Positions 1-38,967 of a DNA stretch of 38,967 bases are shown one piece after another. Source of the DNA: a virus (lineage: Duplodnaviria; Caudoviricetes); IMG/VR virus record IMGVR_UViG_3300032303_000677, positions 1-38,967 of that record. One strand, given 5' to 3'. Each line of letters starts with the position of its first letter. The stretch's first letter is position 1. The notes below the pieces were generated by a model. It ran no database searches. It saw nothing but the letters and a program-made list of their open reading frames with translations, and was not told where the DNA came from. Both the position numbers and the translations under genes were made by a program.

Positions 1-558
1 AGCATGATTATTGTTAAACGCAGAAATTCCACAGGTTCTTGGGACACCTACCATGTATCTGTTGGAAATACAAAAGCATTGTTTTTAAATCAAACAGCCG
101 CCGAAAACACCGATGTGGGCTATTGGAACAACACAAGCCCAACATCATCTGTGTTTACTGTCGGGACGGGAACTGAAGTTAATCAAAGCACAGGAACATA
201 TGTAGCCTACTGCTTTGCCGCAGTAGCAGGTTACAGCGCATTTGGCTCATACACGGGCAATGGAAGTACGGATGGGCCTTTTGTGTACCTTGGGTTTAGA
301 CCACGCTTTATTATGTTTAAAAGAACAGATAGTGCTAATGTGTGGTCTATATTGGATTCAACACGAGATACATACAATGTTACAAATTTATCTCTTCAGC
401 CCAGCAGTTCTATTGCTGAAGAAACTGGTAAAAATATAGATTATTTATCAAACGGATTTAAACAAAGACAAACTGATGGTGGATGGAATGCCTCTGGTGG
501 CACATACATTTACGCCGCCTTCGCCGAAAACCCATTTAAGTTCAGTAATGCGAGGTGA
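1..558 (+). CDS. Tail fibre / receptor-binding protein, C-terminal part (5'-truncated by window)
   Basis: Frame open from base 1. Repeated GTY(V/I)(A/Y)xxFA and GSYTGNGSTDGPFVYLGFRP motifs typical of phage tail-fibre C-terminal repeats; lies in the tail cluster. Confidence 0.7.
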   Translation, partial: SMIIVKRRNSTGSWDTYHVSVGNTKALFLNQTAAENTDVGYWNNTSPTSSVFTVGTGTEVNQSTGTYVAYCFAAVAGYSAFGSYTGNGSTDGPFVYLGFRPRFIMFKRTDSANVWSILDSTRDTYNVTNLSLQPSSSIAEETGKNIDYLSNGFKQRQTDGGWNASGGTYIYAAFAENPFKFSNAR

Positions 559-561
559 TGT

Positions 562-1191
562 ATGACAGTAGCCGCATACACCATTACCAACAAGACCAAT
601 GGCAAGCAGTACGTTGGTATATCCAGAAAACTGGATAAGCGGTGGAGCGACCACAGAAAGGCTGATGGTTGGTGTGCGGCTCTTCATAATTCCATAAAGA
701 AGCATGGCGTAGACAACTTTGAGTTTGCGCACATAGCGGATGCCTATTCTTGGAAAGATGCCTGCCTGCTAGAAACTGCTTTGATTAAACAACTAAATAC
801 TAAGTCACCGAATGGCTACAACTTGACTTTGGGTGGCGATGGCACAGTTGGTTTTAAGCATACAGAAGAAGAATGCAAGCGCAGAAGCGAAAGATGTCCA
901 ACTAGAAACCCAGAAATAGCCAAACTTGTTGCCGACAAATTGCGTGGTCGCAAAAAACCTCAAACAAGCGGTGATAAGAATGCAATGTTTGGCAGGCTTG
1001 GCGAGAAATCCCATGTCTTGAAGCACATCATCATTGCCAAAAATATTGACAACGGCAATACAATGACTTTGGCTGGAGCAAAAGAAATTGCCGATGCTGG
1101 ATTTAATCGGGCGCACGTCTATGCGTGTGCAAGAAATATCCGAAAAACCCACAAAAATCACACATTTGAATTTAAAGGAGAAGCGCAATGA
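562..1191 (+). CDS. GIY-YIG homing endonuclease (free-standing, Seg-like) with NUMOD-type DNA-binding tail
   Basis: AAYTITNKTNGKQYVGIS..RWSDH..E..NGYNLTLGGDG catalytic motifs; basic C-terminal repeats (HTEEECKRRSE, GDKNAMFG). Confidence 0.9.
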   Translation: MTVAAYTITNKTNGKQYVGISRKLDKRWSDHRKADGWCAALHNSIKKHGVDNFEFAHIADAYSWKDACLLETALIKQLNTKSPNGYNLTLGGDGTVGFKHTEEECKRRSERCPTRNPEIAKLVADKLRGRKKPQTSGDKNAMFGRLGEKSHVLKHIIIAKNIDNGNTMTLAGAKEIADAGFNRAHVYACARNIRKTHKNHTFEFKGEAQ

Positions 1192-1703
1192 GCCACTTTG
1201 CAAAGATAGAAAACGGTGTTGTAGTGCAAGTTATAGTCGCTGAAGAAGACTTTATTTTGACTGGTGCGCTTGGTGACCCCGCCAATTTCGTCCAAACTTC
1301 TTACAACACCCACGGCAACCAACACCCACAAGGTCGTCCATTGCGTGGCAATTACGCTGGGATTGGCTACGCTTATGACGATGTGAACGATGTCTTCATT
1401 GCGCCCAAACCCTTTGACAACTGGGTGCTAGATACTGCTACATGGCTGTGGACACCCCCGATTCCTATGCCTGTGGACGAATACTTCTACACATGGAACC
1501 AAGAGACTACAGCGTGGGAGAAAGGCAATTTGCGTCCTATCCCTGAACCTGTGGTTGAAGCGCCCGTAGAGGCTGTTGTGGAGTCTGCACCAGTTGCTGA
1601 AACCGTTGTGGAGCCTGAAGCGGTAGTTGAGACTCCAATAGAGCCAGCAGTTGAGACTCCTGTGGAGCCAGTGGCTGAGACTCCAGCAAATCCAGTGGCG
1701 TAA
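1188..1703 (+). CDS. Conserved phage tail-associated protein with Pro/Val/Glu-rich C-terminal repeats
   Basis: MSHFAKIENGVVVQVIV..QTSYN..RGNYAGIGY..DVFIAPKP family motif; ATGA overlap with the upstream gene; (E)PV(V)ET repeats. Confidence 0.65.
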   Translation: MSHFAKIENGVVVQVIVAEEDFILTGALGDPANFVQTSYNTHGNQHPQGRPLRGNYAGIGYAYDDVNDVFIAPKPFDNWVLDTATWLWTPPIPMPVDEYFYTWNQETTAWEKGNLRPIPEPVVEAPVEAVVESAPVAETVVEPEAVVETPIEPAVETPVEPVAETPANPVA

Positions 1704-1765
1704 GCCATTGAGCCATTCACTCTACTCATGGCGGCGCAAGCCGCTATTGAACTAAAGGAATCAAA

Positions 1766-2092
1766 ATGAGCGAGGAGAAAATACAGTCAATGGAGGCAAA
1801 AAGTCAACTGATTGAAAAGATTACATTTGCCCTTCTCCCGCTTTTGTTTTCTTGCGTTGTTTACCTGATGAATGCTTTGTCTAATTTGGCGCATGAAGTC
1901 ACCATTCTGAACAGCAAAATTAGCCTTGTGGTGACATCTGACAACAAACAGGCAACCAATACTGGCGCTGAATTAGCCCGTGAGAAGTTACGCCAAGATT
2001 TGGAAAAAGAAATCCAAAAGAACCGTGACGACATCCACGTTAATCGGATGGACATTGCAATCATTGAAACAAAGATTGGAGCCAAGAAATGA
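1766..2092 (+). CDS. Membrane-anchored coiled-coil protein (lysis-cassette associated)
   Basis: One TM segment (ITFALLPLLFSCVVYLM) followed by a coiled coil; AAGGA RBS; directly upstream of the holin. Confidence 0.55.
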   Translation: MSEEKIQSMEAKSQLIEKITFALLPLLFSCVVYLMNALSNLAHEVTILNSKISLVVTSDNKQATNTGAELAREKLRQDLEKEIQKNRDDIHVNRMDIAIIETKIGAKK

Positions 2093-2490
2093 TACCTATA
2101 GGCGCACTTTTAGACATTGGTGGAAAAATCTTAGACAAAGTTTTTCCTGACCCTGCACAGGCAGAGCAAGCAAAACTTAAACTGCTTGAGATGCAACAAA
2201 ATGGCGAGTTGGCAAAACTCAATGCCGATGTTGCTGAGTCCCATGAGTTGACTGAACGCCTCAAAGCAGACATGAGTAGCGACTCTTGGTTGTCCAAGAA
2301 CATTCGTCCCATGACTTTAGTGTTTATCCTAGTTACCTATACAACTTTTGCCATGATGAGTGCGTGGGATGTTGAGGTAAACAACAACTATGTTGAATTA
2401 CTGGGACAATGGGGAATGTTAATTATGTCGTTTTACTTTGGCGGTAGAACGCTAGAAAAAATTATAGATATGCAGAAAGGTAAAAAATGA
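2089..2490 (+). CDS. Holin (3-TM, gene-transfer-agent holin family)
   Basis: SDSWLSKNIRP...FYFGGRTLEK signature, hydrophobic segments, adjacent to the endolysin. Confidence 0.8.
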   Translation: MIPIGALLDIGGKILDKVFPDPAQAEQAKLKLLEMQQNGELAKLNADVAESHELTERLKADMSSDSWLSKNIRPMTLVFILVTYTTFAMMSAWDVEVNNNYVELLGQWGMLIMSFYFGGRTLEKIIDMQKGKK

Positions 2491-2915
2491 ACCTTTCAGA
2501 ACACTTTACCCTCGAAGAGTTAACGCATACAGACCACAGGGAGTTAGACAACACCCCTAACGATGCGGAAAGAGACAATTTAAACCGTCTTGCTAGTTTC
2601 TTGGAGGAGGTTAAAACGGTGCTTGGGGGAAAGCCCGTCATGGTTAACTCGGCGTTTAGGTCTAAAGCAGTCAACGATGCCGTGGGTAGCAAAGACACCA
2701 GCCAGCACCGAGTGGGCTGCGCCGCAGATATACGAGTGCCATCCATGACTCCTGACGAGGTTGTCAAAGCCATTATTGCGTCAGGCATAGGGTATGACCA
2801 AGTTATCAGGGAATTTGACCGCTGGACACACGTGTCTATTCCAAATCAGCCCAGTGGCTCACCACGCAGACAAGCGTTGATAATTGATAAATCTGGGACT
2901 AGACCTTACGCTTAA
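2487..2915 (+). CDS. Endolysin, peptidase M15A family Zn-peptidase
   Basis: MNLSEHFTLEEL start; SAFRS..N..VG..SQH..G.AAD and WTHVS metal-binding motifs. Confidence 0.9.
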   Translation: MNLSEHFTLEELTHTDHRELDNTPNDAERDNLNRLASFLEEVKTVLGGKPVMVNSAFRSKAVNDAVGSKDTSQHRVGCAADIRVPSMTPDEVVKAIIASGIGYDQVIREFDRWTHVSIPNQPSGSPRRQALIIDKSGTRPYA

Positions 2916-2917
2916 TC

Positions 2918-5050
2918 ATGCCACTCAAGAAAATAATATTCAAATCAGGAGTAAATCGGGAAAACACCCGTTATACAACTGAGGGCGGCTGGTACGAATG
3001 CGACAAGATTCGTTTTCGTCAAGGTACACCTGAGAAAATTGGTGGCTGGTTTCAAATATCAAGCAACACATTCCTTGGCGTATGCAGAGCGCTGTGGAAC
3101 TGGATTACTTTAGGAAGTTTAAACGCCCTTGCTGTAGGTACAAACCTCAAATACTACATTGAGAACGGTGGCGTTTACTATGACATCACGCCTTTGCGTT
3201 ATGCCGCTTCATCAACAAGCCTATCCAATCCTTTTGAAGTATTTAACACTCTTAAAACGGTAACAGTTACTTGGGCGGGGTCAAACCTTTCTACTGGAGA
3301 TGTGGTCAACATCTCTGGATGTACCGTTGCCGTTGGCGGAATTCCTGCCGCAGATTTCAATAAACAGTTCACCGTAACAAGGATAGGCACAAATACTTTT
3401 CAAATTACTGTGGCTACAGCGGCAACATCTTCCACCACTGGTGGCGGAACGGTAGCAGTTTCTTTGTACAAATACACAGAAAGGTTGACCAACCCTTTTC
3501 AGTGCTACCTTAATTCAACACTAATCACCGTTACAGATGCCGCTCATGGTGCTATTACCAATGACTTTGTAGACTTTACTTCTACCAGTACGTTTTATGG
3601 AGTAACCATAACTGGCTGGTATCAAATTGTTAGCGTTGTTGATGCCAATACCTACACTATTAATGCTGCTACACAAGCCTCACAAAATGCGTCATCCCAA
3701 GGTGGAACGGTAACGGCTCAGTATCAGATTAATACTGGACCTGAAGTTGCCGTGCCTTTAACTGGATGGGGCGCTGGTACATGGGGTTCTGGTACATGGG
3801 GAGTTGGAACGGCAGTTGCTCAAGACTTAAGAGTTTGGTCTCAATCTAACTTTGGCGAAAACCTTGTGTTTGCTCCACGTGGTGGAGGCATTTACTATTG
3901 GGTAGCAACAAATGGCGTTACAACTGCTGGCTTTAATATTGCCACCATCTATGGCGCTTCAGATGTGCCAACCATTCAAAACTACGTAGCCATTTCAGAT
4001 GCATCACGTTTTGTGTTTGCATTTGGATGTAACGACTATGGCTCCGCTGTCCAAGACCCCATGCTGATTCGCTGGTCAGACCAAGAATCCGTTTCTAATT
4101 GGACTCCAGATGCAACCAATCAGGCTGGTAGTCTGCGCCTTTCTCATGGCTCTTACATTGTAACTGCCATGCAGGTTCGTCAAGAAATTTTGGTTTGGAC
4201 TGATTCAACTGTCTATTCCCTTCAATATTTGGGAGCGCCAGCGGTCTGGGGTTCTCAATTGCTGGGAGATAACATTTCCCTTGTGGGACAAAACGCTACC
4301 GCATTGGCATCAAGCATTGTGTACTGGATGGGACGAGACAAGTTCTATAAATATGATGGTAGCGTTAGCACTCTAAGTTGCGACTTACGACAATTTGTTT
4401 ACGGCAACATCAATCTTTCTCAAGCCTCTCAATTCTTTGCCAGCACAAATGAAGGCTTTAACGAGGTGTGGTTCTTCTATTGCTCCGCAGATAGCATGGT
4501 AATTGACACCTACGTGGTTTACAACTACTTGGAGCAGATTTGGTATTACGGCTACCTTGGACGTACTGCATGGCTGGATACTGGTTTGCGTAACTATCCT
4601 TTGGCGGCAACCTATGCCGATAACATTGTGTTCCATGAGTATGGTGTTGATGACGGAACAGCCGTCCCCGTCAGCGCAATTGACTCCTACATCGTATCTT
4701 CACAATTTGACATTGATGATGGTCACAACTTTGGATTTGTTTGGAGGATTCTTCCTGACTTAACATTCCGTGGGTCTACTAGTAGTAACCCTAATGTGAC
4801 TATGACCCTGTATCCATTGCAAAACTCAGGCTCTGGTTACAACGACCCTCTATCTGAAGGCGGTAGCGCATATGCCACAGTTACTAGAACCTCTGTTGTA
4901 AACGTGGAAGAATTTACAGGAACAATTTATGTTCGGGTGCGTGGAAGACAGATGGCGTTTAAGGTTGAAAACAATAACCTTGGCGACCAATGGCAACTAG
5001 GCGCTCCTCGTATTGACATCCGTCCTGACGGCAGAAGGGGCAACACGTGA
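2918..5050 (+). CDS. Tail nozzle / DNA stabilisation protein (P22 gp10 / T7 gp12-like position), with two inserted beta-rich repeat domains
   Basis: MPLKKIIFKSGVNRE..GGWYECDKIRFRQG.PEKIGGW start, IRWSDQE and RVRGRQ motifs of podovirus tail proteins; duplicated LxNPF..TVT modules and GWG repeats. Confidence 0.75.
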   Translation: MPLKKIIFKSGVNRENTRYTTEGGWYECDKIRFRQGTPEKIGGWFQISSNTFLGVCRALWNWITLGSLNALAVGTNLKYYIENGGVYYDITPLRYAASSTSLSNPFEVFNTLKTVTVTWAGSNLSTGDVVNISGCTVAVGGIPAADFNKQFTVTRIGTNTFQITVATAATSSTTGGGTVAVSLYKYTERLTNPFQCYLNSTLITVTDAAHGAITNDFVDFTSTSTFYGVTITGWYQIVSVVDANTYTINAATQASQNASSQGGTVTAQYQINTGPEVAVPLTGWGAGTWGSGTWGVGTAVAQDLRVWSQSNFGENLVFAPRGGGIYYWVATNGVTTAGFNIATIYGASDVPTIQNYVAISDASRFVFAFGCNDYGSAVQDPMLIRWSDQESVSNWTPDATNQAGSLRLSHGSYIVTAMQVRQEILVWTDSTVYSLQYLGAPAVWGSQLLGDNISLVGQNATALASSIVYWMGRDKFYKYDGSVSTLSCDLRQFVYGNINLSQASQFFASTNEGFNEVWFFYCSADSMVIDTYVVYNYLEQIWYYGYLGRTAWLDTGLRNYPLAATYADNIVFHEYGVDDGTAVPVSAIDSYIVSSQFDIDDGHNFGFVWRILPDLTFRGSTSSNPNVTMTLYPLQNSGSGYNDPLSEGGSAYATVTRTSVVNVEEFTGTIYVRVRGRQMAFKVENNNLGDQWQLGAPRIDIRPDGRRGNT

Positions 5051-5364
5051 ACATTCAAGCACCTGCCACCCCTAACTTACCACTACCGCAAGAGCAATTT
5101 AGCAAGTTATATTTAAACCAACTAACTAACGTATTGCGCCTGTACTTTAATCAAGAAAACAGTGTCCTATCTGCACTGATTAATGAACTTCCAACCAACT
5201 TAGTTTACACGGTCAGCACTCTTCCAAGCGCCAGCGCTTCTGGTGTGGGATACAGGGCATTTGTAACTGATGCCACAGTAACAACTTTTGCCTCTACGGT
5301 TGCAGGAGGAGGAGCCAATAAAGTTCCCGTCTATTCGGATGGAACCAATTGGAAAATTGGATGA
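5047..5364 (+). CDS. Small tail protein (needle/plug-like)
   Basis: GTGA overlap with the nozzle gene; coiled-coil N-terminus and YTVSTLPSA..RAFVTDA..PVYSDGTNWKIG tail-fibre-like C-terminus. Confidence 0.6.
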   Translation: MNIQAPATPNLPLPQEQFSKLYLNQLTNVLRLYFNQENSVLSALINELPTNLVYTVSTLPSASASGVGYRAFVTDATVTTFASTVAGGGANKVPVYSDGTNWKIG

Positions 5365-5407
5365 TGATTGGTACACTAACGTTCGTGTCATCACTATAAG
5401 GATAAAC

Positions 5408-5695
5408 ATGGACTTTATTGAACTTTTTAACAAGGTGGCACGGGTGGTAAAGCCAGCCCACCACACTTACGTCCCCATTGAAACGCTAGACGATAACCTA
5501 CAAGATACTGGTCTGGATAGCATGGACGGCATGATGATGTGCATCTATTTTTGCGACATCTACGGCATCCCCGATGAGATTGGCAAGGAGATGACGTTTA
5601 AATCGGCTAGGGAGTGCTGGGACTTCATCCAACTACACAAGACCAAAGAACCTTCTGGCTCCGCTGAAGAAGCCATCAAAGGGGTGGATTGGTGA
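5408..5695 (+). CDS. Acyl carrier protein (ACP)
   Basis: 95-aa acidic protein from ATG 5408 (AAGGA RBS) with the phosphopantetheine attachment motif LQDTGLDSMD and the YGI..E helix III region. Confidence 0.85.
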   Translation: MDFIELFNKVARVVKPAHHTYVPIETLDDNLQDTGLDSMDGMMMCIYFCDIYGIPDEIGKEMTFKSARECWDFIQLHKTKEPSGSAEEAIKGVDW

Positions 5696-6813
5696 TTTAC
5701 CTTACCGAGACCCGCACGGCATGCACCGAAACACATGAACTAATTGACGAGTTAAAGCACTTTCCTCAAAGGGTTCACTGGTTTCCAGAGACCTATAAGG
5801 GCAAAGATACGGGGATGATTTATGCGCCTCATCGTCTGGCTGAAAAAGTTTTGGATGGAGAACTACTCCGCAAACTACGGGAAAATCCTTGTAGGACTGC
5901 TTTTATTCTTGCTTCTGGAAATTCTCATTTTGCAGGGATAGAACCTGTAGACCTAGGGAAAACCCGACTAACTTACACCTATAAGTTTTTGCCTATGGCG
6001 TTAACTCAAGTGTACGCAGGGCGGGTAGCCAGTTCGTGTGGCGTTACAGACCACGTAGTGACCGATGCGTCAGCCTGTGCGTCAAGCCTCAAAGTGATGA
6101 TGGATGTCTACAACCTAGTTAAGTTGTATGGCATGGAGCGAGTCATTGTGCTGGGCGTGGAAGATGCAGTTACCAACGCAGTCTTGAACTTCTTTGGTGA
6201 TTCAAAAGCCGTGTTAACAGCCAAAGATGATGATGCTGGCATATTGCCATCAGCCTTTGACGAGAAGAACTATGGGTTCCACGTAGGTCAAGGCGCTGTC
6301 TTTGCCGTCTTTGAAACCGAGCAAAGCATGAAATTGACTGGGTTCCAGCCTAAAGCCAGACTGATGGGGGCGTATACATCAGGCGAAGACTCAACCAACG
6401 CTATTGGTCAAAGGGAAGACGGGCAAGGATTTAAACGAGCCATTCAAGGTGCGTTGTATATGTCCCAAGTTCAAAGTTCTCAAGTGCGAACGGTTAAGAC
6501 TCATGGCACTGGAACGAAGTCAAATAATCTTGCAGAAAAACACGCACTTACTAGCATTTTGAACGATTTTGTGGCAACATCGTTTAAACAAAGAATTGGA
6601 CACACTATGGGTGCAAGCGGATTGCTTGAAACCGTATTGTTGTTGGATAATATCAAAAACGGTTTTGTGCCAGCAATTGCCAACCGTACAGACGAAGACA
6701 AGGTTTTTCTTAGCAAGCCAGCCCCAGCAGAAAAGGGCGGTTTGATTTTGAGCCTTGCGGCTGGAATGGGCAATGTGTATTCCGCTGCAATTTTTAAGGA
6801 TGCACAATGCTAG
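5692..6813 (+). CDS. Beta-ketoacyl-ACP synthase (FabB/FabF-like thiolase fold)
   Basis: Cys-His-His triad motifs SACASS, KTHGTGT and KQRIGHTMGASG; GQGA (canonical GEGA) and C-terminal AAGMGN (canonical SFGFGG); GTG start overlaps the ACP stop (GTGA). Confidence 0.92.
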   Translation: MIYLTETRTACTETHELIDELKHFPQRVHWFPETYKGKDTGMIYAPHRLAEKVLDGELLRKLRENPCRTAFILASGNSHFAGIEPVDLGKTRLTYTYKFLPMALTQVYAGRVASSCGVTDHVVTDASACASSLKVMMDVYNLVKLYGMERVIVLGVEDAVTNAVLNFFGDSKAVLTAKDDDAGILPSAFDEKNYGFHVGQGAVFAVFETEQSMKLTGFQPKARLMGAYTSGEDSTNAIGQREDGQGFKRAIQGALYMSQVQSSQVRTVKTHGTGTKSNNLAEKHALTSILNDFVATSFKQRIGHTMGASGLLETVLLLDNIKNGFVPAIANRTDEDKVFLSKPAPAEKGGLILSLAAGMGNVYSAAIFKDAQC

Positions 6814-7322
6814 TTGACAGTAAGAAAAAGATGCTAGACCCGTCTGAGATTATTCTTGAGGCGACAAAAGAAACAAAGTCTAAGTATTCTCCTGACCAAG
6901 TGCTTGCCGCAATTATGAGCGAGGCTCATAGCGCTGGGGCTATTCTTATGCGCCAAGGCAACACCCTGTTCATTGTTCATCCAGCAAAAGACCGCACCGC
7001 TTGGTTCCGTGCTTTAAACGCAGACACCGCTCAAAATTATTTAAAAAACAGTCTTGATTACACCAAAGCCATGTATATGGCTGGTTTTGATGTCATGGTC
7101 ACAGAATTTGAAGACCCAACATTGTTGAGTCTTTTTAAATACGTTCAAAAAAACCGTGCAAAAATTAATCCTGATGTAGATGGCAAGCCAACAATGGGCT
7201 ATGCGGTTCAAAGAGTTAAAAGCAAGGGCTACGTTCCATTACCTCCCGAAACAGCAAAACCAAAAGACGATGGTTACCGTGTAACTACCGTGCTTGGACC
7301 AAGACGTGAAGGACAAATGTAA
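6807..7322 (+). CDS. Hypothetical protein, possible GNAT-like acyltransferase (T7 gp13-equivalent position)
   Basis: 171-aa alpha/beta protein overlapping the KAS stop and abutting the first ejection gene (TAATG). The fold call is inferred from size and synteny only. Confidence 0.4.
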   Translation: MLVDSKKKMLDPSEIILEATKETKSKYSPDQVLAAIMSEAHSAGAILMRQGNTLFIVHPAKDRTAWFRALNADTAQNYLKNSLDYTKAMYMAGFDVMVTEFEDPTLLSLFKYVQKNRAKINPDVDGKPTMGYAVQRVKSKGYVPLPPETAKPKDDGYRVTTVLGPRREGQM

Positions 7323-9904
7323 TGGGTGCAGTAGCAGATGTAGTTGAAGACGTAGTCGGTGGTGTAGTCAATGCCGTAGGCGATGTTGCCGAAGCAGTTG
7401 TACATGCGGCTGGTGACGTTGTTCAAGCCGTAGGCGATACCGCCACAAAAGTTGTAGAGACAGCCGTCAACGACCCAATTGGAACAATAGCCAAGGTAGC
7501 CGCAGTAGCCACAGGACAGTTTGAACTGCTTCCCGTTATCTCTGCCGTTGACGTTGTTGCTCACGGAGGCAACCTAGAACAAGCGTTAACAAGTGCCGCA
7601 GTATCTTATGTTGCACCGCAAGTTGGTGGTGCTATTGGTAGCGAATTGGCTGATACCGCTTTTGGTCAAGCCTTGACAGATATTGGAACAAATACTGGTA
7701 TTGAAAGTCTTCCATCCGCTGTATATCGTGGGCTAGGTTCTGCTGCCACACAAACTGCCGCTGGCGTTTTGCAAGGTCAAGACGTTGGCGATGCATTAAC
7801 AGGCGGTATAACCGCTGGTATTGGTTCTGGCGTAGGCTCTGCCGTAACTGCCGAGGCGGATACTGGCGGTGCTGGAACAAATACCTTAGACAAAATTCTT
7901 GGAAACACCGCTGGTGGAGTAACTACCGCTGCTTTGCGTGGCAAAGATGCGTACCTTGCTGGTGTAAACGCTGCTGCTGGCAGCATTACTGGTGCTGGTA
8001 TCAATGCAGCCGGGTCTGGTATAGCCAGTTTAAACGCTGATGCAGGACCAACCAAGACAGCAGAAGAAACCAAATCTACAGAAACAAAACCATCTGGAAC
8101 TCTACTAGCCAGCGCTAATGAAGTTGTATCTGACTCAGGGTTAACACCTACACAAGAAGCCATAAAAAATATGAAGGGTGAAGTAGAAGACCAAACGCCC
8201 GAACAAAAGGCTATGGTTGACCAACTTATCAAGGCTTTATATCCAGAGGAAGCCAAGAAAGAAGAAGAAGCCAAAAGAGCGGAAGCCGCCGCTACTGGAA
8301 ATCTTATTGATGACGATGGGCGTATAACCAATTTTGCTATTAATCCAGAGACTGGCGACTTATATAAGCCTCTGGGCGTTAACGAATTTGGCGATAAATT
8401 TGCTCCTGTTTTGCCACGTCAAGATTACGTTGGTAGCGAGACAATGATTAGCCCCAATGTTGTTTCCGCTATTTTGGGCGACCAAGAGGGCGACTTCCCA
8501 CAACAAATTGAAAACCGTGCAGACGGTTCAACTGTTGTCACCGAGTTTGATGGCACTCAACGTATTTTTAACGTTGATGGAACTGTTGAAACCATTGGTG
8601 CTGACGGAATCAAAACAACCGAAACCAATGAGGGCGCAAAAACCATTACTTACGATGACGGCTCAACCGTCACCATTAATCCTGATGGCACAGTAACTTC
8701 TACCGAAGCAACTGATACGCCATATACAGGCGAAACAGAAAAGACTTCCTCAAACAATGATTTGAGCAAACTCTCATCTGCGCTGCTGGGCGGTGCGACT
8801 GCTGGAGGCGCTAGAAACGTTAGCGGAACAGGCGGTACTGGCGTTAGCAGAAAAGGCACTACTGGCGGCTTTAACCTTGGAAACGCTGGTAGTCTTTTAG
8901 GTGGCGCAGCCGCAATTGGTGGCGCTGCTGCTCTGGCAAACAGTTTAAACGACACTGGAACTAATTCAGGTGGTGGTTTTTCACCATCTTTAAATGGAAT
9001 GAGTTGGGATATAACCGACCCAGCGGAGATTGAAAATGCTCGTGCTTATGGACAACATATGATTAGCCCCATTTATAAAGCGGAAGGTGGCTTACTGAGC
9101 CTGACTCCCCCCCCTTACCTGCAATCTCCTATTCAAAACCAGCAATACCCTGTTGGCGATATTCCTCGTCAAGACGCTGGCTCTCAACCTCAACAAGCGT
9201 ACGGTCAAATGCCGTACACACAGCCTGACCAAAATCAGTATGGTCAGATGAAGCCTCAATTCATTCAACCAACTATTGATAGTCAAAATCATTTAAACCT
9301 AAATCAGCCAAGAAATCAAAATCAAAATTACAACGCTGATTACACCAACTCAGTCAACATGTTTGCTGGTGGTGGGATGCCTATTGCTATGAATGATGGC
9401 GGTTTGCCTTCTATTCAGACAGACGAAGCAATTGTTGCCAATGCCGCCCGTAAGTATGGTCTTGGAGATGATGTTCGTGTTCTTAACAAGATTGAGGCTT
9501 TGGTAAATCAAGGCATGAACCCAGATGATGCCGCTCGGATTGTGGCTGGTTCAGCCAAGCCAACCCAAATGGCTATGGGCGCTCCTATGAGCAGACCAAT
9601 GGCAAGTGGCGGCATCTCTAGCCTTGGTCACTATTCTGATGGTGGACGCATGTTGAAAGGTCCGGGAGATGGAATGTCTGATGACATCCCCGCCACCATT
9701 GCTAACAAACAACCAGCACGTCTTGCAAACGAAGAGTTTGTGATTCCTGCCGATGTAGTTTCTCACCTTGGCAATGGCTCATCTGAGGCTGGCGCAAAGG
9801 TTTTATATGACATGATGGCAAAAGTTCGTAAGGCACGAACAGGAAACTCCAAGCAAGGAAAACAAATCCATGCTGAGAAGTTCATGCCTAAAATGAGGGG
9901 TTAA
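7322..9904 (+). CDS. Internal virion / ejection protein
   Basis: Met-Gly start, amphipathic V/A/D repeats, long Gly/Ala-rich region, C-terminal GPGDGMSDDIPA..ARLANEEFV..DVV domain seen in podophage core proteins. Confidence 0.65.
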   Translation: MGAVADVVEDVVGGVVNAVGDVAEAVVHAAGDVVQAVGDTATKVVETAVNDPIGTIAKVAAVATGQFELLPVISAVDVVAHGGNLEQALTSAAVSYVAPQVGGAIGSELADTAFGQALTDIGTNTGIESLPSAVYRGLGSAATQTAAGVLQGQDVGDALTGGITAGIGSGVGSAVTAEADTGGAGTNTLDKILGNTAGGVTTAALRGKDAYLAGVNAAAGSITGAGINAAGSGIASLNADAGPTKTAEETKSTETKPSGTLLASANEVVSDSGLTPTQEAIKNMKGEVEDQTPEQKAMVDQLIKALYPEEAKKEEEAKRAEAAATGNLIDDDGRITNFAINPETGDLYKPLGVNEFGDKFAPVLPRQDYVGSETMISPNVVSAILGDQEGDFPQQIENRADGSTVVTEFDGTQRIFNVDGTVETIGADGIKTTETNEGAKTITYDDGSTVTINPDGTVTSTEATDTPYTGETEKTSSNNDLSKLSSALLGGATAGGARNVSGTGGTGVSRKGTTGGFNLGNAGSLLGGAAAIGGAAALANSLNDTGTNSGGGFSPSLNGMSWDITDPAEIENARAYGQHMISPIYKAEGGLLSLTPPPYLQSPIQNQQYPVGDIPRQDAGSQPQQAYGQMPYTQPDQNQYGQMKPQFIQPTIDSQNHLNLNQPRNQNQNYNADYTNSVNMFAGGGMPIAMNDGGLPSIQTDEAIVANAARKYGLGDDVRVLNKIEALVNQGMNPDDAARIVAGSAKPTQMAMGAPMSRPMASGGISSLGHYSDGGRMLKGPGDGMSDDIPATIANKQPARLANEEFVIPADVVSHLGNGSSEAGAKVLYDMMAKVRKARTGNSKQGKQIHAEKFMPKMRG

Positions 9905-9905
9905 T

Positions 9906-11192
9906 ATGGGATTATTTACTTCCACCAGTTTGAATCAAACGCCTGATACTTCCACACAGGGAACTGTTACCCCGTACGCACAACCGTACGTTTCAAATCT
10001 TTTAGACAAGAGTCAAGCGTTACTCAATGCGCCAACTCCCGCTTATACAGGGCAGTTGACGGCTGGTTACGCTCCATTGCAAGAGCAAGCATGGCAAGGA
10101 CTGAGCAATTTAACTCTTCCCGCATCGCTGCAAAATGCTGGAGCCAATTTAAACGAGATTAGTCAAAAACAACAGGCGCTGACTTACGACCCAAATACGA
10201 TTACAGCAAACCAATTTGACGCTACTCAGGCTCAGAAGTACATGAATCCGTACATTCAAGCCTCTTTAGACCCACAATTGGCGGCTCTTCAGCGCCAGCA
10301 AGCCATCAATCAACAGGCTGACTTGGCTAAATTGACACAGGCTGGAGCATTTGGCGGTTCACGTCAGGCTATTTTGCAAGCCCAAAACAATGAAAACTTG
10401 TTGCGTCAACAGGGTCAATTGATTGGTTCTGGTTACAACCAAGCCTATCAAAATGCGGCTACTCAGTTTAACGCTGATGCGGCACGTGACTTACAGGCTC
10501 AACAACTTAACCAAGCGGCAAAACAATTTGGCGCTACCTATGGTTTGCAAGGATTGCAAGCGGCTACTCAGGCTCAGACTGCGGCTGCAAATGCTGGCGC
10601 TCAAGGCGCTCAATATGGTTTGGCAAATCTGCAAGCATTGAATACTGCTGGCGGTCAACAACAAGCGCTTGACCAACAGGCGCTCAATGCTCAATACAAC
10701 GAGTACTTGCGCCAGTTGAAGTTCCCGCAAGAGATGATTGCAATGAACAGAAACGTATTGGCTGGTCTTCCAATGACCACAACCAATACCTACTCTGCCG
10801 CCAAGAGTATTGCTCAACAGTTGGCTGGAGGCGTGTCTGGTGCTGCGGGTGTTATGAAAGACCTTAAATCTATGGGCTACACCCCTGACAAAATTGCGGC
10901 TTATGTTAAGAGCATGTTTACAGACTCTAAAGGTAATCCGACTCTTACTGACGAACAAATCAAACAAGAGATTGATAGGGTTACCGCTGAGAGCGAGGCT
11001 CAAAGAGCGCCTCCAGCAGACGCTCGAGACAATGGCGATGGAACGTTTACACGCTCTAGTGACGGCATTCTTGAGACCTACGACAACAAAGGCAATTTAA
11101 TTGGCGCAGAGCGTGACCCATCAACGATTAGCGATTATGTTAATCCAGAACCTCCCCCGCCACCAGAAGATTTAAGTAATTTTGAAGGCTAA
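9906..11192 (+). CDS. DNA pilot / ejection protein
   Basis: MGLFTS start; Gln/Ala-rich helices; YMNPY and AGAFGGSR motifs typical of podophage pilot proteins. Confidence 0.7.
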   Translation: MGLFTSTSLNQTPDTSTQGTVTPYAQPYVSNLLDKSQALLNAPTPAYTGQLTAGYAPLQEQAWQGLSNLTLPASLQNAGANLNEISQKQQALTYDPNTITANQFDATQAQKYMNPYIQASLDPQLAALQRQQAINQQADLAKLTQAGAFGGSRQAILQAQNNENLLRQQGQLIGSGYNQAYQNAATQFNADAARDLQAQQLNQAAKQFGATYGLQGLQAATQAQTAAANAGAQGAQYGLANLQALNTAGGQQQALDQQALNAQYNEYLRQLKFPQEMIAMNRNVLAGLPMTTTNTYSAAKSIAQQLAGGVSGAAGVMKDLKSMGYTPDKIAAYVKSMFTDSKGNPTLTDEQIKQEIDRVTAESEAQRAPPADARDNGDGTFTRSSDGILETYDNKGNLIGAERDPSTISDYVNPEPPPPPEDLSNFEG

Positions 11193-11194
11193 TT

Positions 11195-12892
11195 ATGTTC
11201 AATCTAATTGAAACACAACAAGCATTAAAGGGTTTGCCATTACCTGACGTAATGAAGTATGCCAACGGGAACAACCCAGAGGTTCCTTCATACTTGGCGT
11301 TGTCTGAACTTCAACGCAGAAAGCAATTGGAAGATACCCAATCGGCTTTTGTCGGTCAGCAACCTACCGTTAAAGAACAAATTGAAAGTGGCTTGACTGC
11401 ATTGCCACAGGGTCAAGTCAATCCTACGGCAGAACCTACTGGTATGGTTAACCCAACCGCTATGCCGCCTCAATTGGCTCCTAGTCCCGTTGCTCCTAAC
11501 AAATCAATGATGACTGCCGCTCCCGCTGGAGTGCAACCCAATGCTGCACCTCTTGTTCCAAGAATGGCAGAAGGCGGTCTATCCAATTTGCCTTTACCGC
11601 ACATGTTTCGTCAGACTTCATATGCTGACGGTGGCATTGTCCACTTTGACGGCGGTGGCATGGGTTCTGACGGCATTCCAGACCAAAGTGATGTGGGCAA
11701 CAAATCTCCCGGTTATGGTTTAACTGTTGGCAATTTTTGGGACGTACTTAGTGCACTTGGTGGAGAAACTGAGTGGCAAAAGGCTGAACGGTTTAAACGC
11801 AACAAGATTCAATACGAGCCACCACAAGGTTTTGACAAAGAAGGCTTGCCAATTAAGAAGACTCCTGCGCCAACCCCTGCATCAGCCCCTGTGGTTGAGC
11901 AAAAGGTTGAACCCACCAAAGTTCCAGCAGACCCCAATAAACAAGCATCCAATACATCTTCAGCACAATTGAAGAAAGAACCTGCCGCTCCAGCAGTTCC
12001 TGCCGCTCCAGCAGTTCCTATGCTGAACCCAGACCAGTTTAAAGCGCCAGCAGAATTGTCTGATGCACAATTGCTTGAACGTAGAAAATCCTTGGAAAAA
12101 TTGGCTGGTGTTTCACAAGACCCAATGGCTGACATCAAACAACGCTACGCCAAGTTGGAAGGGAAACGTGCGGCTCAAGAAGCCGAAGACCCTTCAGACC
12201 GTTTGATTGCACGTCTTGCCGCTTTCTCAGGAGCCAAGGCTACCGAAGGTTTGGGCGCTCAATTAGGCGAAAGCGCTATTGCTGGCGCTAAGATGCAAAA
12301 AGAACAAGAGGCTTTGCGTGATAAACAGGCTACCGAGATGAACGCCTTGCAAATGAATATTGCCAAGGAAGAAGATGCTCGTAAGCGTGGTGACGTAAGT
12401 GCCGTTGAATCTGCACGTGCCGCTCAAGAAAAGACCAAGCAAGATTTGTTGAAGTTGGGTATTGACGCAAGCAATGCGACTGCCAACCAAATCAATGCAG
12501 CCGCTAACACTTTGTCATCTCAGGCTCAGATGCTCCGTGCTCGTCACGAAGCCTCTACTAGCAAGACTCCTGCTGAGATTCAGATGATTGAGCGGGTAAT
12601 GAAAGAGAAGGGCGTTGGGTTTGTTGAAGCCGCTAATATGCTCCAAGGCATCAAGGGTACTAACGCCCTTCTTAAAGATGCTCAATCCAAATGGGACTCC
12701 AGTATGGCGTTGCGTATGGAATGGGAGAAGAAAGGCGGTTATCCTGCATACTTGGCAAGTCAAGGTATCACAATGCCCGGTGGCGGCGGCAATCAAACCC
12801 CTTCCGCTGGCGCTCCAAAAGAAGGAGACAAGGCAACATCTAACTCTGGCAAGCCAATCATATTTAAGAACGGGAAATGGGAGTACCAGTAA
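11195..12892 (+). CDS. Internal virion / ejection protein
   Basis: Pro-rich and coiled-coil protein with MAEGG/YADGG motifs; C-terminal IIFKNGKWEY; lies between the pilot gene and the giant gene. Confidence 0.6.
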   Translation: MFNLIETQQALKGLPLPDVMKYANGNNPEVPSYLALSELQRRKQLEDTQSAFVGQQPTVKEQIESGLTALPQGQVNPTAEPTGMVNPTAMPPQLAPSPVAPNKSMMTAAPAGVQPNAAPLVPRMAEGGLSNLPLPHMFRQTSYADGGIVHFDGGGMGSDGIPDQSDVGNKSPGYGLTVGNFWDVLSALGGETEWQKAERFKRNKIQYEPPQGFDKEGLPIKKTPAPTPASAPVVEQKVEPTKVPADPNKQASNTSSAQLKKEPAAPAVPAAPAVPMLNPDQFKAPAELSDAQLLERRKSLEKLAGVSQDPMADIKQRYAKLEGKRAAQEAEDPSDRLIARLAAFSGAKATEGLGAQLGESAIAGAKMQKEQEALRDKQATEMNALQMNIAKEEDARKRGDVSAVESARAAQEKTKQDLLKLGIDASNATANQINAAANTLSSQAQMLRARHEASTSKTPAEIQMIERVMKEKGVGFVEAANMLQGIKGTNALLKDAQSKWDSSMALRMEWEKKGGYPAYLASQGITMPGGGGNQTPSAGAPKEGDKATSNSGKPIIFKNGKWEYQ

Positions 12893-15800
12893 ATGGCAGG
12901 ATTAGTCCCTCAAGAGGACTTGCCGAGGAGTCTGTCGGGTAACGTAGTTCCTGATTCAGACCTTCCTTCTTTTGGCTCGTCTAAACCTAGCGTTCGTCCC
13001 GAAGATGTTGGGATTGGCACTGGAACGGTAGAAGCGTTTAAACGTGGTCTAGAGTCGTTTGGCGACATCTACCAAGGGTACAAACTTGCAGGGGCAAAAA
13101 TTGCAGGAACTGATGAGGAGGCTGCTCGTCAAATGGCGGCTATCAAAGCCGAGCAAGCCAAGCCAGTTGAAAAGCCAGCATTAAGGTTTGCCGATTTAGA
13201 GCGCATCTATAAAGAACAAGGTTTGGGTTCAGCACTTAAAGAAGTTCCCAAGTACATTGCTGAATCTGCCGCTGAATCTGCCCCACAGATGGCAGTACCG
13301 CTTGCCGCTGGAGCCGCTGCTGGTGCGGTTTCTGGTCCGTTTGCACCGATTGTTGCGCCCGTTGTAGGTATTGGTGCGTATGGACTCCAGCAGTTTGGTA
13401 GTTTGATGGGTCGCCAAGCACAAGAGAAAGAGAATCCCCAAGAACTGAGCGTTGGTAAAGCCGCTACTGCCGCCGCAATTCAAGCGCCTATTGGTTACTT
13501 TGCTGACCGATTCACCCTTGGTATTGGTGGATTGGGAGAAAAGGGCGTTCTAGAAGTTGGAAAAGAATTAGCCAAACGTAAAGCCGCAGGAGAAATTACT
13601 GCCGTTGGCGTGACCACAGGAATCGCTAAACAGGCTGGCAAGGGTGCAACCGTGGGCTTTATTGCAGAAGCCCCCACAGAAGCCTTAGAGCAAGTCCTAG
13701 AGCGTTGGCAAGCGGGATTAGACCTAGCATCGCCTGACGCATACAACGAGTACAAAGAGGCGTTCTTTGGCGCTGGTGGCGTTGGCTTGGTTGGTGGTGC
13801 GGCAAGTCGTGGTCGTACCGCATACAAGGGTTTTACTACCCCCGAAGAGATTACCAATGTTGCTCCTCCCGCCGCCAAAAAAGAGCAGGGTCAGTTGCTA
13901 CTGCCAGCCCCTGACGAAATCATCCTCAATGAAAAAGAGTACGACCCGCTGAAGAACCCATTGGGTAACTTCACTTGGCAAGACTTGACCAAAGAGCAAC
14001 GGGACTACATTAACAAAGACAGAAAAGATAACGGCAAGCCTCGTTTAAACACCTACTCTTTGGAAGATGTGGTCGATGCTATTCGCCACACCGAGAACAC
14101 GCCCGAAGCACAAGAAGGCGCAATCAACACTCTTCTTCAGAGCAAGACCAACTATGACGCAGTAAACAATGAGCCTATATCTGTTGACGATGTGCTAAGA
14201 AAGGCTGACCTACATGGTGTGGACACCACAACCAGAGGTTGGAATGACTATTTAAATAGGGTTACTGGTTCAGAAGATATTTCCGCTTTGAGCCAGCCGC
14301 AACTGTACTCAGCGTTTAAAGCGCTTGATGAGTTGCCCGTCAACCCAGCCGAACGAATTATTCTTCCCGAAGGAACAAACGCAGTACGTTTTAATGAAAC
14401 GCAGTACGCAAAAGCCTTGAAGGGGCTTGAGTTTGATTTTGGGGAGTTTGGTGCTAACTCTCTTTCTAGAACTAGTGTCATTCAATCTTTGAAGGACTAC
14501 TCTGGTCTACAGCGTGACGCAGACGCAGAGGCTTTGTACAAACAAGCCCTCAAACGTGGGGACTTGGAAGAGAACATGGTGGAAAGAAAGACTACCGAGG
14601 GGGTGAAGTACCCCGTGGAAGTTTCTTTTGCTGGTAAATCTGAAGCGCTTCCCGGTGGTTTTGACATTCGTGAACAAGCGTTTAAACAAGGAGCGGAGCC
14701 TGAAGCGTACGAAATTCGCAATGGTGCTGCGTTCATCAAGCGTGTAAACACGGCAGACGAAGCCCAGAAAGAAACTGAAAAGCAAACCAAGATTAACGAA
14801 AAGTTGGCTCAACAAGAGCAAAAGAAGATTGACCAACTGCTCAAGAACATTGCCAATCGGGATTCCCAATTAGACGTTCAACGTGCCAAAGGTTTTGCAA
14901 GTACCTTGGGATTCAAGAAGTTACAGGCGTACCTTGATTCTCTTAATAAGATTGACCAGCAATCTATTGATGTCCACACCAATGACATCAAAAACCTGAC
15001 CAATCCATTACAGATTGTCCCCATCGGGGAGAAGCCTGTGGTCAAGCGCAAGCAAGTTTTCTACAAAGAAGGCAAGCCTACCGCCTCGTTTGAGAAAAGG
15101 GTTGAGGCTGAAGCCTATGGCATTCTCAATCTTGACGATGCTACTTTGGAGCAGATTGTTGCATCCGCTCCCACGACCAAAGGTACTTTGCCCAAGCGCT
15201 ATGCGGCTATGGCGAAGAAAGAACTGGAAAGACGTAGGTCTGACCAAAAGGGCATTGAAGTTCGCAGAAGTATTTACAATCCCGAAGTTGATGAGGCTTT
15301 AGAAAAACTGCGTCAGACCCTTTTGCCGCAACTCAAGAAGTTTGGGTTGGAGAAGGTTGGCTTGCGTATTGTCAACAGTATTGCTAACGGACAAGCGGAT
15401 GGCACATACCTCAAGAGCATCATCACCATAGCCCTTGATTCCAAAGACCCTATGGGTGTTTTGCGCCATGAGTCCATCCACGCCCTTAAAGAACTTGGGG
15501 CTTTCACTCCGCAAGAATGGAAGGTTTTGGAAAACAAGGCGAAGGGCGAGTGGGTTCAAAAGTACATCAAAGATGCTGGCTTGTACAAAGCCTACCAAGA
15601 GGCTTATAAAGCCGAAAACGGCAACCTAAATGGCTTTGATGAGTACGTTCAAGAGGAAGCCATTGCCGAAGCGTTTAAAGACTTTGCCAACAACAAACCG
15701 CCAGCCGGATTGATTGGCAACATCTTCTATCGACTCGGAGAAATGTTCCGAGCCATCTCTAACTCATTTAAACGCCTTGGCTTCACCAGCGCAGACCAGA

Positions 15801-18800
15801 TTTTCCAAAAAATTGAAACGGGTGGGATGCAGATTGATGAGCGCCTCTTGGACTTCCAACCTATGGTTGTTCGAGGCGAAATTGATTCCAAAGGTCAACG
15901 CTATGCTCTGTTGCAACACGCATCTCAAAGGGATTTTGACAAATTATCGGAGAGCAACCTAAAGGCATTTGCCTATGGTTATGGTGCGTACGCAAGCGTC
16001 ACGCCTGACCTTAAAAAGAAAAAGATTGCCAATAAGGATGTGACGGACACATCAAAGTTTTACGCTCGTCCTATTTCTTACGCAGACAAAGAAGGCGGGA
16101 AGGGCTATCTGTATCTTGCAGACTTTCCGCTGACCAAAGACAACTCAATCTTCTTGTACGAACCCCCTGAGTCTCAACCTGAGATTACCGAAAAGTTGGT
16201 AAAGGCTGGCATCCTTGAACAAGATGACAAGTATGGTGGCTATCGCACTACGAAAGCGTATGGTGGCGAGCATGTTTACAACATGTACAACATGATTGAT
16301 AAGATGGGCGAAGCATACGCTCAAGATATGCTTCAATCAGGTTATCCAATGACTGGGCTGATGAAAGAGAATAAGCCAAGTGCTGCCAGTTTTTATGATG
16401 AGTTTGGCATCAAGGAGCGCATTGCCCGTCAGTTGGCTGACTTGGGAATTGATGTGTCTTTGACACAGGCTAACGATGACACCTATGCCATTGTTCACAA
16501 ACCTGAAAAATTCAATAAGGCGCTTGTTGGCAAGTACACCCTAGGTAGCAATGGAAATCTTGTAACCGTTTCTGGCAGACCCGTTGACACATCTTTGTTG
16601 ACGATGGTTCGTGAGGCGTTTAAAACATTCAAGAAGGAAGAGCAAAAGGCTGGAATTAAGCCTGAAGATTTGCCATCTCGTTCAAGTGGCGAGCGTTTCT
16701 CCTTTAAGCGTGAGCCTGACTTGCAGGGCGCAAAGATGTCCATTACCCCACGCAAGATTGGTGACCGCATCGTTGGTTCTCCTCCTGATGCCAAGACCGA
16801 AGAAGATAGAAAAGAACTTGTCGAGCGTATGGTCAAACTCCTTGAGCATCCATACTCCATGTATGACCGCTCCAAGGATTGGTACGAGCGTAGCGGTGCA
16901 ACCATTCGTGAGATTGCCCGTGATGACCCCGCTCTCATGGAGCAAGTTGTTCGTTTGACCGCCTTGTATTCCCAAGCCAATAGTCTTGGTGGAAACATTA
17001 CTGCCGTTATCAAGTCGGTGGCACAGATTGCTCGTGGCGAGAAAGAAATCCTTGCTGGTCGTTTCCCTGAGACAACCGCCAAGGTTATCCCCGCTATCCT
17101 TGCCGCCCCAACAATGGACACCTCACTCAAAGGCGTTGACGATAAGTTGATGAACTTCTATCGCAACTTGCACGATGCCACGTTTGAGACCGACACCTTC
17201 CAAGACTCTTCCACGATTGACCGTTGGATGATGCGTCTGTTCGGTTACCCGCATACCGATGACCAAGATGTCGGTGGTGCAAACTCTGTTTCTACTACTC
17301 AATACATATACGCCAAGGATTTGGTTGAGCGTATTACTGACGCACAATCTAAGAAGACAGGCGAAGACCTCAAGCCTCGTCAGATTCAAGCCGCTCTTTG
17401 GACTTACATTAAGAACCAAAGCGAGTATCAGAAAGCCGTTGAGAAAGCCAAAGACTTGGCTATCAAGAATGGCGAAGTGTTTAATGAGTCATCCGTTGAC
17501 TTCACGCCCGATACGCTTGACTTCTCCGACTACGTGAAACGGGCTACTGCTCACATCACATGGGAAAGCCGCCCTTCTACTTCAATCCCTATGATTGAGG
17601 GAATCCATACCGCCCCACGTGAAGAGCAAGAGGCGTTTAATCGGGCAGTTCGCAACATGCTTACTGATGCCAATGGTGAGGACAAGATATTTAAACTGCT
17701 TGGCGATGAGCAGTTGTACTCAAGTCAGTTGTCTATTGGTGGCTATGAAAACAAGATTGCTCCCAACATCATCACCAAGGTTGTCTTGCAAAAGGATGAG
17801 ACAGGACACCTTGTTCAAGTGGCTAGGGACTACGCCTCCATCATCGGATTTATCACTCGACAAGATGCTGTGCCTTGGTATCGTCCTGACCCAACCGCCT
17901 CTGGCAAGTTGGCAAGTAAGGGCTACAAGGTTTCGCTCAATGTTCCCGTAACGCAGGAACTTGAAGAGAAACTGTTTAAACATCTTGATGAGGCAATTCC
18001 CGGCATTGGTTTTACCAAGGTCGATGACACGTTCGACTTTATTAACTATCGTGGAGCCGATGGAAAGCCTTACATGATGTCCGACAAGAGGTACATCGAT
18101 GCATTACAAAATGCTTTGCAAACGTTCTCATCAGATGTAAACTTTAATATTGATGAGTTTAGAGCGCAGAGCGAATACCTAGACAACGACTGGAAGGAAA
18201 ATACAAATGGCGAAGGTCACCTTGCGAGGATTAGTCCCGAACGACTCCCCAATATACGAGCAACCATTGACAATTGGCGCAATCAATATGACGAACTTGC
18301 CAAGCAATTTGGAGAAGAGTTCGGATGGACGAGGGAAACTACTAAACCTGACCAACCTACCATTCGACCCAGCGAAGGTAGCGGGGGAGGCATCACTCTC
18401 GGAACGCAACAAGAAGGCGCAATAACTGTTGAGGGTGTTCACTATGGCGCAGTCAAGACAGATGAATTAGACGCATCCAAGTTTGGTACTGGATTGCGTG
18501 GCGCTGAACGTAGGCGCTTAGAAGATGCATATGATGACCGCATCAAGAAACGCATTTACTTCTACATCCCCAAAGAAACTGGCGAAATGCCAGCCCGTGA
18601 ATCTGGAGTAGGTTCAAACGTTTACACGCAGAAGTTCAACAACATCCTTGGTCAAGGCAAAGAGATGAGCCGTCTGTACTCAGAGGCTATGGGCGATGCC
18701 AATAACTTTGAGTCGGCAATCATTGACGCTGGCTACGATGGCTATGCCGTTCCAAGTATGGGCATGATGGTTGTGCTCAACCACAACGTGCCTGTTAACT

Positions 18801-21800
18801 ACGAAGGCACAGTTGCTGAACTTACAGAATCGGGCAGACTCAAAGAAGGCAAGGTCAGCCCGAAGATGAAAATTCGTGCGCCAGAAACAACTGCGTTTAA
18901 ACGCTGGTTTGGCGACAGCAAAATAGTCAACGAAGACGGAACACCCAAGGTCATGTACCACGGGACTGCCCAAGACATTACCGAGTTCAAGCCTAAACAG
19001 GCTGGCGCTATATTTGTAACCGAAAGCGCTCGCTTTGCAGACAACTTTACAAGTTCAAGTGAAAACTACATGCGTAAAGAGTTGTGGAATTCATCAAGCC
19101 ATGACAAGCACATTGAGTGGATTACAAAAGCCGCAAATCAAGCCAAGCAAGACAAATACATAACGCCCAAAGATGCGTCACGGATTATTTCGGAATGGAA
19201 ACAATTAGATGGGACTTATGGTCTCATCCCTTCCCAAATTGAAACGCAAGTTTTGGATGTCTTGAACGACCAATTGCCATCTAAGGGAAACATTATTCCT
19301 GTCTATGTCAAGGCAGAAAATCCTTTTGATTACGAAAACCCTACACATGTCGAACAAGTTTTGGCTAAAGTCTATCCAAACTTGGACATGAAAAATTCAA
19401 GCGCAGAAGAAAGCCTACAACTTGGCAGTTGGGAACGCATTGAAAGCAAAGAGTATCAAGACGCTATTAAGTCTTTAGGGTTTGATTCTTTCTACGTCAA
19501 AGAAGGCGATGTCAAAAACTTAGCCGTCTATAGTCCAACGCAAGTTAAGTCTGCAACTGGCAATACTGGTGAGTACAACCCTGAGAACCCAGACATCCGC
19601 TACTCAATCAAGAAGCCTTTAAACATTGACCCAGCGATTACTGCCCGTATAAACGCCACGACTCCCAAGCGTGTTGAGAAAGGTTTTGTTGAGCGTCTGA
19701 TGGATGCCATCTCTCCTGACTCAATGGGTAAGATTCGTCAGGCGCTTGTCAATAAGTATGAAGGCATTGAGCGTTTGAGCAGAGCCGTGGCTGAGAAGTA
19801 CGGCAAAGACCAACTGTTGGCTGAGACCTCCGCTATTGCATCCGCTCTTCAATCTGACAGGGCGGCAGGAGTTGCATCGGCATCGTTTACCAACGGCATC
19901 CCTGTCTACAAGAATGGCTACTTCACCATAGAGCCTGACACCAAAGGTTTGATTGCCATCCTTGAGCCTTTGATGTCTTATGGTAATCCTGAGATTTTCC
20001 AAGCGTTCCAGTTCTATGCCGCTACTCGTAGGGGTAAACGCCTATTGGCTGAAGGTCGTGAGCAACTGTTTACCGCTGATGACATCAAGATGGGCAAGGA
20101 TTTGGAAGCACAGTTCCCAATGTTTAAACAAGTCTTTGATGAGTATCAGGTCTACAACAAGGGCTTGGTTGATTTGATGGTTGGGCGTGGAGTCATCTCC
20201 AAAAAAGAAGGAGAAATTTGGACTCAGAATTGGGACTACATCCCTTTCTATCGTCAGATGGATGGCGAGAAGACGGCTGGACCAAGGGTCTTCTCTTCAT
20301 TGGTTGGCGTGGCAAAGCCCAAAGAATTGCAAGGTGGCAAAAAAGAACTTGCTGACTTCATGGAAACCGTGGTGCGTAACGCTCGTGCCGCTATTGAAGC
20401 CAGCATGAAAAACGAAGCCGCTCAACGTGTGGTGCGTGACGCTACACGTATGGAATTGGCACGTGAAGTTCCGCTTGGAACAACTGGCAAAGACGTTGTT
20501 ACAGTCAAGGTGGGCGGTGTAAACAAGTACTACCAAGTTGACGACATGCTTCTGGTGGAAGCCATGAAGGGTTTAAACCTCCCTCAAATGGAATGGCTCT
20601 CTTGGCTCGCCGCTCCCGCCAATTTACTTCGCAATTTTGTAACCAAAGACCCCGGTTTTATGCTTGCCAACTTGGGTCGAGACTCATTGCAAGCGTGGAT
20701 TACATCAGGCACGGACATGAGACCTGTTGTTGACACGTTTAAACAGTTTGGCAAAACGTTAACCAACAGCAGCCCCGAAGCGCAAGCGCTGGCAATGGCT
20801 GGTCTGACAGGCTACGATTTCTCAGGCGATGTCAGGTCAACTGCCAAAGAGGTGGAGAAAGAACTCCGCAAACGTGGCGGTGCAAAGACAACTACAGAAA
20901 GAGTGCTGTCTCCGCTGACCTCATTCTGGGAGATGTTGGAGCATGGCTCACACGCATCTGATATGGCAACTCGTGCAGAGGTGTATAAACGCACCCTTGA
21001 GAGGACTGGTAGCGAAGCAGAAGCGTTCTATCAAGCGATGGAAGTCTTGAACTTCTCACGCAAAGGTAACTCAGACGTGATTCGTATCGTGTCTGCTCTT
21101 GTGCCGTTCTTCAACGCACGTGTCCAAGGCTTGGATGTTCTGTATCGTTCGGGTTGGGGCAAGTTTGCAACCGAGAATTCAGACCAAATGAAGAAGGCGT
21201 TTGCCTCTCGTGCTCTGACTTTGATGGGTCTATCGATGGCTTACTGGTTCTTGGTCTCTGACGATGAAGAGTACAAGAAACTTTCTAAAGAAGAGCGAGA
21301 CAACTACTGGATTATTCCCGCCGTTGAGATTAACGGCAAACCTTTCCGATTCCCTATCCCATTTGAATTGGGCGTGGTATTCAAGGTTCTGCCTGAGAGG
21401 GTGCTTGAGACTGCCTTTGGCAATGACACAGGCAAGGATTTGAAAGAGTCGTTTGTGCGTAACGTGACAAACACCTTGCAAATTAATCCAATCCCACAGG
21501 CGTTCTTGCCAATGGTGGAGAACGTGGTGAACTACTCGTTCTTTAGTGGTGACCCAATCGTTGGGCGTGGCATGGAAGACTTGGCTCCTCAGTACCAGTT
21601 TACACAGGGTACATCGCAGATGGCAAAAGACTTTGGTGCGGCAACTGGCATGTCACCGATGAAGGTAGAAAACTTTGTGCGTGGTTACACAGGAACGATG
21701 GGTACATATGCAGTTCAACTGCTTGATGCTATCTATCGCACCGAAGGAGACCCCGTCAAAGCCACTTCAAGATTGGAGCAACTGCCTGTTATCAAACGAT

Positions 21801-22135
21801 TCTTTGCGGGTGATTCGGGTACTGTGTCTGCCTACTACGACCTCAAGCAAGAAGTGAATGAGGTGGTTCGCACAGTCAATATGCTTGAACGTACTGGTAA
21901 TGCAGACAACTTGCGTGAATATCTCAATGAGAACGGCAAACTGTATGGCATGCGTGACTACATCACCTCTCTTGAGAGAGACATGAAACAGATTCGTGAG
22001 GCACGTAATCTAATCAATGCGTCCAAGGATTACTCGGCAGATGAGAAACGTGAGCGCCTTGACATGCTCCATGACGTTGAAGTCAAACTGACACTCAACA
22101 TCAAAGAGATTAAGAAGCAGTACGCATCAAAGTAA
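12893..22135 (+). CDS. Giant polyvalent internal virion protein (3080 aa; zincin-like, ART-like and LPD38-like domains)
   Basis: HESIH..EEAIAE zincin motif (~15467); ART-PolyVal-like FKRWFGDSK..MYHGT..IFVT..PVYVK..GFDS..QVKSATGN (~18890-19605); C-terminal FPIPFELG LPD38-like region; last gene of the core module. Confidence 0.8.
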   Translation: MAGLVPQEDLPRSLSGNVVPDSDLPSFGSSKPSVRPEDVGIGTGTVEAFKRGLESFGDIYQGYKLAGAKIAGTDEEAARQMAAIKAEQAKPVEKPALRFADLERIYKEQGLGSALKEVPKYIAESAAESAPQMAVPLAAGAAAGAVSGPFAPIVAPVVGIGAYGLQQFGSLMGRQAQEKENPQELSVGKAATAAAIQAPIGYFADRFTLGIGGLGEKGVLEVGKELAKRKAAGEITAVGVTTGIAKQAGKGATVGFIAEAPTEALEQVLERWQAGLDLASPDAYNEYKEAFFGAGGVGLVGGAASRGRTAYKGFTTPEEITNVAPPAAKKEQGQLLLPAPDEIILNEKEYDPLKNPLGNFTWQDLTKEQRDYINKDRKDNGKPRLNTYSLEDVVDAIRHTENTPEAQEGAINTLLQSKTNYDAVNNEPISVDDVLRKADLHGVDTTTRGWNDYLNRVTGSEDISALSQPQLYSAFKALDELPVNPAERIILPEGTNAVRFNETQYAKALKGLEFDFGEFGANSLSRTSVIQSLKDYSGLQRDADAEALYKQALKRGDLEENMVERKTTEGVKYPVEVSFAGKSEALPGGFDIREQAFKQGAEPEAYEIRNGAAFIKRVNTADEAQKETEKQTKINEKLAQQEQKKIDQLLKNIANRDSQLDVQRAKGFASTLGFKKLQAYLDSLNKIDQQSIDVHTNDIKNLTNPLQIVPIGEKPVVKRKQVFYKEGKPTASFEKRVEAEAYGILNLDDATLEQIVASAPTTKGTLPKRYAAMAKKELERRRSDQKGIEVRRSIYNPEVDEALEKLRQTLLPQLKKFGLEKVGLRIVNSIANGQADGTYLKSIITIALDSKDPMGVLRHESIHALKELGAFTPQEWKVLENKAKGEWVQKYIKDAGLYKAYQEAYKAENGNLNGFDEYVQEEAIAEAFKDFANNKPPAGLIGNIFYRLGEMFRAISNSFKRLGFTSADQIFQKIETGGMQIDERLLDFQPMVVRGEIDSKGQRYALLQHASQRDFDKLSESNLKAFAYGYGAYASVTPDLKKKKIANKDVTDTSKFYARPISYADKEGGKGYLYLADFPLTKDNSIFLYEPPESQPEITEKLVKAGILEQDDKYGGYRTTKAYGGEHVYNMYNMIDKMGEAYAQDMLQSGYPMTGLMKENKPSAASFYDEFGIKERIARQLADLGIDVSLTQANDDTYAIVHKPEKFNKALVGKYTLGSNGNLVTVSGRPVDTSLLTMVREAFKTFKKEEQKAGIKPEDLPSRSSGERFSFKREPDLQGAKMSITPRKIGDRIVGSPPDAKTEEDRKELVERMVKLLEHPYSMYDRSKDWYERSGATIREIARDDPALMEQVVRLTALYSQANSLGGNITAVIKSVAQIARGEKEILAGRFPETTAKVIPAILAAPTMDTSLKGVDDKLMNFYRNLHDATFETDTFQDSSTIDRWMMRLFGYPHTDDQDVGGANSVSTTQYIYAKDLVERITDAQSKKTGEDLKPRQIQAALWTYIKNQSEYQKAVEKAKDLAIKNGEVFNESSVDFTPDTLDFSDYVKRATAHITWESRPSTSIPMIEGIHTAPREEQEAFNRAVRNMLTDANGEDKIFKLLGDEQLYSSQLSIGGYENKIAPNIITKVVLQKDETGHLVQVARDYASIIGFITRQDAVPWYRPDPTASGKLASKGYKVSLNVPVTQELEEKLFKHLDEAIPGIGFTKVDDTFDFINYRGADGKPYMMSDKRYIDALQNALQTFSSDVNFNIDEFRAQSEYLDNDWKENTNGEGHLARISPERLPNIRATIDNWRNQYDELAKQFGEEFGWTRETTKPDQPTIRPSEGSGGGITLGTQQEGAITVEGVHYGAVKTDELDASKFGTGLRGAERRRLEDAYDDRIKKRIYFYIPKETGEMPARESGVGSNVYTQKFNNILGQGKEMSRLYSEAMGDANNFESAIIDAGYDGYAVPSMGMMVVLNHNVPVNYEGTVAELTESGRLKEGKVSPKMKIRAPETTAFKRWFGDSKIVNEDGTPKVMYHGTAQDITEFKPKQAGAIFVTESARFADNFTSSSENYMRKELWNSSSHDKHIEWITKAANQAKQDKYITPKDASRIISEWKQLDGTYGLIPSQIETQVLDVLNDQLPSKGNIIPVYVKAENPFDYENPTHVEQVLAKVYPNLDMKNSSAEESLQLGSWERIESKEYQDAIKSLGFDSFYVKEGDVKNLAVYSPTQVKSATGNTGEYNPENPDIRYSIKKPLNIDPAITARINATTPKRVEKGFVERLMDAISPDSMGKIRQALVNKYEGIERLSRAVAEKYGKDQLLAETSAIASALQSDRAAGVASASFTNGIPVYKNGYFTIEPDTKGLIAILEPLMSYGNPEIFQAFQFYAATRRGKRLLAEGREQLFTADDIKMGKDLEAQFPMFKQVFDEYQVYNKGLVDLMVGRGVISKKEGEIWTQNWDYIPFYRQMDGEKTAGPRVFSSLVGVAKPKELQGGKKELADFMETVVRNARAAIEASMKNEAAQRVVRDATRMELAREVPLGTTGKDVVTVKVGGVNKYYQVDDMLLVEAMKGLNLPQMEWLSWLAAPANLLRNFVTKDPGFMLANLGRDSLQAWITSGTDMRPVVDTFKQFGKTLTNSSPEAQALAMAGLTGYDFSGDVRSTAKEVEKELRKRGGAKTTTERVLSPLTSFWEMLEHGSHASDMATRAEVYKRTLERTGSEAEAFYQAMEVLNFSRKGNSDVIRIVSALVPFFNARVQGLDVLYRSGWGKFATENSDQMKKAFASRALTLMGLSMAYWFLVSDDEEYKKLSKEERDNYWIIPAVEINGKPFRFPIPFELGVVFKVLPERVLETAFGNDTGKDLKESFVRNVTNTLQINPIPQAFLPMVENVVNYSFFSGDPIVGRGMEDLAPQYQFTQGTSQMAKDFGAATGMSPMKVENFVRGYTGTMGTYAVQLLDAIYRTEGDPVKATSRLEQLPVIKRFFAGDSGTVSAYYDLKQEVNEVVRTVNMLERTGNADNLREYLNENGKLYGMRDYITSLERDMKQIREARNLINASKDYSADEKRERLDMLHDVEVKLTLNIKEIKKQYASK

Positions 22136-22357
22136 GTCTTCAGTCCAAACATAGACAGGGGTTTCATTACCCATGTACGCCCCTTCTATGTTGTACTCGA
22201 TGAACTCTCTTGCCTCCTCTGCGCTCATGCCATCACGAGTCATCAGGATAGAGCGAATCTTTTCTGCGTCATACACGATGACGGCATGCATACTGTTGTT
22301 ACGCCATATGTGAGCCTGACCCAAGATTGCATCATCTAACCCATCAGCCTTGAGCAT
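22127..22357 (-). CDS. Conserved phage hypothetical protein
   Basis: MLKADGLDDAILG..DGMS.EEA.EFIEYNIEGAYMG..TP motif common in phages; converges on the giant gene. Confidence 0.7.
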   Translation of the reverse strand: MLKADGLDDAILGQAHIWRNNSMHAVIVYDAEKIRSILMTRDGMSAEEAREFIEYNIEGAYMGNETPVYVWTEDLL

Positions 22358-22664
22358 GTCTGCCTCCTATGCGGTTCTTGCGTAACTCGTCTGCCAGTTT
22401 ACGCACTTGCTCTAACAGTTCCATCTCTGTGCCGTAGCGTTTCTCAAACTCCTTTTTCCAAGGGTGACGAGACACGGCTATATCATTCTTGATTCCCTCA
22501 CGATGATGTGACGGACAAAGAGGGATGGTATGGAAGTCATCGATGCGTTTGTTTGCATGGAGTATGTGGTGAATGTCGGGGTCGCTGCGGACCTGAAGGC
22601 TGTTTAAACATGCTATGCAACCGATTTCCTGTAGAAGTTGAAACCATTCTTGACGCTTATCCAT
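22344..22664 (-). CDS. Ref-like (recombination enhancement) HNH nuclease
   Basis: GCIAC..IHH..TIPLCPSHHR..FEKRYGTE.ELL signature; likely start MDKRQ at 22664. Confidence 0.8.
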   Translation of the reverse strand: MDKRQEWFQLLQEIGCIACLNSLQVRSDPDIHHILHANKRIDDFHTIPLCPSHHREGIKNDIAVSRHPWKKEFEKRYGTEMELLEQVRKLADELRKNRIGGRHAQG

Positions 22665-22842
22665 TGTTCTTCTCTTTAGTCGCATCCTTAGTTTGACTGT
22701 TTAACAAACGGACGAGTTCCATCGCATCGGCAAAGTCTTGCCTCAGTTGTTCGATAGCCTCGTCCTGTTCTTGGATTCGTTTAAAGGAATCCCTCGCAAA
22801 GTCAGCAAGGGATTCCTGTGACCATGTCTTAAAGTCAGTCAT
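22657..22842 (-). CDS. Hypothetical coiled-coil protein
   Basis: Overlaps both neighbours in the operon; MTDFKTWSQESLADFA start. Confidence 0.6.
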   Translation of the reverse strand: MTDFKTWSQESLADFARDSFKRIQEQDEAIEQLRQDFADAMELVRLLNSQTKDATKEKNNG

Positions 22843-23146
22843 TCTTTTTCACTTCGGGAGCAAAAATAGAAACTGCTGGAGCAGGCGTAGTTTGACCGTT
22901 TAAACCAAAAGACGTGCCCAGTGGAGCGCCTTGGGAATTGTTGATGTAGGTCACTCCGTTGGCGTTTGTAGCGGTAGCAACTGGTTGACCATACTGATTG
23001 TTGTAGAACGTGGTGTTTCCAACTGTGGTTGCCGTACCAAGAACCTGCCCTGTTCCGCTATAGAAAGTCGTTGTCTGTGCGTCAGCCATAAAGACACAAG
23101 CCAATAAAAGCCAAATTCCCACTACTAGATAAATGTGTTTACTCAT
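22835..23146 (-). CDS. Secreted/periplasmic small beta-repeat protein
   Basis: Signal peptide MSKHIYLVVGIWLLLACVFMADA|Q followed by three T(T/Y)(F/I)Y...G..(L/V)(G/A)T repeats. Confidence 0.65.
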   Translation of the reverse strand: MSKHIYLVVGIWLLLACVFMADAQTTTFYSGTGQVLGTATTVGNTTFYNNQYGQPVATATNANGVTYINNSQGAPLGTSFGLNGQTTPAPAVSIFAPEVKKND

Positions 23147-23618
23147 GTTGTTGCCCTTTCAAGGTTTTTAATTTACTTCTGTCGAGAGCGTAGTACTCAC
23201 CACGCTTTCCCATTACAAGGTTGTCATCGTTTATGAAGTCTTCCCTTGGAATCCATCCCACTATATGCGCCCCCTCATCAGCAAGTTCACACAATATGTA
23301 GTGGTCAAAGTTCTTTTTCTGGCTGGTTCTGGTTGCGTTTAAACGCCCTCCCTGTGCACGGGTTGTCTTAACGTCAATCGTTGCACCCTTCTGTGTGATG
23401 AGGTCAGCGCCCCAATCACGCAAGTCGGTGTCAAGACTGAAGTGCAAGTTAAGGTGTTTGGCAACGCAGTACTCGCCAATCACGCCATCAACAACAATGC
23501 CTAGCGGGTCGAGGTCAGATTGAATCTGCTCGGCACAAGCATCATTGGTGGTGGCGTATCGCATAGCACCGATGAATCGGCACATGCGTAGTTCAGAGGA
23601 CGAAAGTTTTACGAACAT
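23139..23618 (-). CDS. PD-(D/E)xK-fold nuclease-like protein
   Basis: GVIGEYCVAK..GADL..TIDVKT motif; likely start MFVKL at 23618. Confidence 0.55.
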   Translation of the reverse strand: MFVKLSSSELRMCRFIGAMRYATTNDACAEQIQSDLDPLGIVVDGVIGEYCVAKHLNLHFSLDTDLRDWGADLITQKGATIDVKTTRAQGGRLNATRTSQKKNFDHYILCELADEGAHIVGWIPREDFINDDNLVMGKRGEYYALDRSKLKTLKGQQHE

Positions 23619-23754
23619 CTTTTGGCTTTGATACCGCACGTTCTTCGGTTCTGAATTTGTGCATGTTGAAACAAATCCTTTGCCTCATCACGTATTCTGA
23701 ATTGATGCGTGTCTCTTTTACTTCTGTGGGTGCTTTGCACTTTGGGCATTTCAT
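23593..23754 (-). CDS. Small zinc-ribbon protein (NrdR N-terminus-like), absent from the ORF track
   Basis: Translates MKCPKCKAPTEVKETRINSEYVMRQRICFNMHKFRTEERAVSKPKDVRKTFVL (53 aa; CxxC..RxCxxxHxFxTxE); GGAG upstream. Confidence 0.75.
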   Translation of the reverse strand: MKCPKCKAPTEVKETRINSEYVMRQRICFNMHKFRTEERAVSKPKDVRKTFVL

Positions 23755-23796
23755 CTACTTCTCCGCTTTTCTTCACGTGCCTTACGCCTATCATCT

Positions 23797-24009
23797 CTAC
23801 GTGGTGGTTTGTTGCTCATGTTGCTTCTCTTTTCTTTCCCGAACTATTTCCAAATAATCTTCAATTGTTCCATCGCTCATGCATTTCCAAAAGTATTCAT
23901 AGCACTCCCTAACCTCTTCTTGATACTTGGTTACAAACTGCATATAAAAATCAACAATTTCTTCAATGTCTTTCTCCATTTGCTCAGACATACGTCTATG
24001 TTTTTTCAT
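23797..24009 (-). CDS. Hypothetical protein
   Basis: ATGA overlap with the methyltransferase stop; fits the operon. Confidence 0.55.
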   Translation of the reverse strand: MKKHRRMSEQMEKDIEEIVDFYMQFVTKYQEEVRECYEYFWKCMSDGTIEDYLEIVRERKEKQHEQQTTT

Positions 24010-24914
24010 ATCAACTCCAATGAGCGTTGTTTAAGTCTTTCCTTTTGTAACTTTTGATAATCAGGATTCAACTCGCAGCCAAGGTATAGCCTATTTAAAC
24101 GGTCAGCAACGGCAGCGGTAGTCCCTGAACCCATGAAAGGGTCGAGCACTATGTCACCAACACGGCTACCCGCCATGACACAAGGCTCAATCAAATCAGG
24201 GGGGAACGTGGCAAAGTGTGCTCCAGTAAACGGCTTGGTTGTAACAGTCCAAACAGAGCGCTTGTTTGCCCACTCATAAGACTTCTCCAATCCGCTATGA
24301 GGTTGCAGTCCTGTTCCTTCGTTGTGATACTTGCCGTCTGTCCTATCACGTGTGCCCCAATCCTCCTTCACAGGCTCTTTGATTGCGTCACAGTCATAGT
24401 AGTAACGAGGATTCTTGGTCATCAGAAAAATGTACTCGTGGTTCTTTGTACACCTATCCTTGACAGACTCGGGCATTGGATTGGGCTTATGCCAAATGAT
24501 GTCTTGGCGTAAATACCATCCAAAGTTTTGAAGTGCAAACGCTACACGCCACGGCACACCGATAAGGTCTTTGGCTTTGAGTCCATCGGGAACAATCTTG
24601 GAATGCTTCTCTTTCAGTCGATGATGCTCGCCGTTTAAACTCTTACTTGGTCCCTTCCCCGAACCAGCGTAACTGTCTCCAAGATTCAGCCAAAGAGTGC
24701 CATCATCAGAGAGTAAGTTCCATACATGGCTAAAAACGTCCACAAGATTAGCCACGTAATCCCCAACATCATCCTCCAAACCAATCTGTCCTTCGTGCCC
24801 ATAGTCCCTCAATCCAAAGTAAGGAGGCGAGGTGATGCAAGTCTGAACCTTCACCCCCTCGCTTACCCATCGTTTCATAATGTCTCGGCAGTCACCAAAT
24901 TCAATCACGTTCAT
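24006..24914 (-). CDS. DNA methyltransferase, N4-cytosine/N6-adenine beta class
   Basis: TSPPY catalytic motif IV near the N-terminus, IIWHKPNPMPES, and VLDPFMGSGTT SAM-binding motif I near the C-terminus; likely start MNVIEFGDC at 24914. Confidence 0.92.
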   Translation of the reverse strand: MNVIEFGDCRDIMKRWVSEGVKVQTCITSPPYFGLRDYGHEGQIGLEDDVGDYVANLVDVFSHVWNLLSDDGTLWLNLGDSYAGSGKGPSKSLNGEHHRLKEKHSKIVPDGLKAKDLIGVPWRVAFALQNFGWYLRQDIIWHKPNPMPESVKDRCTKNHEYIFLMTKNPRYYYDCDAIKEPVKEDWGTRDRTDGKYHNEGTGLQPHSGLEKSYEWANKRSVWTVTTKPFTGAHFATFPPDLIEPCVMAGSRVGDIVLDPFMGSGTTAAVADRLNRLYLGCELNPDYQKLQKERLKQRSLELI

Positions 24915-25041
24915 TTTTTGCTTTCTTGTGTGACCACTCACAATAAGTCTGAAAACAATAAATAAACGATATGAGCGCTACTGCTATAAATCCAACAAAA
25001 GCAAATCCAATAAACATAATTAGCAGAATGGTTTCCAACAT
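24901..25041 (-). CDS. Small single-TM membrane protein, absent from the ORF track
   Basis: MLETILLIMFIGFAFVGFIAVALISFIYCFQTYCEWSHKKAKNERD (46 aa), AGGAG RBS, fills the operon gap. Confidence 0.6.
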   Translation of the reverse strand: MLETILLIMFIGFAFVGFIAVALISFIYCFQTYCEWSHKKAKNERD

Positions 25042-25042
25042 G

Positions 25043-25243
25043 TCAATCTCCTTTACGTGCGTATTTCTTTTTCGGTTTGATTGCCATGATTCCTAACTCT
25101 TCGGGTTCGGTCATCATGGCTTTCGCCAACTCCTTTGACCTATGAGGTATCTCTTCCACAGAGTAGTCGCCATTGATGAGATAACCCATCATGGCGAACC
25201 CTGTGTAAAGCCACTCAAGGTGGATGCGGTCTTGTTCAGTCAT
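25043..25243 (-). CDS. Hypothetical protein
   Basis: Likely start MTEQDR with GAGGA RBS, overlapping the upstream stop. Confidence 0.55.
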   Translation of the reverse strand: MTEQDRIHLEWLYTGFAMMGYLINGDYSVEEIPHRSKELAKAMMTEPEELGIMAIKPKKKYARKGD

Positions 25244-25568
25244 TTGATTTTCCTCGTAGGAATTTCTCAATCTCTTCACAGACCAGTTCAGCGAATGACT
25301 TGCCCGATGGGAACATCATCTTTGCCCCATCTGTGTTGCGAACAATATTCATCGCCTCGTTTAAACCGCTATTAAAACCTTGATTGAACGGGTCTGTTTC
25401 TCCCGCCATCCTCATGCTGATTCCTTCTTTCGCAATTTGTGAACCAGTTAACTGGCTCTTCTTTGCGTACCTCCGAAACGCCTCCGCTTCTTTGGTAGGT
25501 AGGTAAATCATCACAGGCTCGACAGTTTTAAAACGGGTCGCTTTCTTCTTTCCATCGCTCATATTCAT
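25236..25568 (-). CDS. Putative ribbon-helix-helix DNA-binding protein
   Basis: PVMIYLPTKEAEAFRRYAKKSQLTGSQIAKEGI fits the beta-alpha-alpha pattern of CopG/Arc-like proteins. Confidence 0.5.
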   Translation of the reverse strand: MNMSDGKKKATRFKTVEPVMIYLPTKEAEAFRRYAKKSQLTGSQIAKEGISMRMAGETDPFNQGFNSGLNEAMNIVRNTDGAKMMFPSGKSFAELVCEEIEKFLRGKSND

Positions 25569-25956
25569 CTACCATTTCATCAAATTTACGTTGAGCATTT
25601 TTGTTGCCGTTAAGTTCGGTGCGTGAAGAGATTTCGCAAACCTCATAGATATGAGTGGTTGCTTTATCTTCGTGGCTATCGCCCTTTTCGGTAACGCCTT
25701 TGAATCCAACATGGTCAAGCCATCTGTGGAAGACGTGATTGCGACAAAGCATCCCCGCCTTCTTGACTCGATTGTTGTAGGGGGTTGCAGACTCATCGTC
25801 CTGTATACGAACCATTGCTACGCCATACCTAGCCCCAACAAAATCCCGAACCAACTCCTCGGGGATTTCGTCAGGGTGGATGCTTACAGTAAGAATGAAT
25901 CCTGTGCGGTCTTGCTTTAGCGCAACCTTTACGCATTCAAACTGTAAGGCGCTCAT
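25528..25956 (-). CDS. Conserved phage hypothetical protein
   Basis: FECVKVALKQDRTGFILTVSIHPD..RDFVGARY..AG.LC motif; ATGA overlap. Confidence 0.65.
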   Translation of the reverse strand: MSALQFECVKVALKQDRTGFILTVSIHPDEIPEELVRDFVGARYGVAMVRIQDDESATPYNNRVKKAGMLCRNHVFHRWLDHVGFKGVTEKGDSHEDKATTHIYEVCEISSRTELNGNKNAQRKFDEMVDEYERWKEESDPF

Positions 25957-26276
25957 GGTTTCAATTCCAACTGATGAGACAGATAAGAGATGACCGCTCG
26001 ATAGCCAATCGATTGGTGCTCAAGGTTATTGATGCGGTTGACCAACTCTTTGTTGTCCATCGTCAAATTAATGTTGTCTTTGATGATGGTGTCGTATGCC
26101 TTCTGCTGTTCAAGCGTAATGCGTTTAAACGACTTTGGAGCCGCTGCTTCTTTTTTGTTTTTAAAAACAAATTCTTTACCAGCAACTTTTCTAACAACTT
26201 TGTTTTTTGAACCAACTGGTCTGCCACGTTTTTTGATTGGAAACTCAGGGGTAATTTCTTTAGAAGGGGATGTCAT
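25953..26276 (-). CDS. AT-hook-containing coiled-coil protein
   Basis: KKRGRPVGSKNK AT-hook motif and a C-terminal coiled coil; likely start MTSPS at 26276. Confidence 0.6.
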   Translation of the reverse strand: MTSPSKEITPEFPIKKRGRPVGSKNKVVRKVAGKEFVFKNKKEAAAPKSFKRITLEQQKAYDTIIKDNINLTMDNKELVNRINNLEHQSIGYRAVISYLSHQLELKP

Positions 26277-26541
26277 CGTCCATGTCTCCATTGTTAGATT
26301 GAGGTTTGTTTTGTGCATCTTTAACGTAAGGCTTTTGTGCTTGGAGTGACAAGAACGTGCCTTGGTTATACTGTTTTTTCCATCCCGATAACGCAACCGT
26401 TATCTGACCATCGACAACTTCAAAGTCGCTGAGATTAATCAGGACATCACCACGATAGTCGGGTTGGTTTGGGTTCTGCTTGCTTTTAACGGCAAACAAT
26501 GCCCCGCTATTGGGGCGCTTTTCAAATTTCTTTTCCATCAC
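26260..26541 (-). CDS. Putative single-stranded DNA-binding protein
   Basis: NSGALF..K...QPDYRG..WKK..FLSL motif and acidic DDDIPF C-terminal tail; follows ERF. Confidence 0.7.
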   Translation of the reverse strand: MMEKKFEKRPNSGALFAVKSKQNPNQPDYRGDVLINLSDFEVVDGQITVALSGWKKQYNQGTFLSLQAQKPYVKDAQNKPQSNNGDMDDDIPF

Positions 26542-27254
26542 TCTTCTTCCTTGAATTTAGATTTAAGTTCAGCAAACCCTTCTTGGAGGCGTTTGTACTC
26601 AGTCTTCTCGGTGACTTTTAAATCATCAATCTGACCTTGGTTCGCTTTCCAAAGAGAGGTCAACTCGGACAAGGTGCTACATGTCGAACCAAATTCAATC
26701 AGGCTATCGACAAGCAACACTTTGTTTGGGTCAGGCTCGGTAGGGATTACCTTTGCCACGCCAGTATCAGGTTTTGATTTGGCAGTAATTTTTTCATAAG
26801 CGGGAGCGTCTTCCTCTTTGGTAAGTTCACCCATAGAACGAGTGGCTTCTTTTGGCTTGGCTTTCGCTTCGGGGGCAACACCGCCTGTTGTGGCATCGAG
26901 GGCATCATGCTCTGATACCGCCATCGCTACTGTATATAGGTAGCGTCTTTGGTAGGTCTCAACTGCACCGATGTTCTGCACCTCGTGACAACCCTTCAAT
27001 GAGGCTGAACCCATAGGCGATGTAAACGTTACTGATGAACCATCCTCGTGTGCGTAGATGGTCATGGTTGCAACTTCATCTGTAAACGAGATGACATCGA
27101 CCAACCCCACTGTGTTGAAAATTTCTTGAATCGCAGGGAGAAAATCTCCCAATTCAAAATACTTGTAACCCGCAAACTTGTTGTGACCTGACTTGGTCAA
27201 CTCTCGTGACTGCAAGGCAACACGTGCCTCTGACAGTTGTTTAAACACCTTCAT
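26538..27254 (-). CDS. erf: ERF-family single-strand annealing recombinase
   Basis: KSGHNKFAGYKYFELGDFLP and QNIGAVETYQRRY signatures. Confidence 0.88.
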   Translation of the reverse strand: MKVFKQLSEARVALQSRELTKSGHNKFAGYKYFELGDFLPAIQEIFNTVGLVDVISFTDEVATMTIYAHEDGSSVTFTSPMGSASLKGCHEVQNIGAVETYQRRYLYTVAMAVSEHDALDATTGGVAPEAKAKPKEATRSMGELTKEEDAPAYEKITAKSKPDTGVAKVIPTEPDPNKVLLVDSLIEFGSTCSTLSELTSLWKANQGQIDDLKVTEKTEYKRLQEGFAELKSKFKEEE

Positions 27255-28137
27255 CTTCTTGCTCCTTTAACGTGGATTGATACTGACTACACCATTGCGC
27301 TACGCCACAGAAGTTTCCTGTGCAACGCACCGCCTCACCTTTGCGGATTTCTATGAACCCTTTGTCTTTCTCCGTCATCGTTGCCAACAACTCTTTTGCC
27401 TCTTCCTCGGTATCGAGAACACGAACCGCAGTCTTACGCCCCTCCTTCTTGACTGCATACTTAGTTTCACGAATCCATCGCTCCTCCTCAGTACACAAAG
27501 TCAACTCTTCATCCCAATCGTCTTGCACCTTGGATGCACGATGCAAATCGACACGCTCCTTGATGAACGCCTCTGTTCTATCGAACGTCCACATGGGAAT
27601 GTCAATCACTTGAATCGGTGCTTGGGGATAGGATGGTTTGTTCATCGCATCTCTGCGTGACCAATCACGAATCAGGGCGCAAATCTTCAATGCCTTGACT
27701 GGTCTGCGCTTGACACGCTCAACCAAATACTTGTAAATGTTTTGTTGTTGTTCCCACTCAGGCTTGTCGTTCATCAACGCCCATGCTGATGTGAATTTGT
27801 AGTCGGTGATGGTGATGCCGTCCTCGTCATCCTTTTGCAAATCGATTGCACCCGACAACATGATGTCATCGATGCCAACTGACAGGCGCTCCTCGTTGGT
27901 GTGACCCGCTACCTCAGAACGTTCTGCTACCACGTGCAACGCAGTACCCAAGAGCATCCACAACATGTCTGACACGTCTTGCTCTATCTCTTCATGGTGC
28001 TTGCGTCTAAGGCGCTGAATGCGTGGCGGTGAAATGATTTCGGTTACTGAGTAGTCAGACTTTCCCTTGGAATAGAAGTCTCTCGATGCAAGAGCCACAA
28101 GTGTCTCAGGCACGTTAAACTTATTAGTGATTTTCAT
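27241..28137 (-). CDS. PD-(D/E)xK exonuclease (Cas4/RecE-like)
   Basis: GTALH, LSGAID..TDYK and QQNIY motifs plus a C-terminal RC..FC....WC cysteine cluster; paired with ERF. Confidence 0.85.
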   Translation of the reverse strand: MKITNKFNVPETLVALASRDFYSKGKSDYSVTEIISPPRIQRLRRKHHEEIEQDVSDMLWMLLGTALHVVAERSEVAGHTNEERLSVGIDDIMLSGAIDLQKDDEDGITITDYKFTSAWALMNDKPEWEQQQNIYKYLVERVKRRPVKALKICALIRDWSRRDAMNKPSYPQAPIQVIDIPMWTFDRTEAFIKERVDLHRASKVQDDWDEELTLCTEEERWIRETKYAVKKEGRKTAVRVLDTEEEAKELLATMTEKDKGFIEIRKGEAVRCTGNFCGVAQWCSQYQSTLKEQEDEGV

Positions 28138-28161
28138 TTAGCCTCCTGTTAATGAATCTCT

Positions 28162-28190
28162 ATGCTAATACAACTTGGGACACTATGCAA
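28162..28190 (-). promoter_or_regulatory. Sigma70-like promoter of the recombination operon
   Basis: TTGCAT-N17-TAGCAT on the minus strand, just upstream of the AGGAGG RBS of 28137. Confidence 0.6.
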
Positions 28191-28544
28191 GCACTATCAC
28201 TAAAAATATTTGGAGAGCCATGCTCCAAAGCAAACAGTCGTAGGATTGTGAAATTTGGAAATAAGATTGCCAGCATCAAATCGGACAAGGCACTGGGCTA
28301 TGCATCAGCGTTTAAACGTCAATGTAATGCTCCTGCTTCCCAGAAATTTTCATGCGATGTGGTGGTAACGATTCGCATATGGTACGCATCACGTAGACCT
28401 GACCTTGATGAAAGTTTGATACTGGACTTGCTACAAGACGTGGCGTATGAGAACGACAGGCAAGTCAAAGAGAAACATATCTACTGGATGGGCGTTGACA
28501 AAGAGAACCCACGTTGCGAGATAGAAGTTACGGAACGGAAATAA
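28185..28544 (+). CDS. rusA: RusA-like Holliday junction resolvase
   Basis: GEPCSKANSRR start and RRPDLD..ILDLLQ..YENDRQV catalytic aspartates; start uncertain (28152 or 28185). Confidence 0.85.
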   Translation: MQALSLKIFGEPCSKANSRRIVKFGNKIASIKSDKALGYASAFKRQCNAPASQKFSCDVVVTIRIWYASRRPDLDESLILDLLQDVAYENDRQVKEKHIYWMGVDKENPRCEIEVTERK

Positions 28545-28575
28545 AAAAAGCCACTCTGTTTTAAGGAGTGGCTTT
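28543..28575 (-). terminator. Intrinsic terminator (mainly minus strand)
   Basis: Stem AAAGCCACTC (28547-28556) / GAGTGGCTTT (28566-28575) with a T7 tail on the minus strand. Confidence 0.75.
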
Positions 28576-28618
28576 CCGACCTACTGGTCTGTTATCAGGA
28601 GGCTTAATCAAGATAAGT
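28543..28618 (-). ncRNA. Candidate antisense sRNA carrying AUUAAGCCUCCU
   Basis: Bounded by promoter TTGCAT-N18-TATCAT (28654-28625) and the terminator above; no ORF; the anti-RBS segment lies in the loop of a TTATC/GATAA stem. Confidence 0.5.
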
Positions 28619-28682
28619 GCATCTATGATACATCAGAGAACGTTACCTATGCAAATTTTTTTTCCTGTTGCATAATTAAATC

Positions 28683-28765
28683 TCTGCGGTGTCCTACGAC
28701 ATTGCGGTTGCCTCTCCATCACATGGAGTTCAAAGGGAGTGTTTAAACGCACTCTCTTTTTTTTT
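28683..28765 (+). ncRNA. Candidate three-hairpin sRNA
   Basis: CATAAT -10 at 28671; hairpins GCGGTGTC/GACATTGC and CTCCAT/ATGGAG; ends in the terminator below. Confidence 0.4.
28732..28765 (+). terminator. Intrinsic terminator
   Basis: AAAGGGAGTG/CACTCTCTTT stem followed by T9; GTTTAAAC lies in the loop. Confidence 0.8.
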
Positions 28766-28889
28766 GAGCCGGTGCCGGGTGAAGCAACACAATGTTTAAA
28801 CTTTGTAAGAGCCGCTGCCACAAAAATATTTATACGAATACACCAAACCCCTATTGCGCTCATCGTCAAATTAGATTTAACATGATGAC

Positions 28890-29090
28890 TCGCCTCTTGA
28901 TTGTCGATGCAAAACGGCAGGGTCAAGAGGCTTAATTGTCGGTACTGTGGTTAGTGCGTTAGATACCGAAAAGGGATGGCGAAGATAGAATCCCTCGCAC
29001 GAAAAGTCTGTCGGGTCGTACCGAAGCCATTGGGCGAAGTGCGTGAAGGCAGACCAGTTTAAGGCTAGGTCTGCCCTCTCCAAAGGGCAG
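28890..29090 (+). ncRNA. Candidate structured RNA / leader upstream of HNH and primase-helicase
   Basis: Stems 28892-28900/28923-28931, 28939-28945/29018-29024, 28954-28958/28996-29000, 28972-28977/28990-28995 and 29048-29055/29068-29075; promoter-like TTGCGC-N18-TAACAT at 28854-28883. Confidence 0.45.
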
Positions 29091-29125
29091 AAGATACGAT
29101 GAGTATCTAACTACTATGAGTGACT

Positions 29126-29362
29126 ATGACAACTAAAGAAAAAAGAGATTGGAAAAAAGAATATCAAACCCAACTGGCACGTGGGGATGACAAAGGGCAA
29201 CTAGAGCGCCAAAAAGCAAGGCGCTTATACGATAAGAAAGGCATAGACCGAACAGGCAAAAACATAGACCACGTTACACCCATAAAAACTGGTGGCAAGA
29301 CCACTACAGGCAACCTCAGATTGCGCTCGCCAAGAGCCAACAAATCTGACAATAAAAAATAA
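29126..29362 (+). CDS. Small HNH endonuclease
   Basis: IDHVTPIKTGG..GNLRLRSPRAN HNH motif; RDWKKEY N-terminus. Confidence 0.8.
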   Translation: MTTKEKRDWKKEYQTQLARGDDKGQLERQKARRLYDKKGIDRTGKNIDHVTPIKTGGKTTTGNLRLRSPRANKSDNKK

Positions 29363-29380
29363 TTTTCGTAGGAGGCTTAA

Positions 29381-31081
29381 TTGAATGCAGTCGCTGAACT
29401 GATTGATACGCTATACATTGACGATACGCAACGTGTCGTTTGTCCCATGTGTTCACCCGAACGCAAGAAGTTCAAACTCAAAGAACTCAAGATAGACCGC
29501 AAGCCCGAAGGCTTGGTGTACCTCTGCCATCATTGCGGAGTGTCGGGTCTCGTCCCAAACAAAAAAACTCAACAACCAATATACCGCAAGGAGCAGAATG
29601 TGATTCCATTGAAGCAATCCCCCGCCATCACCAAACTACAACCACAACACTACAGTTTTCTAAAGACACGTGGTATCTCGGAGAGGGTTGCAGATGAGAT
29701 GAAATTGTTTCCTGCCCAGAAATACTTTACTCGTTTAAACAAGGAGACAGAAGCGATTGGCTTCCCGTATTTTCGAGGTGGGGTTTATGTTTCTGCCAAG
29801 TACCGCTCGATTGAATCGAAGGACTTCACCCAAGATGCGGGTGGGGCACACGACTTCTTTGGCATCGACCACATCGACCAAACACTACCAGTAGTGATTG
29901 TCGAGGGTGAGATAGACGCATTGACTTTGATGGAGTGCGGTTTAAAGAACGTCCTGTCAGTACCAAGTGGTGCTCCAATGAAGGTCACCGATGGCAAGAT
30001 TGACGCAAGCGAAGACAAGCGATTTACTTTTGTTTGGAACGCCTTTGACATGTTGAAGAACGTGCCATACGTCACCATTGCAACCGATACAGATTCAGCG
30101 GGACAGGCTCTAGCGGAAGAATTGGCTAGGCGTATCGGCAAAGACAAGTGTCGTATCGCCAAGTTTGACTACAAGGACTTGAACGAAGTCTTCTTGGCTG
30201 AAGGTGCAGATTCAGTTAAACAAATCATTGACTCAGCCGAGCCGTATCCAGTAGCGGGTTTATCCTCCGCCAGCAAGTTTGAGGAGCGTTTAAACGACTT
30301 GTATGCGAAGGGCACAGGCAAGGGCACATCAACTGGTTACTCGAACGTTGACCAAATTTATACGGTGGCTCAAGGTCAACTCACCATCGTTACTGGTTAC
30401 CCATCGTGCGGTAAGTCAAATTTTGTTGACCAACTCATGGTGAACCTTGGCAAAACCCACGATTGGAAGTTTGCCATCTGCTCGTTTGAGAACCAACCCG
30501 AGATACACATCTCACGCCTGATGGAGATTTACAAAGAGAAAAGATTCTTTGACGGCAACAACAGAATGAGCGGACCTGAAAAACAAGAGGCGTTTAAATG
30601 GGTTGAGAACCACTTCTTGTTTCTAGATTCAGAAGGCGCTGAACCCTCATCGATTGATTCAATCCTTGAACGTGCACGAGTGGCGGTGGCTCGAACTGGT
30701 ATACGTGGTTTGGTGGTTGACCCATATAACTACATTGAAAACAAATCGGGCATGGCAGAGCACGAATTCATCTCATCGATGTTGACACGCATGCAAGCCT
30801 TTGCCAAGGCGTATGGGGTACACATTTGGTTTGTGGCTCACCCAAGCAAGATTAATCGTTCGGGCATGGAACTGCCTAGACCTGATGGCATGGCTATCTC
30901 AGGCTCGATGGCGTGGTGGGCGAAGGCTGACTGCGGTCTGACCATTCATCGCACCAAGACCAATGACGTTGAACTTGCGGTGTGGAAGTGTCGCTATCGT
31001 TGGATTGGAACTCAGGGCGAAACAACTCTTGGGTACAACAAGACAACTGGAACGTACTTTGAAAATACCGATGCGTTTTAA
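29381..31081 (+). CDS. DNA primase-helicase (T7 gp4 / Twinkle-like)
   Basis: CPMC..CHHC zinc domain, TOPRIM VIVEGEIDAL and DTD, SF4 helicase TGYPSCGKS, LVVDPYN and FVAHP; TTG start with AGGAGG RBS. Confidence 0.93.
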   Translation: MNAVAELIDTLYIDDTQRVVCPMCSPERKKFKLKELKIDRKPEGLVYLCHHCGVSGLVPNKKTQQPIYRKEQNVIPLKQSPAITKLQPQHYSFLKTRGISERVADEMKLFPAQKYFTRLNKETEAIGFPYFRGGVYVSAKYRSIESKDFTQDAGGAHDFFGIDHIDQTLPVVIVEGEIDALTLMECGLKNVLSVPSGAPMKVTDGKIDASEDKRFTFVWNAFDMLKNVPYVTIATDTDSAGQALAEELARRIGKDKCRIAKFDYKDLNEVFLAEGADSVKQIIDSAEPYPVAGLSSASKFEERLNDLYAKGTGKGTSTGYSNVDQIYTVAQGQLTIVTGYPSCGKSNFVDQLMVNLGKTHDWKFAICSFENQPEIHISRLMEIYKEKRFFDGNNRMSGPEKQEAFKWVENHFLFLDSEGAEPSSIDSILERARVAVARTGIRGLVVDPYNYIENKSGMAEHEFISSMLTRMQAFAKAYGVHIWFVAHPSKINRSGMELPRPDGMAISGSMAWWAKADCGLTIHRTKTNDVELAVWKCRYRWIGTQGETTLGYNKTTGTYFENTDAF

Positions 31082-31143
31082 AAACGGCAGGTTGTAACAG
31101 CGGAACGTTTAAACGGCTTTCCCTAAACGCAAAAATTTAGGGC

Positions 31144-31180
31144 AAAAAAAATCCCCCCAAGGCTCGCACCGAGGGGGGAT
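31144..31180 (-). terminator. Intrinsic terminator of the early operon
   Basis: ATCCCCCC/GGGGGGAT stem with a T-run on the minus strand, between convergent units. Confidence 0.8.
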
Positions 31181-31189
31181 GAACTAGTG

Positions 31190-31327
31190 TCAATTCTGTT
31201 TTCGTTCTTTAATTTCACGCTCGAGAATTTTCTCGAACAACTTCCATCGTGATGACTTGTGTCTGCCCCCATGCTTGGGGGCTTTGTTCAAAGCCTTAAC
31301 GATTGGATTGATTGGCTTGACTTTCAT
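31190..31327 (-). CDS. Small basic protein, absent from the ORF track
   Basis: MKVKPINPIVKALNKAPKHGGRHKSSRWKLFEKILEREIKERKQN (45 aa) with AAGGA RBS. Confidence 0.55.
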   Translation of the reverse strand: MKVKPINPIVKALNKAPKHGGRHKSSRWKLFEKILEREIKERKQN

Positions 31328-31348
31328 AACGCATCCTTAGTTTGATGT

Positions 31349-31681
31349 TTACTTGTTAACCTCGAACTCCCACTCGTCCATGCAGAAGTCGAGGTCGTGC
31401 AACTCAGGAACGTCTGTGCGCTCTTCAACTGTGCCATCGCTCCACGTCACCAGTACGCACCAACGCCTGATGAACTTGCGTGGTGTGTTTATCAACTTGT
31501 GGAGCAACTCGGTGTTACGTTCAACGTAGCGCAATGCACTCTTGTCTTCATCGTCAAGGTCATCAACGCATGCTTGCATGTCAGCGATTGCCTCTGCCCA
31601 TGTATCGAACGCATTGCCATCTCGATACTCACGAATCGTGTCACGTGCTGACTCATCGGTGTGAATGTAGTTTGTGCTCAT
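31349..31681 (-). CDS. Hypothetical early protein
   Basis: GGAGG RBS; acidic 110-aa ORF in the operon. Confidence 0.6.
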   Translation of the reverse strand: MSTNYIHTDESARDTIREYRDGNAFDTWAEAIADMQACVDDLDDEDKSALRYVERNTELLHKLINTPRKFIRRWCVLVTWSDGTVEERTDVPELHDLDFCMDEWEFEVNK

Positions 31682-31683
31682 GT

Positions 31684-31830
31684 TTAAACGCCCTCCGAAT
31701 ATTTTTCGCTGATGTGATGCAACAAGGGGTCAAGGTCTTTCGAGATTGAACTCTCGATGACAACGCCCAAAACTGTATAGACGATAAGAACCCAACCGTT
31801 GTCGGTGCGTAGCAATTCAATCTTGTTCAT
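31684..31830 (-). CDS. Small hypothetical early protein, absent from the ORF track
   Basis: MNKIELLRTDNGWVLIVYTVLGVVIESSISKDLDPLLHHISEKYSEGV (48 aa); AGGAG RBS, ATGA overlap. Confidence 0.55.
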   Translation of the reverse strand: MNKIELLRTDNGWVLIVYTVLGVVIESSISKDLDPLLHHISEKYSEGV

Positions 31831-32012
31831 AGAATCTCCTTGAGTAAGTGTTGAGTGAGAACCACGACTGCTTGAGCGTAGGTGTCGAACGTGTTGTCAC
31901 CGTTGGGCGAGTGCACGTACTGGTCATCACCCTCCTCGGTTTGGTACTCAACCATGTAGCCGTTGCTCGTGCTGATGACGGTGAATGATGAAACGATTTC
32001 TTCTTTGTACAT
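31827..32012 (-). CDS. Hypothetical early protein
   Basis: AGGAGGCTTT RBS; 61 aa. Confidence 0.6.
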   Translation of the reverse strand: MYKEEIVSSFTVISTSNGYMVEYQTEEGDDQYVHSPNGDNTFDTYAQAVVVLTQHLLKEIL

Positions 32013-32026
32013 AAAGCCTCCTAAAG

Positions 32027-32242
32027 TTAATGAACGATTTCACTTGATGGGTCTGTCTCATCGTAGACACGAGAGACAGTCATCACTATGTATGCAAGGA
32101 GCGATGCGGGGTCAATGCCCCCCATCACCCCCGCTCTTGCAAGCAACATGGTCAATGCGGGAATGACAATCTCCATCTGCTTGCCATTCAACGTATCGCC
32201 CATGTTGTCTAACAGTTTGTCAAAGTCCTCAACGGTGTTCAT
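32027..32242 (-). CDS. Hypothetical early protein
   Basis: Likely start MNTVEDF at 32242 (AGGAG RBS, ATGA overlap with the VWA gene). Confidence 0.55.
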   Translation of the reverse strand: MNTVEDFDKLLDNMGDTLNGKQMEIVIPALTMLLARAGVMGGIDPASLLAYIVMTVSRVYDETDPSSEIVH

Positions 32243-33042
32243 TGCAACTCCTTGAGGATTTTGTTGAACGATGCTGATGCCAAGCCGTTGATGTCTACAA
32301 CGTTCTCGCTTGAGCGAAAGCACTCCTTAACACTCGTGTGCCCAATACCGATTGCAATAATCTTGACGTTGAGTCTGTCGGCAAGACTTTGCAGATGAGC
32401 CATGTGCTTTTGGTTGTAGCCGTCAGCATCGGTGAGCAAGAACAAAATCTTGCGTTGCTCTTGACGAGTAGCCAAGTCTTCAATCGTGATACTCAGGGAT
32501 GAGTAGTCAGGCGTTGCAGACCTAGCCCATTGATGAATCGAACCCAACTTGGCTGATGCTTTCTGAATCGATTCTTTCCACGTCTTGAACGGCACGAACG
32601 TGGGTTGCTCGTGCTTGATGTTGATGTTGCCGACTGCACCAGTAGCGTTCTGATAAACGGTCTCAGCACCGCCATAAAACCCTGTGACGTTGAACGACAC
32701 GTTGGCTTTGTCCAAGATGCGAGACAACTGGATTGCCAACGCCTCGGCAGTACCGATGCGATTGTCAGAATTCATAGAACCCGAACAGTCGATGAGTATC
32801 GATACCGCTGATGCCTCTGCCTCAACGTGCACACGTTTGGCAAACACCGCAGTACTGCCACAAGCAAAGCGTGTAAACGCCTTACGGTCTAAACGCCCTG
32901 ACTCCTCGTGCGTGTTCCAACCGACCAAGTCGAGTGAACGCAAGAGTCGCAAGATGTTGGCACGAGTAGCACCAAGGTTGCTTGCCTGATGGTTGTACTG
33001 GAATGAATAGTTGCGCTCTGCATCTGCTTTGATTACGTACAT
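32239..33042 (-). CDS. VWA-domain protein (CobT C-terminal-like)
   Basis: SGRLD motif, MIDAS DCSGSM, TPD and LLTDA; IAIGIG. Confidence 0.85.
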   Translation of the reverse strand: MYVIKADAERNYSFQYNHQASNLGATRANILRLLRSLDLVGWNTHEESGRLDRKAFTRFACGSTAVFAKRVHVEAEASAVSILIDCSGSMNSDNRIGTAEALAIQLSRILDKANVSFNVTGFYGGAETVYQNATGAVGNINIKHEQPTFVPFKTWKESIQKASAKLGSIHQWARSATPDYSSLSITIEDLATRQEQRKILFLLTDADGYNQKHMAHLQSLADRLNVKIIAIGIGHTSVKECFRSSENVVDINGLASASFNKILKELQ

Positions 33043-33045
33043 GAT

Positions 33046-34134
33046 TTACCCCCAATGAAATGTTGCGTATACAGGCTTGCCTACCGATGGTCTGCTCTTG
33101 CCCTCGTCTGCTTTCGATGAGTGATTGCTCAACTCGTCTTGGATGAAGTCGCTTGGCTCTACATCACGACCCCCATCGAATGAGGTATCGCTCTTGCCCC
33201 CGCCCTTACCATCACCCTCGCCATCTTGCGGGTCACCTTGACCATTGCCTTGCTCATCGCTTGGCTGACCGTCTTGGCTATCGCTTGGCTTGTCACCCTG
33301 ACCGTTCTCAGAACCCCCCTGAGACTCGTCAGAATCGTCTGTAGAGGGCGATTGACCGTTCGCCTCACCCTCACCCTCACCCGCATCGTTCGCATCGTCT
33401 GAGGGGTTGCCGTCTGATGGCTCACCGTCACCGCCTTGAGGCTTGTCAGGCTGACCCTGACCTTGCTCTTTTTCTTTTTGCTTTTCTTCTTGCTCTTGCT
33501 CCTTGATGCGAGAGAACAATTCGATTGCAATCTTGGCGATGGTTGCGGTGTCACGTGCAGACTGTGCACGTTTCAACGCCCACTTGATGTGCTTTGCCCA
33601 AGGTGACTTGCTGATGATGGATGGAACGCCAATCGAGTAGCCGTTTAAACGTCTTCCCTCAACCGCAAGAACGAAAGGGATGTTGCGTTTGTCGAGCGGG
33701 TCAACGTACCCATCACGAGCGAGTATCGAATTGATGAGGGTCTCGAACAACACACGTGCATTGGGTGCACGTCCTGACTCGATGACCAAGCGCTCGATGC
33801 GAGGGTCTTCTAATCCATTGATGAGCGAACCCACGAATGAACCATGCTTGGCACGTGCTTTGTCCCAAGGTGCGTTGTCGGTATACCAAGCATGACCCAA
33901 CTCATGCAACGAGTAACCGATGAGGTTGTTGAACGTGGCTTGCGGGATGTTTGATTTCTCATCGATAGATGGAAACAAAATCTTGGCATTCACACGAGAG
34001 TAACTGCGGTCAAAAATAATTCCCGCAGTCTTGCCTGTCCACAAAATTTCGAGTGAGCCGAACTGGTCACCACTCGCATTGAAGACACGCTCGGTAGTAG
34101 TGGCAACGCCACGCTTGACATCGATGCCTAACAT
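33046..34134 (-). CDS. CobT N-terminal-like protein with HExxH motif and acidic low-complexity linker
   Basis: HELGHAWYT and NGLEDPRIE motifs; D/G/S/Q/E-rich tail; lies between the AAA+ and VWA genes. Confidence 0.8.
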   Translation of the reverse strand: MLGIDVKRGVATTTERVFNASGDQFGSLEILWTGKTAGIIFDRSYSRVNAKILFPSIDEKSNIPQATFNNLIGYSLHELGHAWYTDNAPWDKARAKHGSFVGSLINGLEDPRIERLVIESGRAPNARVLFETLINSILARDGYVDPLDKRNIPFVLAVEGRRLNGYSIGVPSIISKSPWAKHIKWALKRAQSARDTATIAKIAIELFSRIKEQEQEEKQKEKEQGQGQPDKPQGGDGEPSDGNPSDDANDAGEGEGEANGQSPSTDDSDESQGGSENGQGDKPSDSQDGQPSDEQGNGQGDPQDGEGDGKGGGKSDTSFDGGRDVEPSDFIQDELSNHSSKADEGKSRPSVGKPVYATFHWG

Positions 34135-34143
34135 AGCACCTCC

Positions 34144-35622
34144 TTATTGTTTGGTTAAGAATGACTTCAACGACTGAACGTCAATCGTTGCAGAGAACAC
34201 GCCACGCAACTCAGCCTCGCAGTCAGCGGGAAACTTGTTGACGATGGCATTGTCGAAAGCGATTGCAACAGGCACACCCTTTTGGATAGCACGTGCCCAA
34301 GCGAACAACTGACGCAACGATGGAGGCTGAGTCAAGATACCCGCTCTTGCTTTCTCACGTGCGGTGTTGGCGAACTTGACAAGTGTCACGCTTGCATCGT
34401 GCGACAGACCAGTACGCTTGCAGATGAGCGAGACCTCTTCATCGTGTGGCAAGTAGTCGAACCGCAGAGTGAACGAGAACCTATCCAAGAATGCGGTGTT
34501 TTGGTCACGCACACCCGCAAAGTTTCCTGACGTGTCACCATGACCGTTTGAATTGTCAGCACCAAAGAACACGACATGCGATGCGACAGGAATGCGAACG
34601 CCTGTTTCAGCGATGACGATTGAACGGTGAGGCGAACGCTCACACAAGGCATGCAGTACGGCGAGGTTTTGTGCACGAGCGAAACCAATCTCATCGAGCA
34701 GAATGATTGCTCCTGTATGTTGGATTGCCTGAGTGATAACACCCTCTTTCCAAACCACGTTGCCGTTCTGAATCGTGTTGCCCCCGATGAACTCGGCACG
34801 TTCGATTGCCTCGTCAAAATTCACACGAAACAATCTACGACCAAGGCGTGATGCAACTTGTGCCACGAACTCAGACTTACCAGTACCACGCTCACCCGCA
34901 AGCCACACGTTATCAGGCAGAGGGTCATCGAGTGCGATGAGTGACTGATGCAGATGTTGAGGGTTGAAAATGTAGTCATCGACACGAGCGGGTGCATCGG
35001 GGTCAGCCCACACCTCAATTTCAAGAGCAGAGAAGTCAACTGGTTGACCATCGTGCTCGTACTTGCACACGTCACCGAACACCTCGAGTGCAGTCTTGCG
35101 CTCACACTTGGGCAAGGCGTTGGCGATGGTGACAACCTCTTCACGAGGCGTGACCTTGCGGAAAGAGTCGAACAGGTCTGAGACCTGAGTGCGAATGACC
35201 GACTCAACTTTGCCGTAGTCCACGCCTTGAATCGATGTGACTGCATTGTTTAAACGAGTCTGCAACTCGTTGAACTTCTTCTCGTTCGCAATCTGTTGCT
35301 TGAGGTTTTCATCAATCAAACTGTTTGCGACTTCACGCACACGATTCACGCCCTCGACTGCCTTGGCAATGTCGGTTTGCGTCTGCAAGATTTTTGACCG
35401 CACGTCATCGTCCACACGTGCATTGGTTGCGAGTGATGATGCCTGTGATGGCACAGTATTTTCGACCTCAGACAGAGTGACAACGCCTGTATCGATAAGG
35501 TCACGAACCGCCTTGATTGCGTCAACCTTGGCGATGTGGAATGACTGCCCCCTGTTGGTGAGAACGGTGTTCAGCACAGGCAGAGAAAGTTTGGACAGGG
35601 CGAGAGAGATAAAGTTGCTCAT
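34144..35622 (-). CDS. MoxR/CobS (CbbQ/NirQ/NorQ)-type AAA+ ATPase
   Basis: Walker A GERGTGKS, Walker B ILLDEI, ADNSNG and AFLDRF arginine finger; N-terminal coiled coil. Confidence 0.9.
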   Translation of the reverse strand: MSNFISLALSKLSLPVLNTVLTNRGQSFHIAKVDAIKAVRDLIDTGVVTLSEVENTVPSQASSLATNARVDDDVRSKILQTQTDIAKAVEGVNRVREVANSLIDENLKQQIANEKKFNELQTRLNNAVTSIQGVDYGKVESVIRTQVSDLFDSFRKVTPREEVVTIANALPKCERKTALEVFGDVCKYEHDGQPVDFSALEIEVWADPDAPARVDDYIFNPQHLHQSLIALDDPLPDNVWLAGERGTGKSEFVAQVASRLGRRLFRVNFDEAIERAEFIGGNTIQNGNVVWKEGVITQAIQHTGAIILLDEIGFARAQNLAVLHALCERSPHRSIVIAETGVRIPVASHVVFFGADNSNGHGDTSGNFAGVRDQNTAFLDRFSFTLRFDYLPHDEEVSLICKRTGLSHDASVTLVKFANTAREKARAGILTQPPSLRQLFAWARAIQKGVPVAIAFDNAIVNKFPADCEAELRGVFSATIDVQSLKSFLTKQ

Positions 35623-35643
35623 GGTTAAGCCTCCTTGAGATGA

Positions 35644-36207
35644 TTAAAGAACGAAAGTGTTGCCGTCACTTGGGCACGTTGGCAGACCTTGGTCAGCCCA
35701 TGTCTTGGTGAGGCGAATGGTGTAACCGCACGATGGGCACGTGGCTTTGAGCATGCGGGTTGACTGAACCTTGCGGTCAGCATTGACGTTTAAACGAGCA
35801 TGTGGGTACTCGCCCAACGATGCAACGAGCGAACCGAACTCAGAGCGAAAGCGGTCACCAATCTTGGTTTGAGATGGGATGCCCTCTAGAGACAGTTTGC
35901 GAACGAGTCGGGGAAAGCGCCCACGATGACCATCGCCATCGGTTGCAGAGTGTGCCAACTCGTGCACCAAGATACCGAACACCTCGAAAGGGTCAGCCTC
36001 GACAGGCGAGATAAGAATCTCGTGGGTGTTGTCTGCCGATGAACGAGCAGAGTGGTGCTCACCGATGGCACGATTGAGCGAACGAGCATGACGAGAGGGA
36101 AACCCACAAGTCACACGAATTTGAGCGGGTAGCGGGTAGCCAAGCGCATCAAATACAGGACGCAATTCATCTGTGGCTTGCGTCAGCCATTCTTCACGTG
36201 ATGTCAT
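35644..36207 (-). CDS. SprT-like zinc metalloprotease with C-terminal zinc ribbon
   Basis: EILISP..LVHELAH..DGHRGRF and CPSCGY..PTCP motifs. Confidence 0.8.
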   Translation of the reverse strand: MTSREEWLTQATDELRPVFDALGYPLPAQIRVTCGFPSRHARSLNRAIGEHHSARSSADNTHEILISPVEADPFEVFGILVHELAHSATDGDGHRGRFPRLVRKLSLEGIPSQTKIGDRFRSEFGSLVASLGEYPHARLNVNADRKVQSTRMLKATCPSCGYTIRLTKTWADQGLPTCPSDGNTFVL

Positions 36208-36395
36208 TTAAAAATGCCTCCTAAGTTTGACAAAAAAAGTTCACGCCCAAGGCACTCACCAAGGTGACGAGTGCCGTCAGCGTAGACGTAAGACTCACCG
36301 CAACCGCCTACCCAATCGAGCAAGATGATGCAGAGAGCGGTAACGAAAATTGATGCAAGCACGAGGTGTGCAAGCGCAGAAAACAACCTTTTCAT
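36204..36395 (-). CDS. Small membrane protein
   Basis: MKRLFSALAHLVLASIFVTALCIILLDWVGGCGE.. from ATG 36395 with AGGGGG RBS. Confidence 0.6.
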   Translation of the reverse strand: MKRLFSALAHLVLASIFVTALCIILLDWVGGCGESYVYADGTRHLGECLGRELFLSNLGGIFK

Positions 36396-36586
36396 AAAGC
36401 CCCCTTGTGAGAGTGATGAAGTCGCACATAACGTTTCATTGCCTTGAGCATTACCTTTGTCGGAATGTTGAACGACTGAGCAAAGCCTCGTGCCACATAA
36501 GGCAAAGCCTCCTTGGACACGTAGGCAAGAACGTGATGTTGCGAGTGAATGATTCGCTTTGAATCTTGAGTAAGTTTTGAATTCAT
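36392..36586 (-). CDS. First early gene, small basic protein
   Basis: Start MNSKLT at 36586 with AGGAGGCTTT RBS. Confidence 0.6.
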   Translation of the reverse strand: MNSKLTQDSKRIIHSQHHVLAYVSKEALPYVARGFAQSFNIPTKVMLKAMKRYVRLHHSHKGAL

Positions 36587-36599
36587 AAAGCCTCCTAAA

Positions 36600-36960
36600 A
36601 AAACGATGGTCACCGAATGGTGATTGCATCCTATTGCACACGCTACAAGCATATGCAACGAGATGAAATCTCGTCACCCTTATTCACGAGGGTGATGCAT
36701 GGAGTCAGAGCCTTTCGCCTACTGCGAGGAGTAGCAGACTGTCTTTGCTTGCCCCCTGATAGGTAAGTGGTAGGCGTGAGTGAGACAGTCAGCGTAGGTG
36801 TCTGACGTAGTCAACTGGGCTAATGCTCTCTGTCTGTCCCCTGTATGTGTAGGTGGGTGACACGTTGAGAGCCTGTACCAATCGGGCTTTCTTGCTCGCA
36901 CTAGAGAGGTTGCGAATCTCTCATCAAAGCGGTCTGTATTCATCGATGCAAGCACCGAAT
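36600..36960 (-). ncRNA. Long structured 5' leader of the early operon
   Basis: Four-way junction closed by TGCATC/GATGCA (36625-36699) with three hairpins; further GTCAGA/TCTGAC and GACTGTCT/AGACAGTC stems; no convincing ORF. Confidence 0.4.
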
Positions 36961-36968
36961 GAGCCTCA

Positions 36969-36997
36969 ATGCTAGCACATGTTTAAACGTTTGGGTG
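36969..36997 (-). promoter_or_regulatory. Extended -10 promoter of the early operon
   Basis: TGcTAGCAT on the minus strand (36977-36969); GTTTAAAC lies just upstream at 36981-36988. Confidence 0.45.
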
Positions 36998-37172
36998 AAA
37001 TACTTTTATCGAAAGACCCCACGAACTTGTCGGGATTAATGCGATGAGTACTTTTTATTGAGCCGACCTCTTAAAACGCCCTACAAGCAATTTTTGGGGG
37101 TGCAAGCACCCTACCCATTGACGTGCTTGCGTTCGTGCCTTGTAGACGTTTTTCACCATTTTGGTGCATAAA

Positions 37173-37223
37173 CTATCCACAATTTTCGGTGGATAACTTT
37201 ACTTGTCCACAGGGTGTTGATAA
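37173..37223. promoter_or_regulatory. Cluster of four DnaA-box-like 9-mers
   Basis: CTATCCACA (+, 37173), TTATCCACC (-, 37188-37196), TTGTCCACA (+, 37203) and TTATCAACA (-, 37215-37223), each one mismatch from TTATCCACA. Confidence 0.65.
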
Positions 37224-37466
37224 CTAATACTGGATGTTTAAACAGGGAGACTTTGATTTGCACACCCAAGGGTGAGCAATTCAAACGAGCGAGGTTTAAA
37301 CGGGTGAGCGAGTGGCTCATGCGGTGAGCCTGTGACATCGAGCGGGGGTCAATCACGAAGTGAATCGGTCAGGCGTTGCATGTCATGGATAAGGTCATGG
37401 AGTGATGAAGTCATGTCCTAGATGTCCTGATGTTGCGAACAGTCTGCGAACAGAGAGCGAACCTTG

Positions 37467-37495
37467 TTGACATCGATTGTTTAAACGTCAACCAT
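37467..37495 (+). promoter_or_regulatory. Possible promoter for terminase small subunit
   Basis: Perfect TTGACA, 17-bp spacer containing GTTTAAAC, weak -10 AACCAT; overlapped by a GTTGAC/GTCAAC inverted repeat. Confidence 0.4.
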
Positions 37496-37555
37496 GTGCG
37501 GTGAAGTGGTCATGGAGTGACTACAGACATTCAATGCACTAAGGGGATTTAAACC

Positions 37556-38179
37556 ATGCAAAACGACAAGCACGACAACACAAGCACGACAAACACGAAT
37601 GATGCAAGCACAGAGCAAGCGGGGGCATATGTCGAAGACATGCGGTCACGTGTGGCTCAAGTAGACGTAAAGAAGAAGAGGAATGGACTGCCAAGAGGCG
37701 TACATAGAGAAGAGACTACAGACAGTCAAGGCAGAGACAAGAGACTGACTGCAAAGATGCAAGCATTCGCATCGAATATCGTCCAAGGTCTCTCACCCAA
37801 CGATGCGTATCGAAGAGCCTACGACTGCTCCAACATGGGCGAGGCATCCATCGTCAGCGAGGCGAACCGACTTTTGAAAGACCCACGAATTACTTTACTC
37901 CTCGAGTCGTTTTGGAAGACCCTCAAGGAAAACGTCATCGCCGACCAACAGGCAACACGTAGACACATCATGTCCGAACTGTTCGAGCATGCTGAACGCA
38001 AGACTGAGCGAACGAGTGACCGACTGAAAGCGCTTGAACTGATGGGCAGAGCAGTAGGCATGTTCACCGACAAGATAGAGAGCAAGACCGAGGAGGTCAA
38101 CGTGGACTCACTCAAGAAAGAATTGGAGTCATCACTCGAACTGCTCAAGACACCTAAGAGCAAACCACTACTGAACTGA
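37556..38179 (+). CDS. terS: Terminase small subunit
   Basis: LTAKMQAFA..QG....DAYRRAY..ANRLLKDPRI HTH region and RLKALELMGRAVGMFTDK motif. Confidence 0.85.
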   Translation: MQNDKHDNTSTTNTNDASTEQAGAYVEDMRSRVAQVDVKKKRNGLPRGVHREETTDSQGRDKRLTAKMQAFASNIVQGLSPNDAYRRAYDCSNMGEASIVSEANRLLKDPRITLLLESFWKTLKENVIADQQATRRHIMSELFEHAERKTERTSDRLKALELMGRAVGMFTDKIESKTEEVNVDSLKKELESSLELLKTPKSKPLLN

Positions 38180-38229
38180 TGCGAACCGCCTCGATGGGGT
38201 ACGGCATGTGCGATGCGTGATGTGCGACA

Positions 38230-38247
38230 CCCACCACCCGCCCACCC
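38230..38247 (-). other. Canonical G-quadruplex motif
   Basis: Minus strand reads GGG-T-GGG-C-GGG-TGGT-GGG in non-coding DNA after terS. Confidence 0.55.
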
Positions 38248-38399
38248 GCCATGTGCGAACGTGCGCCCCCGCCCACGTATACGCTCGATTTCCCACATCC
38301 CATCACTATTCTCTATAACATGCGAACGTTCTGCTATACTGAAACACCCCCCTTGTGTTTTCAAATCCAAAGGGGTGGGGGTATATAAATTTTTTAGGA

Positions 38400-38415
38400 G
38401 GTTTCACGTGAAACA
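38400..38415. promoter_or_regulatory. parS-like palindrome
   Basis: GGTTTCACGTGAAACA matches the chromosomal parS consensus TGTTTCACGTGAAACA at 15 of 16 positions; perfect 14-bp palindromic core. Confidence 0.75.
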
Positions 38416-38569
38416 ACTTAATGTCTTTCAGTGGGGCGTTGTCAATGGTCTGGGGTGGATAGCCGTTCTTACTGACGGTTGGATACTCCATGTGCACTGG
38501 TTGGCACTCATAGGGTTCGTGGCGTTAATTTATTCTTTATGGAGGATGTATGAAGACACCAGAGGATGA
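38408..38569 (+). CDS. Small two-TM membrane protein
   Basis: GTG start at 38408 with AGGAGG RBS; MKQLNVFQWGVVNGLGWIAVL..WLALIGFVALIYSLW. Confidence 0.6.
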   Translation: MKQLNVFQWGVVNGLGWIAVLTDGWILHVHWLALIGFVALIYSLWRMYEDTRG

Positions 38570-38780
38570 AGAGTTTGAGCGGATAGAAAGAGAGAACAAG
38601 GAACGTTCTCATAACCAAGTGGCGTTTAAAAGCACTCCAAGTAAGGTCAATGAAATGAAAAGAACTTGGGTAGGGTTGACCGATAAAGAGATTGAAGAGT
38701 GCTGGGATGGTGACTTGTCGCCGTACAAGATGCAGTGCATTAGAGAGATTGAGTCTAGGCTTCGGGAGAAGAACACATGA
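38550..38780 (+). CDS. Conserved phage hypothetical protein
   Basis: GGAGG RBS; WVGLTD.EI..IE..LREKN motif frequent in phage accessory genes. Confidence 0.65.
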   Translation: MKTPEDEEFERIERENKERSHNQVAFKSTPSKVNEMKRTWVGLTDKEIEECWDGDLSPYKMQCIREIESRLREKNT

Positions 38781-38967
38781 GCGCTGAAAAAATATTTAAT
38801 AAATTAGACCTTTCAAAGTTAGTCAAGGAAAACGCAACATCTGTTCCATTGGATTTCAAAAATGAGTATGGAAATAATTTGGCAATTTCCGCCAATGTGT
38901 ATGTGTTTGCAAGCCAAGGTCTATGGAAGTTTGTTGAATCAATAATTGAGCACACGCATGAGCAAAC
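38777..38967 (+). CDS. Hypothetical protein (3'-truncated by window)
   Basis: ATGA overlap with the previous stop; frame MSAEKIFNKLDL.. stays open to the window end. Confidence 0.5.
   Translation, partial: MSAEKIFNKLDLSKLVKENATSVPLDFKNEYGNNLAISANVYVFASQGLWKFVESIIEHTHEQ

What the first reader, a model, noticed from the sequence alone, without database searches (positions are those of the whole stretch)
3117..37486. Window-wide iterated palindrome GTTTAAAC / CGTTTAAACG (HIP1-like phenomenon in a phage)
Seen: exact GTTTAAAC starts at 3117, 6582, 8028, 8943, 11791, 13036, 14043, 14680, 17974, 18895, 20122, 20571, 20737, 22602, 22898, 23337, 24633, 25359, 26123, 27239, 28310, 28741, 28794, 29733, 30288, 31107, 31682, 33643, 35248, 35788, 36981, 37236, 37294 and 37479 (34 by eye), plus many one-mismatch copies. 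About one copy is expected from base composition (rough estimate). It is read in different frames (AFKR, RLN, a stop codon) in genes on both strands, so protein sequence does not explain it. It also lies next to or within two candidate promoters and in a terminator loop. Phages usually avoid palindromes. Inference: a positively selected site, roughly one per 1.1 kb, for a DNA-coating protein, a methylation or self mark, or a recombination or packaging signal. In-window candidate readers/writers are the AT-hook protein, the RHH protein and the methyltransferase.
Basis: partly seen in the sequence, partly recalled or inferred. Interest (0 to 1): 0.82.

Follow-up and report, generated by a model that had tools for sequence, protein, structure and literature searches.

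The report
Phage self-address read by zinc ribbon
This lake-phage genome carries 34 selected copies of the eight-letter palindrome GTTTAAAC, and across unrelated phages and plasmids the word comes, goes and changes spelling together with one small zinc-ribbon domain, which therefore likely binds it and is predicted to repress the phage's own promoters.

Summary
Confirmed: 34 exact GTTTAAAC (0.9 expected; 26 of 42 synonymous opportunities used). ORF 35644-36207(-), a SPRTN-like zinc protease with a C-terminal zinc ribbon (KxQxTRMxK..CGY..R), does.

- The word follows that zinc ribbon across cultured phages of two phyla, plasmids and integrated elements.
- It is absent on four branches that lost the motif.
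- It becomes GTGTACAC when the motif becomes Qx[KR]RH (23 copies against 0).
- It stays dense where the protease is dead or deleted and only the ribbon remains.
- In this clade it sits in the promoter of the gene's own operon (35 of 80 regions) and in the terminase promoter (38 of 80); 0 of 468 control sites do.

Best reading: an autoregulated, sequence-specific repressor with a genome-wide site array. Binding is inferred, not shown, and the role of the 26 intragenic sites is open. This scan reported the word-SprT pairing before on other genomes and gave me the lead. The residue-word switch, protease-less readers and plasmid range were tested here. Ten literature searches found no description of the pairing.

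The parts
3117..37486 (.). Array of 34 exact GTTTAAAC (starts 3117, 6582, 8028, 8943, 11791, 13036, 14043, 14680, 17974, 18895, 20122, 20571, 20737, 22602, 22898, 23337, 24633, 25359, 26123, 27239, 28310, 28741, 28794, 29733, 30288, 31107, 31682, 33643, 35248, 35788, 36981, 37236, 37294, 37479); 26 in genes
5203..32878 (.). 8 copies of the variant GTGTAAAC/GTTTACAC (starts 5203, 7962, 11045, 14742, 18620, 20517, 21598, 32871; 0.9 expected), likely second-choice sites
35644..36207 (-). 187-aa SprT-like protein (phrog_6361), first conserved gene of the early operon; inferred reader of the word
35797..36207 (-). Protease domain, residues about 1-137, HELAH plus a third His; fold nearest to SPRTN (6mdx, Z 8.1, rmsd 3.4, 98 aligned), tied within 1 Z with abylysin, selecase and Wss1
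35647..35781 (-). Reader domain, residues 143-187: basic arm KVQSTRMLK plus C4 zinc ribbon; Q148, T150, R151, K154 and R165 conserved
36969..36988 (-).
   Evidence: 35 of 80 clade regions; 0 of 468 control sites
37467..37495 (+). Predicted terS promoter TTGACA-17-AACCAT with the 37479 site inside the spacer, 6 bp after -35
   Evidence: 38 of 80 clade regions; 0 of 468 control sites
37236..37301 (.). Pair of sites 58 bp apart in the non-coding control region; 57-58 bp spacing recurs in several relatives
28732..28801 (+). Site 28741 in a terminator-like hairpin and site 28794 53 bp downstream, intergenic
31682..31689 (-). Site directly abutting the ATG of ORF 31349-31681, the same placement as 5 sites in phage Venkman
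30288..30295 (+). Intragenic site at primase codon 303, kept in 69 of 71 relatives whose protein allows it (relatives not independent)
35788..35795 (-).

Best explanation
The 34 copies of GTTTAAAC are kept by selection on the DNA and are likely binding sites for the C-terminal zinc ribbon of the phage's own SprT-like protein (35644-36207), which is predicted to repress the promoter of its own early operon and the terminase promoter and would also occupy the intragenic copies about once per kilobase. Shown: enrichment, selection, co-occurrence, co-variation of word and residues, and placement in predicted promoters. Inferred: direct binding (about 0.88), repression at the promoters (about 0.7), and that the intragenic copies extend the same repression as roadblocks or silencing points (about 0.45). 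The protein would be made in a burst when the DNA enters a new cell and then shut its own promoter once the sites are filled. The protease domain is likely an accessory, perhaps a self-cleavage switch.
For: Gene to word: 15 of 15 family records with the full gene have 16-47 sites; the complete relative G040 lacks it and has 0. Cultured phages with the Q-x-T-R motif: Venkman 34 (1.7 expected), R5C 10 (0.02), Mica 7 (0.09), Arya 7 (1.0) GTTTAAAC; Zeta1847 22, Yang 20, Bogota 36 GTGTAAAC (0.08 or less); Persinger 4, ep3 4, 4A 14, Bas97 6, Alexa 9. 44 of 46 genome loci with the gene have a site nearby. Motif lost on four tree branches, each without the word. Switch: 7 loci with Qx[KR]RH hold 23 GTGTACAC (0.37 expected) and 0 GTTTAAAC; 23 loci with Qx[TAIV]R[ML] hold 39 GTTTAAAC and 0 GTGTACAC. 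Word to gene: of 48 records picked by the word alone, 11 of 20 dense and 1 of 28 sparse carry a homologue; among records at least 83% complete, 3 of 3 and 0 of 7. Reader without protease: HExxH absent or the whole domain deleted in a very dense lineage. Promoter placement: (13 of 16 contexts). Zeta1847 has 18 of 22 sites within 45 bp of a start codon, 14% expected. Preprint 10.1101/2025.05.26.655371 reports clear plaques for Liebe, whose homologue is frameshifted, and turbid plaques for its near twin Maureen (not checked here).
Against: No binding or repression was measured. 26 of 34 sites here are intragenic and palindromic, so they have no direction, unlike stoperators. Five close relatives, two of them complete, have no tyrosine or serine integrase, so immunity is not an obvious need. 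Jilinviruses have a separate cI-like repressor. HExxH is invariant in 65 close homologues, which a pure repressor would not need. Spacing is more even than random in Bogota, Yang, R5C and the Magnetospira plasmid (P from <0.0001 to 0.02), which suggests a local role along the DNA. Exceptions: G061 (complete, no gene, 8 sites in 65 kb), L068 (no gene at the usual place, 3 sites in 7 kb), G070 (37 sites, 50% complete, no gene found), and G004 (reader only, 3 sites in 17.5 kb). The switch is one or two events on the tree. Many loci are close kin, and about a dozen of the 39 sites are one inherited in-gene site. The promoter patterns were drawn up from the same sequences.
Confidence: 0.6

Rival explanations
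1. Tethered-protease guard. The zinc ribbon reads the word, but its main job is to park an active SPRTN-like protease every 1-5 kb along the element. There it would cut host proteins that crosslink to, silence or translocate along the incoming DNA. Autoregulation only sets the dose.
For: HExxH plus third His nearly invariant in 101 diverse homologues; best fold match SPRTN; even spacing in four unrelated genomes; late-arm sites are also selected (13 of 24 opportunities); the gene is shared by phages and mobilizable plasmids, beside relaxase, coupling protein, Rep/ParA and once LPD29/30, the company of establishment genes such as ArdC (PMC7213743).
Against: Homologues without HExxH, and 55-62-aa stand-alone readers, go with the densest arrays. 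Cluster EB and YuA-like phages keep the protease without the word. HeidiAbel Bas97 has the gene and 6 sites and is reported very sensitive to restriction systems. The protease activity of ArdC was not needed for its effect.
Confidence: 0.22
2. Counting or coating. The intragenic sites act as a sink that titrates the repressor as the genome replicates, releasing the terminase promoter at high copy number, or as anchors for compacting the DNA. Their exact positions matter little.
For: Most sites are far from promoters; positions turn over among relatives while density stays near 1/kb (9 positions in primase, 11 in MoxR); the late promoter carries a site.
Against: Some single sites are strongly kept (69 of 71); even spacing elsewhere implies position matters; tight autoregulation would blunt titration (inference).
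Confidence: 0.12
3. The word is written or read by something else: a methyltransferase mark, a host protein, or a mutation or repair bias as once proposed for HIP1. The SprT-like gene only travels with it.
For: The window encodes an N6/N4 methyltransferase; G061, L068 and G070 have sites without a detected gene; the host of this phage is unknown and was not examined.
Against: G010 has 47 sites and no such methyltransferase; the same word appears in elements from several phyla whose chromosomes are not enriched (5-9 copies in 3-8 Mb, below the reversed-word control); word and reader residues change together; one-mismatch neighbours are enriched, not depleted.
Confidence: 0.06

Closest known systems
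Operator/stoperator arrays of Cluster A mycobacteriophages (PMC9283540, abstract and outline read)
   Same: One phage protein with many sites over the genome, some at promoters and many elsewhere; site sequence and protein vary together.
   Different: Stoperators are asymmetric and read by a monomer with two domains, one an HTH.
HIP1 (GCGATCGC) of cyanobacteria (PMC5861425, abstract and outline read)
   Same: 8-bp palindrome, strongly over-represented (about 38-48-fold here), inside and between genes, kept by selection.
   Different: HIP1 is a chromosome feature linked to methyltransferases. This word is confined to mobile elements, not enriched in five carrier genomes, and has a candidate reader next to it.
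SPRTN/Wss1 DNA-dependent metalloproteases, and the Cluster AZ 'SprT-like protease' (10.1101/2025.05.26.655371, section Lysogeny read)
   Same: HExxH zincin fold followed by a small zinc domain. The preprint already lists the AZ homologue among repressor candidates with a predicted C-terminal DNA-binding domain.
   Different: SPRTN is recruited to DNA-protein crosslinks; no sequence specificity is described in what I read. The preprint names no binding word and predicts a repair-like function.
ArdC of plasmid R388 (PMC7213743, passages read)
   Same: DNA-binding domain plus SPRTN-like metalloprotease domain on a mobile element; protease activity dispensable in the assay used.
   Different: [quoted passage not shown]
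KorB/KorA regulons of IncP plasmids (recalled, no call)
   Same: Plasmid-wide repressor with palindromic sites at promoters and inside genes.
   Different: KorB is a ParB/HTH protein; no homology seen or tested.

Membership tests
HIP1 | Sequence GCGATCGC or a close variant | tested here: not met
   The word is GTTTAAAC.
HIP1 | 15- to 300-fold over-representation kept by selection | tested here: met
   34 against 0.7-0.9 expected; 26 of 42 opportunities; 69 of 71 at one site.
HIP1 | Abundant over the host chromosome | tested here: inconclusive
   Not enriched in five genomes that hold related elements; this phage's own host is unknown.
HIP1 | Linked methyltransferases | tested here: inconclusive
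   No PF01555 enzyme in four site-rich relatives, one complete; other families and host enzymes not tested.
HIP1 | 10-90 kb periodicity | not tested
   Genome too short; only gap evenness was tested.
Cluster A stoperator system | Asymmetric, oriented sites | tested here: not met
   Palindrome here; the asymmetric variant lies on both strands (21/15, 6/16, 6/14).
Cluster A stoperator system | Many sites over the genome, including promoters | tested here: met
   (promoters predicted).
Cluster A stoperator system | HTH plus stoperator-domain repressor | tested here: not met
   The model shows a zincin domain and a zinc ribbon, no HTH.
Cluster A stoperator system | Temperate phage with integrase and immunity | tested here: inconclusive
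   No PF00589 or PF00239 match in 5 of 5 relatives, 2 complete; non-integrating lysogeny not excluded; immunity not testable.
Cluster A stoperator system | Bound protein stops elongating RNA polymerase | not testable with these tools
   Needs in vitro transcription.
SprT/SPRTN-like metalloprotease | HExxH with a third His ligand | tested here: met
   H82, E83, H86 and H94 invariant in 65 close and nearly invariant in 101 diverse homologues.
SprT/SPRTN-like metalloprotease | SprT fold or Pfam PF10263 | tested here: inconclusive
   6mdx Z 8.1, rmsd 3.4, 98 aligned, tied with other minigluzincins; no Pfam hit for this ORF; one homologue hits PF10263; Atlas neighbours carry it in 13-18% of members.
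SprT/SPRTN-like metalloprotease | DNA-activated proteolysis and self-cleavage | not testable with these tools
   Needs biochemistry.
ArdC | N-terminal ssDNA-binding domain before the protease domain | tested here: not met
   The protease fold starts at residue 1.
ArdC | Anti-restriction activity | not testable with these tools
   Indirect evidence against: Bas97 reported very sensitive to restriction systems.

The most novel reading that the evidence does not exclude
A portable self-address system of phages and plasmids: a 45-residue zinc ribbon with a reprogrammable two-residue code reads an 8-bp word and places an active SPRTN-like protease at kilobase intervals along its own element. This would be a sequence-targeted DNA protease in bacteria, acting as a guard or as a one-piece self-cleaving repressor, and the missing lysogeny regulator of Cluster AZ/EH phages.
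Probability: 0.28. Interest if true: 0.92.

Novelty: new variant of a known kind. Interest (0 to 1): 0.78.

Why it matters
It would add a very small sequence-specific DNA-binding domain with a natural specificity switch (Qx[TA]R[ML] for GTTTAAAC, Qx[KR]RH for GTGTACAC). The family is large (2,864 clusters at 50% identity with E up to 1e-10) and spans phages and plasmids of several phyla. It gives a concrete operator sequence and candidate for the repressor that papers on Cluster AZ and EH phages say has not been identified. It also gives a HIP1-like iterated palindrome a testable reader, in phages that grow on laboratory strains.

Tried and rejected
- Methyltransferase, RHH and AT-hook proteins as partners: they do not track the word.
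- MoxR/vWA neighbours as partners: they travel with the gene in this clade, but none is annotated beside it in the cultured phages and plasmids read.
- Codon or protein constraint: rejected.
- Host-wide signal: not seen in five carrier genomes.
- Eden's enriched TATGAACA as an alternative word for the EB-type protein: set aside, because it overlaps start codons within a longer repeat. No clear replacement word was found in four EB, two YuA-like, L263, L368 or L348 sequences.
- Homodimer prediction: no answer, score 0.14 against a mark of 0.42; used neither for nor against.
Sequence search of the PDB: nothing under E 0.09.
- A regular-expression count of sites between RBS and start codon did not discriminate, as it matched intragenic sites in the window; annotated starts were used instead.
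- Search for short stand-alone homologues returned 2 proteins, possibly contig-end fragments.
- Literature searches, none describing the word-protein pair. The library lacks most subscription journals, and no supplement was read.
Full report
Observation. The 34 coordinates are exact and far above chance. Protein constraint does not explain them. Synonymous shuffles give 1.9 against 26 in genes. 26 of 42 coding opportunities use the word, more than any other 8-bp palindrome, and Leu before Asn uses TTA in 26 of 62 cases against 93 of 845 elsewhere. Seven sites are wholly intergenic, where 7.5% of the window lies (P 0.012). The window is a 39-kb part of a podovirus-like phage with holin, endolysin, ejection proteins, primase-helicase, Erf, a MoxR/vWA pair and terS. 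It has no close cultured relative by its primase (best 32% identity). The host is unknown.

Relatives. Nearly all 80 loci found with the primase carry about one site per kb (part of the output was cut and was reprinted). Earlier notes of this scan pointed to a SprT-like zinc-ribbon gene; the window has one at 35644-36207. I tested the link myself. Of 50 family records (chosen from 160 loci, mostly the longer ones), the 15 with the full gene have 16-47 sites. One with only a 52-aa C-terminal ORF has 3 in 17.5 kb. Of 34 without a hit, 11 still have 0.4/kb or more; these are 12-69% complete, and four end before the gene's usual place. L068 is a true exception: no gene between primase and terS, 3 sites in 7 kb. 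Six long records without the gene have 0-2 sites; only G040 (complete) and G034 certainly span the early region. L016 lacks the gene at the usual place and has 0 sites. L079 has 0 GTTTAAAC and 8 GTGTAAAC.

Unrelated elements. 164 phage records and 74 plasmid records match the protein. I examined 18 phages and 5 plasmids. Twelve phages with the Q-x-T-R arm carry GTTTAAAC (Venkman 34, R5C 17 in the whole record, Alexa 8, Mica 7, Arya 7, Bas97 6, Persinger 4, ep3 4) or GTGTAAAC (Bogota 39 in the whole record, Zeta1847 22, Yang 20, 4A 13). Enrichment is modest in the jilinviruses (Arya 7 against 1.0). Four Cluster EB phages, whose arm reads KSRSGKSI, and two YuA-like phages, whose zinc ligands are gone, have 0 or 1. 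At their G+C content none is expected, so the point is the contrast with Zeta1847 and Yang at similar G+C. In bacterial assemblies, 44 of 46 loci have a site within the fetched DNA (0.02-0.7 expected each). The two without are one that lost the motif and one cut by a contig end. Many of these loci are close kin. Of 14 annotated, 8 show relaxase or coupling-protein genes. The carrier genomes are not enriched.

Two plasmids had no GTKTAAAC. Both have the arm changed to Qx[KR]RH and have GTGTACAC upstream of the gene; whole-plasmid counts are 10 (0.37 expected) and 2. A metagenome search gave five further such loci with 15 GTGTACAC and no GTTTAAAC. In all, of 37 loci, 7 of this class hold 23 and 0, and 23 of the Qx[TAIV]R[ML] class hold 0 and 39; 7 were unclassified or of another class. 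The reverse test took 48 viral records chosen by the word alone (50 sent of 78 listed loci, 2 not held). 11 of 20 dense and 1 of 28 sparse records carry a homologue; the nine dense ones without are 17-50% complete. In one very dense lineage the homologue has no HExxH or is a stand-alone 55-62-aa reader, placed at the head of an operon with the word just upstream. So the word follows the ribbon, not the protease. G061 (complete, 8 sites, no gene) and G070 (37 sites, half complete, no gene found) remain unexplained.

Structure. The model (pLDDT 90) has a zincin domain, a flexible linker and a zinc ribbon. The best matches are SPRTN, abylysin, selecase and Wss1, with Z 7.1-8.1. How so small a domain reads a palindrome is not shown; a dimer is an inference from symmetry.

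Promoters. In 13 of 16 cultured phage and plasmid contexts a site lies 16-84 bp before the start of the gene. For two I used a downstream Met, and for R5C the preceding gene; several are related. In this clade, of 80 distinct terS-to-SprT regions, 35 have a site just before an extended -10 box pointing at the SprT operon and 38 have one in the 17-bp spacer of a promoter pointing at terS. None of 468 downstream sites fits either pattern (patterns drawn from these sequences, so partly circular). Zeta1847 has 18 of 22 sites near start codons, and Venkman has 5 abutting an ATG. Varying positions relative to the promoter boxes fit repression better than activation (inference).

Mechanism. I commit to an autoregulated repressor with a genome-wide array (0.6). 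The intragenic sites are the weak step. They are selected in both arms (13 of 24 late, 13 of 18 early). They are evenly spaced in Bogota, Yang, R5C and one plasmid but not significantly in this window or G010. The clade has no integrase. A tethered-protease guard (0.22) explains the conserved active site and the spacing but not the protease-less lineage. Titration or coating (0.12) and an outside writer or reader (0.06) are weaker.

Literature, and what I saw of it. 10.1101/2025.05.26.655371: passages and the section Lysogeny; it lists the AZ homologue as a repressor candidate and reports the Liebe/Maureen difference, and mentions unshown repeats near the gene; its supplements were not read and may bear on novelty. 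PMC7302621: passages; no repressor identified for EH or Zeta1847, and no such word in the passages shown. PMC7213743 and PMC11990801: passages. PMC5861425 and PMC9283540: abstract and outline. Other papers: search listings only. Ten searches found no account of the word-protein pair. KorB is recalled. The scan's notes already report the word and the SprT-like partner on other genomes; a look-up for the switch returned nothing.

Verdict. A real feature, and a new variant of the repressor-plus-site-array kind with an undescribed reader domain. Interest 0.78.

Noticed in passing
window, whole: GGCC occurs once and CCGG 10 times (about 135 and 60 expected); GGCC is 0 in many relatives but 30-100 in others, which suggests host restriction pressure that varies within the family.
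   Followed up: no
window 5378-6813: An acyl-carrier-like ORF and a beta-ketoacyl synthase gene sit among the tail and ejection genes; also present in complete relative G010.
   Followed up: no
window 12893-22135: 3080-aa polyvalent-type protein with ART-PolyVal, DUF7178 and LPD38 domains.
   Followed up: no
window 32239-35622: MoxR/CobS-like ATPase, an HExxH peptidase-like ORF and a separate vWA ORF follow the SprT-like gene; the CobT-like part is split into two ORFs here.
   Followed up: partly
window 25953-26541: The AT-hook-like ORF overlaps the SSB ORF by 137 bases in another frame, so its true start is probably downstream of the listed TTG.
   Followed up: no
window 562-1191: Free-standing GIY-YIG homing endonuclease inserted after a tail-fibre gene.
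   Followed up: no
window 37170-37225: DnaA-box-like sequences (TTATCCACA-type, recalled motif) and an inverted repeat lie beside the 37236 site; similar sequences recur in relatives, so the site pair may border a replication origin.
   Followed up: no
L008 10990-11148 (-): Family member with only a 52-aa reader ORF, no MoxR/vWA, and 3 sites in 17.5 kb.
   Followed up: partly
L202, L225-L227 (Cluster EB phages): A repeat of about 24 bp (ATAGARRTATGAACAGCAAC-like) overlaps start codons of small genes, 7 copies in Eden.
   Followed up: partly
L246, L251, L253, L258: One alphaproteobacterial assembly holds four copies of a relaxase/coupling-protein-type element carrying the gene and the word.
   Followed up: no
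G061 (L527-L530): Complete 65-kb family member with 8 sites, all in or near the structural region, and no reader gene; possibly a recent module exchange or gene loss.
   Followed up: partly

Follow-up and report, generated by a model that had tools for sequence, protein, structure and literature searches.

What is an acyl carrier protein (ACP) doing, together with a ketosynthase, in the middle of the virion genes of a tailed phage? The window considered here, that is, the whole stretch of DNA that was analysed, is a partial phage record of 38,967 bp. It encodes an ACP (5408..5695, + strand), a ketosynthase (KAS; 5692..6813, +), a third gene that we call X (6807..7322, +) and a long gene behind it (7322..9904, +), all as overlapping reading frames: the KAS start overlaps the ACP stop through the bases GTGA, X overlaps KAS by 7 nt, and the long gene shares a single nucleotide with X. 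An overlap of four bases joins ACP to KAS in 86 of 89 loci. Lysis, tail and ejection genes share a single + strand run with ACP-KAS-X, and the coordinates and overlaps thus confirm the view of the initial annotation that the three genes sit inside a late structural operon.

On the 5' side of the ACP lie a holin, an endolysin, a 710-aa virion structural protein (phrog_3287) and a 105-aa gene. The last two (2918..5364, +) provide an anchor outside the cassette and also occur in relatives that have neither X nor the cassette. The 710-aa gene is probably nozzle- or stabilisation-like, and MW202545.1 has, at the same position, a gene labeled "phage stabilization protein." The 105-aa gene (5047-5364) is small and conserved; its NCBIfam rows to Shiga toxin A models (12-13 bits against cut-offs >700) were read as noise. 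On the 3' side, the 860-aa product of the long gene is followed by a PHROG "DNA ejection protein" (phrog_4287, E 5e-7; 9906..11192, +) and a 3080-aa polyvalent protein (12893-22135), which contains two ART-PolyVal stretches, DUF7178 and LPD38 and is probably the last ejected protein. The slot of the cassette had been described as lying between tail nozzle and core proteins. Its nozzle label is weaker than was implied, since 2918-5050 matches only a PHROG for "virion structural protein." Elsewhere in the window, a GIY-YIG homing endonuclease lies between two tail-region genes (562-1191), and a CbbQ/MoxR-type AAA ATPase, a 362-aa gene and a CobT-like VWA gene stand in a row on the - strand (32239-35622).

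ACP, KAS and X are under purifying selection, with dN/dS values against six close relatives of 0.06-0.16, 0.055-0.10 and 0.09-0.10 (four computable), respectively, similar to that of the upstream structural gene. A recent foreign insertion was rejected, as GC content and dN/dS resemble those of the neighbors, except for an ACP GC3 of 0.61. A search for a promoter and terminator belonging to the cassette gave 2 and 3 sites, compared with 3.8 and 2.8 in shuffles, and hence no signal. As had been stated earlier, no phosphopantetheinyl transferase (PPTase), FabD or reductase was detected in a Pfam scan of the 35 window ORFs, nor was PF01648 (PPTase) found in the record, which is only ~63% complete.

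The ACP (95 aa, ATG 5408 to TGA 5695) is divergent. It has no Pfam match and does not reach the PP-binding cut-off; its bacterial homologs score 13-17 bits on this model against a cut-off of 20.8. Searched against the PDB, a nine-sequence family profile gave 29 matches at E<=1, each weak, of which 28 are ACPs, with NodF among them, and the top clusters in the ESM atlas (0.96) carry PP-binding on 11% of their members. The protein is small and acidic (net charge -9), the pair Asp37-Ser38 is invariant, and the Ser is present in 63/63 and 59/59 aligned sequences. Together these data uphold the original call of an ACP with its attachment serine, Ser38 being the predicted phosphopantetheine site.

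The KAS (373 aa, GTG 5692 to TAG 6813) is KAS I/II-like and matches the Pfam ketoacyl-synt and Ketoacyl-synt_C domains at 42.4 and 65.1 bits (cut-off 20.8), with all of the catalytic residues Cys129, His271, Lys299 and His304 in place. The triad that had been reported as intact is a property of the family: in 129 relatives, drawn from all scans and dereplicated at 90% identity, both His motifs and the catalytic Lys are kept in 129/129, and the Cys pattern matches 127/129, with the Cys visible on inspection in the other two. FabF and FabB of type II fatty acid synthesis, which work with AcpP, have the same catalytic residues and domain pair, but the phage enzyme is ~40 aa shorter and at most ~33% identical to them, and no fabG, fabD or fabH lies beside KAS genes of the phage type. 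Equivalog models were scored far below their cut-offs (TIGR03150, 126 vs 493.75 bits; FabB, 52.7 vs 630). The family is made up of 50%-clusters (about 40, near full length) with identities of roughly 31-72%; the next matches, household FabF and PKS domains, score no more than about 100 bits. A quick tree with 86 rows places the family in a clade apart from six FabF-like rows (SH-aLRT 100), and the KAS is therefore a member of a discrete, mostly phage-borne family outside FabF. IMG/VR holds 580 relatives, which makes the cassette common. Among 22 INPHARED records matched, the only family member is the metagenomic MW202545.1, the other 21 being 22-28% matches, and none is a cultured phage of the family. 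Bacteria that have a KAS of this family also keep a household-type KAS.

The ACP lies directly upstream of the KAS in 129/129 dereplicated loci, and X is the next gene after KAS in 96/129, which substantiates the expected linkage of the pair to X and the ejection block. In the remaining loci the KAS is followed by a small early gene (23), another early-block gene (2), FabZ (1), HlyC (3) or unrelated bacterial genes (2), or the contig is too short (2). The 23 loci with a small early gene have the pair behind an SNF2 helicase, an arrangement found in two clades of the quick tree. In all, the pair lies among replication or early genes, out of the virion operon, in 26/129 loci; it has thus left that operon several times, and an early-block position fits late virion use less well. 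In L509 (5699-7555), a locus of G275, the order is SNF2 helicase, ACP, KAS and a FabZ/FabA-like dehydratase (PF07977, 104 bits), and the presence of the last gene suggests real chain building. In the KAS lineage nearest to the clade of the window (L024:5722-7115, L339:2960-4350) the pair has moved into the early block, after a recombination-type gene, and both contigs end before the X slot.

X is modeled by AlphaFold as a single-domain GNAT-fold protein of 171 aa (pLDDT 89.9), and Foldseek against the PDB returned acyl- or acetyltransferases in 33/33 among the matches listed. In VIA, 302 of 999 aligned chains had a Z of at least 8; the best match is RimI (Z 10.8, rmsd 3.2 Å over 128 residues), but it is tied with many GNATs and so indicates no subfamily for X. 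The VIA run was limited to folds found by Foldseek, and the absence of HlyC, LuxI and FeeM from it carries no weight. A transferase fold at 6807-7322, whose absence would have counted against the proposal of the initial annotation, is accordingly predicted. In the model, β4 and α3 are joined by a three-residue turn with an invariant Asp73 and no GxGxG, and in the X alignment conserved Gly is absent between positions 51 and 93. The accessible text of PMC9703596 places the CoA pyrophosphate loop at β4-α3 and has HlyC taking holo-ACP without that loop, and the same source and the available part of PMC8339906 describe HlyC-type GNATs as using acyl-ACP and as being without CoA-binding elements. X is likewise predicted to be without the CoA loop, like ACP-using GNATs, and is a candidate acyl-ACP-dependent N-acyltransferase. 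The conserved residues are E39, H58, R68, D73, K111 and K115, of which R68, K111 and K115 could bind an acidic ACP. Against a role in lipidation, the best structural matches of the modeled X are ordinary CoA-using GNATs. Homology of X to HlyC was considered and rejected, with PF02794 in 0/71 X members and an hhalign probability of 0.1% against a two-sequence HlyC profile.

A long gene begins at the X stop in 346 loci. Its product in the window, the 860-aa protein, is likely the first ejection protein, judging from its place between X and the phrog_4287 gene. The initial annotation had called it an ejection gene outright; 7322-9904 matches no ejection-protein profile, but the next gene does. 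The first ~70 aa of the 860-aa protein make up an amphipathic helical leader that begins with a small residue, with a hydrophobic moment of 0.40 against a median of 0.14 for other phage genes, and we infer that this leader may be the acyl acceptor. In 196 such genes, a count that covers ATG starts, residue 2 is Ser in 96, Gly in 69, Ala in 16, Pro in 11, Thr in 2 and another residue in 2; S/G/A/P/T thus account for 194/196, compared with 50% for G/S/A/T in 402 background starts. The first 30 residues contain no Lys in 140/196 and no Cys in 193/196. Taken with residue 2, this pattern fits a freed α-amine and not acylation of the leader on Lys or Cys. N-myristoyltransferases have tandem GNAT domains and require a strict Gly at substrate residue 2; here X has one domain and residue 2 is not Gly-specific, and an NMT-like, glycine-specific reading, and with it Gly-specific myristoylation, was discarded. 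The second ejection protein, with Ala, Gly or Ser at residue 2 in 105/110, is a possible secondary acceptor. In three loci (L513:7556, L236 and L201) the coding sequence behind X, or behind an X-like gene, starts with an extension of 25-35 aa that ends at a Gly run, as if a propeptide were cleaved and a new N-terminal Gly exposed.

The leader tracks X, the two being gained or lost together across relatives. Its start pattern is present in 171/196 genes behind X and in 0/42 unique sequences in X-less loci, and the median hydrophobic moment of the next large gene is 0.44 behind X and 0.13 in X-less loci, where 10/47 of the next large genes are shown to be homologous to the window protein, via the C-terminal domain. 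Sister-pair checks were mixed, as the leaders behind divergent X in L542 and L513 are not amphipathic. As a cassette-independent control we took the upstream structural gene and inspected the loci of its 80 closest relatives. Twenty were too short; the 60 informative loci comprise 48 with neither X nor cassette (a divergent X is possible in one of them, L513), 5 that have X alone and 7 that carry the cassette, which is thus dispensable for the wider phage group. On a nozzle tree (66-row FastTree, ten rows added to the set) the X-less state required 6 changes, and loci with X only are nested at two points among phages that carry the cassette. The pattern is a nested one: KAS within X plus leader, and these within the wider group. 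The X slot of X-less relatives is filled by other small genes (107 aa; 214 aa), as in L553:4924-5256, L554, L555 and L562.

Bacterial copies of the pair are few. GTDB yielded 16 loci, with 8 members of the KAS family, 4 on phage-like contigs and 4 chromosomal-looking. In L166 (an 890-kb contig), L167 and the metagenomic L282 the gene order is HlyC-like, ACP, KAS, HlyC, and the KAS of these loci form a clade outside the main phage clade (quick tree). The HlyC matches in genomes G033 and G034 are only those flanking the pair, and 150 relatives each of G033 and G035 gave no further copies. An outer-membrane efflux gene and an RTX-repeat protein are also present (L166:7277-14361, L167:3775-7550), the repeat gene of L166 being split over more than one frame in the assembly. 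The RTX protein starts in L166 and L167 share with many phage leaders a motif composed of an aromatic residue, Val, x, an acidic residue, x, two aliphatics, x, Pro and an aliphatic. When an ungapped leader matrix from 81 phage instances was scanned over 312,642 windows of 19 bacterial loci, the two RTX N-termini scored 23.8 and 24.2 bits against 13.3 for the next best, with the motif anchor picked after L166 had been inspected and the matrix tried second, after an HMM. L166 and L167 are kin (KAS 74% identical), and the leader of the window itself scores only 17.1 bits. On columns outside the anchor pattern, 14/734 background sites were as high, 12 of them further phage leaders and 2 a Pro-rich repeat. 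With the full-length leader HMM, the RTX start of L166 reached only 4.4 bits (1/300 shuffles as high). Other chromosomal-looking pairs (L163:7717-9128, L161, L290, L291 and L331, from Rhodocyclaceae and Nitrosomonadaceae bins) are nested inside the phage clade and adjoin a DUF6345 gene or a glyoxalase-family gene; they are likely phage-to-host transfers and hint at betaproteobacterial hosts. No transferase is adjacent in L161/L291 and L163, and no HlyC was found in their genomes.

We propose that the cassette is a phage protein-lipidation system in which X moves a cassette-built acyl chain to the N-terminus of the first ejection protein, a proposal for and against which we see the case as evenly poised. 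A host PPTase would load the ACP at Ser38. Host FabD would supply malonyl groups, and the KAS would extend a host-derived acyl chain on the phage ACP in the style of NodE/NodF, as the intact catalytic residues and the FabZ-like gene added in one lineage suggest; host enzymes would finish the chain or leave it in a 3-oxo or unsaturated form. Host methionine aminopeptidase would expose the small residue 2 seen in the leaders, and X, if its predicted fold and loop loss are taken at face value, would accept the acyl-ACP and acylate the N-terminal amine. The lipidated amphipathic leader may then aid entry into the envelope at ejection, or loading into the head. The lipidation module of the initial annotation is thereby partly supported, by the GNAT fold of X, the linkage of the pair to X and the ejection block, and the kin clade in bacterial HlyC/RTX loci, but the pairs outside the virion operon and the 48/60 relatives without the system weigh against it.

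The ACP-KAS pair relocates as a unit, and X need not have it alongside: among 80 X loci KAS is adjacent in 55, and not adjacent in 24 (24/79 informative), the contig being too short in 1. One record, G291 (68% complete), has a divergent X and no KAS, and G275 (47% complete) has KAS and no X. The top structural match of X, RimI, is an N-terminal acetyltransferase. It may therefore be that X acts on the leader with a donor supplied by the host, either acetyl-CoA or acyl-ACP, or as a non-catalytic loading chaperone, and that the pair is an unrelated passenger altering host lipid synthesis; the accessible text of PMC8224337 reports acpP, fabF and fabG as prophage auxiliary genes. We nevertheless consider this unlikely. 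Where pair and X are apart, both are on the same record in 5/7 records of at least 30 kb (G006, G022, G028, G029 and contig C9 of G276), records under ~27 kb without the partner gene being counted as uninformative, whereas in 17 whole records of nozzle-related phages KAS, sought with a query that did give matches in other searches, is found in 0/17 and X in 1/17, these records (14 or 15 of them X-less; one complete and three 77-83% complete) having been chosen by length or for an X-like gene. The predicted loss of the CoA loop, the distance of the KAS family from household FabF with no fabG beside it, and the acyl-ACP-dependent transferases that flank the bacterial pair copies also argue against a host donor.

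When the pair has moved off, X stays directly before the ejection gene. This position, and the joint gain and loss of X and leader, make it quite improbable that the three genes serve to produce an acylated small molecule or to alter a lipid or protein of the host (in the envelope, in signaling or in counter-defence) with the ejection gene a mere neighbor, although many top fold matches of X act on small amines, two bacterial pair copies lie beside unrelated genes, and NodF/NodE/NodA-type sets acylate non-protein acceptors according to the available part of PMC9048898. Least of all do we favor the KAS itself as transferase or leader reader, handing the acyl group from its active-site Cys to the N-terminal amine, in which case X (in bacteria, HlyC) would be an adaptor or catalyze a second step. 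In its favor are the same leader motif beside the same ACP-KAS family despite unrelated GNATs, the presence of the motif in 101/168 cases where the pair is adjacent and 2/28 where it is not (a contrast that is confounded by kinship and by a training set drawn mainly from linked loci), and a KAS score of 102.6 bits on AmcF, named an acyltransferase subunit (cut-off 325). Against it, the residues that decarboxylative condensation needs, the two His and the Lys, are retained in all 129 family members, one lineage adds a dehydratase, and the leader follows X, not KAS.

Returning to lipidation of the ejection protein, a wider form of the proposal is a new N-terminal lipidation system composed of a mobile ACP-KAS pair, interchangeable GNATs (X or HlyC-like) and a shared leader, put to use in phages as a membrane anchor for the ejection protein; it would explain the small slot genes of podoviruses, and we offer it tentatively, as a possibility that is more doubtful than probable. 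The cassette itself is real, widespread and conserved across uncultured phages. It bears on the way in which the ejection proteins of short-tailed phages get into the host envelope: in the review PMC8954989 the first ejected protein is said to insert into the membrane, and the word "acyl" is absent from the main text. If the proposal is true, a lipid anchor made by the phage would be a kind of virion modification not seen before, the GNAT-like slot gene before podovirus ejection genes would gain a testable function, and two fatty-acid genes that would probably be counted as auxiliary metabolic would serve morphogenesis instead. Such a transferase, with its short leader tag, might also be of use as a lipidation tool. 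In the literature searched (mostly without subscription papers), we found no description of a phage ACP-KAS-X system and no report of lipidation of an ejection protein in tailed phages.

Several known systems resemble the cassette in part. Small genes before podovirus ejection genes include DUF2824 (PF11039), presumably P22 gp14, and PF11090, presumably T7 gp13, and we know of no ACP or KAS beside them. X occupies the same position and has the same size; DUF2824 is its nearest named ESM cluster (0.93, 143 shared features) and a BFVD fold match (E 3.3e-3, TM 0.46). This likeness is one of features and fold, whereas at the level of Pfam 0/71 X sequences match either family at E<=1. HlyC/RtxC (PF02794) are described in the available parts of PMC8339906 and PMC9703596 as GNAT-fold protein acyltransferases that act on RTX proteins and use acyl-ACP, with no dedicated ACP-KAS pair mentioned there. 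The bacterial clade of the present KAS family lies between two HlyC-like genes, but neither Pfam nor profile comparison identifies X as HlyC, and HlyC targets internal lysines, which the first 30 residues of most phage leaders do not contain. NodA of rhizobia also has the GNAT fold. The NodF/NodE/NodA set, in the accessible text of PMC9048898, provides a dedicated ACP and ketosynthase with no reductase of its own required, which make a special chain for an N-acyltransferase, and the phage genes match it in kind (ACP, ketosynthase, candidate N-acyltransferase). The Nod acceptor is a chito-oligosaccharide, whereas the candidate acceptor here is a protein and the genes lie in a virion operon. The logic of the phage system is thus known from NodF/NodE/NodA and from HlyC, and the system is a member of neither.
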